Part shown: positions 1 to 64,000 of the stretch, piece after piece
How the letters are laid out: every line of letters starts with the position of its first letter
Numbering within the stretch: the first letter of the stretch is position 1
NCBI GenBank assembly: GCA_963838925.1
Contig: CAWISW010000003.1
Location: 128,001-192,000, forward strand
Direction of reading: 5' to 3'
DNA length: 64,000 nucleotides
From: an uncultured Nitrososphaerota archaeon
GTDB taxonomy: Archaea > Thermoproteota > Nitrososphaeria > Nitrososphaerales > Gagatemarchaeaceae
The notes under the pieces: model-generated
What the model was told of the DNA's origin: nothing
The model's input: only the letters and a program-made list of their open reading frames with translations
Database searches by the model: none
Program-made: the position numbers and the translations under genes

Positions 1-34
1 AGTATAAGCCAGCTAGCGTAGCGGCCGTTCCGGC

Positions 35-1123
35 TCACTTCGTCAGAACGCCCTTGGGCAGCACGGCCATTATGTCAGGGTGCTTGCTCTTAATCGACTG
101 CTCCGAGAGGGGGAAGAGGCCCGACTTCAGCGCCCTCCTCACGTTGTAGCGGATGAACTGCTTGTACCGCGAGTCCCCGATGTATGCGACCACCGCGTCG
201 GTGGCGGTGGCCTCGTCCATGCCCCTCACGGTCGTGAAGTAGGGGGCGAGGATTAGCCAGATGACGCGGTGCCTCCCGTCCGTTATCGGGTTCTCCAGAA
301 GGCGCTTGATGTAGTCGAACTGGTTCTGTTGGCGGGGCGGGGGCCTTGGGATCTGGGGCCTGAACTCCTCGACCAGAGACTGGACGAACTCGGGGACGGG
401 CGCAGACCTCAGCGACCTCATTCCCGAGATCATCAGGCCCTGGACAAGGGCGGCGAAGAGGTCCCTGACGTCGTTGACCGAGAAGTAGACGAGCCCCCCG
501 CTCAGCCGCGTGTTGACGAGCTGCCACCTGGCCTCCCGCGTGAGCTCGTACTCGGTGGTCACCTCGAGGTACTTCTCGAACGGGCAGGTTATCACCGCGG
601 CCCCGCCTCCGCCCCGCTCCGTCCCGGGCTCGACCCCGAGTTCGAGCCCCGCGGCCTCCTTGAGCAGGCCGATCATCTGCTGGGGGGCCTCCTTGACGAA
701 GAAGGTCTTGGCGCGGGCGGCTTCCGTCCTCGCGAGGGCGAGGGTGAGGAAGGGCTCGTTCTTCGACGCGAGCACCGCGACGAAGTAGCTGTAGAACTCT
801 ATCACGTCCTCCGGGTTGTTCGTGTCCCCCGTCCGCCTCTCGTACTGCTCGTAGCCCAGCATGCGCACGTTCTGGACGTCGAAATTGGGGTTCTTCACGG
901 CGAGCGCGAGGCGGTAGCGCGCCTGGTCGAGTATGGGCCTGTTGACCGACTTCACGACCTCGTCGAGCGGGTAGTTGAGGAGGAAGTCCCTCGCGGACCT
1001 GAGGAAGGGGTACTTCACCAGCTTCGGGTCGACGTTCAAGGCGAGCTTCGGTTCCTCTCGGAGAGGAGCCTCAGATAACGCTATGTTTTCTTCCTGGTTT
1101 CGTCCGCCCGGGGATGGGATCAA
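35..1123 (-). CDS. DNA primase non-catalytic subunit: PriL N-terminal domain fused to a PriX-like C-terminal domain (true start probably somewhat downstream of 1123)
   Basis: KYPFL motif, W-x-LVNxxLxxGxVY PriL motif, C-terminal DGRHRVIWLILAPY PriX-like motif; no Fe-S cysteine cluster. Confidence 0.75.
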   Translation of the reverse strand: MIPSPGGRNQEENIALSEAPLREEPKLALNVDPKLVKYPFLRSARDFLLNYPLDEVVKSVNRPILDQARYRLALAVKNPNFDVQNVRMLGYEQYERRTGDTNNPEDVIEFYSYFVAVLASKNEPFLTLALARTEAARAKTFFVKEAPQQMIGLLKEAAGLELGVEPGTERGGGGAAVITCPFEKYLEVTTEYELTREARWQLVNTRLSGGLVYFSVNDVRDLFAALVQGLMISGMRSLRSAPVPEFVQSLVEEFRPQIPRPPPRQQNQFDYIKRLLENPITDGRHRVIWLILAPYFTTVRGMDEATATDAVVAYIGDSRYKQFIRYNVRRALKSGLFPLSEQSIKSKHPDIMAVLPKGVLTK

Positions 1124-1226
1124 GCCTCTGCGCCGATGACAGGTTCGGAGCGCCTATATCCCCCGATGCGCTCGGAGGGGAGGCGACCAGGCGAGGTATA
1201 TAGCGGGCAGGCGGTTCTGCCGTACG

Positions 1227-1379
1227 ATGGCCAGGGGACCGATCAGGTGCGCGGAGTGCAACTGCCACCCGGCGATATGCCTGGCCGCCGAGACGGCGAG
1301 GGATTGCAAGGGGTGCTCGCAGGCGGCGAACTCGTTCGCCGCGGAGTGCTGCTGGCAGGCCGCCCACGGCCTCGCGTGA
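1227..1379 (+). CDS. small Cys-rich protein (50 aa, 8 Cys, 2 His)
   Basis: Read manually: MARGPIRCAECNCHPAICLAAETARDCKGCSQAANSFAAECCWQAAHGLA; TATATA box about 25-30 nt upstream of the ATG. Confidence 0.6.
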   Translation: MARGPIRCAECNCHPAICLAAETARDCKGCSQAANSFAAECCWQAAHGLA

Positions 1380-1430
1380 GCACGGACCCTTGCTAGTGCT
1401 TATATTCGAATCCCGACGCATTGCTGAGCC

Positions 1431-2075
1431 ATGGCGGCGCTTTCCCAGGCCAAGACGCTCGGCGGGGTGGGGTCGATTCTCATCTTCATCCCGTTTGTCA
1501 GCATAATCGGATACGTCCTCCTTGCGGTCGCAGTGAAGGAGGTCTCCGACGACCTCGGGGACCCGAGCATCTTCAGGAACATCCTGATCGCTGTCGGCAC
1601 GGGGATCGTCGGAGCCCTGGCGGGGGCAGGAGTGATCTTCCTCGGAGTGATGGGGTCCGGCTTCACCTTCGGCGCCTCCGCGATCGCGGGGCTGCTGGGA
1701 GGGCTGTTCATAGTCTGGGTGTTCCTCGTAATCTCGGCGGTCTTCCTCAGAAGGGCGTACGACACGATGGGCACGAAGCTGAACGTCGGGACCTTCAAGA
1801 CGGCCGCGACGCTGTATCTGATAGGCGCCGCCCTGACCATAGTCCTCGTCGGGTTCATCCTGCTTTTCGTCGCGGAGATCGTGCAGGCGGTCGCGTTCTT
1901 CTCGATCCCCGACCAGCCTCCGTCGCAGGGCGGGGCGGCCCCCATGGGTCCATCGCCCGCGCCCTCCTCCTCGATGCCGCCCGCCGCCGACTCCTCGAAG
2001 TTCTGCACGAGCTGCGGGACCAAGATATCGCCGACGGCGACGTTCTGCTACAAGTGCGGCTCGAAGCAGCCGTAG
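1431..2075 (+). CDS. DUF996-family membrane protein with C-terminal zinc ribbon
   Basis: AKTLGGVGSIL N-terminus, several TM helices, AFFSIP, C-terminal FCxxCG...FCxxCG. Confidence 0.85.
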   Translation: MAALSQAKTLGGVGSILIFIPFVSIIGYVLLAVAVKEVSDDLGDPSIFRNILIAVGTGIVGALAGAGVIFLGVMGSGFTFGASAIAGLLGGLFIVWVFLVISAVFLRRAYDTMGTKLNVGTFKTAATLYLIGAALTIVLVGFILLFVAEIVQAVAFFSIPDQPPSQGGAAPMGPSPAPSSSMPPAADSSKFCTSCGTKISPTATFCYKCGSKQP

Positions 2076-2084
2076 GTCCGCGGG

Positions 2085-2810
2085 CTAGAGGCTTGCGGCG
2101 GACACGCTGGCGGTCGTGGCCGTCGCCTGGGACTGGACGCTCACCAGGTCGCAGTTCTGGAGGTAGATCTGGTGCCCGACCACCGGCGAATAGACCACTC
2201 CCTCGACCAGGCACTTTGCGAGCACGGTCGCCCCCTGGACGAGCTGGCCCACCTGGGTCTGGGTGCTCCAGACCAGGATGACGGTCCCGGAGTTGACCGA
2301 GGAGAAGTACTGGCCGGTGCTAAAGTCCTGGCTGACACCGAAGTCGAGGCTGTCCTGGATGAAAAGCGTCTTGTTCGTGTACGAGGCGTCGGCCTGGGTC
2401 TGGTTGGACGCGTAAGCGGCGTAGAGCTGCTGGCCCGTGAAGGGGCTGCTCGCCGAGTTCACCGTGGGGCTGCCGCCTGGCCCTATCCCCAGCATCCCCG
2501 ACTCGAAGGTCGTCGCGACGAGGAGGACCGCCAGGATCACGATGACCGCGAGGAGGAGGCTCCTCCTCCCCCTCGACGAGGAGCGCCCGCTCTCCTCGGG
2601 AGAGGGCGGGGGGGGCGGCGGGACTGCGAACCCGCCTTCGTCGGAGGGAGCCGTCACCAGAGGGGGCGACGTGGAGGTCATCCCGGAGTTGAAGTGCGAG
2701 GGGGACATGTCAGACTGCGCGACGGTGAAGTCCATGGACTTGGCCCCGCAGTCGGGGCAGAAGAGGGCGTCCGCGGGGAGCTCCCGGCCGCAGCTCGCGC
2801 AGCTAGTCAA
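2085..2810 (-). CDS. zinc-ribbon, single-TM protein with putative extracellular OB-like domain
   Basis: N-terminal CASCG...FCPDCG, Pro-rich linker, one TM helix, LYAAY..N...AD..Y..K motif. Confidence 0.7.
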   Translation of the reverse strand: MTSCASCGRELPADALFCPDCGAKSMDFTVAQSDMSPSHFNSGMTSTSPPLVTAPSDEGGFAVPPPPPPSPEESGRSSSRGRRSLLLAVIVILAVLLVATTFESGMLGIGPGGSPTVNSASSPFTGQQLYAAYASNQTQADASYTNKTLFIQDSLDFGVSQDFSTGQYFSSVNSGTVILVWSTQTQVGQLVQGATVLAKCLVEGVVYSPVVGHQIYLQNCDLVSVQSQATATTASVSAASL

Positions 2811-2872
2811 GAGGGTCTTCGAGCGCGAGCGTCGATATAAATCGCGTGGAACGACCGTCTATGACCTGTTGC

Positions 2873-3115
2873 CTACTTTGTGTGGGCGGGCTTGAAGACG
2901 AAGCCGTCGAGGATCTGGCGGAGGTCCTTCTTCTCCTTCTGCGACTGCTTGAAGAGCTCGTTCCTCCTGGCCGGAGGCAGCTTGTTCCAGTACTTCGCCA
3001 CCTCGTCCTTAACTTCGAAGACGTAGAAGTCTCCCTGCTTGAACGGGACGTCCCGCCCCTTCTCCACTGTGGGAGCGACGCCGGACTTGTCGTCGCTTAC
3101 CCTAATCGAGGTCAT
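2873..3115 (-). CDS. hypothetical protein
   Basis: 80-aa ORF with host-like codon usage. Confidence 0.6.
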   Translation of the reverse strand: MTSIRVSDDKSGVAPTVEKGRDVPFKQGDFYVFEVKDEVAKYWNKLPPARRNELFKQSQKEKKDLRQILDGFVFKPAHTK

Positions 3116-3312
3116 GTCGCCGTGTCCCCGGAGGCGTCCTCTTTAAGGAATGAGTCGCGGCCGAAGGTGGAGGCGGTCCCGGGGGTCAGGGGAGCCTGTC
3201 CCTGCTGAGGCCGAGCGCGAACAGCAAAAGGCCTGCGCCCAAGACGGGGAGGAAGAGGGGGCTCGGGAAGCCGGAAATTCTTAAATGCAAAGCCAAAACG
3301 CACTCCCGCGCA

Positions 3313-3393
3313 ATGTCAGCCGAAGACGGCGAAACCGACGACGACTTCGAAGACGACTTTGAGGACAACGACGATTCCGACAACGACGAGTGA
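3313..3393 (+). CDS. putative highly acidic micro-protein (26 aa)
   Basis: MSAEDGETDDDFEDDFEDNDDSDNDE; CTTAAAT TATA-like box about 30 nt upstream. Confidence 0.4.
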   Translation: MSAEDGETDDDFEDDFEDNDDSDNDE

Positions 3394-3447
3394 CAGGCCA
3401 GCCTTTATCGCCTGAGGTCAGCCGCGCTGGCACGGCCGTGCCCGTGC

Positions 3448-3759
3448 CTAGCCTGTCCTGCGGGTCAGGTTGAACATGTAGCGGTTTATGCAGTCGACGT
3501 CGCTGTCGATCCTTTCGACTGACATCTTCTTGAACCTCGAGAAGATGTCCTTCAGCGCCTCCTCGTCGAGCTGGTTGACCATCTGAGGGTTGGAGAGGAA
3601 CTGCACCCATCCTATGTTGCTCTGCCTCATGAAGTCTATGCACTGGAGTATCCTGCTGGCCGCGTCGAGCCTGTCCTTGGCCTCGGCGCCCTCAAGCTCC
3701 TTCTTCAGGAGGATAATTGAGTCCCTCACGTCCTGTATGTTGGTGTCCCAATTGCTCAT
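3448..3759 (-). CDS. DUF2153-family protein
   Basis: KDRLD...S.IGW.Q.L.NP pattern; ATG at 3759 preferred over the longer ORF start. Confidence 0.75.
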   Translation of the reverse strand: MSNWDTNIQDVRDSIILLKKELEGAEAKDRLDAASRILQCIDFMRQSNIGWVQFLSNPQMVNQLDEEALKDIFSRFKKMSVERIDSDVDCINRYMFNLTRRTG

Positions 3760-3928
3760 CGGTCTCGAGCTGTTCGGGACCGCGCCCGGCTTTAACGGTT
3801 TCACGCTCGAAGGCCCGGAGGACGGTGGCAGGCGAGCCCTGACGCCCAGCGTCCCGAAACGGGCTTGCAATTATGTATCGGAAATTCATTAAAACTTTAT
3901 ACATCTTTCAACAGTTCGAAGCTCAGAT

Positions 3929-4288
3929 TTGAGCCTCGCGCAGCCCGCAAGCGAAGAGAACGCCTTCAAGGACGTGCGCAGGATGTTCCTCGAGGGAAGG
4001 AGGCTCCTCGTCTCGGGAGGGCTGCTCGCGCTGGCGTTCTGCTTCGCGATAATCCTCATCGTCTACTACGGGACCGGGCACGACCAGAACCTCGGGTTCA
4101 TCGTCGGGGACTACGTGGTCACGCTCGGGATCGCTGTGCCGGGGTTGACCCTCTACCTCCTCCGCCAGTACACCGAGCGGTCGATAAGGAGGGGCAACGC
4201 GAAGGTTTTCAGCAAGACCGCGAAGCTGGGGCTGGTCTCCATCAGTTGGGTCGTCCTGCTCGTAGTCGTCATCCTGCTTGTGGTGTAG
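3929..4288 (+). CDS. small membrane protein (3 TM)
   Basis: Three hydrophobic segments. Confidence 0.65.
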   Translation: MSLAQPASEENAFKDVRRMFLEGRRLLVSGGLLALAFCFAIILIVYYGTGHDQNLGFIVGDYVVTLGIAVPGLTLYLLRQYTERSIRRGNAKVFSKTAKLGLVSISWVVLLVVVILLVV

Positions 4289-4394
4289 CGCGGATTGCCG
4301 TCCACGGCGGCAGTGCGGATTCCAGAACCCGTCCCCCGGGAGCTTCTGGAAACGGCAAAATCGGTCAATAGGAGCCCGGGGCCATGAGACCGCC

Positions 4395-4631
4395 ATGAGC
4401 GAGTACCAAGTCAAGCTCGAGGCGATAGGGGAGTACACCGACGCCCTCCGCTACAAGATGATGAACGAGGAGCTGTGCAACTCGCTCCTTGGCCTGCTGG
4501 GCCAGCTTTCGAACTACTACGAGAAGAACGGGATGGAGCTGCCCACGGAGGTCTCGAGGATAATGCAGAAGGCCTCAGATGTCCTCGACGCGAGGATCGA
4601 CGCCTCTCCGATCGCGGTCACAAACGGCTAG
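4395..4631 (+). CDS. hypothetical protein
   Basis: MSEYQVKLEA... host-like codon usage. Confidence 0.65.
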   Translation: MSEYQVKLEAIGEYTDALRYKMMNEELCNSLLGLLGQLSNYYEKNGMELPTEVSRIMQKASDVLDARIDASPIAVTNG

Positions 4632-4736
4632 CCGCTGCCGCCTTTTCGACGCTTTGCGTTACGGACCTGAAACACTGACTCCGACTTCATAACGCTGTTA
4701 TTAGAAAAACCGGCTCTCAAGCTCGGCGCTAGCTAG

Positions 4737-5444
4737 GTGTCCTCATCGACCAAGACTGACTTGGAGAAGCCGGTGAAGATCGCCGACCTCTTCTCAAAGT
4801 GCTCTCAGCTCGCTGCCCAAGGAGAGAAGGAGTTGGGCAGGGTCGCGAGCACGATGCTACCCGTCCTAGCCTACCTCAACGAGCCCATCGTGCTGCGGCC
4901 CGGCGCGCTCGGGGAGTCCTTCCGGGACGTCAGGACCGCCGCAATCCACTCGGGCGCGCTCGTGGTCACCACCGACTTCCATGGGAGGGTCTGGTCGAAG
5001 CCCCTTTCAAAGTTCAGGACCGCCGACTGCCTTGCGATTCTCAAGGACGCCTTCCCGGAGCTCCAGAGGCTGGTCGCCGACAAGAAGCGCGCGGCCCAGG
5101 TCAAGCCCATGCTCTCGATGCAGGTGGTCCTGGGCGGCCAGCGATTCATCGTCGACATGCGCAGCTACAGGCTCGTCGTCTCCAACTCGGGAGGGGACTG
5201 CAGGGGGCTCCGCTTGTCGATGAAGCTACCCGACGGCAGGACCAAGCCGTATCGCGAGCGCGACCTTGGCCGCGGCATGCGCGTGGAAGTCGACCTCGGG
5301 GTGTTCAAGGAGGTGGACGGGGCGGAGCGCGTCGAGCTCGGAGCGGAGTGCGAGGACGTGGACGGGCGCAAGCTCCTGGGAGGCGAGCCCGTGCCGCTGA
5401 ACGGCACGTCCCTGCAGGAATTCGTCCTGAGCAGGAAGAGCTAG
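4737..5444 (+). CDS. hypothetical protein
   Basis: 235-aa ORF with host-like codon usage. Confidence 0.7.
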   Translation: MSSSTKTDLEKPVKIADLFSKCSQLAAQGEKELGRVASTMLPVLAYLNEPIVLRPGALGESFRDVRTAAIHSGALVVTTDFHGRVWSKPLSKFRTADCLAILKDAFPELQRLVADKKRAAQVKPMLSMQVVLGGQRFIVDMRSYRLVVSNSGGDCRGLRLSMKLPDGRTKPYRERDLGRGMRVEVDLGVFKEVDGAERVELGAECEDVDGRKLLGGEPVPLNGTSLQEFVLSRKS

Positions 5445-7021
5445 ACGATCACGAGCTGCAGGCCGGCCTCCTTCATGAGGCGGACGCCCAGCTGGTCCGG
5501 GTACGCGGAGGACGCGACGACCTTCATGATCCCCGCGTTGATTATCATCTTCGAGCAGTAGGTGCACGGCGAGTGAGTCGAGTAGAGCGTGCAGCCCGAC
5601 GTTGGGATGCCGTTCTTGGCCGCCTGGACGATGGCGTTCTCCTCGGCATGACAACAGTTATGCGAGATGATGTTCGAGACAAGGTAGGTGTTGTCGGCAG
5701 GCGCTTCTAAGTTGTAAACTGGTCCTTCAAAGTGCTCCCTCGTGACTGCTCTGATTGGGAGCATGAAGAAGAGGTGATTCTCTTTCTCGTAGACCCGGAT
5801 GTTGCTGTTCCTGGGGGAGAACCTGACCGTGTACGCTTCGTTGACGTCCACTGCCCTGCCCTGAATCGTGCTCTTGCCTGCGTGGTGGTTGTTGTAGACG
5901 GCGGCGTAGCGGCCCAGCCTCGCGTACGCGAGCTGGACCTGCAAGGCGAGCAACCTCGAGGTCGTGCTAATTTGAAGCTGGTCTGGCTCGGTACTCTTGC
6001 CGCTAGTGCGGGCCCATCCGCCATCGCCTCTTGAGTAACCATCAAGAAATGCTTCCAGGATGCTCAGGTCCTTGTGGTATAGGACAAAATCAGGGATTCT
6101 CTTGTTCGGGGCTAGATGACCGCACCAGGCAGGCAGCGCCCGCGCCAGTACTGTCGAGCAACAGTCGACTACTATGCCTTCCTCTCCTTTCTGTTTCTTT
6201 GTAGTGCTAGGAACGCCGAAGGATTCCAGGATGGTCTTGATCTTCTGAGCGAGTGCTGTCTCCTTAGAGTGAAGTGCGAAGTAGATCCGTCTGCCATTCG
6301 AGTAACCCTCGGCCACGTAGATTCCCAGGAGCCAGGCAGTCAGGCAGTCGAGAGGGAACCGCGTGATCTTGTACTTGAAACCCCGGCTTGAAGCCACTCT
6401 GCTCAGGTCGAGCTCCTTGATGTCAATCGTCCCGGAGATTCGCGGGAGCAGAAGATAGTCGCCTTTCGAGTAGGATGGCCTGTTGTGCCTCTCCTTCAGG
6501 TCTCCGGCGTGCTTCCATTCCGGCCGGAGGTTGGGGCTTCTGCGGTTCGGTCTGTTGTCGGCCGTTATCACGAGCAGCGGGTGATCCGGCGTCAGAGAAA
6601 TGGGAAGCACGCCCTTTGCTTCCACCTTAATCATGTCGCCGTCGTATTGCCTCTCGAAGGTCTCCCCGACCCGGTTCAGCTGGTGCATGCCCACGACGTT
6701 GTCGCCCACAACATATTCTGAAATTGGTTTATTATCGCCCAGGAGAATTGTGTCACCTCTCAGGCAAGCGCAGTTGCCGAGGTCCTGACCTGACTTCAGC
6801 CTGCCCTCCTTGACGGCGAGGCACCTCGCGCAGCCCCCCTCGTCGCAGTGCCTTGTCCCCGCCGGGGTGCCGTTGTACCCGGTAGAGATGATCTGCCTGC
6901 CGCTGACCAGGACGGCGCCCTTCGCCGAGGAGAGGCAGGTAGATCGGGTCTTCACAACGTTCGCGACCTGCATGAAGTACTCGTCCCAAGAGGGCCGCTG
7001 CGACTTGCGCTTCCTGTCCAA
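5441..7021 (-). CDS. dCMP deaminase (ComEB family) interrupted by an intein
   Basis: RPSWDEYFM, RSTC, STGYNG, HAEENAI and PCxxC motifs; 370-aa insertion just before CCHAE. Confidence 0.92.
   Translation of the reverse strand: MDRKRKSQRPSWDEYFMQVANVVKTRSTCLSSAKGAVLVSGRQIISTGYNGTPAGTRHCDEGGCARCLAVKEGRLKSGQDLGNCACLRGDTILLGDNKPISEYVVGDNVVGMHQLNRVGETFERQYDGDMIKVEAKGVLPISLTPDHPLLVITADNRPNRRSPNLRPEWKHAGDLKERHNRPSYSKGDYLLLPRISGTIDIKELDLSRVASSRGFKYKITRFPLDCLTAWLLGIYVAEGYSNGRRIYFALHSKETALAQKIKTILESFGVPSTTKKQKGEEGIVVDCCSTVLARALPAWCGHLAPNKRIPDFVLYHKDLSILEAFLDGYSRGDGGWARTSGKSTEPDQLQISTTSRLLALQVQLAYARLGRYAAVYNNHHAGKSTIQGRAVDVNEAYTVRFSPRNSNIRVYEKENHLFFMLPIRAVTREHFEGPVYNLEAPADNTYLVSNIISHNCCHAEENAIVQAAKNGIPTSGCTLYSTHSPCTYCSKMIINAGIMKVVASSAYPDQLGVRLMKEAGLQLVIV
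5657..6766 (-). mobile_element. intein with LAGLIDADG homing endonuclease (370 aa)
   Basis: Starts CLRGDT; block B LTPDHPL; AWLLGIYVAEG and AFLDGYSRGDG LAGLIDADG-like motifs; VYNLE...SHN|C C-terminal junction; more AT-rich than the exteins. Confidence 0.92.
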
Positions 7022-7075
7022 AAGTAGCTTCTCGTCAGGATGGGGGCGGGTCCTAAGAAAAGTCTTTGGTGTGTC

Positions 7076-7204
7076 TCATGGGCTGTAGGGACAGTCTGGT
7101 GGGAAGCAAATCTTCTCTGGAGGGGCTAGTATCCAAATCACCGCTATCACGACAATCAATGCCGCCACGACGGCAACAATGGCGAGCTTCTCCTGTCTCT
7201 CCAT
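7076..7204 (-). CDS. small single-TM protein (42 aa)
   Basis: Read manually: MERQEKLAIVAVVAALIVVIAVIWILAPPEKICFPPDCPYSP. Confidence 0.55.
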   Translation of the reverse strand: MERQEKLAIVAVVAALIVVIAVIWILAPPEKICFPPDCPYSP

Positions 7205-7313
7205 TCGCAGAAGAGAATCGAGTTGCTTGGCTTAAGGATTTCTTAGATTATTTTATCGCCGGGTTCGACTCAACTTTATCAGTGGGACAATATTCGGACT
7301 GTGCGCAGCCCCC

Positions 7314-8378
7314 TTGAGCGCGAAAGCCCGCCGCAGTCCGAGACTCCCGATCAAGGTAAACAGGAAGACGCCTCCCCCTGCCCTCCAGCCTTTCACCGAC
7401 TACTTCAAGGGGTTCGAGAAGGTCGGGGCCGTGAGGAAGGTCTTCGGCGACGAGACCGAGGCGGTCCTCAAGCGGCTGAAGATAGGGTTCATCTCAAACA
7501 GGAGGATGTACATGGGGATCAGGGACGACGACGGGAACATCGCGGTGGGGACATACCACCTGAGGCACAGCACCGACCGGGTACTCTACCTCGACATAGT
7601 CCACGAGCTCTTCCACATCAAGCAGTGGATGAACGACAAGGAGTGGTTCACGAGGGAGCACGAGAAGTTCATGGGGAACTTCGAGCTCTACTACTCGAGC
7701 CCGCTCGAGCTCCCCGCCTACGCCCACACGGTGAGGGAGGCGGAGAGGCTCGGGATGTCGAGGAAGGAGATAGCCAAGTACCTCGAGATGATGCCCGTCT
7801 CGCAGAAGATCTGGAACCGCTTCCTCAAGGAGATGGCGATCAAGCCGCTCGAGGGGCCGAGGGCCAAGAGCGGGGAGAAGCTCCCCGTCAGGATCAACCG
7901 CGAGCCCAAGCTCGTCCTGCACCCGTTCACCGACTACTTCAAGGGGTTCGAAGACGCGCCGGCGGTGCAGGCCCTCTACGGCAAGGGGGCCAAGAATGCC
8001 TTGGGCGCGCTGAGGGTCGAGTTCCTGGAGAGCTTCTTCGGCTCGGTGTTCCCGAGCGAGGAGGACGGCCACCTGGTGGTCAACAACAGCTACATCAAGA
8101 AGGCCGACCTCGAGTCGATATACCTGGACGTCATCCTTTCGCTGAACTTCCTCCGGCGCGCCGCCGAGGCGGGCCCAGGGGCGTTCGGGTCGATGGAGGC
8201 CGAGTTCGGAGACAGCCCCGTGGTCATGGAGTCGTACAAGGCGATGGTGAAGGAGGCAAGGAGGATTGGGACCCCCGACGCGAAGATCATGGGGCGCCTT
8301 GAGCTCCCCGAGTTCATGATGAGCGACTCGGCGTTCAAGGAGTTCGTAGGGGCCCTTGGGCTGAGGCCCGCCGAATGA
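7314..8378 (+). CDS. internally duplicated protein; first repeat carries a HExxH zincin-like motif
   Basis: LP(I/V)(K/R)(V/I)NR...PFTDYFKGFE occurs twice; VHELFH only in repeat 1. Confidence 0.75.
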   Translation: MSAKARRSPRLPIKVNRKTPPPALQPFTDYFKGFEKVGAVRKVFGDETEAVLKRLKIGFISNRRMYMGIRDDDGNIAVGTYHLRHSTDRVLYLDIVHELFHIKQWMNDKEWFTREHEKFMGNFELYYSSPLELPAYAHTVREAERLGMSRKEIAKYLEMMPVSQKIWNRFLKEMAIKPLEGPRAKSGEKLPVRINREPKLVLHPFTDYFKGFEDAPAVQALYGKGAKNALGALRVEFLESFFGSVFPSEEDGHLVVNNSYIKKADLESIYLDVILSLNFLRRAAEAGPGAFGSMEAEFGDSPVVMESYKAMVKEARRIGTPDAKIMGRLELPEFMMSDSAFKEFVGALGLRPAE

Positions 8379-8402
8379 TGCCAGCCCTATACTTTTCTCT
8401 GA

Positions 8403-9044
8403 CTACCCGGAGACGGGGACGGGAATCTCGACAGGCCGCCCCTCGTCCTTCTTCACGAGCATCGAGAGTGCGGTCGTGAGCTCCTCCCTCTCCTTCCTGT
8501 TCCTGGCCTTCATGGCGGCGCAGCGCTCGTTGACCACCCCGTAGGACGCCTCGCTGATCTCCCCTGACATGAACTGGATGTTGACGTTGACGAGGAACCT
8601 TGAGACGGCCTCGTCCTGCTGGTCGACCTCCTCCGCCCTGCCCTTCAGCTCCTGCAGGAGCTTCTCCGTCGACTCCTCCGTCTTCGAGACCCTCGCCTCG
8701 TACTGGGCTCTGAGCTGCTCGTACTGAGCGGCTGGGGCGGCACCGTCTTCCTTCGACTGCCTCTCCAGCTCGCGGAGGGCCGAGATCCTCTTGCGAAGGA
8801 CGGCCGTCTCTCCGGTAATCCTGGCGACGTCGGCCTTCCACATTGGGAGGACCACGAGCGCCTGCTCGTGGAGGATGAGCCTGCTCGACTTTACCTCAGC
8901 GAAGGAGCCGCTGCCCCGGTCCAGGCCCACGGACTCTACGTCGCCGTTGGTCTTCAGGGAGAAGCCGACCACGACACCGACGCTCCTCCCGTAGAGGTCC
9001 TCCACTGGCTTTCCCAGGAACCCGACAGCCTCGCTAGATTGCAT
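8403..9044 (-). CDS. cdvA: CdvA-like cell division protein (PRC barrel + coiled coil)
   Basis: FLGKPVEDLYGR.VG.VVG PRC-barrel motif, long coiled coil, SGEISE..Y motif. Confidence 0.75.
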   Translation of the reverse strand: MQSSEAVGFLGKPVEDLYGRSVGVVVGFSLKTNGDVESVGLDRGSGSFAEVKSSRLILHEQALVVLPMWKADVARITGETAVLRKRISALRELERQSKEDGAAPAAQYEQLRAQYEARVSKTEESTEKLLQELKGRAEEVDQQDEAVSRFLVNVNIQFMSGEISEASYGVVNERCAAMKARNRKEREELTTALSMLVKKDEGRPVEIPVPVSG

Positions 9045-9202
9045 GCCAAGGCCGGATGGCCGCGGGCGTTCTTTATCGGCGGGGTGAAAACCAGTTCCTC
9101 AACCTGTCAACTATCTTGGAAGTCGCTCTCCTGGTCGCGCCGGGATGGATTTCCAGTCGATATTCGGGGTTCGCAACCGCTTATTACTTCGGCGAGGCCG
9201 AT

Positions 9203-9385
9203 TTGCCCGTGACTCAGCTCTGCGGCAAGGCGCTGGTAGGCCAGACCTGGCACGTCCACCACTGCGTCAACGACAGGGATGACCTCCACGGCCAGAGCCA
9301 CTCCTGCCCCTGCGGCCACGAGTGGACCAACGAAGAGCAGCTCACCCTCGCTCCGTACCTCAAGGTATACGCCGAAGCAGGCTAG
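9203..9385 (+). CDS. small His/Cys-rich putative metal-binding protein
   Basis: C...HVHHC...HSCPCGHEW; TTG/GTG start inferred. Confidence 0.55.
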   Translation: MPVTQLCGKALVGQTWHVHHCVNDRDDLHGQSHSCPCGHEWTNEEQLTLAPYLKVYAEAG

Positions 9386-9465
9386 GCCCCCTGCACGCCA
9401 GGGCAAAGATTGTAAGGCGGCGCACGCACGAAGCTTCGTTCTACTTGTTCTACAAGGGAGGCAAG

Positions 9466-10086
9466 ATGGCTGCGACGTCCCCGAACACCGACCTGCACGG
9501 CTACGGTGACGCGATCAGGAAGGAGCTGGGAAGGCGCGTCCCCCGGGACAAGAAGCTGAAGGTCCTCGACGTGGGGACGGGGTTCGGGATCAACGTCGCA
9601 TATCTCGCGAAGCGGCTCTCGAAGGGGAGCGAGATCTGGACGGTGGACCCCTCGACGGAGGTCCTGGTGAACGTGAAGGCGGACCTCGCCGAGGCGGCGG
9701 CCCGCGTGAACTTCGTGGAGGCGACCGCGGACGACATGGACTTTGGCGACGGGTTCTTCGACCTCGTCGTGTCGGTGATGGTGCTCCACCACATCGAGAA
9801 GCTCCGGCCCGCCCTGAGGGAGATGGCGAGGGTCACGAAGCCCGGGGGGAGCATGGTGATAGTCGACTACAAGCCCGAGGCGTCGCGCGAGCTGGAGTTC
9901 AAGACGCTCCACGAGGAGGAGGACTTCTTCACGCCTCGGGCCGTGAGCGAGACGCTACGCGAGCTGGGGCTGTCGCCCAAGCCGTCCGACTTCGGGGTCT
10001 GGTATCTGGTCGAGGCGAAGAAGCGCGCTAGCGCTCGGCCTGCAAGGGCGCGGGGCGGACGCGCGAGAGCGCGAGCGGCAAGATGA
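9466..10086 (+). CDS. class I SAM-dependent methyltransferase
   Basis: VLDVGTGFG, FDLVVS..VLHH, RVTKPGG motifs. Confidence 0.9.
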   Translation: MAATSPNTDLHGYGDAIRKELGRRVPRDKKLKVLDVGTGFGINVAYLAKRLSKGSEIWTVDPSTEVLVNVKADLAEAAARVNFVEATADDMDFGDGFFDLVVSVMVLHHIEKLRPALREMARVTKPGGSMVIVDYKPEASRELEFKTLHEEEDFFTPRAVSETLRELGLSPKPSDFGVWYLVEAKKRASARPARARGGRARARAAR

Positions 10087-11290
10087 AGACCGCGGTGTAC
10101 AGGCCCCCCGTCAGCCAAGCCAGCGGATAGCCGTAGTTGACGACGACATAGGAGAAGAGGTAGGGCGCCCAGAAGCTGAACATGAGCTGCACGCAGTTCA
10201 CCCAGCTTAGGGCGATCGCCCTTTCGTTCCTGTCCTGGGCCGAGTGCCAAGCCGTCCCGAACGCGATCGTGTAGCCGACCCCGCTCGCGAGGCCGACGGT
10301 GACCGCGGAGAAGGCGACGGCCAACGGGGTGGCCAAGGCTGCCGCCGCGACGGCGAAGCCCATGGCGAGGCCCGCCAGGGCCAGCACCAGCTTGACCCTG
10401 ACGACCCTGTCGTGGAAGTGGCCGGCCAGCGGCGCCGTGAAGAGGCCCGCCAGTATCACCAGGCTCCCCAGCCCGCCCGACATCCCCGCGGAGAGCCCCA
10501 GGCTGTCGTGGAGATAGACCTCCGCGAAGGTCGCCACGAGGGTGTTCGCGATGTTGTAGGAGAGGAGGACCCCGCCGACCAGCAGGAGCCACCTGTCGAG
10601 GAGGAGGCGCTTCAACGCGGGGATGCGGATCGCGGACTTGCCGGGGGGCGGGTCGCGCGGCACGACCAAGAGGAGGAAGAGGGTCGCTATCATGCCCAGC
10701 CCGCCGATGATCACCATGCTCGACCTCCACCCCACCGCGTCGGCCACCAGCGCCCACACTCCGAGCCCTATCCCCCCTCCGAGGGACGCGGTCGCGTTGT
10801 TAATCCCGAGGACGAACCCGGCGCGGCCCGGGCGCGAGTGGTTGGTCATCAGGGATATGCTCGCCGGGAAGAAGAGCGCCATCCCCATGCCGCTGAAGAA
10901 CCTGAGGACGGCGATGGCCTCGATGCTCTGCGCCGCCGCGATGAGCAGGCCGGAGCCCGACAGGAGGGCCATCCCCAGGATGCAGAGCCTCTTCGGGCCG
11001 TACCTCGCGGAAAGGATGGCCCCGGGCACCTGGAAAAAGCCGATGCCCACGAGGAACGTCGAGGAGATGAGGCCCAGGCCGGAGACCTGCTCGTGGAGGT
11101 CGAGCGCGATGAGGTAGAATATCGGGGGTATCGAGAACCAGTTGATCGAGTAGAAGAGCCTGTTCGCCAGCACCGTTGCGACGGCCAGGCGGTCCTGAGA
11201 CTCTTCTACCAATTTGGCGGCCCGGGTGCGGCTGCCCACGCTATGCCTCTTTAGGTGTTGGGAGCGGGAATCTGGATGAAGCGTGGCCAA
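10028..11290 (-). CDS. MFS transporter (start uncertain)
   Basis: About 12 TM helices, G.LS.RYG.K motif A. Confidence 0.9.
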   Translation of the reverse strand: MATLHPDSRSQHLKRHSVGSRTRAAKLVEESQDRLAVATVLANRLFYSINWFSIPPIFYLIALDLHEQVSGLGLISSTFLVGIGFFQVPGAILSARYGPKRLCILGMALLSGSGLLIAAAQSIEAIAVLRFFSGMGMALFFPASISLMTNHSRPGRAGFVLGINNATASLGGGIGLGVWALVADAVGWRSSMVIIGGLGMIATLFLLLVVPRDPPPGKSAIRIPALKRLLLDRWLLLVGGVLLSYNIANTLVATFAEVYLHDSLGLSAGMSGGLGSLVILAGLFTAPLAGHFHDRVVRVKLVLALAGLAMGFAVAAAALATPLAVAFSAVTVGLASGVGYTIAFGTAWHSAQDRNERAIALSWVNCVQLMFSFWAPYLFSYVVVNYGYPLAWLTGGLYTAVFILPLALSRVRPAPLQAER

Positions 11291-11344
11291 GGCGGAGGTT
11301 GCGGCTCCGCCCTGGGCGCTTCGTAAGGTCTGGGTTCTCTGGGC

Positions 11345-11686
11345 CTAGTTTCCAACGACCATGGCGCGCATCGCCCGGATGGCTTCGCGGTCCTGGTCTG
11401 CCGCCGACTGGAACGACTGGAGGGGCGAGACCGTCCATCTCATGGCCCCCCAGAACGGGAGGGTCCTGAGCAGCCTGCCTACCTCGGCGTTCGAGTCCAC
11501 GTCGATGATGAAAGCTGCCTCCCTGGCGCCGGAGACGACGCCGCCGACGATCTTCTTCTCCTCGGCGTGCTTCGACAGCGCCTCGAGGCTGGGGCTCACG
11601 ACCTGCTGGACGTACATGGCCGACTCCTCGGGCGTCTTGCCCGCGAGTATCTCCTCGATGAATTCGCCCTTGACTAGGTAGTGCAT
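11345..11686 (-). CDS. muconolactone isomerase-like / dimeric alpha-beta barrel protein
   Basis: IIDVDSNAEV..LL..LPFW....W.V.PL pattern. Confidence 0.6.
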   Translation of the reverse strand: MHYLVKGEFIEEILAGKTPEESAMYVQQVVSPSLEALSKHAEEKKIVGGVVSGAREAAFIIDVDSNAEVGRLLRTLPFWGAMRWTVSPLQSFQSAADQDREAIRAMRAMVVGN

Positions 11687-11800
11687 TTGGGACGGAACTG
11701 CCGCGATTCGCATTTACGCCTTGGCGAAGTGGAAACGGTCGCAGGGGTGAGGCGACGGCGGCCTATTGTAGGCGCCGGGTTCCACGGTTTGTCAGTCGGC

Positions 11801-12334
11801 TCAGACCTCCATCCACTTGATGCTGCAGCCGAACGGCCTCGTGTCCGCGACCGTGGGGGCCCTCCCCGTCAGCATCTGGTCGAGGGCGTTCCTCAGGTCG
11901 TTGGACTTGACAGCCGACGGGTCCCTCGAGTCGTCTATCCTGCCCCTGTAGCGGAGCCTCCTCTCCTTGTCGAACGCGAAGACGTGCGGGGTGCAGACCG
12001 CGCCGTACGCCTCGGCGACCTTCTGGTCGGGGTCCCTCAGGTAGGGGAAGTTGAAGCCCTTCTGCTTCGCCCTCTTGACCATCTCCGGGTAGCCGTCCTC
12101 TGGGTAGGCCTTGTCGTCGTTAGCGTTGATCGCGACGAGCTGGACTCCCCTGCCCGCGTAGTCCCTCTGGATCGCGACCATGCGATCTTCGTATGCCTGG
12201 ACGTAAGGGCAATGATTGCAAGTGAACATGACGACCAATACAGGCTTGTCGCCGAACGAGCTCAGGGAGTAGGCCTTCCCGTCCGCTCCCTTGAGCTGGA
12301 GGAAGTCCGGCGCCGTGGCCCCTAGCTCGAGCAC
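11801..12334 (-). CDS. thioredoxin-family (AhpC/TSA-like) protein
   Basis: APDF.L, CNHCPYV, FPYL.D, CTP, Y.GRIDD, GCSIKW. Confidence 0.92.
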   Translation of the reverse strand: MLELGATAPDFLQLKGADGKAYSLSSFGDKPVLVVMFTCNHCPYVQAYEDRMVAIQRDYAGRGVQLVAINANDDKAYPEDGYPEMVKRAKQKGFNFPYLRDPDQKVAEAYGAVCTPHVFAFDKERRLRYRGRIDDSRDPSAVKSNDLRNALDQMLTGRAPTVADTRPFGCSIKWMEV

Positions 12335-12392
12335 GGGGGCGCGGCGCTCTTCCCACGACTTAACCGTTTGCGGCTTGCCTGTGCGGGTCGCG

Positions 12393-13051
12393 TCAGAACC
12401 CTATCGGCTCGCGGACGAGGACGACGGTGGAGCGCCCGGGCCAGTCCCCGTTGACTATCAGGAACTTCAGCAGCGCGCTGGGCATGCCGTACTTCTCCCT
12501 CGCCCGGATGTCTTCCTTCGGATAGGCGTAGAATTGCACCCTCGCCATGGCCGAGTCGAGGTCGGACACTATCTTCTGCGAGCCCACGACCCAGATCACC
12601 TTGCCGGCGCTGCTCGCGTACGGGCCGAGCTGGCTGCCGCTTGCGGACGCGGCGACGACCCTCCCGTCCTCGGTGATTGCGTGGACGCTTCCGACCACGA
12701 CGTCGGGGGAGGCGGAGAGCCTTCTCATCTCGGCCCTCTGGGTGTTCCTGTCCATCTTCTCCAGCTGCGGCATGACGGCGTTGAACTTGCCCGACCTGTT
12801 GATGTCGTCGAAGAGGCCCAGAGCCTCACGGTCTCGCTCGAGGCGGTAAGGATCGACTGGTCCTTGGGGAGGATCGAATTGACGTAGGCCCGGGCCTGTG
12901 CCGGGGTGTCGACAACTTCGACGGCGAAGTTGTGCGCCCTGAGGGCGCTCGCCGCCTTCTGGATCCTCTCCTCGGAGGCTGGCTTTGCGAACGACTCGTC
13001 TATCGGGAGCCCGAACTCGGTCTTGGTCTGAATCTGCTCTGTTGTGGTCAT
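12393..13051 (-). pseudogene. LUD-domain (LutC/YkgG-like) protein with a 1-nt frameshift near 12820
   Basis: N-terminal half ends ...SETVRL; the C-terminal half (GLFDDINRSGKF...GSVHAITEDG...VGSQKIV) is in another frame. Confidence 0.75.
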
Positions 13052-13237
13052 ATCAATATCGGATATCCCATATTGGGAGCCCAATATAAGGGTGTTGGGA
13101 GGATCTTGGCTGCCGGCGGAGCTGTCCCGGCTCACCTGTTAGGTTTTGCGTTATTTCAACATAGTCTCTATAGCCCACATCGAAGTATAGAGGAGCCTTC
13201 GGGCTGGTTCATTATCCCGGGAGCCCTCTCTAGAGGT

Positions 13238-13687
13238 ATGCCACGCGTCAGAGATTTGATGACCGTAGACGTGCCGCTTACCACCTTGAACACCCCCGTC
13301 AGCGACGCCGCAAGGCTGATGAGGGCGACCGACAGGGACAGCCTGATAGTCTTCGACCTCGGGAGGGCGATAGGAATCGTGACCGAGAGGGACATCATCA
13401 GGAAGATTACCGCGGAGGGAAGGGACCCTATGAAGGTTCACGTGGGAGACATAGTGTCGTCGCCGCTCATCACCATCCACCCCGACAAGTCCGCAAGGCA
13501 GGCCGCCGTGCTGATGCTCGGGAATAAGATCAGGCACCTTCCGGTCGTCAAGGAGAACCGGCTCCTGGGGATAATCACGCTCCAGGACTTTGCGAAGCAC
13601 ATGAGCAAGAAGGGCGTCAAGGACGAGATCCTAGAGTCCTTGGGGAAGGACGCCGACCAGCCGCTCGCGATGCTGCAGTCAAGCTAG
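13238..13687 (+). CDS. CBS-domain pair protein
   Basis: VRDLM, GIVTERD, IRHLPVV, GIIT..D; ATG at 13238. Confidence 0.9.
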   Translation: MPRVRDLMTVDVPLTTLNTPVSDAARLMRATDRDSLIVFDLGRAIGIVTERDIIRKITAEGRDPMKVHVGDIVSSPLITIHPDKSARQAAVLMLGNKIRHLPVVKENRLLGIITLQDFAKHMSKKGVKDEILESLGKDADQPLAMLQSS

Positions 13688-13760
13688 TCGCACGAGCCCT
13701 AGTCGGGCACCCGGAAGCAATAAGCCGGGGCAATATCTCAGAGCCCATTGGTAGCTCTCG

Positions 13761-14717
13761 ATGTCCGTCACACATCCCGAAAGGGAAGCTTTTCGTCTTT
13801 GGATGAGCTCGGGCGAGAAGGTCGGCCAGGAGAGGATAGCCACGCAGAAGGAGGCCGTTGCGAAGCTGAAGGCGATCGTCGACGACCATGGCTACGACGA
13901 GGGGTTCCGGCTCTTCCTCACGGTCACGCTCAGGAAGTGGAACGGGATGGTGGCGACGGAGGAGGGCGACTGGATCAAGGCGCGGTTCGAGTTCTCCCAG
14001 GGCAGGAGGCTCGCCGAGACGCACGACCCCGGGAGCCTCCCCTGGTTCGACGCCGCCATAGAGGAGACGGAGGTCTGGACGGCCCTCACGTCGACCCGCC
14101 TCTCCTTCGACTCGCTCGAGGGCCTGTCGAAGAGGCTCGAGGAGGTCTCGATACTCTACGCCGCGGGCTCAGACCGGTCCAACGCGGAGTTCACGAGCGA
14201 CTGGAGCCAGTGGCTCAAGCTCTTCCTCGAGCCGGCCGTCCCTCCACAGGGCCTCTCCGAGAGGATCCTGACCTACGTCGAGACACGGATGCCTGAGGGA
14301 GAGCCCGGCGCGGAGCTTCCCGTGAGGGAGGTCCCGCTGGCCAAGGACGCGTTCGAGTGGAACTTCTTCTGGCTGTCGAGGCTTGCGCGGGAGACCACGA
14401 ACTCTCTGAAGGAGGTTCTCGGGGAGGAGGCGCCCCTCGAGGCCCTGGCGCGGGGCGCAGCCGTCCTAGCCGCCCCTCCCGGAGACCTCGCCCTGCTGCT
14501 CAAGCTGGACCTCTCGAGGGAGCGCGAGATCCCGCCCCCGCAGTCCTACGCGGAGCTGCTCCACCGTCTGAAGACAGACCTGGAGAACTTCAGGAGGGCG
14601 GAGGAGAGCTGCAAGGACTATCTCGCAGAGGTCAGGAGGCAGTGGGCGTCCTCCCCCCAGAAGAGGAAGGAGCAGGTGGCCAAGGCCGTCTTCCCCGAGA
14701 GGAAGCTCGTGCCGTGA
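13761..14717 (+). CDS. hypothetical protein
   Basis: 318-aa ORF with host-like codon usage. Confidence 0.7.
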   Translation: MSVTHPEREAFRLWMSSGEKVGQERIATQKEAVAKLKAIVDDHGYDEGFRLFLTVTLRKWNGMVATEEGDWIKARFEFSQGRRLAETHDPGSLPWFDAAIEETEVWTALTSTRLSFDSLEGLSKRLEEVSILYAAGSDRSNAEFTSDWSQWLKLFLEPAVPPQGLSERILTYVETRMPEGEPGAELPVREVPLAKDAFEWNFFWLSRLARETTNSLKEVLGEEAPLEALARGAAVLAAPPGDLALLLKLDLSREREIPPPQSYAELLHRLKTDLENFRRAEESCKDYLAEVRRQWASSPQKRKEQVAKAVFPERKLVP

Positions 14718-14739
14718 AGGTTGCGGTCTTCAGCCAGGC

Positions 14740-15192
14740 TTAGAGCTTCCTCACCATCTCGACCGCGTCGTCCCCGTCCGGGTAGTAGCCCTTGATGGTC
14801 TTGCCTGTCTCGACGAAGGCGAGCTTGCGGTAGAGGTTCCTCGCGCTGCCGTTGTTGGCCGCCACGAAGAGATAGAGCCGGCGGAACCTCCCCGAGAGGT
14901 GGGCGATGGCGGAATTCATCAGCATCTCGCCGACTCCCTTCCTCCTGAACTCGGGCGACACCGCTATGGACTGGATCCAGCCCTCGCCCTCGTGGGGCAT
15001 CGCCACGACGTATCCTATCACGGCGTCTTCTTTGCACGCGACGACGAAGCCCTTGCCCGCGACCAGAAGGAAGTAGAGGAAGTCGCGCTTCTTGTACGGC
15101 CGCTTGGGGAAGGAAGTCTTCTCTATCTGGGTGACGACGTCCAGGTCCCTGAACTCACAGGCCCTGAGCTCAGCGCCGCTGAGCGGCATCAC
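14740..15192 (-). CDS. RimI-like GNAT acetyltransferase
   Basis: IEKTSF, SIAVSPEFRRKGVG, YY.DG.DA..M. Confidence 0.9.
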   Translation of the reverse strand: MMPLSGAELRACEFRDLDVVTQIEKTSFPKRPYKKRDFLYFLLVAGKGFVVACKEDAVIGYVVAMPHEGEGWIQSIAVSPEFRRKGVGEMLMNSAIAHLSGRFRRLYLFVAANNGSARNLYRKLAFVETGKTIKGYYPDGDDAVEMVRKL

Positions 15193-15228
15193 TCGCTCGA
15201 CCCGGCGTCAGACAGCCCCAGAGGCGAA

Positions 15229-15816
15229 CTACCACGCCCGCGACAGGCCATGGGAGCGGGCGGCGCGGTTGTTGCGCCTTGCCTTTGCGGTTGAAAGCGC
15301 GGCTATTATCTCTCCGCAGAAGGCGGGGAGGTCGTCCGGGACGCGCGAGGTGATGAGGTCCCCGTCCCTCACCACGGCCTTGTCAACGTACGTTCCGCCC
15401 GCGTTTACCACGTCGTCCTTGATCGACTTGTAGCAGGTGACGGTCTTCCCCTCGAGCACCTTCGCGGAGACCAGCATGGACCCGGCGTGGCATATCGCGG
15501 CGACGACCTTCCCCTCGTCGTTCGCGTCCTTCACGAACTTCACCATCGCCTCCGACCTCCTCATGTAGTCGGGCGCGAAGCCGCCGGGGATGACGACCGC
15601 GTCGAACTGCTTCGCCTTCGCGACGTCCGCGGAGAGGTCGGCCTTGACCTCGAGCCCGTGCTTGCTCTTGTAGGTCTCGCCCGCGGTCGGGGCCACCACC
15701 GAGACCACCGCCCCTGCCTCCCTCAGGCGAATTAGAGGGTACCAGAGCTCCAGATCTTCATACATATTCTCTGCGAGCACGGCGACTCGCTTACCTTCCA
15801 GCGGCGCGTCCATCAA
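15229..15816 (-). CDS. PfpI/DJ-1 family protein
   Basis: ED.EL.YP, IPGG.AP, AICH, TSR.PDDL. Confidence 0.92.
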   Translation of the reverse strand: MMDAPLEGKRVAVLAENMYEDLELWYPLIRLREAGAVVSVVAPTAGETYKSKHGLEVKADLSADVAKAKQFDAVVIPGGFAPDYMRRSEAMVKFVKDANDEGKVVAAICHAGSMLVSAKVLEGKTVTCYKSIKDDVVNAGGTYVDKAVVRDGDLITSRVPDDLPAFCGEIIAALSTAKARRNNRAARSHGLSRAW

Positions 15817-15924
15817 ATCCCAGCTCCCTCTTCAGGAATTTAAGATTTGAGGGAGGAGGGCGCCCCGTTCTGAAGGGTTCCGGACAATATTAAATAATCG
15901 CGGGTTAGGTTTTTCCCTCGGGCC

Positions 15925-16767
15925 ATGGCAAAGAACATCTTCTCCGAGGTAGAGAAGCAGGCCGACGCCGGGGGCGCGTCCAGGGCGTCTTGGCGCGGGG
16001 TCCTGAGCCTCAACATCCCCACGCTGGGCCTGGGGGCGGTCGAGTACCACCTAAGGGCGGCCAAGGCCCACGGCGACCTCAAGCCCGTCAACTTCGTGAA
16101 GCTGGACAAGAAGACCGGGAAGGAGGTCGTGAGCCGGGAGGTCCCGAGGATGTACCGCTACAAGGAGGGCCCCGAGGGGGAGCGCATCGACGTGGAGGAG
16201 ATCTCTCCCGAGGACGCGAAGAAGAAGGTGAGGTACGACGGCAAGTACATGGTCTCCGTCCGGACTGAGAAGAGGTACTTCCTGAAGCACGAGCTCGAGA
16301 TGTCGGGCCACTGGGTCGAGGTGCCCGTCGACCGCCTCGTGGACAAGCAGGACGGCGAGGAGATAGAGCCCTTCGAGCGGACCACGCGCGTCGAGGTCGA
16401 CAAGGACGGGTTCGTGCCCATCGAGAGGCTCGAGGAGTACAAGTTCAAGGAGGTCTACCAGCTCTCGCCCGACACCGACAAGAGGGTGAAGGAGACCACC
16501 GCGAGGGTCAAGCAGCTCGCGCGCTACCTCCTGGAGAAGCACACGGCGCTCGTCGCGTTCTTCTCGTGGGGGAGGGGCTACCAGTTCTACACGGCGGTGA
16601 TCTACCCGTACGAGCGCAAGGACGGGAAGCTCTGGCTCCTGATGGGGATGAGCGAGGGCATCCTCAAGCTCGACACCGCGTGGGCGCTGGAAAGCGAGCA
16701 GGAGGGCGAGGGCCTCCCGCCTGTGCCGCAGGCTAGGAAGAAGCCCAAGGTCACGATATCGAAGTAG
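15925..16767 (+). CDS. divergent Ku-like DNA end-binding protein
   Basis: RASWRGVLS resembles Ku RxxWxGxIS; NFVKLDKKTG; FVP..L....F...Y.L.PD; lies directly upstream of a ligase. Confidence 0.65.
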   Translation: MAKNIFSEVEKQADAGGASRASWRGVLSLNIPTLGLGAVEYHLRAAKAHGDLKPVNFVKLDKKTGKEVVSREVPRMYRYKEGPEGERIDVEEISPEDAKKKVRYDGKYMVSVRTEKRYFLKHELEMSGHWVEVPVDRLVDKQDGEEIEPFERTTRVEVDKDGFVPIERLEEYKFKEVYQLSPDTDKRVKETTARVKQLARYLLEKHTALVAFFSWGRGYQFYTAVIYPYERKDGKLWLLMGMSEGILKLDTAWALESEQEGEGLPPVPQARKKPKVTISK

Positions 16768-16788
16768 CGTTGTCGTCAGGGTTCCCCG

Positions 16789-17616
16789 ATGAGTGACCTG
16801 CCGGAGTACGTCGCCGAGCACTTCGCCCACGCGGTCAAGCAGGACCTCGCGACCTGGCTGCTGAAGAATCCGTTGCCCTGTCTGGTCGAGCCAAAGATCG
16901 ACGGCATCAGGGTCTTCCTCTTCAAGAGCGGGGACAAGCTCGTCATCTCCAGCAAGCACGGGGCGATGTACACGCCGCAGTCGAGCCCCAAGGTCTTCGC
17001 AACCGTTCCCGAGTTCCTCCACGCCCCACACCAGATGATCCTCGACGGGGAGTACGTCGCGAAGAAGGGGGCGCTGTTCCTCTTCGACGTCCTCAACGTG
17101 GACGGCAGGGACGTCCGCTCGCTCCCCCTGACGGAGAGGAAGAAGATCCTCCGGGAGATACTCGAGGGGACGGGCCTCGAGGTGCCCTACAAGCTCGCAA
17201 AGTCCACGCAGGAGGTCCTCGCCCTCAAGGAGAAGTTCGTCAAACAAGGATACGAGGGCATACTCGCGAAGAATCCCCAGTCGGCGCACGGGCAGCCGGG
17301 CTCGTGGCTGAAGATGAAGAAGTACGACACGCTGGACGTCTTCGTCATGGGCTATGAGAGGACGCAGGACATGGAGATGACCGGCGTCCCCCGGTCCTGG
17401 TTCGTGGGCGTCTATGACGAGGACGGGCACCGCGTCCCGCTGGGCAAGGTGGGGGCCTTCGTCGAGAAGGTCGACCCGCGCAAGGTCGTGAAGGGCGCGG
17501 TCGTCGAGGTACGGTACCAGGAGCTGACCGAGGACAAGAAGCTCCGCGGCGCGTTCATCCTGAGGGTCAGGCACGACAAGCTGCCGAACGAATGCTCGGT
17601 CGCGCAGCTAAGGTGA
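16789..17616 (+). CDS. minimal ATP-dependent DNA ligase (LigD/LigC-type adenylation + OB domains)
   Basis: EPKIDGIR, LDGE, FDVL, EGILAK, WLKMK, VEVRY...LR....R.R.DK. Confidence 0.92.
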   Translation: MSDLPEYVAEHFAHAVKQDLATWLLKNPLPCLVEPKIDGIRVFLFKSGDKLVISSKHGAMYTPQSSPKVFATVPEFLHAPHQMILDGEYVAKKGALFLFDVLNVDGRDVRSLPLTERKKILREILEGTGLEVPYKLAKSTQEVLALKEKFVKQGYEGILAKNPQSAHGQPGSWLKMKKYDTLDVFVMGYERTQDMEMTGVPRSWFVGVYDEDGHRVPLGKVGAFVEKVDPRKVVKGAVVEVRYQELTEDKKLRGAFILRVRHDKLPNECSVAQLR

Positions 17617-17629
17617 GCTGTGGAGACCC

Positions 17630-18163
17630 TTGAAGAAAGACCTCGACCTGAAGTTCGCAAAGGAGGTCGCGGCGGACTTTCAGAAGAAGACCGCCGACCT
17701 ATACGCTAGGTGCGAGTTGGCCGGGAGCGCTCGCCGCAACTCTCCCACAGTCCACGACGTCGACTTCGCGGTCATCCCCCAGGGCGACGACTTTGGCAAG
17801 TGGAAGGCCGAGGTGACGAAGCGCGTCGAGAAGATCGGGGGCGCCGTGGCCACTTTCGGGGAGGTCATCTCCAACTTCACCTACAGGGGCGTGCAAATCA
17901 ACCTCTTCCTCTGTCCCGGGCCGGACTCTTGGGGCGTCACGCTGATGTGGGCGACCGGGCCGACTGGCCACACCATCGGGATGACGATTAAGGCCAAGAA
18001 GAAGGGTCTGCTGATCAACTCGAGGGGCATATGGACTCTGGCCGAGCCCCCGAAGCTGGTGCCGGCGAGGACGGAGCACGACGTCGGGAAGATTCTCGAC
18101 TGGAAGTACAAGCCCCCCGAGACGCGCGGGAAGGACACCAAGAAGGAGCCTGCCTTCTACTGA
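17630..18163 (+). CDS. minimal family-X polymerase-like nucleotidyltransferase (palm + thumb only)
   Basis: AGSARR...HDVDF, WATG, AKKKG..IN..G, TE..V...L...Y.PPE.R. Confidence 0.85.
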   Translation: MKKDLDLKFAKEVAADFQKKTADLYARCELAGSARRNSPTVHDVDFAVIPQGDDFGKWKAEVTKRVEKIGGAVATFGEVISNFTYRGVQINLFLCPGPDSWGVTLMWATGPTGHTIGMTIKAKKKGLLINSRGIWTLAEPPKLVPARTEHDVGKILDWKYKPPETRGKDTKKEPAFY

Positions 18164-18182
18164 GCGACTTGCGTCGGCTGCG

Positions 18183-18317
18183 TCACCAGACCGTCATCAT
18201 CATGCGACTTACCTCTTGGTTGGCCCTCTCCCAATACTTGTAGTAGCACTCGGCGCAAAGAGTGGGGTGGATTCTTGAAGCGGGCTGCCCGCACAAGTCG
18301 CACAGTTTGATGGCCAC
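18183..18317 (-). CDS. small zinc-finger protein (44 aa)
   Basis: CDLCG...LCAECY; GTG start inferred. Confidence 0.5.
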   Translation of the reverse strand: MAIKLCDLCGQPASRIHPTLCAECYYKYWERANQEVSRMMMTVW

Positions 18318-18433
18318 GCTTGCCCCAACCGATGTCCAAGAAAGAGGCGCCCCGAATATTATTCTTTTTGGGCGGGGCTCCACGAGTTCGTCTAACGGTG
18401 GATGCCCCGGCCGGGGCGCGATGAACCCTACGG

Positions 18434-18871
18434 TCAGGCGCCAGGGATTCTGGCCGCCATCAGCTCGAGCGTCTTGGCGAGCCTCGCCCGCCTTCCATTC
18501 AAGGCGTCCGTCTGGGCCTCCAACCCCGCGACCCTCTCTTTCATGACGGAGATGTCCCCCTCTGCCCTGCACTTCTCGATCTCCGCGCCGAGGCGCTGGG
18601 ACCTGGCGGCCATGGTGTCGAGCAGCGTCTTCATCTCTGCGTTGACGCGCTTCGCCTCATCGAGGTCGGCGACGAGGGCGGAGAGCTTCTTGTCTGTGAC
18701 AAGCGTGTAGTTGCGCCTCCCCCTGACGGCGGGAAGGTCTGCCCCGCAGCGATTGCAGTTCATGAGGTCGACTGTGACGGCGTACGACGCCGATCCGAGG
18801 AGAGGTTCGCTGGCCGTCTTGAACGAGCTCCGCTCGGAGAAGCTGTCCCCGTTGCAGCCGGGGCACAGCAT
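18434..18871 (-). CDS. zinc-ribbon + coiled-coil protein
   Basis: CPGC...CNRCG followed by heptad repeats. Confidence 0.7.
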   Translation of the reverse strand: MLCPGCNGDSFSERSSFKTASEPLLGSASYAVTVDLMNCNRCGADLPAVRGRRNYTLVTDKKLSALVADLDEAKRVNAEMKTLLDTMAARSQRLGAEIEKCRAEGDISVMKERVAGLEAQTDALNGRRARLAKTLELMAARIPGA

Positions 18872-18937
18872 GGCTGCTGCAGGTCGCCTCGAGGGCGTGG
18901 CAGTGGGCAAGGCGCGGGACCGCGTCCTAACTGCGTC

Positions 18938-19201
18938 CTAGTTCGAAGGGACAGATGGAGTGGATTGGTCGTGCTCGAGCGCGGGCTTTCCTTCCGCCAG
19001 CGACCGTAGCATGTCCCTGACGAGGCTGAGCGAGTTGTTCCCCGATTCCAGGAGCGTTGCGTACCTGGACATCTCCAGTATGGGAATCTGCTCCACGAGC
19101 ACCGAAATCTCATTTTCCAACGACGACTTCTTCTGCTCTAGGTCGTGCAACCGTGCCTCTATGTCTTCCTTCCTTCCCTGCGTTTCGCTCATGGATTCCA
19201 T
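18938..19201 (-). CDS. small coiled-coil protein
   Basis: Heptad pattern; co-oriented with the downstream gene. Confidence 0.6.
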   Translation of the reverse strand: MESMSETQGRKEDIEARLHDLEQKKSSLENEISVLVEQIPILEMSRYATLLESGNNSLSLVRDMLRSLAEGKPALEHDQSTPSVPSN

Positions 19202-19358
19202 AGGTCTTCCGTGGCCGGGCGAGTATGTCTGGGGGACAAACCAAATGTGTTGAGCGGCTGGTGAACTTTGGTGCAGTGCTGCGAAATGTGCGGGCGGGAG
19301 GCGGCCAGCTGACGGCGTGGCTCAGCTTATATCTGGAAAGCGCAGAGCCGGCGTCCGG

Positions 19359-19763
19359 ATGGTCCGCACAAGAAGAAGAGGGACGGCCATCGTCGAGACC
19401 CCGAAGGGGATACTGTTGGTCAGCCTGGACGGCACCAACTTCACCTTGCCGGGTGGCGGCGCCAAGCTGCACGAGAGCAGGAGGGACGCCGCCATCAGGG
19501 AGCTGATGGAGGAGACCGGAATGAAGGCGGTCAGCCTCACCCCGCTCTTCGAGTTCCTGGGAGGGATACACGAGGGCCCCCGGGGAGGCTCGTTCAGGAA
19601 CGCCCACGAGGTGTTCCTCGTGACAGCGACGGGGAGTCCCAAGCCGGGGCAGGAGGTGAAGGCGGTTGCCTACCTCCATGGATCTGGCCCGACCCTCACT
19701 CCTTCCGCGAAGAAGATCATCCAGAGGTACAATTCCATGAAGGGTCCGTCGCAGCTCGCCTAG
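19359..19763 (+). CDS. NUDIX hydrolase
   Basis: LPGG.....E....AA.REL.EETG Nudix box. Confidence 0.92.
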   Translation: MVRTRRRGTAIVETPKGILLVSLDGTNFTLPGGGAKLHESRRDAAIRELMEETGMKAVSLTPLFEFLGGIHEGPRGGSFRNAHEVFLVTATGSPKPGQEVKAVAYLHGSGPTLTPSAKKIIQRYNSMKGPSQLA

Positions 19764-20465
19764 CCGCCGTCCGAAGAGTTGGAGTTGCGCAGATGCCTGA
19801 AACGCTTCAGTGACACAGCCACCCTCACTCGCGCATTACGAAGCGCCCTCTCCGCTGGCGAGTAGAAGTTGCCCAGGGCGACCTTGGCCTCTTCTTCCAA
19901 GGATATTTCGGCAAAGTTACCAAGCTGGAACGCCCCCGGATTCGCGATCACCGTGCTGCCGACCCTGTCGATCGCAACCGATTCGTGTATGTGACCGCAC
20001 ATGACCAGCCTGGGCTGTGTCCTCTTGATGTATTCGAGGACGGCCTTCGAGCCCGCGTGCCTTCCGCTGTAGAGCACGTCCACCTTCGTGCCGAACGGCG
20101 GCTCGTGTGAGAGGAGGATGTCCACCCTCCCGAGCTTCTCCAGGGCGGTCTCGTATCCGGCCTCGTCGACCTCAAACGGAAAGCCGCCGGAGGGCAAAGC
20201 ACCTCCGAGCCCTCCGACCGTGTACCCGCCAAGCTCCACCGCCGTGCCGTGGAGTATCCTGGCGCCGGTCTGTGGATTGTCGTGGTTGCCGAAGACGGCC
20301 ACAACGTTGTCGAAGCTGGAAGCGAGCGCGACAATCTGCGCCTGGATTTCCGCAGGTCCGTAATCTCCGCCCAGCGCCACCATGTCGTGAGTCTTCACCG
20401 CGCTTTGGATCCAGCCGGAGAAGTTCCGGCTGCCGTGAATGTCAGTCGCGAAAGGCAATCCTCAT
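19760..20465 (-). CDS. metallophosphoesterase (Icc/calcineurin-like); apparent +1 frameshift near 20452
   Basis: DIHG, GD, GNHD, SHEPP, CGHIHE; ATG AGG ATT GCC TT(T)C GCG would give MRIAFATDIHG without the extra T. Confidence 0.85.
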
Positions 20466-20585
20466 GCGCTACGGAGCCTCCATCGTTGAAGGATCTGATG
20501 CTCGCGACGACCGGAGCCCGTCATCGGTATGTTCGCCAGCCTCTCTGTCATTTCAAGGTTTTGCACTCGACGGGTCTAATGCCCC

Positions 20586-21467
20586 TCAGGCGTAGCCCCT
20601 GTCTCTGAAGAAGGCCTTCGCCGCTGCGGCCTCCGCCTTGTGGAAGCCCTCCGTGTCTCCGCGCATCATGTCGTCCATGTGCTCCTGCATCAGCCTCGCC
20701 GAGACCGTCCGGTAGAACTCCCTGCACACCGCGATTGCCTTCACCACCTGCTCGTCGTCTGCGTACACGCCGCGCTCCTCGATCTGGTATCCCGTCTTCC
20801 TCAGCTCGTCGATGAAGCCCGAGAAGTTGCTGTCGGGGTCCCGGATCGCTTTGACCTTGGCCTCCGAGATGGTGATGACCTCTGGCCTCGACTTGCGGAT
20901 GAACTCGACCATGCGCGACATCGACTGCAGGACTCCTGGTGCCGGGTTGATTATCCGCGTGTAGACCTCCTTCTGCATCTCCTGCATGTAGTCCACGTCC
21001 ACGTCGAGGAGCCACGACTCGGTCTTGGCCATGCGGCCGACGAGGCTCTGGAGAGCCCTTGGGGGGCTGCGGTACACCTCAATCCCCATCGTCTCGGACA
21101 GGAAGCCCACCGCCGAGGAAATCGACTGCTCTTGGTCGGAGATCCTGAGGGAGCGCGGCAGCCTCGACTCGATGTCCTGGACGTGCCTGACTAGCATGGC
21201 CTCGGGGATGACGACGACGAGCTCCGGGGCCCCCGCCTTTCGCTTGCTCCCATTGAGCGCGGAGAGGCCCCCGGTGAGATTGCGAAGGGCCGAATGGGCG
21301 CCCGTCCGGCCGACGATGACCCGCAGCTCCTTGGGGTAGATGCTGTCGTCGCCTCCGAGGGAGACGTCCAGGTGGGAGTCCATGCTGACTATCGCGTCGA
21401 ACCGCTCGCCCAGCTCGGCGACGGTCTCAGGGACCTGCGAGTGGATGCTGTGGATTATCGCTCGCAT
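20586..21467 (-). CDS. hypothetical protein with arginase/deacetylase-like (UPF0489-like) motifs
   Basis: DSHLD, LLDVDVDY, ITISE. Confidence 0.6.
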   Translation of the reverse strand: MRAIIHSIHSQVPETVAELGERFDAIVSMDSHLDVSLGGDDSIYPKELRVIVGRTGAHSALRNLTGGLSALNGSKRKAGAPELVVVIPEAMLVRHVQDIESRLPRSLRISDQEQSISSAVGFLSETMGIEVYRSPPRALQSLVGRMAKTESWLLDVDVDYMQEMQKEVYTRIINPAPGVLQSMSRMVEFIRKSRPEVITISEAKVKAIRDPDSNFSGFIDELRKTGYQIEERGVYADDEQVVKAIAVCREFYRTVSARLMQEHMDDMMRGDTEGFHKAEAAAAKAFFRDRGYA

Positions 21468-21484
21468 CTTCGGCTGCCCGCTCG

Positions 21485-21958
21485 CTAAGGGCTCTCGCTC
21501 GCGTACAGGTTGGTCAATGCCCGGAAGCCGTTCTTGTGGTAGAACGCCACCGCGAAGTGGTTCGAGGCTGGGAACTCGGCGGTCATGAGCTTCGCCCCCT
21601 TTGATGCGAGCCTCTTCTTGGCCTCCTCGAGCATCTTCCTCCCCAGCGCCTTCCTCCTCGCCTCCGGGAGGATGTAGAGGTCGGTCACGTGCCCCTCCTT
21701 CGACGGCTCGTAGAACCTCCTTTCCCTGAGCTCGGCCCTCAGCACCCCGACGACCCTCTCGCCGCTGGTCGCGACCAGGAGAACGGTGTTCTTGGCGCCC
21801 ACGGAGTCGGCGATGTACCTTGAGGCCTGCCGGCCCACGTCCTTTGCGACGTTGAGCAGCGGGTCGAACTCGGCGTTGAACCGCTTCATCCTGGCGAGAA
21901 GCTCGGCGGCCTGGGCGACGTCGCCGCGCGTTGCCGGCCGTATCTTGGGCTCCACCAC
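21485..21958 (-). CDS. GNAT acetyltransferase
   Basis: IRPAT..D, LYILPEARRKALG, FY.K.GF. Confidence 0.9.
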   Translation of the reverse strand: MVEPKIRPATRGDVAQAAELLARMKRFNAEFDPLLNVAKDVGRQASRYIADSVGAKNTVLLVATSGERVVGVLRAELRERRFYEPSKEGHVTDLYILPEARRKALGRKMLEEAKKRLASKGAKLMTAEFPASNHFAVAFYHKNGFRALTNLYASESP

Positions 21959-21971
21959 TTGCGACCGGCTC

Positions 21972-23309
21972 CTATCGCGCTGACGGAGGGCTCGGTATTA
22001 TGCCCTGCGCTATCATCGCCCGCACCGTCTCCTTCGACCGGTCGATTATCGTCTTGGCCCTGTGCATCAGCTCGCCCCTGCTCATGCTCTTGCCGGCGAG
22101 CCCCTCCTTCTGGGCGCTCAGCCCGATGGCTGCCGCGACCCGCGGGAAGACCTCGGAGTCCAGCATCGTCGGCACGATGTTCGTCGCCGTCAGACCCTTC
22201 TCCTTCGCGAACCGCGCGAGCTCCCTCGCCGCGGCTATCGCCATCGGGTCGGAGATCGTCCTGGCCCTCACGTCGAGGACGCCGCGGAACACTCCCGGGA
22301 AGAAGATGCTGTTGTTCACCTGGTTCGGAAAGTCCGACCGCCCCGTCGCTACCACCGCAGCCCCCGCCTCCGTGGCGTCACTCGGCCACATCTCTGGGGT
22401 GGGGTTCGCGAGGAGGAAGACTATCGACCTCTTCGCCATCGCCCTGACGTCTTGCTTCTTGACGGTGCCGGGCCCGGGCTTCGACGCGGCTATGAGGACG
22501 TCCGCCCCCCTCAGGGCGTCCCTGATCCCTCCCCTCACCTTCCCGGGGTTCGTCTTGAGGGCCAGCTCGTACTTCCACCTGTTCCTTAGCAGGAGCCTGT
22601 CCATGTCCTCCCGCTCGGAGTGGAGCGCCCCTTTGCTGTCGACGATGATGATGTTCTCGGGGAGGGCGCCGGCCTCGATTAGGAGGCGGCAGGTGGCGGT
22701 GTTCGCGGCGCCGGCCCCGCAGAAGACGATCTTGGCTTCGCGCAGGTCCCGCCTGGTGAGCTCGAGAGAGTTGTAGAGCGCCGCGAGTATGATTCCCGCG
22801 GTCCCCTGCTGGTCGTCGTGCCACACGGGTATCTTCATCTCACCCCTCAGCCGCTCGAGGATCTCGAAGCACTTGGGGGAGGAGATGTCCTCGAGGTTTA
22901 TCCCTCCGAAGCTGGGCTCCAGCGCCTGCGCTATGCTGATGAACTCCTCCTCGGACGAGGCCCGCACGGGGAGCGGGAACGCGTCCACCCCTCCGAGGTA
23001 CTTGTAGATGAGTGCCTTCCCCTCCATCACGGGAAGGGCCGCCTCAGGCCCGACGTCCCCGAGGCCGAGGACCCTCGTCCCGTCGGTGAGTATCGCCAGG
23101 GAGTTCCACCTGTTGGTGTACTCGAACGCCAGGTCGTGGTCGCCCTGGATCCGCTTAGAGACCGCGGCGACGCCCGGCGTGTACCAGATCGAAAAGTCAG
23201 CGAGAGACCTTATGGGGACCTTCGGGACGGTCCCGACCTTACCGCCGTAGAAGGACGAGTACTGCAGCGCCAGCTTGGAAGCCTCGTCTCCCTCGCCTTT
23301 CGATGCCAT
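21972..23309 (-). CDS. NAD(P)-dependent malic enzyme
   Basis: YTPGVA, DGTRVLGLG, MEGKA, NLEDI, HDDQQGT, GAGAA, ATGRSD.PNQVNN. Confidence 0.95.
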   Translation of the reverse strand: MASKGEGDEASKLALQYSSFYGGKVGTVPKVPIRSLADFSIWYTPGVAAVSKRIQGDHDLAFEYTNRWNSLAILTDGTRVLGLGDVGPEAALPVMEGKALIYKYLGGVDAFPLPVRASSEEEFISIAQALEPSFGGINLEDISSPKCFEILERLRGEMKIPVWHDDQQGTAGIILAALYNSLELTRRDLREAKIVFCGAGAANTATCRLLIEAGALPENIIIVDSKGALHSEREDMDRLLLRNRWKYELALKTNPGKVRGGIRDALRGADVLIAASKPGPGTVKKQDVRAMAKRSIVFLLANPTPEMWPSDATEAGAAVVATGRSDFPNQVNNSIFFPGVFRGVLDVRARTISDPMAIAAARELARFAKEKGLTATNIVPTMLDSEVFPRVAAAIGLSAQKEGLAGKSMSRGELMHRAKTIIDRSKETVRAMIAQGIIPSPPSAR

Positions 23310-23376
23310 GCGGGTTCAGGGCGGCTTAATCTATTAAGTGTGAGCGCCTCTTTTTGGCGCTGGATTCTTCCGTCGG

Positions 23377-23673
23377 CTAGATCGCGATGGACGCGATCAT
23401 CTTGCCGGTGGTGTCGTCCGTGATGTTGATCTGCTGTGGGTGCTTCGCGAAGACAACGCGCCTCATGCTCACGATGAACTCTGCGCCTTCCTTGCTGTCC
23501 AGCTTCAGCGCGGTGCCCGAGGCGACCATGTCCCTGAACTCGCCCGTGCGCTTCGGGATGCCGACGGTCTTGATGTATCTGATTACCGAATCGCTTGTGT
23601 AGAATTTGGTTCTCGCTTCTTGACCCTTTGTCTCGTCGACCATGAAATGTTCAATTGTTCGCTCCGAGGGCAC
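23377..23673 (-). CDS. hypothetical protein
   Basis: 98-aa ORF with host-like codon usage. Confidence 0.6.
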   Translation of the reverse strand: MPSERTIEHFMVDETKGQEARTKFYTSDSVIRYIKTVGIPKRTGEFRDMVASGTALKLDSKEGAEFIVSMRRVVFAKHPQQINITDDTTGKMIASIAI

Positions 23674-24027
23674 TATAAAAGCTGGTCAAGCCTGAATTTG
23701 CAGTCCCGGACGTGGGCGAAAGCTCCTGATTCTCGACTGGTCCATTCGTTCTGAAGTCTTAATAGGCTCCGTGTGGACTAAAGTCTGAAGGTCCTAGAAA
23801 GCGGTAAACAACGGATATCTCTGGAAGGCTGACGAGCATCTGAACCACATAGCGAAGATCAGGTATGCGCACGGCGACGAATTGACCGACCTGCCAGGCG
23901 TGACCGGAATCGGGATGGGTAAGGACCACATAATCGTCTACGTCTCGGGCGAAGAGGTCGAGGTCCCCGGGATGCTGCAAGACGTCCAAGTAGTCAAGAT
24001 ACGCAGACGTTGATTCCGAGGCGGGCA

Positions 24028-24522
24028 CTACTGGAGGATGCCTGCGGGACCCACCGCCGCTGACACCGTTGTCCCGTCCGTCAGGTATACCACCACTTGC
24101 CCGTTCGCCATTGGCGACGCGGTCCCCCCTACGTCCGGGATGCTCGCGCCGTTCTGGTCCTTGAATGGCGCGGGGACGGAGGCCACGATCGTGACGGAGG
24201 CGCCTGTGGCTTTGATCGTAGGGGTCGTTACGGTGTCGTTGATCTGGACAGACTTTATGTCGGCGACGGTGATGGTCGACCCCTGCCTCGCATCGAGGAC
24301 GATGGTGCATGTCATCGTGTTCCCTCCCGACTTGCACGAGCTCTGGATCGGGTCGACGTAGACGGTCTTGCTCGGGGTGGTGGGCAGGAGCGCGATGACG
24401 ACGGCGACGACGATGAGCACGGCGACGACGTAAGCGGCGCGCCTGATGTTCTGCTTCCTCCGCGCGGCGCGCGCTCGGTCCTCTGGAGAGTCGCCTATGG
24501 CATGCGGCTCTTCGAGCGTCAT
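24028..24522 (-). CDS. membrane-anchored protein
   Basis: Basic stretch, then one TM helix, then a beta-rich Thr-rich domain. Confidence 0.7.
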   Translation of the reverse strand: MTLEEPHAIGDSPEDRARAARRKQNIRRAAYVVAVLIVVAVVIALLPTTPSKTVYVDPIQSSCKSGGNTMTCTIVLDARQGSTITVADIKSVQINDTVTTPTIKATGASVTIVASVPAPFKDQNGASIPDVGGTASPMANGQVVVYLTDGTTVSAAVGPAGILQ

Positions 24523-24756
24523 GGCCGAGAGAGGCAGAGGTGCGCCTCTCTTATGAACTCTCGGTTAGCGTCATTCTAACACAAGATGTCGAACTCCGTC
24601 CTGACGGAGGGGCCTTGGACACCAGTATTGTCGGGCGGCCCTCCGGCGTGGTCCGCCAATCGCCAGTCCTCGAATCGTCGTCTGCGTACCCTTACGAAAC
24701 CTGGTCTTCAGCAGAAATCCATAGCGTTAATATGACCGAACTCGCAATGTTTTCCC

Positions 24757-25533
24757 GTGTTTCCTACCAAGCCAAGGTACTATCCCCGAAACATCGGCGT
24801 CTCGTCGCCGCCGGGCGACAACGTCCATGAGTTCGTCGTGGTCTGGGAGCACGAGTTCGGCTCGCTCGCAAGGATACTGGACGTCTTCGCCAGGCACAAG
24901 GCGAAGGTGCTCCTGACGCACTCGCAGCTCGAGGCGCACACGCAGACGGTGGTCGGCACATACTTCTGCGACATGGCCCGCGCCGACCAATCGGTCGACA
25001 GTCTGCGGAGGGAGATCAAGGGGCTGAGCTTCGTCAAGGCGGTGGAGTCAGCGAGCGCCGAGCACTCCCTCTTCGACAAGTTCCTCTTCCCCATCACGGT
25101 CTGGGGAGCTGACAGGGTCATCGTGATGAGGCTGTACTCCCTGCTCAGCATCGAGAAGAGGCTGTCGGAGGAGCTTGGCTTTGCTGGGAGCGCGATAATG
25201 TTCAGGGAGGGCGAAGGATACGCCGCCGAGACCGCCAACCAGTACAGGAAGGCCCTACCAGGCGCGCCGGTCGAGTCGCTCCTGGAGAGCATGAAGGACG
25301 GCTTGCGCGCCATGGGGTGGGGGCTCTTCGAGTTCAAGGAGTCGAAGAACGGCTACGACGTGACGGTCCATGACTCGGCGATGCTGGAGGGCGCGACTGA
25401 GCCGAACAGGTTCCTCTGTGGGATAATCGCCGGGATCCTCGAATCGGTCCTGTCGGTGAAGATGAAGATCGTCGAGTCCAAGGTGGATGCCGAGAGCGGG
25501 ACCGTGTCAGTGAGGCTGTCGCAGACGCTCTAG
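24757..25533 (+). CDS. ACT + V4R-like domain protein
   Basis: G.LA.I..VFA ACT motif; MFREG, AMGWG, F.CG..AG V4R pattern. Confidence 0.8.
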   Translation: MFPTKPRYYPRNIGVSSPPGDNVHEFVVVWEHEFGSLARILDVFARHKAKVLLTHSQLEAHTQTVVGTYFCDMARADQSVDSLRREIKGLSFVKAVESASAEHSLFDKFLFPITVWGADRVIVMRLYSLLSIEKRLSEELGFAGSAIMFREGEGYAAETANQYRKALPGAPVESLLESMKDGLRAMGWGLFEFKESKNGYDVTVHDSAMLEGATEPNRFLCGIIAGILESVLSVKMKIVESKVDAESGTVSVRLSQTL

Positions 25534-25534
25534 C

Positions 25535-25855
25535 TTACAGCGGACGGGCGTAGCCCTTGGTCGTGAGGTCGTAGGTCTTGCCGTAGGTCCTCGTCTCGCC
25601 CTTTGCGAGGACGGTTACCGTGATCCTTCCCTCCAGGAGGCTGATGAGCTCGTAGACCGCGCCGCACTTCGGGCACGGGAACTTCTTGCCCACCTCCTTC
25701 TCGAAGTTGTTGAGGGCTATCCTGGTCGTGAAGTTGCCGGAGCACTCCGCGCACACCAGGTTGGCGTCCTGTCCGGACCCTGTGGCCTTCGCGGGCTTTG
25801 CTGCCTTCGCCTGACGTTTCGCGGCCTGCTTCGGTTTCGACTTCTTGCTGGGCAA
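25535..25855 (-). CDS. basic zinc-ribbon protein
   Basis: CAEC...CPKCG; Lys/Ala-rich N-terminus. Confidence 0.65.
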   Translation of the reverse strand: MPSKKSKPKQAAKRQAKAAKPAKATGSGQDANLVCAECSGNFTTRIALNNFEKEVGKKFPCPKCGAVYELISLLEGRITVTVLAKGETRTYGKTYDLTTKGYARPL

Positions 25856-25932
25856 TCCGAACGCTCGGCGAGTGCCGCGTGGCGTATTTATTGATATTTC
25901 GTAAAACGGAGGCGCACAGCCGCAATACGCGG

Positions 25933-28119
25933 CTATGCCAAGAGGGCGGCCAGCTCGCTGGCCTGGTTCAGGAGGCTCTGCCCCTGGGATATCAGCGACG
26001 TGACTTGGCCGTCGTCGATGTGGTGGCCGTTCCCGAGGGCCGCGGACTGTAGTATCGCGTTCATCTGCGACGCGATCGTGTTGCGCTGGGTGCCCATTGA
26101 GGTGAGCTGCGCCTCGAGGCTTGCGTAGGTCGCGTCCCCTGGGGTGTTGCTCGCGAGCGCGTGCGTCGAGATCGCGAGCGTGCTGAGGCCGAACTGCCCG
26201 GTCGGGGCGTTGATCTGGTCGTACATCTGAGCTAGGCTGTTGAACTCATCCAGCTGGTTGGGGTCGTGGAGCGACTGCGGGAGGGCGTTGTTGGCGAACG
26301 CCTGGGCGATGATGTGCCCGTCGTAGGCGTAGTCGTCCGTGAGCCCTAGGAGCGCCATCATCGTCGGCCTGATGTCGGTGTGGTCGGTCCAGGTCACGGA
26401 GTCAAGGCCGCTGTTGGCGACCCCGGGGCCCGCCATCCCCAGCCAGGTCGTGGTTATCACGGGCTGGACGTCGCCGTGGTTCCAGGCGTACCCGGTGTCG
26501 AGGCAGACGTAATCAGTTGGAGTGCTGCAATAGGAAGAGCCGGTGTAGAGGTAATAGTCCGGGTTCGCAAAGTCGATGAATGTGGGAGTCCGCGCCGGGT
26601 CGGCCGTGACCATATGGAGGACGTTCAACTCTACCGGGTTTGCCATGTACTGAGTGATATGGTCGGTGGCGCCGCTGATCGGGTTGACCGCGGTGAGGTC
26701 GTCCATGGCCCTCTCAAAGCTCCTCGTGATCGTCGCCGTTGGGCTGGGGTTGGTCTGGAGGTAGAGGGCGGGTGCAGAGTCGAAGTGGGCGCTGAAGGGC
26801 GTCGTTATCCCTTGCTCGCTCGCGAGGAGGCCCGTCGAAGAGGTCGCCGCTAGGTCCGTGTCCACCTCGCCAACCTGGCTGTAGGTGCAGGGGATGGTGA
26901 CTCCGTCGCAGTTCGAGGGCGTCGGGAGCCCGCCCACGAAGTGGTCGTTCTCGTCGGCCGTTATGACGAAGAGGGTGTTCCTCGTGGTGATGCCGTCGTG
27001 CTGGAGCCTCGCGAAGAAGGTCGCGAAGGCCTGGTTGTACGCGGCGAGCTGCGCCACGTATCCGGCCTCGCCTGGCCCGTAGGCGTTGTAGGGGTAGGCG
27101 TGGTTGTCGTGAGCGTCAGAGATGTAGGCGTACGTCACCGGGACGCCGTGCTCCTGCATGTCCGCCACGTAGGAGAGCGCCTGCGAGGCCGTTATGCCGC
27201 CGAATCCTGGGAAGCCGACGTGACCGTTCCCGTCGGTGATGACGTTGCCGCTAAGGTCCGTCATCGGCTGGCCGTTGTTGATCACCGGCGCCACGTACTT
27301 GTTGCCGAAGAGCGCGTTGTAGCCCGTGTATCCTCCAGGCTCGTTGGGGAGCACGTCCGGGACGCCGCCGTTCGCTGTCGAGCAGACCGCGTTGCCTGCG
27401 GCGCAATGGACCGAGATTCCCTCGAAGTCCGCCACGGCCTGGTAGTAGTTCGAGGCAGCCTCCGCGGCCTGTGGGGAGGTCGCGCCATAGACGGTGTTGA
27501 TGTCCGACCCGACGTTCTCCAGCTCGAGGTCGGCGGTCGCGACCGCGCCGACGTTGCATCCGGCCTCGGTGAAGGGCACCCAGGGTGCTGGTGCGTTCTT
27601 TCCTGTAGCAGTCAGAAGGTTGTAATTGCTGTCCGTCCCGCCCACCTTGTCAGTCCAGTAGGTGAACGACGAGGCGAAGCTCACAGTCCCGGTGGGGTTG
27701 AAGTAGCCGTAGCTGTTCGAGACCGCCTCGCCCAGGTTGTTGGGGTAGACGCCCGTGAGGGAGGTCAGGATGTCGTCCGCCGTGTGGGAGATGAGCGGCG
27801 TCTGCTGGTTCGCGAACAGGATGCCGTTCTGCTCCATGAAGTTCAGGAGCGCGGGCATCTGCTGGAGGTCGGAGGGGACGTTCGGGTTGTCCCGCGTGAG
27901 GTGAAGGTTGTCGAACTGGATGTAGATCACGTGCTGGATGTTTCCCTGCGCGGCGTCCAGGTTGCAGCCCCCGTTGTTCTGTCCGCCGTTCCCGTTCCCA
28001 TTGCCATAATCTGCGAAAACCGAAGGTATCGTCAAGGTCCCGCTGATGAAGGAGAGAGCCAACAGCGCTCCGATCACCAAGGCGCTTAAACCAATAGTTG
28101 TCCTGCCTTTCGAATTCAT
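25933..28119 (-). CDS. secreted alkaline-phosphatase-superfamily protein
   Basis: Signal peptide, IQHVIYIQFDN, FVITADEND, WNHGD, HTDIRPT. Confidence 0.75.
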   Translation of the reverse strand: MNSKGRTTIGLSALVIGALLALSFISGTLTIPSVFADYGNGNGNGGQNNGGCNLDAAQGNIQHVIYIQFDNLHLTRDNPNVPSDLQQMPALLNFMEQNGILFANQQTPLISHTADDILTSLTGVYPNNLGEAVSNSYGYFNPTGTVSFASSFTYWTDKVGGTDSNYNLLTATGKNAPAPWVPFTEAGCNVGAVATADLELENVGSDINTVYGATSPQAAEAASNYYQAVADFEGISVHCAAGNAVCSTANGGVPDVLPNEPGGYTGYNALFGNKYVAPVINNGQPMTDLSGNVITDGNGHVGFPGFGGITASQALSYVADMQEHGVPVTYAYISDAHDNHAYPYNAYGPGEAGYVAQLAAYNQAFATFFARLQHDGITTRNTLFVITADENDHFVGGLPTPSNCDGVTIPCTYSQVGEVDTDLAATSSTGLLASEQGITTPFSAHFDSAPALYLQTNPSPTATITRSFERAMDDLTAVNPISGATDHITQYMANPVELNVLHMVTADPARTPTFIDFANPDYYLYTGSSYCSTPTDYVCLDTGYAWNHGDVQPVITTTWLGMAGPGVANSGLDSVTWTDHTDIRPTMMALLGLTDDYAYDGHIIAQAFANNALPQSLHDPNQLDEFNSLAQMYDQINAPTGQFGLSTLAISTHALASNTPGDATYASLEAQLTSMGTQRNTIASQMNAILQSAALGNGHHIDDGQVTSLISQGQSLLNQASELAALLA

Positions 28120-28298
28120 TGCTCGCCGATTCTCTCAAATCGAATTTAGCCCTAATCGAAATCGTCTCTGTCGCCACCTTCCGGGGAAGTGACTAGCGGC
28201 GCCCTACATACCGAAAGTGATGTATTGTGATGCCCTAGGTGGGGTCACCGATACCTACTTAGTAGCACTTTACTACTGCGTTTATTAGGCTCCGTGCG

Positions 28299-29381
28299 AT
28301 GATGGAAGGCATGACAAACATCTCGGGTCTTGTCAAGGGCCTGCATCACATTAGCCTCGTAACAACCGACCAGGAGCTCAACAGGAGGTTCTACACGGAG
28401 ATCCTCGGTCTCAGGCGCGTCAAGCTCACCGTGAACCAAAACGACCCGTACCACCGCCACCTCTTCTACGCGGACGAGAAGGGGACGACTGGGACGGCGA
28501 TAACCTTCTTCGAGTGGCCTGAGCTCCCGCGCGGCTACGTCGGGCTCGGCTCTCCTCACCACCTTTCGTACTCGGTGAAGAGCGTGGACTCGCTCCCGAG
28601 GTGGGCCGCCTGGCTCGGGTCGAGGGGCGTCAGCGTTGCTGGCCCCTTCACGAGGGACGACAGGATTTCGCTATACCTGAGGGACCCGGACGGGGTCCTA
28701 GTCGAGATCACGGCGAAGAACACAGAGGGAGTCTCGCTCGACTATTTGCGCCAGCTCAGCGTCGGCGACGTAGGCGGGGTGACGCCGGACATGAAGCTAG
28801 TCAAGTTCGACCACGCCTCGCCTCTCTCGAGCGACTCCAACGTCACGCACAAGTTCCTCGAGAACCTCGTGGGCCTCGAGAGCTTCTCGGAGCGCGCGAA
28901 CCCTGACCAGGCGGGGACTTCTCTCGCTGAGGTTGGGAGCGGCGACAACCCGGGCTTCCTGAAGTACCTGACAGCGCCCGACGCCAAGACGGGCATGGTC
29001 GGGAAGGGGAACATCCACCACATCGCGGTGGCCGTGGAGGAGGACGAGGACCAGCTGAAGATAAAGCGCAAGCTCGACGACGCGGGCATCAGGAACTCGG
29101 GGGTCATCGACCGGTTCTGGTTCAAGTCGCTCTACTTCAGGGACCCTGACTACAACCTGCTGGAGATCGCCACGAAGAGGCCAGGATACGGGGTCGACGA
29201 AGCTCCCGACAAGCTGGGGACGTCCCTAGTGCTGCCCCAGTGGCTGGAGGGCTCCCGCCCGAAGATAGAGGCGGAGCTGAGGCAGACCGACCTCCAGGGC
29301 TCTCGAATATGGCCTCCGAGATACGAACCAGTCCCATCACCCCCCGAGAGCCTTCCCGCGAGGATGCGAGAAGATGACTGA
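28299..29381 (+). CDS. ring-cleaving dioxygenase / VOC family (MhqO-like)
   Basis: GLHH, TVNQ.D...HLFY, TFFEWP, HHIA, DRFWFKSLYF, EIAT..PG. Confidence 0.92.
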   Translation: MMEGMTNISGLVKGLHHISLVTTDQELNRRFYTEILGLRRVKLTVNQNDPYHRHLFYADEKGTTGTAITFFEWPELPRGYVGLGSPHHLSYSVKSVDSLPRWAAWLGSRGVSVAGPFTRDDRISLYLRDPDGVLVEITAKNTEGVSLDYLRQLSVGDVGGVTPDMKLVKFDHASPLSSDSNVTHKFLENLVGLESFSERANPDQAGTSLAEVGSGDNPGFLKYLTAPDAKTGMVGKGNIHHIAVAVEEDEDQLKIKRKLDDAGIRNSGVIDRFWFKSLYFRDPDYNLLEIATKRPGYGVDEAPDKLGTSLVLPQWLEGSRPKIEAELRQTDLQGSRIWPPRYEPVPSPPESLPARMREDD

Positions 29382-30024
29382 CCTCGGTTTCGTCCACAAG
29401 TTCGTGCGGTCCCCCACCGACTCGACCCTCACCCTGCTTCTATTGCACGGCACGGGAGGGAACGAGACCGACCTGCTCCAGCTGGGGCGAGACCTCTCGC
29501 CGCACGCGGCCCTACTGAGCCCGCGAGGCAGGGTGCTGGAGAACGGCATGCCCCGCTTCTTTCGAAGGCTGGGCGAGGGGATATTCGACATCAACGACCT
29601 CACCGAGCAGACGCACGCGCTCGCGCGCTTCATCGTAGACGCTTCAGAGAGCTACGACGTCAGGCCCGACAAGGTGGTCGCCGTGGGATACTCGAACGGC
29701 GCTAACATTGCCGGAAGCACGCTGATCCTCCACCCCGAGGTGCTCGCCGGGGCGGTCTTGATCCGCCCGATGGTCCCGTTCGTCCCCGATGCCATGCCGC
29801 GGCTCACCGGGAAGCCCATCCTCATCCTGGCGGGGAGGCGCGACAGCACGGTCACGAGGGAGGAGACGGAGAGGCTCGCGGAACTCTTGAAGCGCGCGGA
29901 CGCAGACATCACCCTGAACTGGGCAGACGCCACCCACGGGATATCCGGCCAGGAATTGAAGGTTGGGAAAGAATGGCTGGCCGCCAAGTTCACAGAAGAC
30001 GAGTTCGCTCTCAAGAAGCGATAG
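29374..30024 (+). CDS. alpha/beta hydrolase (MhqD-like)
   Basis: LLHGTGGNE, RFFRR, GYSNGANIA. Confidence 0.92.
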   Translation: MTDLGFVHKFVRSPTDSTLTLLLLHGTGGNETDLLQLGRDLSPHAALLSPRGRVLENGMPRFFRRLGEGIFDINDLTEQTHALARFIVDASESYDVRPDKVVAVGYSNGANIAGSTLILHPEVLAGAVLIRPMVPFVPDAMPRLTGKPILILAGRRDSTVTREETERLAELLKRADADITLNWADATHGISGQELKVGKEWLAAKFTEDEFALKKR

Positions 30025-30233
30025 GCCCGAGGTCAGGGGGCGGTTTCTGACCTCCGAGGTCCGCCCCCCAACTCGCCTAACTTCGATAGCGGCGCCAAAT
30101 CCGGACTGCCCCCGAATAACGCTTGTCGATGGACAGTATTGGGCTACCATACTCGAAAGCGCGGAATAGAACGGCGGTCGAATGCGTTCATTAGCCAGCG
30201 GAGGGGTCCGGTCTCTATGAGGTCAAGTTCGAG

Positions 30234-30861
30234 ATGGGGCTCAAGGAATGGATCATCCCACAAGACAAGGTCTTCTACGACCTCCTCGAAAGGGAATCGG
30301 CCAACATCGTAGTCGGGGCCCACAAGCTCGAGCAGGCAATCAGGACCTTCGACAACCTCGAGCGGCGGAGGGCGGAGTTCAAGGACATAGAGCACGCTGG
30401 CGACAAGCTCGTCCGCGAGATCTACGAGAGGATGTCGGAGAGCTTCATCACGCCCATCGACAGGCAGGACATCGCGAAGCTGGCGTCCCTGTACGACGAC
30501 GTGCTCGACCTGAGCTACTCCGTGATCAACAGGATCTTCCTCTTCGAGATCGAGGAGCCCACCCGGGCGATGGTGAGGTTCGCAGAGCTGGTCAGGGAGT
30601 CAGTTGATGAGATCGAGCTCATCTTCGTCTCGATGCGGAGGATGAACAAGGAGGAGATAGACAAGCGCCTCGTGAGGGTGGACTGGCTGGAGGCGGAAGC
30701 GGACTCGCTCCTGAACGACGAGCTCGCCTCGCTCTTCAAGGAAAGGGGACGTCCTCAGGATCCTGAAGCTGAAGGAGGTCTACGAGTACCTGGAGATGGT
30801 GACGGACAAGTGCGCGGACGTGGGCCTTGCCCTCAGGGACATGATGCTGATGCACTCGTAA
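30234..30861 (+). CDS. DUF47/PhoU-like phosphate transport regulator with +1 frameshift at about 30745
   Basis: FITPIDRQD motif; the expected C-terminus DVLRILKLKEVYEYLEMVTDKCADV is in the shifted frame, stop at 30859-30861. Confidence 0.8.
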
Positions 30862-30869
30862 GGGCCGCC

Positions 30870-31862
30870 TTGTCAATCACGCCGCTGGTCCTGGCCGCGA
30901 TGGCCATGGCCTACTCGTTCGACTTCTTCAACGGCCTGCACGACGCCCCGAACTCGATCTCTACCGTCATCTCCACGCGCGTCCTGTCCCCCGGCACGGC
31001 CGTCATGATGGCTGGCTTCTTCAACCTCGTCGCGTTCCTCGTCATCGGGACCGCCGTCGCCCAGACGATAGGGGAGGGGATCGTCAGGCCGGAGGTTTTG
31101 GACGTCCGCGTCATCCTCGCGGCGCTCGTGGGCGCGATCGCCTTGGGGCTGGCCTCTTGGCGGCTCGAACTCCCGACCAGCTCGTCCCACGCGCTCATCG
31201 GAGGGCTTGTCGGCGCCGCGGTCGCGAAGGGGGGATTCGGCTCCCTCCAGGGCCCGGGGCTCGAGGTGGTCGTGCTCTTCATGTTCCTCTCCCCGATCCT
31301 GGGGTTCGTGGGCGCCGCCTCCATAATGGCCCTCGTCGTCAGGGTCTTCGCCAGGCGGCCGCAGAGTGACGTCCACAGGCAGTTCAGGAGGCTGCAGGTC
31401 GTCTCGTCGAGCCTGGTCAGCCTCAGCCACGGCGGAAACGACGGGCAGAAGACGATGGGGATAGTGGCCGCCCTCCTGGTAGCGAGCGGGAACCTGCCCG
31501 GCTTCAGCCTGCCCCTCTGGATCATCCTGTCCGCGCAGCTGACCATCGCGCTGGGCACGGTCTTCGGGGGCTGGGGCGTGGTGAGGACGATAGGGTCGAG
31601 GCTGACCAAGATGGACCCGGTGCGCGGCGTCTCGATAGAGACCTCTGCTGCCGCTGTGATCATCGCCTGCTCCCTGGTCGGAATCCCGGTGAGCACGACC
31701 CACTGCGTCAGCGGCGCCGTGATGGGCTCGGGCGCGACGATGGGCGCCTCGAGGGTGAGATGGAACGTCGCAAGGAGCATCGGCGTCGCGTGGGTGCTCA
31801 CCGTCCCGGTCGCGGCGCTGATAGCGGGGGCCGCCTACCTGCTGACCTCGCCGCTCATGTGA
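30870..31862 (+). CDS. PiT-family inorganic phosphate transporter
   Basis: NGLHDAPNS, PTSSSHALIG, SHGGNDGQK, PVSTTH; TTG start at 30870. Confidence 0.92.
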   Translation: MSITPLVLAAMAMAYSFDFFNGLHDAPNSISTVISTRVLSPGTAVMMAGFFNLVAFLVIGTAVAQTIGEGIVRPEVLDVRVILAALVGAIALGLASWRLELPTSSSHALIGGLVGAAVAKGGFGSLQGPGLEVVVLFMFLSPILGFVGAASIMALVVRVFARRPQSDVHRQFRRLQVVSSSLVSLSHGGNDGQKTMGIVAALLVASGNLPGFSLPLWIILSAQLTIALGTVFGGWGVVRTIGSRLTKMDPVRGVSIETSAAAVIIACSLVGIPVSTTHCVSGAVMGSGATMGASRVRWNVARSIGVAWVLTVPVAALIAGAAYLLTSPLM

Positions 31863-31919
31863 GTGAAAGTGCTCGCGAGCTTAAATCCGCAGCACGCCCG
31901 ACCGACAACCTCCTAGCAA

Positions 31920-33746
31920 ATGAAGTTCTGTCCCAACTGCGGCAAGCGCCTGAGGCTCCTCACGGGGAGGTCTAGTGGCCAGGCGATCTGCCCTAGCTGC
32001 GGCACCCGCGTCGCCGACACCGGGAAGGTCGAGGCGCCCGTCGAGACCGTGAGGACCCCGCTGGTGAAGTCGTTCCCCTACAGCACGATGAGGCCGTACC
32101 AGAGGGACGTCCTGGAGAAGATCGAGTCCGCTATGGGGGCGGGGAAGAAGTTCATCATACTCGAGGCCCCCGTCGGGTTCGGCAAGTCGGCCGTGGCGGC
32201 AGCGGTGTGCCGCAACCTAAAGTCGGCCTACGTCCTCACCTCGACCAAGCAGCTCCAGGACCAGTATTCTTCCGACTTTGGGTTCAACATGGTCATGGGC
32301 AAGTCGAACTTCACGTGCTACGTCCCGACCAGCACGGGGCACTCGGTCAATTGCAGCAGGGGGCGGTGCCAGGCAGACTGGTCGCTCTCGGACTGCCCGC
32401 ACTACCTCTCCTTCGACCAGTACGAGGACCACCTCAAGGGGCTCTGCGACAAGGAGTCAAAGTGCGAGCAGGCCCTGAAGAAGGAGGCAGGCGGGAAGCT
32501 GTGCACCTACTACAAGCAGAAGTGGGACTCGTTCAGGGAGAAGGTCACGGTAGGGAACTATGCGTTCTTCTTCAGCGAGCTGAGGTACACGGAGGATGTC
32601 AGGAAGAGGAGGCTCCTCGTGTGCGACGAGGCCCACGACCTCGAGAGGCAGCTGGTCGGAGCCGCCTCCTTCACTTTCAAGGCCTCCTCGATACGCCAGT
32701 ACCCCTCGGGCGAGGGAAACGAGTTCTCGATTACCTACGAGGAGGGGATGGACGGCCACGCGGAGGACTGGCTCAAGCCCCTCGGGGCCGCGAAGGAGTC
32801 GCTGCAGGGCTTCATGGACGCCCACGACGGGAAGCTCGACTATCAGGACCGGCTCATATCCTGCAGGGGGATGCTCGAGTCGCTTGAGGAGTTCGTGGAC
32901 GGGCTGAAGGCCGCCCCCGAGAACTGGGTCATAAGCGGGATCAGGAAGACGACTGCGATGGACGCATACGGGGGAGGCGCGACTATGGTCGACGAGGTGG
33001 TGTTCCAGCCCCTGGACGTGGCCGCGTACACCTCCCAGCTCTTCGGCACCGCGGAGACGGTGCTCCTGATGTCGGCGACTGTCTTCTCGGAGGAGCTCCT
33101 CTGCAGGACGCTGGGAATCTCGCTGGACAAGGCGCAGTTCGTCAAGGTCGGGGTGTCCACGTTCCCCGTCGAGAACAGGAGGATAGTCGCGATGGACATC
33201 GCCCAACTGAACCGGGCGTCGATGGACGCCTCGCTCGAGAGCATAGCGAAGGCGGTCGACGAGATAATGGACAGGCACGTGAGCGAGAGGGGCGTCATCC
33301 ACACCACCAACTACTCCCAGGTGAACTACATCCTGGAACACGTCTCTGAGCACAACAAGGCGCGGCTCGTGACGACGCAGGGGAGCACGGCCAGGTCGGC
33401 GCTCCTCCACACCCATGGCGCGACAGACGCCTCGGTGCTAATCTCTCCGAGCCTTTACCAGGGGGTCGACCTGAAGGACGACCTCTCGAGGTTCCAGGTC
33501 ATCGTGAAGGTCCCGTACTCCGACCTCTCGGACAGGAGGACGCTGGTGAAGATGAACAGGGAGAGGGGCTGGTACGACTGGCAAACGGCGCTGCGGCTGG
33601 TCCAGACCTACGGCCGGAGCGTGAGAAGCGAGACCGACAGCGCCGTCACGTATGTCCTCGACTCGAACTTTGGGAGTTTCGTGAGGGCGCACAAGGAATT
33701 GTTCCCGGCGTACTTCCTAGAGGCGATGTCTGAGACGGCTGCTTAG
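31920..33746 (+). CDS. XPD/Rad3/DinG-like DNA helicase with N-terminal zinc ribbon
   Basis: APVGFGKS, Cys-rich Fe-S region, DEAH, MSAT, Q.YGRSVR. Confidence 0.9.
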   Translation: MKFCPNCGKRLRLLTGRSSGQAICPSCGTRVADTGKVEAPVETVRTPLVKSFPYSTMRPYQRDVLEKIESAMGAGKKFIILEAPVGFGKSAVAAAVCRNLKSAYVLTSTKQLQDQYSSDFGFNMVMGKSNFTCYVPTSTGHSVNCSRGRCQADWSLSDCPHYLSFDQYEDHLKGLCDKESKCEQALKKEAGGKLCTYYKQKWDSFREKVTVGNYAFFFSELRYTEDVRKRRLLVCDEAHDLERQLVGAASFTFKASSIRQYPSGEGNEFSITYEEGMDGHAEDWLKPLGAAKESLQGFMDAHDGKLDYQDRLISCRGMLESLEEFVDGLKAAPENWVISGIRKTTAMDAYGGGATMVDEVVFQPLDVAAYTSQLFGTAETVLLMSATVFSEELLCRTLGISLDKAQFVKVGVSTFPVENRRIVAMDIAQLNRASMDASLESIAKAVDEIMDRHVSERGVIHTTNYSQVNYILEHVSEHNKARLVTTQGSTARSALLHTHGATDASVLISPSLYQGVDLKDDLSRFQVIVKVPYSDLSDRRTLVKMNRERGWYDWQTALRLVQTYGRSVRSETDSAVTYVLDSNFGSFVRAHKELFPAYFLEAMSETAA

Positions 33747-34096
33747 GCGAGCAGCTGGAGCTCGTCTCGTTGCTGGAAAGCCCTGGCGGGAGCCTGAACC
33801 TCGGGAGCGGGTTCCTCCATGGGCGCGGCGATGTCCTTCAGCACGACCGAGATGGCCGTCGCCTTTACTCCCTTGATGGTCCTGATCTTGTCCCTGAGGA
33901 TCTCCCTAAACTCCTGGCTGTCTGCTGCCGAAATCACAGCGACCACATCGAACTCTCCCGTAACCTCGAAGAGCGCCTCCAGGTTGTCGAGCTTGCTGAG
34001 GGCGCGCTCGACGGCGTCGAGGCCAGATGTCTCCGCAAATATCTGCACCATTGCCGTGAAGCGAGCCAACCTGATTCTCTCTCCGACGGCTCTCAA
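33743..34096 (-). CDS. Lrp/AsnC ligand-binding domain protein (start uncertain)
   Basis: EVTGEFDVV...IR.IKGV..T. Confidence 0.8.
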   Translation of the reverse strand: MRAVGERIRLARFTAMVQIFAETSGLDAVERALSKLDNLEALFEVTGEFDVVAVISAADSQEFREILRDKIRTIKGVKATAISVVLKDIAAPMEEPAPEVQAPARAFQQRDELQLLA

Positions 34097-34201
34097 CCCA
34101 TGATATCGCGTATTACACTGGGCTATCGAAATTGTTTCTCTAGCAGGTCAGGAGCGTTACATCTCGCCGACCTGTGTTTCCGGTCGAGGGGGCTGTCCCA
34201 G

Positions 34202-35257
34202 TTATCTGATTCCCGTGTCAATGGAGACGCTGACGCTGGTGGACTGGCCCGCCACTATGACGAAGCTCTTCGGGAGCGCCGAGTTGCAGCCCATGTAGGT
34301 GCAGCTCGAAAGGTTGAGCGAGTAGGAGCCGGGGGCCAGGGAAGCCTGGACCACTCCCATCACCGCGCATCCGCTGGAGACCCAGCTGATCGGGAGCGTC
34401 GAGACCTGGCCTGAGGAGGAGTTCACCACCGCCTCTATCGAAGCGTAGGGCTGGGGCGCTGGCCCCATCGTCGCGTTTGCGTTGCAGACCGGCATGGTTG
34501 GTCCGATGCTGAAGCTGGCGCCCAGCGTCCCCGTGGTGTATGTCCCGGTGGCGGTCGTGGATGTGCTCGTGCCCGAGCCGATGGTAAAGTGGACCACCAC
34601 TACCGATCCCCACTCATCTCCCGCGGCAACGCTGTAGGTCCCGGGGCTCAGGGGAGTGGTCGACTCGGTGAGGTTGGCCCCCATCGCGTTCACCGTTGTG
34701 GCGGTAACGTTGCCCTGCATCAGAGTGGCGGTCGCGCCAGTTCCGCCCGGAAGGATCACGGCCAAGTCGCTCGAGGGCTGGAAGACATAGCCCGAGATGT
34801 ACCTGATCAGCATAGGGCACGGGACGACGGGCTGGACGCCAAGCGGGGTGGCCTGAGAGACGTTCCCGGCCGTGTACACCCCCCTGTAGACTGCTACCCC
34901 GAACGGATAGATCGTGGTCCCGCACGAGCCGAGCGAGAGGCCGCTAAGCGGCCACTCCGTCGACTTGGATACGTTGTTCGCGGTAGCTAGGGTGTTGAAC
35001 TCGCGCGCGACGATCTGGATCGTCACCTTCGCGCCCGACCCGCCGGTGGATGAAGCGTTCACGGAGAGCTGCAATTGGAGGTTCTCGAGGGAGTTGCCGC
35101 CAGTCCCTATGGATGTCGTCGATTGGGTGGTCGTGCTGGTCGAGGTGCTCGTCACGCTCGTGCTGCTGGTGGCGCCGGATTGCGTGCTGATGAGGAATGC
35201 AGCGGCGATTAGGACTATCACGACGGTTGCCAGGGGGACTGCGAGCTTAGAGTTCAT
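34202..35257 (-). CDS. secreted Ser/Thr-rich surface protein
   Basis: N-terminal TM/signal, Thr/Ser tracts, PG.Y.V.AGDEWG, IGPT.PVC, IDTGIR. Confidence 0.75.
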   Translation of the reverse strand: MNSKLAVPLATVVIVLIAAAFLISTQSGATSSTSVTSTSTSTTTQSTTSIGTGGNSLENLQLQLSVNASSTGGSGAKVTIQIVAREFNTLATANNVSKSTEWPLSGLSLGSCGTTIYPFGVAVYRGVYTAGNVSQATPLGVQPVVPCPMLIRYISGYVFQPSSDLAVILPGGTGATATLMQGNVTATTVNAMGANLTESTTPLSPGTYSVAAGDEWGSVVVVHFTIGSGTSTSTTATGTYTTGTLGASFSIGPTMPVCNANATMGPAPQPYASIEAVVNSSSGQVSTLPISWVSSGCAVMGVVQASLAPGSYSLNLSSCTYMGCNSALPKSFVIVAGQSTSVSVSIDTGIR

Positions 35258-35366
35258 GTGACTTCGGCTTACCTATAGACTGCCGCGTATGTAATTCTAG
35301 ACACTAGAACGGCTGTTTTCCTCCTGGAAACGACCGTGAAACTATGGAAGTCGCACTGGAATTCGA

Positions 35367-36398
35367 CTATGATGTCTGAGCGGTCGGATATTGCTTCCAG
35401 AGCATCCTGAGGAATAGGACGAACGCGATGTCGGGGAGCAAGGACAACGGAAGCGGGATCTCCGAAATCACGCCTATCGCCGCTATGGGCACGACGAGGC
35501 CGAGGGAGAAGGCGATCAGGTTCCTCTCGTTGCCTCTCGAGCCGATGACCCGCAGGACGCCTAGCAGGAAGGCCCCCTGCAGCGCCACCACGATGCAAAA
35601 GTCGGCCGCCGATGGGACCTTCGCTCCCAGGCCAAGGAACTCCGCGAAGAGCACCGAGGTGTAGAACGATGCGCCGATTGCCACCATCGCTCGCGGACCG
35701 AGTCTTGGCAGGTCGCTTGTCGGGTGAATGACACCCGCGGGGACGCGGCGCGCGGCAAGGACGAGGAGGGCCATTGCGACCATGCTCCCCACGAAGACAG
35801 GCCAGCCCATCCAGAATCCGTCGACCCTCGACACGAGCAAGAACAGGAATGTGACGTCGACTCCTAGCACCGCGGCTGCGACGCGGAGGCCGCGCCGAGA
35901 GAGGAGGCTCTCCCCGTTGGTCCTCGGGACCGCCAGGCCCAGGAGCATGATGGGTAGCGAGATGCTGAAGACCATGTGGACGGGGAGGATCCCCGCGACC
36001 CACGCCCAGTTCACCCCGGCCCAGTGGGCGTAGGCGCCGAGCTTGCCGACGGGGTTAGCGACGGGGTTGAAGAGCGTGCTGAGGGCGATCCCCTCCTCCA
36101 GGATGCCGTAGGCGGCCCCGAGCAGGAGGACCAACGCCCACCCCTTCTTCCACCGGACCATTGCCTCGCGCACCAGCAGCACCCCCGGGCCGTAAAGGCC
36201 TAGGTTGGCCGCGACCTGGAAGAGGAACATCGGCGGGTTCAGGACGAGGGCGCTTGTGGGGCTGGAACCGGAGATGTACTCGGGGATGCCGGGCGAGAGC
36301 AGGAGGAGGCAGACGACGGGGTGCCTCTGAAGGAAGGCGAGCACCCCGCGCGCAGAATCCAGGCTCGTCAAGAATGACTCGAAGTCTTCTGCACTCAC
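35367..36398 (-). CDS. polytopic membrane protein
   Basis: PEY.SGS, YG.G.LL.RE, YGILEEG motifs; multiple TM helices. Confidence 0.8.
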   Translation of the reverse strand: MSAEDFESFLTSLDSARGVLAFLQRHPVVCLLLLSPGIPEYISGSSPTSALVLNPPMFLFQVAANLGLYGPGVLLVREAMVRWKKGWALVLLLGAAYGILEEGIALSTLFNPVANPVGKLGAYAHWAGVNWAWVAGILPVHMVFSISLPIMLLGLAVPRTNGESLLSRRGLRVAAAVLGVDVTFLFLLVSRVDGFWMGWPVFVGSMVAMALLVLAARRVPAGVIHPTSDLPRLGPRAMVAIGASFYTSVLFAEFLGLGAKVPSAADFCIVVALQGAFLLGVLRVIGSRGNERNLIAFSLGLVVPIAAIGVISEIPLPLSLLPDIAFVLFLRMLWKQYPTAQTS

Positions 36399-36445
36399 TA
36401 TCTAGATAAATTACCAAAGGTCGCGGCGCAGAAAGCTGAAGATTG

Positions 36446-36451
36446 AAAAAA
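36446..36451 (-). terminator. oligo-T archaeal terminator downstream of the 41-aa peptide gene
   Basis: T6 tract on the minus strand about 20 nt after the stop codon. Confidence 0.45.
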
Positions 36452-36471
36452 GGTTGGGAGCGAGGTTTCGT

Positions 36472-36597
36472 TTACCCCGCGCCCGCGCCACCGGCAATGT
36501 CCGCAAGGGGCGACAAGTGAATTCCAAATGCCGCCGCCACAGCTGCTGCGCCCGCTAATGCCATGCTTCCGTACCTGATCTTCTGATCGAGGGTCAT
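36472..36597 (-). CDS. 41-aa hydrophobic peptide
   Basis: MTLDQKIRYGSMALAGAAAVAAAFGIHLSPLADIAGGAGAG; TTTTATG box about 25-30 nt upstream; T6 tract downstream. Confidence 0.65.
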   Translation of the reverse strand: MTLDQKIRYGSMALAGAAAVAAAFGIHLSPLADIAGGAGAG

Positions 36598-36716
36598 GCG
36601 AGGCTCTAGTATGTCGTGATTTACATAAAAGCTTGAAATTAGTCAAATTATTTTCATGCAAATTCTCGTTCTTGGAGGCTGTAAGAGGAACCGAACTTCC
36701 GAGCCGAGCCTGATTT

Positions 36717-36965
36717 CTATAGATTGAGAAATTGGTGAAGCTCATCCTTGGCAAGCTCCGCGAGACTGGCGTAAGATCTGCTGGAAGCGGTCTGCGACGC
36801 TAATCTTTCTTGCAAGTTCTTGTCCAGTATTAGGAGGAACTTTGGAAGCGTTAGCTTTTCGTGTAATAACTTGTAGTTTAGTGCCTGTTCCCATGGACCG
36901 GTGAACTGAAACTCCGATTCATCATCAAACCGAAGCTTGTGTCTCCCAACTAGTCTAAGCAACAT
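36717..36965 (-). CDS. hypothetical protein
   Basis: 82-aa ORF downstream of the AbrB-like gene. Confidence 0.4.
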   Translation of the reverse strand: MLLRLVGRHKLRFDDESEFQFTGPWEQALNYKLLHEKLTLPKFLLILDKNLQERLASQTASSRSYASLAELAKDELHQFLNL

Positions 36966-36995
36966 CTCGGACGCTCCCTTTGAGTTTGATGGTCA

Positions 36996-37169
36996 TCACT
37001 TTGCTTTCTTTTCCTTGAATGAGGCGGCGTGGCCGATTGCCGATCGCGTGATCTTCCTGATCTCAATCTCCAGCAAATCCCCCTTCTCGATTGCCAGAAC
37101 TTCGCGCAAGTCCTTCGGAATGGCCAATCGCCCCAGTGCCTGAACCTTTCCAGTGAAGGTTATTCCCAA
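36996..37169 (-). CDS. AbrB/MazE/SpoVT-family DNA-binding protein (57 aa)
   Basis: Read manually: (M)GITFTGKVQALGRLAIPKDLREVLAIEKGDLLEIEI... Confidence 0.75.
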   Translation of the reverse strand: MGITFTGKVQALGRLAIPKDLREVLAIEKGDLLEIEIRKITRSAIGHAASFKEKKAK

Positions 37170-37260
37170 TCCAGGCGTAATAGAACAGGACAGTATTTAA
37201 GCATCTCTGCTATATGGATACTGTTTAGCATATAACAAATCTTTAGATCGTAACAGCAAA

Positions 37261-37524
37261 TTGTTTTTGAAGATCTTGCCGCTCAATGAGTTCGAGTCAA
37301 GAGTGCTTCTAGCTCTGCGAGACAAGGCGTTACCCATCATGTCTCTACCAACAATATCAGGGATGAGTGGAAGTGCGGTCTACAATGCAGTGAGAATGCT
37401 CCTCGAGAAAGGTCTAGTGTCCGAGGAGCGCGAAGCGAAATTGCCCCGACGACGTTTCATTTTACTAACCGCCAGCGGAAGGAAGATAGCCGGATTGCTA
37501 AGTCAGATTGAACAAGAGTTGTAG
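37261..37524 (+). CDS. winged-helix (MarR-like) regulator
   Basis: SAVYNAV..L.EKGLV......PRRR...LT..G. Confidence 0.75.
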   Translation: MFLKILPLNEFESRVLLALRDKALPIMSLPTISGMSGSAVYNAVRMLLEKGLVSEEREAKLPRRRFILLTASGRKIAGLLSQIEQEL

Positions 37525-37578
37525 TTTCGGAAACGTTCAATAGTATCAAGAATACTACTACGATCTGCAAGGAATTCG

Positions 37579-38079
37579 TTGAAGCTAAAAACTTGGTCTT
37601 ACAGATTCGCAGAAGAGGTCATCAATAGTAAGCTAAGTCTCAAGAAGGAAATAGAAGAAACCCTAACTGACAAGTCAATTGATTCCGCGACGCTTACGCG
37701 ACCAGGCTTCAATTCGGCACTTCGTCAGAGGTTCGTGAGTAAAGGATGGAAGGACCAACCATCGGTGTTCGATCTTCCAGATGATCCCGAAGCAAAGATG
37801 GACTTCTTGAAGGACAGAGTTGGAATTGAGGTATGTTTTGGGCACGCTTCTTTCATAGGAATTGACCTCCTGAAATTTCAAGTTGCTTCCTATTCGGGGC
37901 TTGACAAGATCGACCTCGGAGTCTACATAGTTACAACTCGCGAATTTCAGAACCATCTGAGAAAACAATACAGTCTGAATTGGGAGGGATCATTGAATTA
38001 CGAAAAAGTGTGTAAGTATCTACCCCATTTCAAGAGCGCAATTCAGGTACCAATCTGGGTTGTAGGTCTAGAGGCATGA
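37579..38079 (+). CDS. BglII/BstYI-family restriction endonuclease-like protein
   Basis: DFLKDRVGIEVCFG.......D..KF, ID.GV.I, P..V.G. Confidence 0.75.
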   Translation: MKLKTWSYRFAEEVINSKLSLKKEIEETLTDKSIDSATLTRPGFNSALRQRFVSKGWKDQPSVFDLPDDPEAKMDFLKDRVGIEVCFGHASFIGIDLLKFQVASYSGLDKIDLGVYIVTTREFQNHLRKQYSLNWEGSLNYEKVCKYLPHFKSAIQVPIWVVGLEA

Positions 38080-38080
38080 T

Positions 38081-38929
38081 GTGATGGCCGAGCTAATTTT
38101 CGGCGATATATCTGGCGTTTCAGTGGGCAAGATCTTTCCGAACCGAATGTCCCTGTTCAAGGCCGGCGTTCACAAGTCCATCCAAGGCGGAATTTCGGGC
38201 AGACAAGAAGAGGGAGCCGACTCGATTGTAATCTCGGGCGGCTATGAAGATGACGAAGACAATGGAGACGTAATCATCTATACAGGTCATGGTGGAAGAG
38301 ACACTAAGACTGGAAAGCAAGCAGCAGATCAGAGACTGACTCGACAGAATCTAGCTCTTGCAAGGAGCAGAACTCAAGATCTCCCTGTCAGAGTAATTCG
38401 CAAGACATCTATGGGTTTTAGATACGACGGATTGTACAATGTAGAGGATGTGTGGCAGGAAAAAGGAAAGTCCGGATTTATCGTTTATCGGTTCAAGCTC
38501 GTTTCTCAACGTGTTCTCGCCAATGTATTGATGGCGACTGAACTTTCGGTTAAGGTTCCGCCTCGCCGAACCACTACGATATCTCGTATAGTTAGAGACT
38601 CGGAAGCCTCTCGAGGAGTGAAACGCATGTATGATTTCAAATGCCAGGTGTGCAATGTGGTATTGCCCGTTCCGGGAGGATTCTACGCAGAGGGAGCTCA
38701 CGTGAAACCTTTAGGAGTTCCACACAATGGTTCAGACTCGACAGACAATATTCTTTGTTTGTGTCCAAATCATCATGCATTGCTTGATTATGGTGCGTTT
38801 TCGGTATCTGACGACTTCAAACTAATAGGGATAGACGGGAACCTAATCATGAGGCGGCATCATACCATCAACTCGGATAATCTTCAGTATCATCGCAAAC
38901 ACATCCTGCAAATAGGTGATGGGCGTTGA
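38081..38929 (+). CDS. SRA(YDG)-HNH modification-dependent endonuclease
   Basis: FG.I.G..VG..F..R, SIV.SGGYEDDED.GD.IIYTG.GG, RYDGLY; CQVC...AHVKPL...CLCPNHH. Confidence 0.92.
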   Translation: MMAELIFGDISGVSVGKIFPNRMSLFKAGVHKSIQGGISGRQEEGADSIVISGGYEDDEDNGDVIIYTGHGGRDTKTGKQAADQRLTRQNLALARSRTQDLPVRVIRKTSMGFRYDGLYNVEDVWQEKGKSGFIVYRFKLVSQRVLANVLMATELSVKVPPRRTTTISRIVRDSEASRGVKRMYDFKCQVCNVVLPVPGGFYAEGAHVKPLGVPHNGSDSTDNILCLCPNHHALLDYGAFSVSDDFKLIGIDGNLIMRRHHTINSDNLQYHRKHILQIGDGR

Positions 38930-39210
38930 TGAAATACATGGCTGATGAGATGCTTGAAGATTTGCCTGAAGTACTGAAGAAGGCGGGAATTGACTGTCGA
39001 ACCAATTATGAATGGATTGACGGAACTAGATCGAAGAAACGAGTGATAGGCGACCACGAAGTTCGAAGGTTCATTGCAGGGCGTCGGGACCAAGGAGAGG
39101 AGATTACGCTGATAACAAAAGATTACGAGTCTTGGAAGCAAATTGAAGCTGATGGCTTGCCGGTGATCTACGTTCCGAACCTCGTTCGGGATCATATCCT
39201 AGGAAAGTAA
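38926..39210 (+). CDS. small PIN-like (DUF5615/Mut7-C-like) protein
   Basis: MKYMADEML...L...G.D...D..V......LITKD. Confidence 0.65.
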   Translation: MMKYMADEMLEDLPEVLKKAGIDCRTNYEWIDGTRSKKRVIGDHEVRRFIAGRRDQGEEITLITKDYESWKQIEADGLPVIYVPNLVRDHILGK

Positions 39211-39260
39211 TTCTGATGCAATTCAAATCTATCACAGAACTCCCAACAAGTGATGCTTGA

Positions 39261-40016
39261 TTGACTGATAACGCAGTCTTTCTAAGGCATCCCAAGGGTT
39301 TTTGGGATTCGAAAGTACGAAAGTACTACGTAGACAAACGACTCGGGGGAAGCGCCCTGATGGCAAGGATTCAAACAAGAATTGACGCCAAATTGGATGA
39401 GATTTACTCAGAAAAGGACAAACTGGCAGACGCAGAATTTTGGGAAAGTGCGCAGGCGGAGAAATGGAACAACATTCTAATGGACTTTGGAGAGTCATGT
39501 TCGAGTTGGTACCTCGAGACCGATAAGAAGGTGGTCTTCGTCGTGGTGAGATGGGCGATCTTTCCTCTAAAGGTTCTGACAGGCATTGATTTGGTGGGTT
39601 ACTGTGTAGAAACTAAGACTGCTTACGTTGCGGAATCGAAATGTACGGGTTGGAAAAATGTTTCCAAGCCATTAACTGATATGACAGAACAGCTGTCGTA
39701 TGAGAAGCTCGAACTTCAGCTAAACGATCCTCTTAGCGGGTATGGATCATTTGGTTGGCTGGCAGGAGCGCTGTTGGAAGCGGGACGAATTTCGGAGGAA
39801 GACGTTAGCAACATAACAGATAGACCCAACCTGATTCGATGCGGGTTTCTATTTCATCCTAGAAGAGAAACGCCCGTTCAATACGACGAAGCTATTTCGA
39901 AATTGGTCTTGGACTCCCTTCCGATAGAGTTCACAGACAATGACTTGGAGGATTTCAACTCTGAAATCGCATCATTTGTTGATGCTTTGAAATCTCTTGG
40001 CTCAAGAGTGAGCTAG
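39261..40016 (+). CDS. PD-(D/E)xK nuclease, Hachiman HamA-like
   Basis: DFGE...GID.......AESK motif; abuts the helicase gene. Confidence 0.6.
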   Translation: MTDNAVFLRHPKGFWDSKVRKYYVDKRLGGSALMARIQTRIDAKLDEIYSEKDKLADAEFWESAQAEKWNNILMDFGESCSSWYLETDKKVVFVVVRWAIFPLKVLTGIDLVGYCVETKTAYVAESKCTGWKNVSKPLTDMTEQLSYEKLELQLNDPLSGYGSFGWLAGALLEAGRISEEDVSNITDRPNLIRCGFLFHPRRETPVQYDEAISKLVLDSLPIEFTDNDLEDFNSEIASFVDALKSLGSRVS

Positions 40017-43000
40017 ATGAGCGGTCGGCTTATCGATCCATTAATCGAATACTCACAATTTACCCGCCGAGAAGAGGTTCAGAACCTTGACAACGCGTTT
40101 CGCAAGTATCGAAATCAAGCCAAAGAAAGAACCCTCGCGTACTTCACTGGCGAACTCGAGAATAACAGGAGACAGGCACTAGAAATCTCGAACCAAATGA
40201 CAAGGGAAGCGGTGAGACTTTCGATAATTGGCGACCTTGTGCGAAAAAATAGTCTCGTAGAATCACCCGAAGGGAGAAGATGGTACGAATATCATCTGAT
40301 TGCAGCCAGAAACTATCAGAAAGTATTCGAATTATCTAGCAGGGAAAATGCCTTTGCGAAAGATGAGGCTCTCTACATTTTCCTTCTAATGTCTTCCGCA
40401 GAATTCCACAATGCAATGCAACATTCGAGCGCGTTCTCCCTTTGTCAAGAGGCCAAAGTGATGATAAAGAGTCTGCTCAAGGAGAAACGTGATTGGTTCG
40501 AGGAAAATTTGTATAGATTTCACTTATTGTTACTAGACTTCTTTTCTGACGATTACGGCCAACTGAGTGAAAGAATCAAGCTGTACCAAGCAGATTTGGA
40601 TGCGAAGCTTGATGGCCAAATGGAATTGTCCATCTATGACTTGCTCGACCTTCAATGTTTGATTTCGATCACGACTTGCATGGCAGATTTTTCGAGTTAC
40701 GTTACAAAAGGAGAGAGAGATGCGCTGGAAAAGTGTAAGGCGGGTCTTGAATTCTGCAGGGAAGCTTGTGATCGCAGCGGACGGCCAGATTTTCGATATG
40801 CTGTTGACAAATTGACATCATCGATTCAAACATCATCAGTGCTATCAGTATGGAACATTGGAAGTCAATCCGGATCTAATCTTTCAAACGCTGATGGATT
40901 GAACGAATTCATTCATTCAAAAGTCAAGAACAACATGTATTTTCTGTTTCCTTCTCAATATGAAGCCCTTGGTCATGGCTTCCTAGACTCGGATGCAAAA
41001 CGGGTCCTTCTATCGACACCGACGGGCGCAGGAAAGACGTTCTTGGCTGAGCTCACGCTGCTTCAGGAGATTCTCAAGGATTGGTCGGACGACTCAATTG
41101 CGATATACATGGTACCATCGCGAGCTTTGGCCCGAGAAAAATTCGAGGACTTGCGAAGAACTTTCAGCGGCTTGCCAACATTCAACAAAAGAGTTTGTCA
41201 AGTTACCGGTGAAATACTTCTCGATGCGAAGCGGGCCATGGAGGAAAACGACATCTTGGTAGTTACGCCTGAAAAATTTGATATGCTGATGCGTAACCGG
41301 TTCTACGGAAATAATGTAAAATGCCTGATCATTGATGAATTTCACAACATGCGATCTGGATATAGGGGAATCAGAATTGAGTTCGATCTCATTAGATTTC
41401 TGGAATTGTTCCCTAAGTCGAAAACCGTTCTAATCTCTGCAATAGTTTCGAATTTTGATGACGTCAAAAAATGGTTTGTTGCGGATAAGGACTTTGAGAC
41501 TACATGGAGGCCTACCTTCGCAAGAATTGGGATCTTCGATGCTAGAGCCAATCGTATCATCAGATTCACTGACGGCGCATCGTACGACGTATCTCTCCCC
41601 ATCGGAATGAGAAATAATGCCCATCAAAAACAAGCAGCCTATCTGGCTAAGTCATTTGCATCTGAAGGAGCTACTATGATCTTTTGCAGTAATAAATTTG
41701 CTGTCGACTATTGCGCCAGGAAGATACTCGAACTTGCGGATGGCGATATCAGGTTCAACTCTGACATGAATGTCCAATACGCCACTAAACTGTCGAGAGT
41801 TATTGGTGAAAAGGAAGAGATCTACGAATTTTTTAGGGCGGGAATAGGCGTTCATCGGGGGGATCTCCCTCATATTATCAGAAGAATAATGGAAGATGCG
41901 GTAAGAAGCAACGCGATAAACTTGCTTGTTAGCACAACCACTCTAGTTGAAGGAGTTAATCTCCCTTTGAGGACAATCATCATTCCGATTCCCGAAGTGG
42001 GTGGCGAGCCGCTTCCAATCGGTCTATTTTTCAACATTCTTGGGAGAGCAGGTCGACCCGGCAAGGAAATAGAAGGTCAAGTAATATTTGTTGCCAGCAG
42101 AGGGAAAAAGGCGCATACAACAGAAGATCTAGAGCGATACGAAACTGCAACTAGAAAGGATATTGAGAGAATCGTGACTCCCCTAGTTCGAATAATAGAA
42201 CTGAAAGACAAACTTGAGAATCCGGGCGAGGTGAAGATGAAACAACGTCACGAACGGGAACTTGGGATGCATGAGGCCGTTCTCGATACAATGTTGTTGT
42301 CTGCACTGGTTGAAAAACTGGTTCAGGCCATCTCGGGAGATTCCCTTCTCAACAGAATCGTTGTTGAAGGCTCGGTTAACCTAACCCCAGGTAGTAGAAG
42401 AGCGCTATTGAAGATACTGGAGGATTCGGAAGCAAGACTCTTGGATTCAAAGTCTGTCTTGAAAGATAGCAACAAACTAACAATAACAGGATTTGGAAAG
42501 ATGGCATACAAGACTGGATTCTCTCCGTCAACTTGCCGAGATCTATTTGAAAAAATGAGCGAAGTAATCAATGCGATGGATCAAACTAACATGAAGGGAA
42601 GAATCACAAATAATAGTACTGTGCTCTATTCAATTCTCAGGCATCTGGAAGGTTTGGTGGAAGCTGGCGCCTATTTCTCGGATGGAGTTCCAGTAGAGTA
42701 TGTTAGTATTCTTTCAGATTGGATAAAAGGTGTTTCGTCGTCAAGACTGGCTGAAGTTTACTTTAGGAACAGCAAAAACAAGATGACTGAGACCTTGCTA
42801 CAAGTTGACGGTCTCTTGTCAGGATTCTCTGCATGGTACACATATGCATTGAGCCTAATTATGGAGTTCTTCTTGGAAGAGAAAGGAGTTCCTGGCTCGA
42901 AATACATCAATTATATCAGAAATCTGCCGCGATATTGTTTCTATGGCTCGTATGATCGATTAGTGCTTTATATTCTACAAAGAGACACATCCAAAGAACT

Positions 43001-43175
43001 TTTTCGAGATGATATTCTAAAATTTGTAAGTGCATTCGACAGAAACACCCTTTACAGAATTATCGGAAACCCAAGTTTGCTTGACACTACGGAAACTACG
43101 GGGCGAGTGAACAAAATCGACTTATCGCTTCCAGATGACTTTCGACAGACGCTAAAGCGAATATTGGCAGGATAA
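40017..43175 (+). CDS. Ski2-like DEAD/DEAH helicase, Hachiman HamB-like
   Basis: TPTGAGKT, PSRALA, TPEK, DEFH, STTTLVEGVNLP, GRAGR; long helical N-terminus. Confidence 0.8.
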   Translation: MSGRLIDPLIEYSQFTRREEVQNLDNAFRKYRNQAKERTLAYFTGELENNRRQALEISNQMTREAVRLSIIGDLVRKNSLVESPEGRRWYEYHLIAARNYQKVFELSSRENAFAKDEALYIFLLMSSAEFHNAMQHSSAFSLCQEAKVMIKSLLKEKRDWFEENLYRFHLLLLDFFSDDYGQLSERIKLYQADLDAKLDGQMELSIYDLLDLQCLISITTCMADFSSYVTKGERDALEKCKAGLEFCREACDRSGRPDFRYAVDKLTSSIQTSSVLSVWNIGSQSGSNLSNADGLNEFIHSKVKNNMYFLFPSQYEALGHGFLDSDAKRVLLSTPTGAGKTFLAELTLLQEILKDWSDDSIAIYMVPSRALAREKFEDLRRTFSGLPTFNKRVCQVTGEILLDAKRAMEENDILVVTPEKFDMLMRNRFYGNNVKCLIIDEFHNMRSGYRGIRIEFDLIRFLELFPKSKTVLISAIVSNFDDVKKWFVADKDFETTWRPTFARIGIFDARANRIIRFTDGASYDVSLPIGMRNNAHQKQAAYLAKSFASEGATMIFCSNKFAVDYCARKILELADGDIRFNSDMNVQYATKLSRVIGEKEEIYEFFRAGIGVHRGDLPHIIRRIMEDAVRSNAINLLVSTTTLVEGVNLPLRTIIIPIPEVGGEPLPIGLFFNILGRAGRPGKEIEGQVIFVASRGKKAHTTEDLERYETATRKDIERIVTPLVRIIELKDKLENPGEVKMKQRHERELGMHEAVLDTMLLSALVEKLVQAISGDSLLNRIVVEGSVNLTPGSRRALLKILEDSEARLLDSKSVLKDSNKLTITGFGKMAYKTGFSPSTCRDLFEKMSEVINAMDQTNMKGRITNNSTVLYSILRHLEGLVEAGAYFSDGVPVEYVSILSDWIKGVSSSRLAEVYFRNSKNKMTETLLQVDGLLSGFSAWYTYALSLIMEFFLEEKGVPGSKYINYIRNLPRYCFYGSYDRLVLYILQRDTSKELFRDDILKFVSAFDRNTLYRIIGNPSLLDTTETTGRVNKIDLSLPDDFRQTLKRILAG

Positions 43176-43267
43176 TTCATTGCTGCTGCCCGGTTACAAT
43201 TGATTGTATGCAATGGGTGCTGGGGGTAGATTTTTTTTGGGCGCTGCGTTGGATTACCGTCGTACGC

Positions 43268-43308
43268 GGGTTCATTTCGCCTACGCCGGGCATTTCACAC
43301 ACACGTTG
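43268..43308 (+). repeat. cassette-boundary repeat copy 1 (degenerate)
   Basis: GGGTTCATTTCGCCTACGCCGGGCATTTCACACACACGTTG. Confidence 0.8.
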
Positions 43309-43359
43309 GACGACGGATAGCGCAACAACCCCGTCACATTCACTTGGTTTCGGACAGAG

Positions 43360-43734
43360 TCAACGTCCCTGTAGCAGGATCTCTCTAGCCTCGTTGATGT
43401 CTCTCATCTTTGCTGCCGATCCCCCCGGTCTGTCTGGGTGCCACACCATGGCCATCCTCTTGTAGGCCGCCTTGATCTCGGCCTCGGTCGCACCGACCCT
43501 GACGCCCAAGACCTGGGCGGCCCTTGGGATCTCTTTGACGGCGCCCAGGTCGAACGGATTGCGACGGTCGTCTTGGTGGTCCGGTCTTCGGCGGTTATTG
43601 TAAGGGTCTCTCTCGCGCTGCCTCCTGACCCGCTCCTCGTCGGCGCGCCATAGCTCCTCGTAGATCATTCTGCGGCGCTCCTCCGTGCGCGCCCAATCCT
43701 CTGTCTCCGTTTCCTCCTGAGCTTGCGTCCGCAT
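43360..43734 (-). CDS. protein with C-terminal DnaJ J-domain
   Basis: VLGV...A...EIK.AY...A..WHPD..GG......INEA. Confidence 0.85.
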   Translation of the reverse strand: MRTQAQEETETEDWARTEERRRMIYEELWRADEERVRRQRERDPYNNRRRPDHQDDRRNPFDLGAVKEIPRAAQVLGVRVGATEAEIKAAYKRMAMVWHPDRPGGSAAKMRDINEAREILLQGR

Positions 43735-43992
43735 CGGGAAGGTTTGGCGTTGTGCTGGTATTTAAGCCGCCGATTCGTTGTCCTTAGAGTCACCGAAGGA
43801 ATTTCTTGCGATGACGCTGGAATTCATGTTACTGCTCGGGAGAGTTCATTCCAACGCGGCCGAGAAAGATTCTGATCTGGAGGCGGCCCGAATCCCGGCC
43901 ATGGCAGGAAGAAGTGAAAGACCAAGATGTTCGACGAGGGCTAGCAAATGTCAATAAGGTCCTGATTCCGCACGTGGTGGAAGGGAGAAACA

Positions 43993-44721
43993 CTGGCTAC
44001 GGAGAAAGTAGTCTTTGTAAGAGTCAAACTGGAGGAAAGAGTTGCACAAAACGTACTTTCCAGATTGAATGATATTCCCGAGCTCGTAACTATCAATCGA
44101 GTTCGACAGACTGAGCTGTATAACATCTTCTTCCGAGTCACGGATGATTCTATTGAATCATTGCGCTCGAGACTCAAAGCTACAGGTGTCAAAGTTAGAG
44201 AGTTCGTCGTAATTGCCGAAAGTAGGAAATTGGGAAGCTCCTTCGATAGGACTGTCTTTCAATTCAAACAGGTGTCGTATGCCCTCGTTGGAGATAGGGT
44301 ATCAGGAGACGAACAACCGCAATTCAGACTTAGCGAGAATAGATTGGCGATAATTACTAGAGAGTTAAAGAGCTTAGAATTGGATTGGATTTCCGACAGG
44401 CTTGAGTCCAGTTGGTTGATGAGTCACATGATACTGCAAACTCAAGAAAAGAACAGCGCGCTGCCAAACGCTACTGATTTCCTCTTTCGAAGTCTATCTT
44501 CGCTATACGAGTCCTTCATTTCACAAGCTCTCGTCGACATGGGAGAGATGTTCGGTAACCTGGATGAAGCTAATGAGAAGAGATTCTTCAATGAATACAA
44601 TGAATTGACGCTCGAATTGCGCGACTTTGTTGAAATGAGGAGGGCCTACGTCAATGCAGCTGACGAACAGGGGTTACGCAATTCTTACGTAAGATCGCTT
44701 TCAGCGAACAGGAGAGGATAA
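43993..44721 (+). CDS. hypothetical protein with possible AsnC/ACT-like N-terminal domain (CTG start at 43993 inferred; ORF track starts at 44065)
   Basis: Frame open from 43966; AAGGGAG precedes the CTG; stop overlaps the next ATG. Confidence 0.6.
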   Translation: MATEKVVFVRVKLEERVAQNVLSRLNDIPELVTINRVRQTELYNIFFRVTDDSIESLRSRLKATGVKVREFVVIAESRKLGSSFDRTVFQFKQVSYALVGDRVSGDEQPQFRLSENRLAIITRELKSLELDWISDRLESSWLMSHMILQTQEKNSALPNATDFLFRSLSSLYESFISQALVDMGEMFGNLDEANEKRFFNEYNELTLELRDFVEMRRAYVNAADEQGLRNSYVRSLSANRRG

Positions 44722-45380
44722 TGACCGTCAAGAAAGCTTGGTTGGGAGGCGACTTGAAACACTTACGCGTATTGGTGAGAAATGAATCAGTTGACGCAGC
44801 GCATTACTTCACTTTTCCTGCCGAGAGGGGTCGAACCAAACTGGACGATGTTGAACCTGTCCAACGAGGAAGACTAAGGCTTCCAGGTCGAAGCTTCACT
44901 ATTATGTTATCCCGTCTTCATTACCTAGGTTTGGTCATATGGATCGACCCTAAGATTCACGAAAGAGATGGTTCGCTCAGACCTTTGTGCAGATTTGCAT
45001 TGAGTGTGCATACTCCATGCATCGATATGGGAGAGAAATCCAAAGTTTGGGAAAAGAAGGACGTCGCGGACGCGGAAAAAACCAGCGGGTTCCAAAGAGC
45101 GCAATTTTGGTTGGCCCTGCGTCTATTTGACCTCTTATACTGGATAACAAGTGATCCTTCGCTTAAGGAATATCCAAATGTGTTTGAGGAGCGCGAGGGC
45201 GTTGGATTCGAATCAATTCAATTGTTTGATAGGAAGTCCATTGTGAATCAGACCAGGTACTTGCTGTTTGTTTGTCAAGACTCGGACTTAAATCTGGTCA
45301 AGGAGTTCACGAAGACATCGCCAGATTCGATGGAGAAAAGAGAACTTGAGGACTTCTTGCTCAAGCTCGGAATCCCATAG
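44721..45380 (+). CDS. hypothetical protein, translationally coupled to the upstream gene
   Basis: TAATG overlap; 219 aa. Confidence 0.65.
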   Translation: MTVKKAWLGGDLKHLRVLVRNESVDAAHYFTFPAERGRTKLDDVEPVQRGRLRLPGRSFTIMLSRLHYLGLVIWIDPKIHERDGSLRPLCRFALSVHTPCIDMGEKSKVWEKKDVADAEKTSGFQRAQFWLALRLFDLLYWITSDPSLKEYPNVFEEREGVGFESIQLFDRKSIVNQTRYLLFVCQDSDLNLVKEFTKTSPDSMEKRELEDFLLKLGIP

Positions 45381-45608
45381 CTCAAGACGCGCACTTGTCG
45401 GCCGATGAATTGTGTCGGGGTGTAATTTGGAGTATCCCTTAGAGAGGTATTGGTCGGGCGAGGTAGAATCATGTAAGAATAGCGCCCAGTAACCCAGTGG
45501 GTTCGATCTACTGCACTCTGGTTCCAGACCGTCCTAGTTCCAGTTTCTCAGGAGATCTTCTCCGCAACCGCGGGATACTTTCGGGTGGCTTCGCTTTCTA
45601 TTGAATTC

Positions 45609-45655
45609 AGGGCTTGTAGCCATACTCAGGGTTCATTGCGCCTCCGCCGTGGCAT
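45609..45655 (+). repeat. cassette-boundary repeat copy 2
   Basis: AGGGCTTGTAGCCATACTCAGGGTTCATTGCGCCTCCGCCGTGGCAT. Confidence 0.9.
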
Positions 45656-45706
45656 ATCTTCCTCCGTCAATCGGCTCGAAAATTCGCAGAAGAGGTTGAA
45701 TCCAAT

Positions 45707-48700
45707 TCATAGTTTGGTAGGTGCGAGTTGCAGGTGGCAAGCTATTCTCGGAAAATCCTTCTTGTCAATCGCAAGGATAACTCCTTGCCCAAGCTTTTGC
45801 AAGATAGCCATGACGGCGCATGCAGATCTATAATCCATCAGAAGTCTGGCCTCTACGTTTGCTTGGTCCTCCAGATTCACCTCGAAAACGCCCTTGGGCA
45901 AGAGACGTTCGCAAGATCTCTTGACTTTCTGCGATTCTATAGAAATTGGTAGAATCTCATTCTCGTCCTTGAATTGGTTTAGACTGAAAATTGCTCTTGA
46001 CGGAGAAGATAGCTTAACGCAGTCTGGGGAGATGAACCTCGAGTGAGCCAAGTTAGCTCTTATGATGAATTCGATTGAATCACGCATGAAGGCATAGAGT
46101 TCCCCTTCTTGCTGTGGGCCTATTGGCTTCTCATGAGAAGCTCGCGTATCTTGACGCTCAAATCCTACAGAAAGATATCCGTACAGACGATCTTCGCTCC
46201 ATCCCGGAAAGAGAAACGAGAATATCCTGTTCCAGTTCTTCCTTCCTTCGGGAGAATTTGTCTTTCCGGTCATAATGAGTTTGTACTCTCCCCGATTCAC
46301 GCCTTCGAACTCATTGGCAACAGTGAGTCCGTTTTGCTCGGCCTCCTGAAGTTTCGATACTATATGTTGCCGGATATTTGGATCAACGTGTTCTATGCGA
46401 TTGGTCCTGCCTCCGTAGTACATGGTGAAAGCATTGAAAAGAAACATTCTCAGCTTTCTCTCCACGTATTTCGTTATTCTGGAGTTTATCTGATCATAAC
46501 GTGGCCAGATGAGGAACTCTTTCAAAAGGTCCCGACACTCGTGGAATAACTCGATTTCTTCGTTTGTGAGGCCTGTAATCGGGATTATGAGGCGTTTTTT
46601 TCCTTCGTACTCGTCCTTGAAGAACTGTATTATTATCGAAAAGGAATCATGATAGTAGGCAACCAACTGCTTCGCGAAGTCCTTCGGTCTGCCTTCGTCT
46701 GCGATGAGTTTCTCTGTGTCTAGGAACTTTGTAACGGCTTCCGGTGAACTCCAAAAGTCCTTCCAGAAGTAGATTGTCGCGAGGTCATCATCCGTAGTTG
46801 GGCTAAGTCCTTCGAAGACCCGATATGCTCTTGTTAGAGATGCAAGAGATGAGACGCAATTCTTAGCAAGCTCCCATTCCTGCCCGCTCGAGAGTTGCGC
46901 GTCTTCATGTCGAAGAATGTCCAAGTGGAATCGTTTTGCCTCCTCCAGGAAGACAGATAGTGGACTTGGGGCTTGGGGAAGAATGGAATCAATGAAATCG
47001 ACTTCGAGGTTCTTTGGTTTCGCTTGCTCCTTTTTCTCGCCGTAGAGTTTCGGAATGTAGTAGTCAATCGTCAAGTCGTATTTTCGTTTCGTTTGCTCAC
47101 TAAGTACTACCAATGGCTTCGATATGTAGAAAATGGGCTCGTTCTTCCAAGTTCTGAAGACGAGGCCGGCATTCTCAAGGTACCACATGCGTTTTGCCAT
47201 TGAAGAGTCCTTCTTCAATTCCGAGTCCGTGATCCCTTTCTCGACGTATACATCAGCAAGCAAATTCAAACACTCGTCGCGCTGACTTGGCTTGAGATTC
47301 ATACCAGTCATTAGACGTCGGATTGGTCTTATGACAAGAGGATTTGACTCTATTATCGCTCTTATCTCGTTCAACGTGCTTGCGGGTACAATCAATTCGG
47401 GTTCGCCGTTTTCGTACGCAAGGGCGACCTGACGCAGAACCTCGCGAATTGTGAAGAAGTCGGGAGTGCGTTCGCGCTTTATCTTAAAGAAGACTTTCTC
47501 GATGAACTTGGTGTTTACTTTGACCGGATTGTCCGGATTCTTGGAAAATGCTCTCAATCTTCGATTCACAACGTCGAGTGCCCAATCTATTTCCAACGGA
47601 GGCATTGGCTCTGCACGCTCTATCGAGCCCGAAAACTGTGGATTGTTGACTATTCGTCCATACAAATCGTTCGAGGATTCCACGTAGAAGCATATTGAGT
47701 TCATTCCGGTATTCCGTTTGAGTTCTCGCGTCAAACTCTGAAGATCACTCAAGAATTGCACGGCCACATCCAAGTCTCCCTTGTGAAGGTCTTCTACGAA
47801 GATGACAAGTCCCTTGACGCTACTTGTTCGTGCGAGCGATGAGATTATTTTTTCAATGCTCTCCATCTTATCATTCGGATTCAATTCAGTAAGGAAGACG
47901 CCATGAACTCGCGCCACATCTAGCAGTTTGTTGTAGAGTTGTCTCGTGCAATCATAGTTGACCGTCTCTATATCGTGTGCGGTGCTCACGGAGAGATAGA
48001 TTGCCATCGCTCTTTCACGATAGAGTTTGGAGCCGAGATACTCAAAGAAGGTGGATTTTCCAGAGCCATAGAGCCCATAGACGAGAGTGTTCCCGAATAG
48101 CTTGTCTGGATGCTTCTCCAATAGAGAGAGATACTTGATAAAGATTGGAGTTTCGTGAATGATTTGATCATACATGTCTGGGTGAAAATTCGAAATCCCG
48201 ACTGTGTTCGGAGGGAATGGGTCTTGGGTGAGTCCCCTTTGTTCCCACCATTCAACTTCTTCTTCTTGTTCCGACTTGGCGATTTCGGCTTCATCTAGTA
48301 CAGGATTGTCTAAAGAGTCCAAAATTGAGCTGACTTCTTCCCTCCTGAGGAGAATCTCTTCGTCGAGCGCCTTGAGCTCATCACTCTTGGCCTTGAGTGC
48401 CCGTTCCCCGGCTTCCTTCTCTAGTTCTTCCAATATCTCGTGTTTCTTCTCCTCGTCTTCAAGCACTTTCCGATTTACGAGATGCTCGAGTTTGGGAGAC
48501 TCCACCCTTAGTCTCAGTTTGTCTCGAAAGAAGTCTTTGTTCTGCACATTGTCTCGAAAGAATGGAAGTATCAGTATCCTATCAAGTTCTTCTGACGATT
48601 TGATTTGAGAGCTCTCAATCATCAACGAAAGCGCGGTTTCCGCGATTTCCCTGTCTCTTGGTGGGGAGAGTTTCGCGTAATTGAGAAAGAAATCCTGCCT

Positions 48701-48793
48701 TACTTCCTTGAAGTTATCCTTCGGGAATGGGTCTAATCGGAACCATTTTGAGTATCTGACTATGAATTCTCGAATAGCCTCCCTGCGATCCAT
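45707..48793 (-). CDS. large P-loop NTPase with putative C-terminal Swt1-like HEPN domain
   Basis: GL..DPF, GLYGSGKST Walker A, IFVEDLH Walker B; C-terminal VE.KLR.F and R-x6-H (RQDTRASH). Confidence 0.65.
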   Translation of the reverse strand: MDRREAIREFIVRYSKWFRLDPFPKDNFKEVRQDFFLNYAKLSPPRDREIAETALSLMIESSQIKSSEELDRILILPFFRDNVQNKDFFRDKLRLRVESPKLEHLVNRKVLEDEEKKHEILEELEKEAGERALKAKSDELKALDEEILLRREEVSSILDSLDNPVLDEAEIAKSEQEEEVEWWEQRGLTQDPFPPNTVGISNFHPDMYDQIIHETPIFIKYLSLLEKHPDKLFGNTLVYGLYGSGKSTFFEYLGSKLYRERAMAIYLSVSTAHDIETVNYDCTRQLYNKLLDVARVHGVFLTELNPNDKMESIEKIISSLARTSSVKGLVIFVEDLHKGDLDVAVQFLSDLQSLTRELKRNTGMNSICFYVESSNDLYGRIVNNPQFSGSIERAEPMPPLEIDWALDVVNRRLRAFSKNPDNPVKVNTKFIEKVFFKIKRERTPDFFTIREVLRQVALAYENGEPELIVPASTLNEIRAIIESNPLVIRPIRRLMTGMNLKPSQRDECLNLLADVYVEKGITDSELKKDSSMAKRMWYLENAGLVFRTWKNEPIFYISKPLVVLSEQTKRKYDLTIDYYIPKLYGEKKEQAKPKNLEVDFIDSILPQAPSPLSVFLEEAKRFHLDILRHEDAQLSSGQEWELAKNCVSSLASLTRAYRVFEGLSPTTDDDLATIYFWKDFWSSPEAVTKFLDTEKLIADEGRPKDFAKQLVAYYHDSFSIIIQFFKDEYEGKKRLIIPITGLTNEEIELFHECRDLLKEFLIWPRYDQINSRITKYVERKLRMFLFNAFTMYYGGRTNRIEHVDPNIRQHIVSKLQEAEQNGLTVANEFEGVNRGEYKLIMTGKTNSPEGRKNWNRIFSFLFPGWSEDRLYGYLSVGFERQDTRASHEKPIGPQQEGELYAFMRDSIEFIIRANLAHSRFISPDCVKLSSPSRAIFSLNQFKDENEILPISIESQKVKRSCERLLPKGVFEVNLEDQANVEARLLMDYRSACAVMAILQKLGQGVILAIDKKDFPRIACHLQLAPTKL

Positions 48794-48895
48794 TATGATG
48801 TCATGTAGTTAGCCTATGTATAAATTCATCAAAGAGCGACCAGAACTCCATGAAGTCAGCATAATATCCAATCCGTAGTGGCTCCGCATGTACAA

Positions 48896-48967
48896 AGGAT
48901 CAATTGCCTCCGCCGGGGCATTTCACTCACACGTTGAGCTATAGGCGGTTAACGGGGCTCAACTAGT
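48896..48967 (+). repeat. cassette-boundary repeat copy 3 (degenerate left arm)
   Basis: AGGATCAATTGCCTCCGCCGGGGCATTTCACTCACACGTTGAGCTATAGGCGGTTAACGGGGCTCAACTAGT. Confidence 0.9.
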
Positions 48968-49003
48968 TAGGAGCTCTGAATAAGTCTGGAAGTGAACGAA
49001 TGG

Positions 49004-49816
49004 TTAATGATTTGACAAGAACTCACTTCTCTTCACAATCTCTAATAGTTTGTCTTTGGTGTCTAGTACATCCTCCAGCGAAGAAGGGCTGAGCGCAATA
49101 TCCAGACCTTGATGGGAAACCTCGTTCCTCAATTCAACGAACCGCTCTGTCAATCGATCATAATCATACCTGTCTAGACCAAGCTTCTGACGCCAATCTG
49201 GATCGTCCTTGATTGCGTGAAAGATCTCGCCCAAACCAAAGCATTCTATCTTCCTGAGTTCTGAATCTTTCTTCTGTCTTTCACTGAAATAGTATTCGAT
49301 TTTGCCGCTCTCGCTTTTCGTAAGTTTACTCATCCAATAGACATCGTTATGGGCCTCTTTCATGGCAGAAAGAAGGTTACTTTCCATCTGGCCGAATAGA
49401 AGATACAACAGTAACCTGACGGGTCGCTTGTCGAAATCAGAATAGGTGACTAGGCCGCAAATCTCATTTTGCTCCAGGACATAGAGAAATTTACTGTTGA
49501 TGATTTTCTTTAGGCCTATGATCACAGGAGTTGACGAGCTGATGAGCTTTGAGTAATGTATATCATGGCAAATATGTTCAAGAGACTTCTCAGAGTCGAG
49601 TTCTTTCTTCAATTCCTCTCTTAATACATACCCCTTGAATTGTTTAGTAGAAGCGTCCATAACTGGTGCTTGGTCGTAGTTTTCTTTGTCGAGCTTATCG
49701 CATACTTCCCGCTTGCTGTGGTTAGAAGCCGGGGCATAAAGGTCGCGAAGAGGCGTCATTATGGCAAGGACAGTAATTTGACCAGTCAAATGGGAATAGT
49801 ATTCTTGGAAAGCCAC
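49004..49816 (-). CDS. CBS-domain + HEPN (RxxxxH) protein
   Basis: IMTP...YDQAPV...GYV and GLVTYSD CBS features; C-terminal ELRNEVSH. Confidence 0.75.
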   Translation of the reverse strand: MAFQEYYSHLTGQITVLAIMTPLRDLYAPASNHSKREVCDKLDKENYDQAPVMDASTKQFKGYVLREELKKELDSEKSLEHICHDIHYSKLISSSTPVIIGLKKIINSKFLYVLEQNEICGLVTYSDFDKRPVRLLLYLLFGQMESNLLSAMKEAHNDVYWMSKLTKSESGKIEYYFSERQKKDSELRKIECFGLGEIFHAIKDDPDWRQKLGLDRYDYDRLTERFVELRNEVSHQGLDIALSPSSLEDVLDTKDKLLEIVKRSEFLSNH

Positions 49817-49890
49817 CTGACCTAGCTCACAATCAACTGATGAAGATTCTTGTAGATGAACGTTATCATTTGATATGCGTGGAAAGTATG

Positions 49891-49923
49891 GTCGCCATAC
49901 ATAGGGTTCATTGCGCCTCCGCC
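49891..49923 (+). repeat. cassette-boundary repeat copy 4 (left arm + spacer only)
   Basis: GTCGCCATACATAGGGTTCATTGCGCCTCCGCC, then the match ends. Confidence 0.9.
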
Positions 49924-49932
49924 TGATGCGGT

Positions 49933-50241
49933 CTAAGTAGTTCCGTCGGTATACCAGCCATCAGGGGAGCCCGCGAAGTTCTCCGGACACGTGGTCACGC
50001 GGCCGAGCCTGAACTGGAGCCAGACCTTGTCCGCCCTCCTCGTTATCTTGACTACCTCGCCCTCCCAGGACTTCACCGGGGTCCTCATCTCCTTGTCCAC
50101 CTTGACGAAGACCGCCTGCGTGTGGTCCGCCAGCCTCTCGGGGTTCATCACGCCGCCGCGGAGCATTTCGTAAGGGTAAGAGGAGACGTTGCCTACCTTG
50201 TCCCAGTGGTTCGAACGGCTGGTAATCAGGACGTATCTCAA
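49933..50241 (-). CDS. hypothetical protein
   Basis: 102 aa, GC-rich codon usage. Confidence 0.6.
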   Translation of the reverse strand: MRYVLITSRSNHWDKVGNVSSYPYEMLRGGVMNPERLADHTQAVFVKVDKEMRTPVKSWEGEVVKITRRADKVWLQFRLGRVTTCPENFAGSPDGWYTDGTT

Positions 50242-50292
50242 GGCGAGCGTGCCGATGTGGTCGATCAGGTAGATAACGCTTCGAGACAGTCC

Positions 50293-51126
50293 TTAGGGTT
50301 CGTCTGTGGGGTCCCAGACCGTGTGCAGGTCCTCGCCGAGGGAGTCGAGCCTGGACATGTCCGCAGAGGAGATCTCGAAATCGAAGACCTCGCTGTTCTC
50401 CTTGATTCTCTCGGGGCGGGTCGACTTTGGGATGACGACGAGCCCGTGCTGCAGGCCCCAACGTATCATGACCTGGGCGGGGCTCTTGGAGTAACTTCGG
50501 GCGACGTCGAGGACGACGGGGTGGTCGAGCTTGTGCCCGCGGGTCAGGGGGCTGTAGGCCTCGAGCTGTATCCCGTTGCCGTCGCAGAAGCGGAGCAGCT
50601 CCTTCTGGTAGAGGAATGGGTTGAACTCGACCTGGTCGACTGCGGGGATGACATCCGAGCTGCCGAGCAGCTCCTGGAGGTGCCTGACGGTGTAGTTGCT
50701 AACGCCTATGGCCCGGCACGAGCCCCGTCGCTGGAGCTCCACGAGCGCCCTCCAGCTCTCGCCCCTGAGCTCCGGGACCGGCCAGTGGATCAGGTAGAGG
50801 TCGATGTAGTCCAGCCCGAGCCGCCGCATGCTCGCCTCGCAGGCGGACAGGGCGGAGTCGTAGCCCTGGTCGGCGTTCCAGAGCTTTGTGGTGACGAAGA
50901 TCTGCTCGCGCGGCACCCCGCTGTCTTTGATTCCCCGGCCCACGTCCTCCTCGTTCCCGTAGATCCTCGCCGTGTCGATGTGCCGGTAGCCCGCCTCCAG
51001 GGCGTACTTCACGGCCTCCTGGGTGACCCTTCCGGGCGGCGTCTGGAACACACCAAGCCCAAGAATAGGTATCTCTGTGCCCGAGTTGAGCTTCCTAGTC
51101 GACGTCATCTTCAGTCCCGAAGACAT
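50293..51126 (-). CDS. aldo/keto reductase
   Basis: GYRHIDTA..YGNE, TTKLWN, LYLIHWP, IGVSN, EAYSPL, IPKS. Confidence 0.95.
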   Translation of the reverse strand: MSSGLKMTSTRKLNSGTEIPILGLGVFQTPPGRVTQEAVKYALEAGYRHIDTARIYGNEEDVGRGIKDSGVPREQIFVTTKLWNADQGYDSALSACEASMRRLGLDYIDLYLIHWPVPELRGESWRALVELQRRGSCRAIGVSNYTVRHLQELLGSSDVIPAVDQVEFNPFLYQKELLRFCDGNGIQLEAYSPLTRGHKLDHPVVLDVARSYSKSPAQVMIRWGLQHGLVVIPKSTRPERIKENSEVFDFEISSADMSRLDSLGEDLHTVWDPTDEP

Positions 51127-51198
51127 GCGCGCCAGATCGTGGAGCGCTGCCCGACCTTAAACCAACCGACCAGACACGCGCCTCCGAAGAAGTTTTAG

Positions 51199-51267
51199 GC
51201 CACGTATAGGGTTCATTGCGCCTCCGCCGGGGGGGGTTCAATCGCACGTTGAGCCATAGGTAGTGGA
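51199..51267 (+). repeat. cassette-boundary repeat copy 5
   Basis: GCCACGTATAGGGTTCATTGCGCCTCCGCCGGGGGGGGTTCAATCGCACGTTGAGCCATAGGTAGTGGA. Confidence 0.9.
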
Positions 51268-51322
51268 TTGAAGAGTTTGTTCGGCCTAACTTTGACTAGG
51301 AAGCATAACGGTTCTGTTCAAT

Positions 51323-52489
51323 CTACTGGACACGCCCCTCCCTGTTAACCCTCTGGACATGGGCGGCGTTCTGAATCAAAGTCCGCCATTTGTCGTCTCC
51401 CTCGATGGTGATTCCAGCGGCCTCGGCGGGAGTCTTGCCCTTCAATCCCTCGTGCGGCCTGACATAGTTGTGGAATATCTGGAATCCCGCGAGGATGGGG
51501 GAATCGGGATTCTTGAGGCCCCGCATCACACGCTCGCGGTCTCTGACTTCGCCGTTCTGTCGCTCCATCTTGTTGTTGTGGACGCTCCCCGCCATGCGAA
51601 TCTCCCTAACGTGGACGGCGCTCTCGCTCTCACCGTAGGGGTTGGACGGATTCTTGAACTCGTTGTAATACGCCTCGTGGAAGTTGTTGGCCCCGTCCGA
51701 GATGAGGGTCTTGGGAATCTTCCCCGCTACGGCCTTTGCCTCCCTGAACATCGGGGTAACGTCGTCCGTCCCCTTGTGTTCGGAGACCATCTGGGAAATC
51801 CTGAATCGTGTCTCGTCGTCCATCATGGCGAAGAGATACTTCATGTTGCCCGAGAACTTCACATACATCTCGTCGGTTCTCCATGTGTCGCCTACGTTGG
51901 GCGTGAAGTCCTTGAGGTATTCTTGCATCAGGCCGACATACTTTGTTATCCAGTTGTAGACGGTAACATGCGAGACCTTCACCCCCTGCATTCTGAGAAA
52001 CTTCTGGACGTTGCGGAAGGACTCACCAGTGAAATACAACTGCATGGCGCTCGTTATCGCTCGGGGGTTCGCTCCCATGCGCTCAAAGCCGAGGTTCATC
52101 GTGAACCTCTTGCCGCAATCTCGGCAAGAATACCGCTGGAGGTCTCCGCTCTTGTTGTGGAGAATCCCATGCTTCACTATGGAGGCCGAGCCGCATGATA
52201 GGCAACTCTGGTAGTCCAGCGGCACGATTCTCTTGGCGCTCTCTATTCGCCGCCGAATCTCAAGCGAGAGTTCGACGCCGAAGATGTGCTTACACTTCTG
52301 CTCACGATATACGAAGTCAGGGCAAGAGCATTTCCAGCCCGCCTCGGTCGAGAGGACGGTATACTCTCCCGAGCCTGATTGAGACCTTACGCGGTATTCG
52401 TTCTCGTCCAGCCTTCTCACGTTGCTCTCGACTTCTGCGATTGCTTGGCCTCGGGCCTTGCGGACTTCGACTTCTTGTTGGGTCGCCAT
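51323..52489 (-). CDS. IS6/IS240-type DDE transposase with N-terminal SWIM and zinc-ribbon domains
   Basis: CSCPDF...CKHI SWIM; C..C..KHG...QRY.C..C; WRTDE, ISDG, NN.MER DDE motifs. Confidence 0.9.
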   Translation of the reverse strand: MATQQEVEVRKARGQAIAEVESNVRRLDENEYRVRSQSGSGEYTVLSTEAGWKCSCPDFVYREQKCKHIFGVELSLEIRRRIESAKRIVPLDYQSCLSCGSASIVKHGILHNKSGDLQRYSCRDCGKRFTMNLGFERMGANPRAITSAMQLYFTGESFRNVQKFLRMQGVKVSHVTVYNWITKYVGLMQEYLKDFTPNVGDTWRTDEMYVKFSGNMKYLFAMMDDETRFRISQMVSEHKGTDDVTPMFREAKAVAGKIPKTLISDGANNFHEAYYNEFKNPSNPYGESESAVHVREIRMAGSVHNNKMERQNGEVRDRERVMRGLKNPDSPILAGFQIFHNYVRPHEGLKGKTPAEAAGITIEGDDKWRTLIQNAAHVQRVNREGRVQ

Positions 52490-52492
52490 ATT

Positions 52493-52554
52493 CCAATCCC
52501 TACCAATGGGTATACACGGTAAGGTATATATGGATTGCTATTGGTAGGTATTGG
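52493..52554. promoter_or_regulatory. inverted repeat spanning the divergent transposase/RHH promoter
   Basis: CCAATCCCTACCAAT (52493-52507) vs ATTGGTAGGTATTGG (52540-52554), 14/15 complementary; TATA-like boxes between them. Confidence 0.6.
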
Positions 52555-52555
52555 T

Positions 52556-52699
52556 ATGATGCAGAAAATCATGGTGAGCATGAGCGACGAAATGGTGAAG
52601 GCCCTCGAATCCGAGCGGAAGGCGAGGAAGGCGGACAGCATACCAGAGACGGTGAGGGCGGTTCTGGGGGAATACTTCAAGACAAAGGCAAGCGGGTAA
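52556..52699 (+). CDS. ribbon-helix-helix (CopG-like) protein, 47 aa
   Basis: Read manually: MMQKIMVSMSDEMVKALESERKARKADSIPETVRAVLGEYFKTKASG. Confidence 0.75.
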   Translation: MMQKIMVSMSDEMVKALESERKARKADSIPETVRAVLGEYFKTKASG

Positions 52700-52775
52700 T
52701 CTACCGCGTGGGGCGCGTCCTATTCTTCATTGGGCTGGGAGCAATCTGCATCGGTTGGCTCCCGCTCATATCTGG

Positions 52776-53636
52776 TCAGGGCCCCTTCGAAGTTGCTTTG
52801 TTAGTTCCTGCGGGCTTCGTATTGCTCGGCGTGGGCTGGGGGCTCTGTGGCTTCGATTGAGTCTCCTTCTCCTTCGTCAGTTCCAGCGCGATAGAGGTTC
52901 CTTCCAGATACGCAAAGGCGAGGATGGCCCATGTGAGGACGGTCTGAATCTTGGAGTTCTTAGCGTTCTGAATGTCGAGAGAGGATGCTACGGGGAGTAT
53001 CCTATCGGTGTAGCTGTATTGGCTCTCACCCAGAGAAGGTTGCTGGGGATTCGTGAAGTTCATGAAGTCGAGGATGACTGTCGGATAGTATTGCCCCGAA
53101 GCGGGGAAGTAGACGGTCTGGTTGACGCTCTGGTATGGGGATGTGCTGGTGAGGTTTGCTCTCGCCCAGAACATTCCCCAGAGAGTCCCCCCAAAGTCGA
53201 GTTCGTTCTGGGCGATAGGGGCACCGACTGGCAAATCACCATAGAAGCCAAATTGAACCTCTCGGAGATATTCTTTACAATAGTCAGAGACGGGAAGAAT
53301 TCCGCTATAGAGGAACTTAATCGGGGTTCCTTGCGCGAGAGTCCCGTTCCACTCTATCTTGATGGAGAGAAACACGCAGGTTTCGTTCGCCGCAAAGGGG
53401 TTATTGATTTGGCTCACGGTAATGTTCGCCGCAGGGGGGTCGTTGACCTGTCTTACGGCAATCGGGGACGCGGAGTTCGGAGGATAGTCAAGGAAGAAAG
53501 GCAAAATCTGCGGCTGTGGGGCTGGGTTCATAACTCCATAGTAGTCGAGTTGAACGGACAAGGCATAGACGAGACTCGAAGGAATGAGGAGGAAGAGGAG
53601 GGCTATTGCAATCCAGCGGGACGCTTTCAACGTCAA
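52776..53636 (-). CDS. IS passenger: signal-peptide and C-terminal-TM surface protein
   Basis: N-terminal hydrophobic signal, several N-x-S/T sequons, C-terminal TM and basic tail; lies inside the IRs. Confidence 0.7.
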   Translation of the reverse strand: MTLKASRWIAIALLFLLIPSSLVYALSVQLDYYGVMNPAPQPQILPFFLDYPPNSASPIAVRQVNDPPAANITVSQINNPFAANETCVFLSIKIEWNGTLAQGTPIKFLYSGILPVSDYCKEYLREVQFGFYGDLPVGAPIAQNELDFGGTLWGMFWARANLTSTSPYQSVNQTVYFPASGQYYPTVILDFMNFTNPQQPSLGESQYSYTDRILPVASSLDIQNAKNSKIQTVLTWAILAFAYLEGTSIALELTKEKETQSKPQSPQPTPSNTKPAGTNKATSKGP

Positions 53637-53774
53637 CGAGCTTTGTCCAGCCTCTTAACAGGGTTGCGCGTGTCCAGAGGATTGAACAGAACCAGCATAA
53701 CCTACCCACAGAAGGCTTTTATGTAGCGCCGTTCTTTCGGGTCACTACCAACTGCTCGCCTTCGTAGCAGTCGG

Positions 53775-54668
53775 ATGCTAAATTCCAGAAATCTGACGCC
53801 GTCGAAGGACAATGTTTCGGATGCCCGGAGCGGTGAGAGTCGTCTATATCCAATCGAATCAGCGAATTGGCATCTTACGGATCGCTGTAACTACTCCTGC
53901 AAATTCTGCTTCATGAAGGAGCTTCTTGGAGCAGAAGCTGACTTGGCCGGAGGAAGAGAAATCATCGCAGCACTCGCCAAGATGGGAATCACTAAACTGA
54001 ACTTCGTCGGCGGGGAACCATTGCTGCATCCAAATCTGAAAGACTTCGCCGCGATAGCAAGAATCAGTGGTATGACGGTGAGCATCGTCACAAACGCGTC
54101 CCTGCTTTCAAGAGCCAAACTTTTGGATTTAAGGCCGTTTGTCGACTGGATTGGGGTATCCATCGACTCCAGCCGAGAGGTCGTGGAATCTGCTCTCGGC
54201 AGAGGTCACGGGAACCACGTAGAGAATGCAGTCCGAGTTTGCCGCTCGATCAAGAGAGAGGGAATCAAGCTAAAAATCAACACGGTTGTTACCAAACTGA
54301 ATTTCGAGGAGGATATGTGCCCTCTGATTGCTGAACTAAGCCCACTTAGGTGGAAGGTTTTCCAAATGTTGGTAATAACGGGTCAAAATGAGGAACACAT
54401 GGGCAGACTAGCACCATCTAGTCAAGAATTTGAAATATTCAAACGAATTAACCGTGAAGTCAAATTGGAATCGGGTCAACTTCCAACCTTTGAGACGAGC
54501 GACGATATGGTCGATTCGTATCTCATATTGGCACCGGATGGAAGTATAATCCAGAATAGTAACCACCGATATAGGTTCATTCCACTGCAAACAGTTGTCA
54601 ACTCCGGACTCTCAGGAATCGTCAGCCAGAAGGCGTATCAAGCCCGTGGTGCGAGATATGAATGGTAG
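53775..54668 (+). CDS. prokaryotic viperin (pVip) radical-SAM antiviral enzyme
   Basis: NWHLT.RCNY.CKFCF, KLNF.GGEP, SIVTN.S, SIDS, KINTVV, RWKVFQ, M.DSY, C-terminal RG..Y.W. Confidence 0.88.
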   Translation: MLNSRNLTPSKDNVSDARSGESRLYPIESANWHLTDRCNYSCKFCFMKELLGAEADLAGGREIIAALAKMGITKLNFVGGEPLLHPNLKDFAAIARISGMTVSIVTNASLLSRAKLLDLRPFVDWIGVSIDSSREVVESALGRGHGNHVENAVRVCRSIKREGIKLKINTVVTKLNFEEDMCPLIAELSPLRWKVFQMLVITGQNEEHMGRLAPSSQEFEIFKRINREVKLESGQLPTFETSDDMVDSYLILAPDGSIIQNSNHRYRFIPLQTVVNSGLSGIVSQKAYQARGARYEW

Positions 54669-54738
54669 CCACTTTGAAAAGGGGCGCACTGAGTTGGCCA
54701 TCCAAGGTCAACAGGCTGAGTTCTAGCGGAGGCGACTG

Positions 54739-57438
54739 ATGATGCCATTCAAGATGTATGTCTGCGGAGAGCTCCAATTCCCCCGAGAGAAGCGTCACAT
54801 GAATGTCATGCTAAAGAATCTTAGTGACAAGTACAAGGACTCTCCCAATGACTGCACTGTGTTCATAGCCGGGACAATTCTGCTTCAACTCGACGACGGT
54901 ACTCGCGTTCAGCAGGAAGTCGACGTGATCGTTCTGAAGGACAACCGAATAATAATCCTTGAACTCAAGAACATTTCAGGCGACATTATAGCCGACTGTT
55001 CCTACTACTCCCCCTGGCTAGCCGACGGAATGGCTTTCATTATGAAGGAGAAGACCGTCAACCCCTATGTTCAGGTGCGAAGAGAAAGAAGCGTCTTAAA
55101 TCAATACCTTTCTGGTTACATTCTCCAAAGTCTCATTGAGAAGGAACGAATGAGATCCAGAGAGGAAGAAGAGAGAGTCAGGGTAGTGATTGGCAGAAAG
55201 ATTTCGGCATGGGTTGTGACTAACGCCCCCTCTAGGATAAGCGTCGTCAATCTGCCTCCTGAGGGGTACAGCTGGTTCAATGCAATACCGGTGAATCAGG
55301 TTGCAGACGCTCTCATGATTGAGGGGGAAAGTGATGGTCTTCTTACTCAGAATCAACTGGAGTATTTTGCGACCAGCCTCAGAGCACGACCTTGCACCCT
55401 ATCGGACTGGTTAATGAGAGCTCCCCAGCGAGAGGAGACCCGAAAGAAGGGCTATTCGAGGCTAGGCGTTGTGGACAGCCTCTTCGAATTGGGGCGAGAT
55501 GAAGAAGCTATGAGTGCGCTTCGTTACGTCAGGGAACTTAGGCTTTATGCGTACTTGAACGAAGTAGGAACTTGCTTTCATTTCCAAAGTCCCCAGATAA
55601 GAAAATTGGCTCTGATTATCCTGATCGAATGGAGCGTAGAAGGTCTAGGAAGCCTCCTCAGCGAAGCTCTTGTGGACGATGATGCGGCTGTGAGGTCGCT
55701 GTCCCTCTCTTGGTTGAAGGACGTGAGCTACCCGGAGGCCTTCGACGCCCTGTGCGAGATTGTGAAAAGAGGTTATTCTTCCGACTTCGAAGCCGCGCTC
55801 AGGGCTATTGAAATCTCCAGAGCGGGAAAGGAGTGCGATTTCGTATTCAACCTAGCGCAGGAGAAGATATGGGGATCGCCGTTTGCGAATTACACGAGGC
55901 TCAGAGCACTCGAGACCAAGCAGCGAGAATACCGCTGGGCCGTGTATGACAAGAAGGATGAATCTGCCCAGAAGCTGGTCGAGGAGTACGAAAGACTCGA
56001 AGCTGACTTTGGATCTTATCTGAAATTATTCGGTTTGCTCTGCGGGACGCTCGGAAGACTACGGTGCAGTCGCGCAGTTCCCGCGTTGATAGAAACAATG
56101 AGAACTCCAGAAAAACTTGGGTTGGCCGGCGTGCCATGGAACAAGCCAACTTGGGAGCAGGAGGATTCGAGTTTCGATTATTACGGAATATTCAGTATAG
56201 TGGTTTCAGCGCTAGGGGAGATAGGCAACCACGATGCAACCAAGCCGCTCATAGAATGCCTTCATGATGCCCCTGAAGACTGGCAGGCTGCGACCATTGA
56301 TGCGCTCGGAGTCCTGCGTGACGGCGAAGCTGTGAATGATATCAAGGTCTTCCTGTCAAGCGAGATTCATGGCAGGAGAGAGACCGCATTCAGAGCGCTT
56401 TCCGTCATTGGCACCGATGAAGCATATCGGGCAATGATGGACTATTACCTCGGCGCCCTAAGCGATCCCAATGAGGAAAGAAGGCACGAGGTCTACAGTA
56501 TGGAGCACCAGCTGGAACTGAACAACAGAAGCAAGTTTGAGGAATCGATCATCAACCTGCTACGGGACAAAGGATTCCCTGGCCATGAGAAGGGTTTCTT
56601 GAACGCCCTGGGTTCGATTGCCACGACGAAATCAATCGATTCTTTGTTCTCCTTCAGCTCGGACCCAGATAATTACGAGCAGGCTGGGTCCATCCTCTCG
56701 CGAGTCTTGACGCCAGAGGCGAGCGACAGGGCGAGAGCGCTCCTGGCCTCTCAGAACCCGATCGAAGTCGCCTTCGCCATCTACGCCCTATGGACGCGCT
56801 CCAGCGAGGGCTACGTCAAGCTTCAGGACTTCGAGTCGAGTCCGAGTGCCGACGTAAGGAGGGCTGTTGCCTACATGTACTATCGGCGAAAAGATAGGAT
56901 GAGACTGAGGCGGTTTGCGAACGATGAGGACAATGAAGTGAAGTACGCGGTTTTCAGTACTTTTCGCGACGCTGGCAAGGCAACTCTCGAGCGCAATCTG
57001 ACCGCGACATCTGAGCAGTGCAGGAGAGGATACCTCGTGCGCACCGAGGAAGCTCTTGTTATCACTCAGGGGAATCAGATAACAATTGCTTCTCCAGAAG
57101 ATATTCGAGTCGTTTTGGTTACCAAACATGTGGATGAGATCGGTCTGTACCTTGTAGTTCAACAAGGTGTCTTGTACAGGAGTTTCCTTGTAGCGCCTTC
57201 CAGAGAGGATTCCAGAGATGACGATGTGAATGCGAAGAGAACTGAGGACTTCTACTACGCTGTCTTGGACCTCACGAGGCGGACATTTTGGCAAGAGCCT
57301 GAGGTTGAAGAGCAAAGAGCAATCTCAAGAATGTGGGACAGAATAATGGAAAAAAGAAAGTCTCGAGCTGCTTCCGAGGCAGCAAGAAATCGAGACGAGA
57401 CTTCCGATGATGAGCAGAGAGAGGAAGGTTTTCTTTGA
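54739..57438 (+). CDS. NERD nuclease domain + HEAT-repeat protein
   Basis: EVDVIVL.....IILELKNISG.I...W...NPY.Q NERD motif; repeated ALG.IG...A..PL HEAT units. Confidence 0.85.
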   Translation: MMPFKMYVCGELQFPREKRHMNVMLKNLSDKYKDSPNDCTVFIAGTILLQLDDGTRVQQEVDVIVLKDNRIIILELKNISGDIIADCSYYSPWLADGMAFIMKEKTVNPYVQVRRERSVLNQYLSGYILQSLIEKERMRSREEEERVRVVIGRKISAWVVTNAPSRISVVNLPPEGYSWFNAIPVNQVADALMIEGESDGLLTQNQLEYFATSLRARPCTLSDWLMRAPQREETRKKGYSRLGVVDSLFELGRDEEAMSALRYVRELRLYAYLNEVGTCFHFQSPQIRKLALIILIEWSVEGLGSLLSEALVDDDAAVRSLSLSWLKDVSYPEAFDALCEIVKRGYSSDFEAALRAIEISRAGKECDFVFNLAQEKIWGSPFANYTRLRALETKQREYRWAVYDKKDESAQKLVEEYERLEADFGSYLKLFGLLCGTLGRLRCSRAVPALIETMRTPEKLGLAGVPWNKPTWEQEDSSFDYYGIFSIVVSALGEIGNHDATKPLIECLHDAPEDWQAATIDALGVLRDGEAVNDIKVFLSSEIHGRRETAFRALSVIGTDEAYRAMMDYYLGALSDPNEERRHEVYSMEHQLELNNRSKFEESIINLLRDKGFPGHEKGFLNALGSIATTKSIDSLFSFSSDPDNYEQAGSILSRVLTPEASDRARALLASQNPIEVAFAIYALWTRSSEGYVKLQDFESSPSADVRRAVAYMYYRRKDRMRLRRFANDEDNEVKYAVFSTFRDAGKATLERNLTATSEQCRRGYLVRTEEALVITQGNQITIASPEDIRVVLVTKHVDEIGLYLVVQQGVLYRSFLVAPSREDSRDDDVNAKRTEDFYYAVLDLTRRTFWQEPEVEEQRAISRMWDRIMEKRKSRAASEAARNRDETSDDEQREEGFL

Positions 57439-57467
57439 CAATTCAAGATCTTTTCAAACAGAATTAC

Positions 57468-57545
57468 TTCGTTGCGCCTCCGCCGGGGCATTTCACTCAC
57501 ACGTTGAGCTATAGGTAGTGGACGGGCTGAACTAGTCGCCCGAAG
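57468..57545 (+). repeat. cassette-boundary repeat copy 6
   Basis: 57472-57545 is identical over 74 bp to copy 7 (58600-58673). Confidence 0.95.
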
Positions 57546-57617
57546 GCTTCTAGCGTACACCCCCACCCCTTCAACGCGATCTTACGCCGCGCAGGGTCAA
57601 GTCCCCTGGGGAGGCCC

Positions 57618-58523
57618 CTACGAGTAGCGTTTGAACTCCCGTAGGTATCGCCTGAAGAACCAGCTCGTAAAGACGCGCTCTTCCTTGCCGAGCTGCGAGC
57701 GCTCGAGCGCGTTGTAGTACGCGCCTCTGTTCTTGTACTCGATGTTGAGCATGGGATAGCCGGACTTGTGCAAGGCGAAGTTCATCATCAGCCTGCTGAC
57801 CCTGCCGTTCCCATCCCCGAACGGATGGATCGTCACAAACTTGAGGTGGACGAGCGCTGCCAGCTCCACCGGATGGATCCTCGCCTTGTCCCGGTCATAC
57901 CACCTGAAGAAATCGGCGAGCATTGGTTGCAGCTCGACCGGAGATGGAGGGACGTACCTGCTCCCCGCGATCCCGACTCCGCTCTTCCGGACACGTCCCG
58001 CTATATCGGGCTTGGTGTTCTTGAAGAGCCCCCAGTGCCAGCCAAGCACGAGCTGGAGCGAGAGGCTCTTGGTGGACCCGAGCATCTCGAAGAACACCCT
58101 TTGGTGCGCCTCTGCCTCCTTGACGTCTTCGACGGGCTTCCCGCCGGGGCTAATTCCCTCCTCCAACAGCTGCGCGGTCTCTCTGAGGCTCAGCGTCGAG
58201 CCCTCGATCCTCTGGGTGTCGTAAGTGAATTTGACCGAGAAAGTCCGCAGCTCCTTCTTTCTCGTCGACTCTGGATATGTCCGTAGCGCAGCGCGGTAGT
58301 TCTTCTTTATGCCGTCAAACTTGTCGAACCACTTCTCCTTGTCGAGTTCGAACACAAACCGCCTTTTGATCTCGTCGATGTCTTTCGGTATCGCTCTTCC
58401 CAGGTACTTTGACTTTTGGCTGAATCGGTCCTTGTCTCTGATCGTGTGCTCCAAGTAGTAGTACGTGACTCCCTTTACTCTCCGCTTCACTATGGTGGTC
58501 ACGGGACTGTTTATTATCAACAC
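57618..58523 (-). CDS. Fic-domain protein
   Basis: TQRIEGST and HPFGDGNGRVSR motifs. Confidence 0.93.
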   Translation of the reverse strand: MLIINSPVTTIVKRRVKGVTYYYLEHTIRDKDRFSQKSKYLGRAIPKDIDEIKRRFVFELDKEKWFDKFDGIKKNYRAALRTYPESTRKKELRTFSVKFTYDTQRIEGSTLSLRETAQLLEEGISPGGKPVEDVKEAEAHQRVFFEMLGSTKSLSLQLVLGWHWGLFKNTKPDIAGRVRKSGVGIAGSRYVPPSPVELQPMLADFFRWYDRDKARIHPVELAALVHLKFVTIHPFGDGNGRVSRLMMNFALHKSGYPMLNIEYKNRGAYYNALERSQLGKEERVFTSWFFRRYLREFKRYS

Positions 58524-58591
58524 ATATTGATAAGCTTTTACATTATGTATGCAATGTGCTGATAACTACGCGCGCTGAAAGGAGTGCTGCA

Positions 58592-58673
58592 AGGGTTCAT
58601 TGCGCCTCCGCCGGGGCATTTCACTCACACGTTGAGCTATAGGTAGTGGACGGGCTGAACTAGTCGCCCGAAG
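58592..58673 (+). repeat. cassette-boundary repeat copy 7 (consensus-like)
   Basis: AGGGTTCATTGCGCCTCCGCCGGGGCATTTCACTCACACGTTGAGCTATAGGTAGTGGACGGGCTGAACTAGTCGCCCGAAG. Confidence 0.95.
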
Positions 58674-58678
58674 CGGTC

Positions 58679-58945
58679 TCATCTCGTCCGGTAGACGCGG
58701 TCGTGGTGCTCATAGTCCTCCAGTACCACAGTCTTCCTTGCCTCGTCGATCGAGAACATCAGGACGTAGTTGCCGATGTGGACCCGCCTCTTGCCCGTGA
58801 GAGGAAAGCGGAGGGGCTTGTACGCGTGCGGGTCAGCGACTATCTCCTCGATCTTCTTCGCTATCGCTTCCATCTGCTTGCTGTCTTTCTTGGCTAGCTT
58901 CTTGAACGCCCTGTCCAGGTGCTCCCTGATTTCGACTTCATACAT
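58679..58945 (-). CDS. RelE/ParE-family toxin
   Basis: MY.V......R.FKKL...KPLR..L.G.RRVHIG.YVL...HHD.VY. Confidence 0.88.
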   Translation of the reverse strand: MYEVEIREHLDRAFKKLAKKDSKQMEAIAKKIEEIVADPHAYKPLRFPLTGKRRVHIGNYVLMFSIDEARKTVVLEDYEHHDRVYRTR

Positions 58946-59188
58946 TCACTTCAATCCGTACCTCTTCCGTAGTTCCCCAGCAGTCCCGACCCTGATTATC
59001 CGCTCCTTCTGGATCTCCATGAGCCTCCGTATGTACTCCGGCCTGAACTCGGATTCCAGGACGATCTTCCTGTACTCCTTGGCCAGCTTGTTGATGGCCT
59101 GGGACTTGTCCCTCAAGCCAAATTGTGCCTTGAGGATGTTGATGACCTTGTTGGCCTCTTCGTCGATGTCCACAATAGCCTTGACCAT
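58946..59188 (-). CDS. antitoxin (DUF2683-like)
   Basis: MVKA.VDI.EEAN.VINI.KA..GL.DKSQAI...RPEY; directly upstream of the toxin. Confidence 0.8.
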   Translation of the reverse strand: MVKAIVDIDEEANKVINILKAQFGLRDKSQAINKLAKEYRKIVLESEFRPEYIRRLMEIQKERIIRVGTAGELRKRYGLK

Positions 59189-59219
59189 ATTAACATGGTA
59201 TTAATACGCCAATATTAAG
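59188..59219 (-). promoter_or_regulatory. TA promoter/operator
   Basis: CTTAATATT TATA-like box at 59211-59219; perfect palindrome GTATTAATAC at 59198-59207; three TATTAA repeats. Confidence 0.55.
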
Positions 59220-59239
59220 CGTTGGGATTCGCAGTGCAT

Positions 59240-59272
59240 AGGGGTTCGCGCCTCCGCCGGGGCATTTTCTCA
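59240..59272 (+). repeat. cassette-boundary repeat copy 8 (3-nt deletion in left arm)
   Basis: AGGGGTTCGCGCCTCCGCCGGGGCATTTTCTCA. Confidence 0.88.
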
Positions 59273-59313
59273 ATTGCATGACCAACCTCGGATTAGTCTG
59301 AACCGTCTAAGCA

Positions 59314-60555
59314 ATGCTCAAATCAAGACGCCGCCGAGACTCCGATATGGATGAAGATTGGAAGGTCGCCAAGGGCACTGCCCTTGAAGACATTGTCGCT
59401 GAACTGCTACGAGGTTGGGGTTTTGACACCCAGACTCGAGTTCGAGCAAAGGACAAGTCGGAAGTCGAACACGAGATTGACGTCCTAGGGAAGAAACATG
59501 AGGCGTTCGGCGAGGTTATTTTGGCTGTCGAGTGCAAGAATCACTCCACACCAATCGACATAAAGGAAATCCGCAATTTCAGGGACAAGCTCAATTCATT
59601 GGGGTACACCAAGGGGCTATTCATTTCCAACAAGGGCTTCACTCCGCCTGCCCTGCAATATGCCAAGAGTGTAGGGATAGAGACCTGGGACGGGACCCAA
59701 CTTGACGCAAACATAGGCAAATCGAACACACAAGCGAATACAATTCCAGACGCGATCGAGCCATCTGCTAACTTCGAGGAGAGAATGATTCCCCACCTAG
59801 AGAACTCGTCCAAACTCAAAGTCTCAGATTTGATTGTTCAATATTCGCCTTACTACTTTTTGACTTACCATTGCTTTACCCAACAATGGGTCAACTATCA
59901 ATTGACCAACCTTGAGAGCAAGGGCCTTGTCGTCGTAGATGGCACAACAGGAGCGATGGCAGACTACTCAGTGGAGTCAGGTGTTGTCGGATCAATTACT
60001 CAGACTGGGAACTTCGCGAGCTGCGACTCGTCTCCGGTTCACGACATTGCCGAACAAGAGTTGAAGAGACGATTCCAAGAGGTCAAAATCACCAAAGCGC
60101 GAATCAAGGAGTCCGAGGTGAGACAGATGGTTCAACTGGAGCTTGCGAAGAGCATCTGGCAGACTTACTCCTACCAAACCGGAAAAGGGAGTTACGTCAG
60201 AGACGAGACCAAGACAATCAGGCCTAAGGTCTCTGAAGTCGGAATAACGTCGGCAAGGCTTGCCAATGTGCCCGTAGTGACTCTCACGCTCGGATACGGC
60301 GGCCGGAAATACACCAGGACGATTCAAGCGGGGACAATAAGGATGATAACAGATGACTTTTGGTTCTGCAATGTCGACCCTACGGACAGGAAACGCCCAA
60401 AACTACTTTGTGACGAGTGCGGGAGTCTGGCATGTGAAGATCATGGCCGGCCTTGCTTTTCCTGCGGAAGGCAGCTTTGTATCGACCACATCATCTCGAA
60501 AGGCCTCCTCCAGAAGAAATTCTATTGCAAGGATCACGTTCCTAGAAAGGTCTAA
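59314..60555 (+). CDS. Mrr-like restriction endonuclease with C-terminal Zn-binding domain
   Basis: G..LE..V..LL...GF, EIDVL, VECKN, GFT..A; C-terminal CxxC/CxxH clusters. Confidence 0.85.
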   Translation: MLKSRRRRDSDMDEDWKVAKGTALEDIVAELLRGWGFDTQTRVRAKDKSEVEHEIDVLGKKHEAFGEVILAVECKNHSTPIDIKEIRNFRDKLNSLGYTKGLFISNKGFTPPALQYAKSVGIETWDGTQLDANIGKSNTQANTIPDAIEPSANFEERMIPHLENSSKLKVSDLIVQYSPYYFLTYHCFTQQWVNYQLTNLESKGLVVVDGTTGAMADYSVESGVVGSITQTGNFASCDSSPVHDIAEQELKRRFQEVKITKARIKESEVRQMVQLELAKSIWQTYSYQTGKGSYVRDETKTIRPKVSEVGITSARLANVPVVTLTLGYGGRKYTRTIQAGTIRMITDDFWFCNVDPTDRKRPKLLCDECGSLACEDHGRPCFSCGRQLCIDHIISKGLLQKKFYCKDHVPRKV

Positions 60556-60575
60556 GGTTCTCATCGCCGAAGTGT

Positions 60576-60684
60576 GCGAGTTCCGCTAAGCTTTGTCTAA
60601 AATGAAAGTACGCAAGGGCTTGTCGCCATGCACAGGGTTCATTGCGCCTCCGCCGGAGCGGTTCACTCGCTCGTTGAGCTATAG
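60576..60684 (+). repeat. cassette-boundary repeat copy 9 (long left flank)
   Basis: GCGAGTTCCGCTAAG...CTAAAATGAAAGTACGCAAGGGCTTGTCGCCATGCACAGGGTTCATTGCGCCTCCGCCGGAGCGGTTCACTCGCTCGTTGAGCTATAG. Confidence 0.95.
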
Positions 60685-60692
60685 CTTAGTAT

Positions 60693-60911
60693 TCAGGAGG
60701 TGATGACTTGCGCTTCGCCCTTCGCCATCGCTTGGACCATCATTGGCACGACCTTGCTGGCGTTGAGGACCTCGAAGAAAAGAGGCTTGCCCTTCGAGTC
60801 CACGTGCATCACCACGTCGCCGACCTCCTCTGCGTGGGACAGCTTCCCCTTCTCCTTGAGAAGCACCAGCAGCACATCGGCATCTGAGTCGTACTTCAGC
60901 TTATAGGCCAT
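60693..60911 (-). CDS. DUF2283-family antitoxin-like protein
   Basis: KYD.DADVL.V......HAEE.GDV...D..G....E.LNAS. Confidence 0.85.
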   Translation of the reverse strand: MAYKLKYDSDADVLLVLLKEKGKLSHAEEVGDVVMHVDSKGKPLFFEVLNASKVVPMMVQAMAKGEAQVITS

Positions 60912-61146
60912 GGTCCTTTCTCTTCACGGGATAGAAGGTTATCACAACTATAATGCCTTTGCGCTCTTCATGGACCACCCGCAGCGCGAACTTGCCATCC
61001 AAGACCTTGGTCGAGATGGTCTGCGGGCCTCTGTTCTCTGTCTTGTCGGGCGCCGTTATCGCCCCTGTCACCTGATCTTGGGTAAGCGTGAAGCCGAAGG
61101 TCCGGAGCAGGCCAAACTTCTCTGTGGCATGCTTGGTGAATCTCAT
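60901..61146 (-). CDS. DUF4258-family (RelE/BrnT-fold) toxin-like protein
   Basis: FTKHA.E...I..PD...LRVV.E.....VVITFYP. Confidence 0.82.
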   Translation of the reverse strand: MRFTKHATEKFGLLRTFGFTLTQDQVTGAITAPDKTENRGPQTISTKVLDGKFALRVVHEERKGIIVVITFYPVKRKDHGL

Positions 61147-61220
61147 GTTTGCCAGAGATGCTCGATGACGCTTTCATTGTCACCGAGCTTTAAGTCGATG
61201 CTCTCTCATCTAGAAAATGC

Positions 61221-61352
61221 GCGAGCTCCGCTAGGGTTCGCTAAAATGAAAGTACGCAAGGGCATTGCCATACACAGGGTTCATTGCGCCTCCGCCGGGG
61301 CATTTCATTCACACGTTGAGCTATAGATAGTGGAAGGGCTGAACTGGCACCC
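61221..61352 (+). repeat. cassette-boundary repeat copy 10 (longest, both flanks)
   Basis: GCGAGCTCCGCTAGGG...CTAAAATGAAAGTACGCAAGGGCATTGCCATACACAGGGTTCATTGCGCCTCCGCCGGGGCATTTCATTCACACGTTGAGCTATAGATAGTGGAAGGGCTGAACTGGCACCC. Confidence 0.95.
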
Positions 61353-61413
61353 TGCACGTCTTACCTCACCCTTATCAGACAATCTTGGACAATGACAGCG
61401 CGAGGAATACCAA

Positions 61414-63792
61414 ATGGTCACTGAGGCAGATACATGCAGGAAGTATGTTCTGCCGAAGCTTCATGCAGCTGGATGGGATGATGACCGCATCAACGAACAG
61501 AGAACAATAACTGATGGCCAGATTCTTGTAGTCGGAGACCTCGTTAGGCGAAGGCAATCGAAAAGGGTCGACTACCTTCTAAGATATGATCGTGATAGGA
61601 TGCTTGCCGTAGTCGAAGCCAAGGCAGAGGACGCCACTCCCGGCAAGGGCATTCAGCAAGCAATGCAATACGCGGCAATGCTCGACATTAAGTTCGCCTA
61701 TTCGACTAACGGCCGGGGAATAATCGAACATGACTTCATTACGGGGAAAGAGAGGTCAATCGAAAGATTCCCCACGCCTGACGAGCTCTTGGCGAGGACT
61801 CTCAAGAAGGAAGGCATAGTCTCAGACGAGATGAAGCAGATCGCCCTGACGCCCACTTCACGACTGACAGACAAACCACTTCGATACTACCAAGAGGTTG
61901 CCGTGAACAGAACTATCGGTCACATAGTCAAAGGCAACCATCGGGTCCTGTTGACGATGGCCACGGGAACGGGGAAGACCCTGGTGGCATTCCAGATCAT
62001 CTGGAAACTCTGGAACGCCAGATGGAACGCCAAGGGCGACTACCGACGTCCGAGAGTCCTGTACTTAGCAGATAGAGACATCCTCGTCGACGACCCTAAA
62101 GACAACACCTTCCTTCAGTTCGGAGATGCAAGACAGCGGATAGAAGGCGAGGCTGTTAAGAGCAGGGAAATCTACTTCTCAACCTATCAGGCGATAGCTA
62201 AAGATGAAAGGAGGCCGGGACTCTACCGGCAATATCCCCCCGACTTCTTCGACCTGGTGGTCGTTGACGAATGCCACAGGGGAAGTGCTAGGGACGAGAG
62301 CAACTGGCGGGAGATTCTCGAATACTTTGCCCCCGCTTGCCAGATTGGTATGACCGCAACTCCGAAGAGAAACGACAATGTGGACACCTACAAGTACTTC
62401 GGAAACCCGATCTACATGTACACATTGCGCGAGGGAATCGAGGACGGTTTCCTTGCTCCGTACATTGTGAGGCGGGTTGTTTCGAGTGCAGATGCCTTCG
62501 GTTGGCGTCCCATCTCCGGAGAACGAGACAAACTCGGCAGGTTGATTCCAGCAGGAGAATACGGGACTCGTGACTTTGAAAGGAGTCTTTCCCTCAAGGC
62601 GCGCACAGAAGCAATCGCCAACAATATCACACAGCACCTCAAGGAGACTGACAGATTCGCCAAGACGATCGTATTCTGCGTGGACATGGAGCATGCTGAA
62701 CATATGAGAATGGCTCTCGTTAATGCAAATTCAGACCTCGCAAAACAATATCCGGACTACGTGGTTAGAATCGTATCAGAAGAGGGAGTCGTTGGAAAGG
62801 GACATTTGGGAAGATTCAAGGAGGTTGACAGCAAGACACCGGTCATAGCTACTACCTCTCAACTTCTAACGACTGGAGTAGACATACCCACATGCAAGAA
62901 CATCGTTCTCGTAAAGCACATTGAATCATTGGCCGATTTCAAGCAGATCATAGGGAGAGGCACGAGAATACGGGATGACTACGGTAAACTTTTCTTCACG
63001 ATTTTAGATTACACGGGAAGTGCCACTAGGCTCTTTGCTGACCCTGAATTCGACGGAGAGCCAGCGCTCCTGACGCAGGAAGAGATGGACGAGCACGGGA
63101 AAAGAACGGCTCAGACAATTGAAGCGGCAATGAAGCTGGGCCCTCAGGACGAATTAGGGCCGCCCATAGCCATGCAAGGGAAACCCAAAACCCTTGAGCC
63201 AGGAGTGCCGGAGCCCAGAAAGTACTACGTCGATGGAGAGACCGTGAGCATCATAGCCGAGATGGTTTACGAACTCGATGCTCGTGGGAACCAAATACGA
63301 GCCATGAAGTACACCGATTACACCCGTGACAAGGTGAGGTCGATGTACACGAAGGCTGCCGACTTGAGGTCGAAATGGGGCAATCCTGAGGAAAGAGTCG
63401 CAATCGTCGAGTCGTTGGAAGATAGAGGTGTTTCATTGGAGAAGCTCGCCGAAGTAACGAAGATGTATGATGCTGACAGGTTCGATCTTCTGTGTCACGT
63501 TGCTTTCAATGCCCCGCTAAGGACCCGCAGAGAAAGAGCTGAGAGCGTTAAGCGGAATCATAAGGATTTTTTTGAACAGTACAGCTCTGTTGCACGCGAA
63601 ATCTTGAACGAGATTTTGGACAAATATGTCGAGTTCGGAATGGAACAATTCAAGCTTCCCGACATATTGAAGATAGCCCCGATTGACAAGCATGGAAATG
63701 TCATAGAGATTGCCGACACGTTTGGAAACTCTCAGAAACTCAGAGCTGCGGTGGATAACATGCAGAATATGCTTTACCAAGAGGTGGAATAA
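61414..63792 (+). CDS. hsdR: type I restriction enzyme R subunit (EcoEI/EcoAI-like)
   Basis: EADT..KY..P.L..AGW, DYLL...VEAK, MATGTGKT, DECHRG, TATP, TGVD, QIIGRGTR. Confidence 0.95.
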   Translation: MVTEADTCRKYVLPKLHAAGWDDDRINEQRTITDGQILVVGDLVRRRQSKRVDYLLRYDRDRMLAVVEAKAEDATPGKGIQQAMQYAAMLDIKFAYSTNGRGIIEHDFITGKERSIERFPTPDELLARTLKKEGIVSDEMKQIALTPTSRLTDKPLRYYQEVAVNRTIGHIVKGNHRVLLTMATGTGKTLVAFQIIWKLWNARWNAKGDYRRPRVLYLADRDILVDDPKDNTFLQFGDARQRIEGEAVKSREIYFSTYQAIAKDERRPGLYRQYPPDFFDLVVVDECHRGSARDESNWREILEYFAPACQIGMTATPKRNDNVDTYKYFGNPIYMYTLREGIEDGFLAPYIVRRVVSSADAFGWRPISGERDKLGRLIPAGEYGTRDFERSLSLKARTEAIANNITQHLKETDRFAKTIVFCVDMEHAEHMRMALVNANSDLAKQYPDYVVRIVSEEGVVGKGHLGRFKEVDSKTPVIATTSQLLTTGVDIPTCKNIVLVKHIESLADFKQIIGRGTRIRDDYGKLFFTILDYTGSATRLFADPEFDGEPALLTQEEMDEHGKRTAQTIEAAMKLGPQDELGPPIAMQGKPKTLEPGVPEPRKYYVDGETVSIIAEMVYELDARGNQIRAMKYTDYTRDKVRSMYTKAADLRSKWGNPEERVAIVESLEDRGVSLEKLAEVTKMYDADRFDLLCHVAFNAPLRTRRERAESVKRNHKDFFEQYSSVAREILNEILDKYVEFGMEQFKLPDILKIAPIDKHGNVIEIADTFGNSQKLRAAVDNMQNMLYQEVE

Positions 63793-64000
63793 TGATCGGA
63801 CGAGACAAACCTAAGGGATTGAGCCATACCGCGATCCCAAGCGCGAATTCAGCAGCGAAACTCCCTAGGATAATCAAGTCTGCCAGAGACACGATGCGCA
63901 AGGACAAGGGATTGAATGGAGATCTGGATAGGCTTCCTCAGCTAGTCTGGATCATGTTCTTGAAACTCCTTGATGATGTTGAAAGAGTCCGTGAAACCGA
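63792..64000 (+). CDS. hsdM: type I R-M methyltransferase subunit, N-terminus (truncated by window end)
   Basis: IKSARD.MRKDKGLNGDLDRLPQL.W..FLK.LDD; TAATG overlap with hsdR. Confidence 0.88.
   Translation, partial: MIGRDKPKGLSHTAIPSANSAAKLPRIIKSARDTMRKDKGLNGDLDRLPQLVWIMFLKLLDDVERVRET

Follow-up and report, generated by a model that had tools for sequence, protein, structure and literature searches.

Integrons are the textbook case of gene-cassette capture. To our knowledge, all known integrons, archaeal ones included, use the integrase IntI and attC sites. Tandem cargo modules parted by short site copies are also found in SCC elements, which occupy the 3' end of the staphylococcal rlmH gene and use Ccr serine recombinases, and in the pdif modules of Acinetobacter plasmids, which use XerC/D; the recombinase is supplied by the element or by the host. 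The pdif site has 28 bp, in which a 6-bp spacer separates two inverted arms of 11 bp each, and its copies alternate in orientation. Integrons of the attC/IntI type have been reported in archaeal metagenome-assembled genomes, and the passages seen of that report describe attC-based arrays only (Sci Adv 2022, PMC9668308). In the tycheposon islands of Prochlorococcus, which lie at tRNA/tmRNA genes, newer insertions are described as pushing older ones outward (bioRxiv 10.1101/2020.12.28.424599). Bulge-helix-bulge stems of archaeal pre-rRNA are reported to be cut by the splicing endonuclease (PMC7038931, PMC7714728).

The window analysed here is a 64,000-nucleotide stretch of contig C3 of genome G000, and window numbering is continued along the contig, so that window position 75899 is G000:C3:203899. 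The genome belongs to a family of abundant acid-soil archaea (soil Thaumarchaeota). A sequence-only reading of the window had described ten same-orientation, intergenic copies of one motif. All ten were found on the plus strand, no more than 3 nt from the core positions given there, and all ten cores are intergenic; a few ORFs reach with their ends into the arms, which are weakly conserved. Three probes of 20-21 nt, allowing at most three mismatches, gave 7, 5 and 8 matches in the window versus 0.01, 0.00 and 0.00 expected from 100 shuffles. The 8 include one weak hit on the minus strand, at 18409-18429; apart from this match, the preceding 43 kb is free of copies, as had been claimed. An nhmmer profile of the ten copies finds each of them again, with E values of 1e-12 to 3e-28, which is circular by construction. 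It also detects copies outside the seed: 8 belong to the same array, past the end of the window, and another 7-8 to a second one. The features of the window are as follows.

39261..43175, plus strand: distal flank, with a 251-aa ORF without a match and a 1052-aa DEAD-box helicase matching Hachiman HamB (7.6e-59)
43248..43352, plus strand: repeat copy 1, core 43268-43287 with 2-3 mismatches; of all array A copies the most distal and the most degenerate
43360..45380, mixed strands: cassette 1, J-domain protein 43360-43734 (minus), hypotheticals 44065-44721 and 44721-45380 (plus)
45607..45717, plus strand: repeat copy 2, core 45629-45648; left arm and core, right arm unconserved
45707..48793, minus strand: cassette 2, 1028-aa AAA-type NTPase
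48874..48978, plus strand: repeat copy 3, core about 48896-48915, left end degenerate; core and right arm derived from the 23S 3' end
49004..49816, minus strand: cassette 3, 270-aa protein with weak CBS and HEPN_Swt1 matches
49881..49991, plus strand: repeat copy 4, core 49904-49923; left arm and core, nothing else
49933..51126, minus strand: cassette 4, 102-aa hypothetical and aldo-keto reductase
51185..51293, plus strand: repeat copy 5, core 51209-51228; core and right arm
51323..57438, mixed strands: cassette 5, IS240-type DDE transposase 51323-52489 (minus), a hypothetical, pVip viperin 53775-54668 (plus), NERD+HEAT protein 54739-57438 (plus)
57445..57547, plus strand: repeat copy 6, core 57465-57484; no left arm, long right arm
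57618..58523, minus strand: cassette 6, Fic/SoFic protein (SoFic 6e-29)
58577..58674, plus strand: repeat copy 7, core 58593-58612; 99% identical to copy 6 across 78 nt
58679..59188, minus strand: cassette 7, ParE-family toxin and DUF2683 partner
59221..59327, plus strand: repeat copy 8, core about 59242-59258, with a 3-nt deletion
59314..60555, plus strand: cassette 8, Mrr-type restriction endonuclease
60611..60721, plus strand: repeat copy 9, core 60635-60654; full left arm, core, diverged right arm
60693..61146, minus strand: cassette 9, DUF2283 protein and 81-aa partner (60901-61146)
61255..61362, plus strand: repeat copy 10, core 61277-61296; left arm, core and right arm all full
61414..64000, plus strand: cassette 10, type I restriction HsdR 61414-63792 and the start of an HsdM/S fusion

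Cassette 10 extends past the window end, and the array continues as far as the 3' end of the 23S rRNA gene at G000:C3:203899. This array (A) comprises 18 copies over 32.7 kb and has a GC content of 52.3%, versus 61.0% for the genome. A second array (B) of 8 copies lies 160 kb from array A and does not adjoin any rRNA gene. With a 20-nt core and at most three mismatches, 23 of the 24 core matches in G000 fall inside the two arrays, each of which has a single orientation. No inverted copies were found in the arrays, and the sole opposite-strand nhmmer matches are the true 23S leaders. The copies are confined to arrays and are not scattered genome-wide. Identity with MITEs, IS ends or REP elements was also considered and is judged very unlikely: of these one would expect terminal inverted repeats, target-site duplications and dispersed copies in two orientations.

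Every repeat copies, in reverse complement, the 3' end of the 23S rRNA encoded by the same genome, along with its 3' trailer. The complete 23S rRNA gene lies at G000:C3:203899-207577 on the minus strand with the 16S gene upstream (Rfam), and its 3' end falls within the last repeat copy. On the plus strand, the left arm corresponds to the distal 3' trailer, the outer strand of the 23S processing stem; the core of about 24 nt is the 3' strand of this stem; and the right arm is the last 20-160 nt of mature 23S. Right arms match the 23S 3'-end variant of their own genome, genome by genome, and over 116 nt the right arm of copy 6 shares 98% identity with the 23S-adjoining copy. An Rfam search of the repeat itself gave no match. 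The motif had been taken for a novel site; it is instead a copy of a piece of the rRNA operon, on which the array is anchored.

The predicted duplex of 5' leader and trailer spans the core in all three genomes folded (G000, G007 and G001), and in this model the core can be drawn as the 3' half of a bulge-helix-bulge cleavage motif. Drawn by eye in 3-4-3 form, the motif comprises a GCGC helix and the bulges AAU and AAG; in the minimum-free-energy fold the central bases are paired in a slightly different way. The most invariant stretch falls on the proposed motif's outer helix, 3-nt bulge and 4-bp central helix. The likeness to bulge-helix-bulge pre-rRNA stems lies in the place of the core, within the leader-trailer stem flanking 23S, and in the succession, by eye, of outer helix, 3-nt bulge, 4-bp helix and 3-nt bulge. 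The known motif, however, is an RNA processing signal present once per rRNA, whereas here it is multiplied as a DNA repeat. Our literature search found no report of a bulge-helix-bulge motif multiplied in this way between gene cassettes.

Only the core is conserved. In a count seeded on the central 10-mer alone (169 copies), flanking core positions retain 0.9-2.0 bits versus at most 0.4 bits in the arms. In most copies just about 24 nt are conserved, with sharp edges and decayed arms; many copies have long arms, up to 203 nt at 97.5% identity. Divergence points on the right-hand side are ragged, running from core position 16 to about position 26. The internal dyad of the core is weak (TGCGCC/GGGGCA, 5/6 positions, judged by eye), which differs from typical tyrosine-recombinase cores.

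The arrays are spread through one family. The core was found in 23 of the 24 other family genomes, with up to about 80 matches each, versus a single one of the 16 genomes from other families. Controls with reversed patterns gave 0-1 matches. In the complete relative G007, 36 of 40 core matches belong to one 62-kb array adjoining the 23S gene, whose 3' end (Rfam coordinates) lies 1.1 kb from the last copy of the array. The arrays of G001, G015 and G018 likewise start at the 23S 3' end, and in these three genomes and G000 the full-length RNA gene is proximal and accompanied by direct partial copies of its 3' end. Four genomes of other families had no repeats of their own 23S end within 20 kb downstream, and the same test gave 12 in G000. 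Arrays recur in more than 20 independent assemblies, one of them a single-contig genome, and a single array may hold up to about 50 cassettes.

The integron-like architecture that had been proposed is borne out by the dense, single-orientation sites bounding units of mostly one or two genes. The median core spacing is about 1.1 kb (161 cassettes). Of 158 cassettes, 119 contain just one or two ORFs. Clustering of 288 cassette ORFs gave 232 clusters, 199 of them singletons. ORFs co-oriented with the rRNA operon outnumber opposite ones 172 to 116 (60:40, p = 0.001), a statistic that relies on approximate ORF calls and non-independent relatives. In integrons, by comparison, most cassette genes point the same way and share a promoter. 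The array had been regarded as a platform for antiviral genes; across the family the cargo is broader, and consists mostly of toxin-antitoxin pairs, methyltransferases, glyoxalases, secreted proteins and unknowns.

Cassette content and order turn over between relatives, and the gene order is not fixed. Cassettes that are 83-94% identical between genomes have boundaries exactly at cores and unrelated neighbours; for example, the core-bounded segment L053:1155-1863 is 94% identical to its counterpart in G007 in an unrelated setting. The Fic cassette is repeat-flanked in 6/6 loci of at least 86% protein identity versus 0/74 loci of at most 69%, and the six metagenome contigs of close relatives that carry it differ in its neighbours. 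Locus L147 is without the ParE and Mrr cassettes at the homologous position: the DUF2283 cassette (cassette 9) comes straight after the Fic cassette, and the junction is at a repeat. Just three cassette pieces are common to G000 and G018, in a different order, including the J-domain piece of cassette 1 at 87% nucleotide identity, and almost no cassettes are common to G000 and G007. The 102-aa hypothetical of cassette 4 occurs also in G001, G018 and locus L148.

The arrays look like an undescribed counterpart of bacterial integrons. The likeness to sedentary integrons and CALINs extends to long arrays of mostly 1-2-gene cassettes each bounded by one site-like sequence, to the dominance of toxin-antitoxin genes, small enzymes and unknowns, to extreme diversity with high turnover among relatives, and, for CALINs, to the many arrays without an adjacent integrase. 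The present site, however, is not attC: it lacks the hairpin and the GTTRRRY ends, IntI was not found, the genes lie in both orientations, and the site is taken from the host 23S rRNA 3' end and processing stem, with the main array abutting that gene. Single-stranded DNA folds of four copies on both strands gave no attC-like hairpin (z +1.05 to -1.11 versus 200 shuffles), and no GTTRRRY was seen by eye at the core. Tycheposon islands also begin at the 3' end of an essential RNA gene present in full length, and share the recurring direct partial copies and the variable content. Their target is a tRNA and not a 23S rRNA trailer, and the repeats here are far denser, about one per 1.1 kb; furthermore, in the genomes examined the proximal site is without integrase-bearing elements, and a minimal 24-nt core is kept without arms. 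SCC elements and pdif modules share the tandem modules between short sites, but have known enzymes and sites, neither of which was found here. Unlike those of pdif, all copies are direct, and the core dyad matches at only 5/6 positions. A search of the literature found no description of such 23S-anchored cassette arrays.

No IntI lies next to the array in G000, where the sole PF00589 match (C3:13943-14476) is 157 kb from array A, and no serine recombinase was found in this genome, which is 87% complete. Among the ORFs of the array and its flanks no Pfam recombinase was detected, except the IS240-type DDE transposase of an IS inserted in cassette 5. G007, too, has one PF00589 match only; it adjoins a tRNA-Leu gene 31 kb past the rRNA operon, and the integrase genes of the two genomes are non-syntenic. 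Neither genome yielded an SSV-type integrase or, in its arrays, an integrase-bearing element. In several contigs of other genomes integrases do occur 0.2-8 kb from a core. One of these, in L129, is beside a tRNA-like gene, and a similar G007 integrase, not near a core, is beside tRNA-Leu; such positions point to elements that integrate into tRNA genes. Circular cassettes and unambiguous excision joints were not seen. The array may have been built by site-specific integration of circles, as had been proposed, but neither circles nor a dedicated recombinase were found at the G000 and G007 arrays.

We consider it probable that the array arose by integron-like accretion, through recombination at the rRNA-trailer site. 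Segments of mostly one or two genes, each with its own core copy, would recombine with a resident core. Insertion beside the 23S gene would restore the processing site and leave ribosome biogenesis unharmed, and older cassettes would be displaced outward by new insertions. Recombination between any two cores could excise, delete, duplicate or reorder cassettes. The outcome would be an integron-like store of foreign-composition genes, among them toxin-antitoxin, restriction, viperin, Fic and methyltransferase genes and many unknowns. The core is sharply bounded while the arms have decayed, which argues for a site-specific recombinase acting in trans. Candidates are tyrosine recombinases of about 430 aa, present in 0-15 copies per genome, none of them array-linked in G000. 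Against accretion weigh the lack of a recombinase tied to the arrays examined, the tRNA-side position of integrases, the absence of circles and clear excision joints, the weak core dyad, the ragged right-hand divergence points, the distance of array B from rRNA genes, the 1.1-kb offset in G007 and the 60:40 gene orientation. A more far-reaching version, which we put forward tentatively and hold to be somewhat less than evenly likely, is that the family independently evolved a functional equivalent of the integron whose universal site is the 23S bulge-helix-bulge strand, so that each insertion would regenerate an essential signal of RNA processing, with either a recombinase that current models do not recognize or a mechanism linked to rRNA processing. 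This would amount to a second, non-attC route to gene-cassette economies in prokaryotes.

Homologous recombination on its own would dispense with such an enzyme: the rRNA-derived repeats (24-200 nt) would serve as portable homology by which RadA inserts, swaps and deletes array DNA of relatives. The lack of an array-linked recombinase, the many copies with long arms, the ragged right-hand boundaries and the right arms homogenized to the own 23S end, as gene conversion would be expected to produce, all accord with this. Yet the 24 nt or so conserved in most copies are short for RadA-driven exchange, neutral decay ought to have eroded the core along with the arms, and common cassettes terminate exactly at cores, so that we regard this account as unlikely. 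Less likely still, in our estimation, is an ordinary additive island, in which full-size integrase-bearing elements integrated serially at the 23S 3' end and then decayed into individually immobile remnants. The layout fits the published tRNA-anchored island model (bioRxiv 10.1101/2020.12.28.424599), and integrases are placed right of a core, facing it, in L129, L062, L130 and L131, and on the same side and in the same orientation, as read from coordinates, in contigs C114 and C2 of G001. Such an origin sits poorly with the close core spacing and the preponderance of 1-2-ORF cassettes, and with small units that recur, exactly core-bounded, in varied contexts. Moreover, tblastn with two integrases against all fetched loci gave matches in just three distinct places (four loci, two being the same contig), and one near-core integrase, that of L129, sits by a tRNA-like gene.

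A role at the RNA level seems very improbable. Copies read through from the rRNA promoter would act as half bulge-helix-bulge sites that pair with the 23S leader or guide processing of cassette transcripts, and DNA modularity would be a by-product. The coincidence of the most invariant stretch with the proposed motif and the excess of co-oriented ORFs, with the reservations given above, speak for it; complementary leader-type half-sites are nevertheless absent from the arrays, all copies have one orientation, and the placement of cassettes between copies is left unexplained. For a classical integron, a MITE- or REP-type repeat or an assembly artefact, to which we assign hardly any probability, only the general look of direct repeats between small gene units can be cited. 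Against the integron stand the missing adjacent integrase and attC-like hairpin, against the mobile repeat the confinement of copies to arrays, the absence of inverted copies and the lack of an Rfam match, and against the artefact the many independent assemblies, including the single-contig genome.

In diversity, cargo and turnover the arrays have the population-genetic look of integrons, but their site is taken from the host's own rRNA processing signal. If accretion at the rRNA-trailer site is correct, it points to an unrecognized recombination system. Much of the flexible genome of these uncultured archaea would then be located, and the 24-nt core would provide a simple tag for harvesting accessory and defence genes from metagenomes. 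It would also pose the testable question of how insertions that keep arriving at the 3' end of an rRNA operon are tolerated, or exploited.

With regard to the individual genes of the window, the earlier calls largely hold by Pfam/PADLOC, including DnaJ, the AAA NTPase, the aldo-keto reductase, the IS240-type DDE transposase, pVip viperin (5.7e-68), NERD+HEAT, Fic, ParE+DUF2683, Mrr, DUF2283 and HsdR followed by the HsdM/S fusion. Three labels are less well supported. The protein at 49004-49816, called CBS-HEPN, has CBS (9e-4) and HEPN (3e-3) matches that are both under the Pfam cut-offs; the 1028-aa protein called NTPase-HEPN is an AAA NTPase on which no HEPN was seen; and in the pair called DUF4258/DUF2283, the DUF2283 member is confirmed and the proposed DUF4258 partner (60901-61146) has no Pfam match. 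On the distal side, the HamB-like defence system sits just outside repeat copy 1.

The ten same-orientation repeats of the sequence-only reading, with cores near window positions 43268, 45629, 48896, 49904, 51209, 57468, 58593, 59242, 60635 and 61277, were recovered by probe matches, a direct-repeat search and a MAFFT alignment. Probing the window with three sequences of 20-21 nt at ≤3 mismatches returned 7, 5 and 8 matches; shuffled sequences predicted 0.01, 0.00 and 0.00. The direct-repeat search and the alignment of the window copies define one repeat family with a common 20-nt core, GGGTTCATTGCGCCTCCGCC. The cores of these copies are intergenic, and only a subset of the copies has flanking arms. 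When the genome under study, G000 (1.84 Mb in three contigs, 61% GC, 87% complete), was searched past the window with an nhmmer profile, the array (array A) was found to continue beyond the window end. The window corresponds to C3:128001-192000. Array A comprises 18 copies, all on the + strand, over 32.7 kb (C3:171248-203954), and its GC content is 52.3%, against 61.0% for the genome. By nhmmer, a second array of the same genome (array B) has 7-8 copies at C3:363002-372400, all on the minus strand; counted over C3:362896-372400 it has 8. Outside the two arrays, nhmmer returned one weak singleton on contig C1 and a few marginal matches. Searching G000 with the 20-mer (≤3 mismatches) gave 24 matches: array A holds 15, array B holds 8, and one lies outside both.

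The sequence beyond array A was then read, and opposite-strand ribosomal RNA was found to follow the last copy. A complete 23S rRNA gene was identified with Rfam on the minus strand at C3:203899-207577, with 16S directly upstream, and the 5S gene is unlinked (C3:421688). The 3' end of the 23S gene sits within the last repeat copy; thus, each repeat is the reverse complement of the 23S end joined to the start of the trailer. The right arm is the last 20-160 nt of the 23S gene, and the core with the left arm is the start of the 3' trailer. Co-folding of the 5' leader and 3' trailer in G000 and in two relatives, G007 and G001, placed the core and the proximal left arm on the 3' strand of the 23S processing stem. 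The repeats thereby multiply the 3' end of the 23S gene along with one strand of its processing stem. By eye, a bulge-helix-bulge can be drawn at the centre of the stem, with a GCGC/GCGC helix, an AAU bulge in the trailer and an AAG bulge in the leader; the minimum-free-energy fold pairs the central stem slightly differently. In its general role, the bulge-helix-bulge is a motif in pre-rRNA that is cut by the archaeal splicing endonuclease (PMC7038931; PMC7714728). On the drawn structure, the ATT-GCGC of the core would be the trailer half of the predicted endonuclease motif.

The G000 23S match (L025:11899-15577) spans 3679 nt against a model of 2987 positions, and is broken by non-rRNA sequence near L025:12330. 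In relatives, the 23S genes cover 3.7-4.0 kb. One or more introns or insertions probably account for the excess length.

Two other readings of the repeat were considered and rejected. For a tRNA-derived attachment site, ARAGORN found no tRNA gene in the window and Rfam gave no match between 40 and 64 kb at E up to 1. The reversed core reads GGAGG..ATG and could be taken for a minus-strand promoter, Shine-Dalgarno sequence and start codon. Only 9 of 288 cassette open reading frames (ORFs), however, start at or near that ATG, and the frame is broken between copies by indels.

Such arrays, anchored at the rRNA operon, characterize a single family. Besides G000, 23 of 24 genomes of its family contain the 20-mer (≤3 mismatches), among them 21 of 22 in its own genus, with 1 to ~80 matches per genome. 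Of 16 genomes, each from a different further family of the order, one had a single match, and reversed-pattern controls gave 0-1 matches. Ten of 80 loci examined had no nhmmer match and represent chance 20-mer matches. Among the matches listed, core-bearing named public records are by title mostly metagenome-assembled genomes of Nitrososphaerales or Thaumarchaeota, and some are of Candidatus Gagatemarchaeum stordalenia. In G007, which is a single contig, 36 of 40 matches fall within one 62-kb array adjoining the 23S gene (~50 copies by nhmmer). The Rfam 23S match of G007 ends 1.1 kb from the last copy (gap G007:C1:1591889-1592999, L033); despite this offset, the last copy bears the 23S-end arm and pairs with the leader. 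In G001, G015 and G018, too, the array starts at the 23S 3' end, and the 23S gene was looked for in G002 and G023 and not found. A search for repetition of a genome's own 23S end in the 20 kb downstream gave none in four complete or near-complete genomes of other families (E ≥0.16); the same test on G000 gave 12 matches (E ≤2e-5). A 15-kb stretch inside the G007 array (G007:C1:1546000-1561400, L031/L032) is devoid of repeats. Its roughly ten ORFs show host-like codon usage, and the stretch may represent either captured chromosomal DNA or a large insertion.

Comparison of cassette content and order among relatives, which the sequence-only reading had proposed as a check, revealed modular units with quick turnover. 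Units common to different genomes stop exactly at the cores and have unrelated neighbours, as in L053:1155-1863, shared with G007 at 94% identity, and L051:4574-5236, shared with a G001 contig at 83% identity. The Fic cassette of the window is the clearest example. Among 80 metagenomic loci encoding relatives of the window Fic protein, all six with ≥86% protein identity are repeat-flanked, each with different neighbours, and none of the 74 with ≤69% identity is. Locus L147 has the DUF2283 cassette directly after the Fic cassette and thus lacks the window's ParE and Mrr cassettes, the junction falling on a repeat. G000 and G018 have only three cassette pieces in common, whose order and distance from the 23S gene differ between the two, and G000 and G007 share almost no cassettes. 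Compared with the G007 array (local 24696-26120), L113:7129-8000 reads as a cassette tail, a repeat and the head of the same cassette. G007 has this cassette once, and the L113 arrangement represents either its tandem duplication or a permuted copy. Four public runs from one study, in the form of short assembled contigs, were aligned to window positions 43000-62900 and gave only repeat-to-repeat joints, with 23-59 nt on the shorter side, and many loose ends at repeats. Such joints and ends are those expected from related cassette arrays in the community.

Across 241 copies drawn from many genomes, the arms are nearly devoid of information. This result is circular, since the copies were chosen by the core itself, and the count was therefore repeated with copies seeded on the central 10-mer only. 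In the 169 copies with the exact 10-mer, adjacent core positions keep 0.9-2.0 bits, and conservation falls to ≤0.4 bits beyond A+core+GGG. Copies carry the left arm and core, the core and right arm, or both arms, and this mix is the pattern expected of hybrid attachment sites. Right arms, where kept, match the 23S 3'-end variant of their own genome. The cores at shared cassettes are too alike to place the crossover inside the core. Incoming DNA segments that bear a core would recombine with a resident core, and an insertion beside the 23S gene would restore the processing strand and would thus be tolerated. Further core-to-core recombination would shuffle, delete and duplicate cassettes. The sharp bounds of the core argue for a site-specific enzyme acting in trans. 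Homologous recombination may instead operate through the longer repeat copies, and a role of the half-motif at the RNA level is possible as an added layer.

A tyrosine or serine recombinase, which the sequence-only reading had proposed to look for, was not linked with the arrays in any case examined. No recombinase was found at either end of array A or array B, and no serine recombinase or SSV-type integrase in G000. The only PF00589 match of G000 lies 157 kb from array A, with a divergent paralogue at 437 kb:

C3:13607-14902, tyrosine recombinase (the PF00589 match)
C3:436872-438206, tyrosine recombinase (the divergent paralogue)

Together with proteins from L062, L129, L130, L131 and L137, these two form a family of ~410-505 aa with a conserved C-terminal extension, a GWEY..LP..-type motif. 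Several relatives of the ~430-aa G000 integrase are found 0.2-8 kb right of a core, facing it. The family was rejected as an array integrase, as it varies from 0 to 15 copies per genome, is non-syntenic and is tRNA-linked where checked. The L129 integrase, near a core, adjoins a tRNA-like gene, and a similar G007 integrase, not near a core, comes after tRNA-Leu; with these neighbours, the enzymes look like those of tRNA-gene-integrating elements. Viruses were also rejected as carriers of the core, as the 20-mer had 0 matches in viral contigs and four viral 17-mer matches did not extend past 17 nt and are due to chance. The tRNA-like gene beside the L129 integrase (L129:4115-4234) is 120 nt long with a 32-nt insertion in the T-arm region; it was missed by ARAGORN and matched Rfam weakly via the tmRNA model.

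The suggestion that the sites are not attC holds, as the copies do not fold as attC-like hairpins. In function the arrays resemble a sedentary integron or CALIN (PMC9668308), but the defining IntI, attC and single gene orientation were not found. In layout they resemble a tRNA-anchored additive island (bioRxiv 10.1101/2020.12.28.424599). Full-text literature searches found no description of rRNA-derived cassette arrays. The main text of the Gagatemarchaeaceae genomics paper (PMC10640624) does not mention integron, mobile genetic, 23S, toxin, genomic island or integrase. Similarly, the main text of a survey of integrated elements in Thaumarchaeota (PMC6563490) mentions neither 23S nor rRNA, and its Table S2 of integration targets might name rRNA-adjacent sites. 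The recombination system behind the arrays has a substantial chance of being new.

Cassettes were taken as intervals between consecutive same-strand copies, with duplicate loci and very long intervals removed, giving 161 cassettes with a median of 1.1 kb. By approximate ORF calls, 158 cassettes hold 288 ORFs (one in 69 cassettes, two in 50, none in 9), and the 288 proteins fall into 232 clusters, 199 of them singletons. In a Pfam scan of the first 150 of 286 referenced ORFs, the commonest families were PIN (10), MazE (5), ParE (4), methyltransferases (4) and glyoxalases (3). Most gene calls made from the window sequence were borne out: the J-domain protein, AAA NTPase, aldo-keto reductase, pVip viperin (5.7e-68), NERD+HEAT protein, IS240-type transposase, Fic/SoFic, ParE+DUF2683, Mrr and DUF2283, and after copy 10 the hsdRM genes, as type I HsdR and then an HsdM/S fusion. 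For the HEPN and CBS labels, matches were weak or absent, and the supposed DUF4258 partner had no Pfam match. Directly left of copy 1 lies a further candidate defence system:

39261-43175, Hachiman-like pair, a 251-aa ORF without a family match and a 1052-aa helicase

The helicase matches Hachiman HamB (7.6e-59). As this pair is outside the most distal copy, the defence island reaches past the repeat-bounded array. Cassette 5 contains the IS240-type DDE transposase, which has a SWIM zinc finger (51323-52489), and a 74%-identical copy occurs at G000:C2:509147-510273.

Array B carries beta-propeller proteins, secreted-looking proteins and unknowns, not defence genes, and an adjoining 431-aa ORF resembles a secreted, Ser/Thr-rich protein. 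Its end copy is 97.5% identical over 203 nt to the 23S-adjacent copy of array A, and includes ~160 nt from the 3' end of the 23S, although there is no rRNA gene in the vicinity; array B may stem from a second rRNA operon since lost, or from an inversion or translocation. A RadA/KaiC-like ATPase paralogue (G000:C3:376492-377520; L027:4492-5520), 4 kb past the distal end of array B, is probably there by coincidence.
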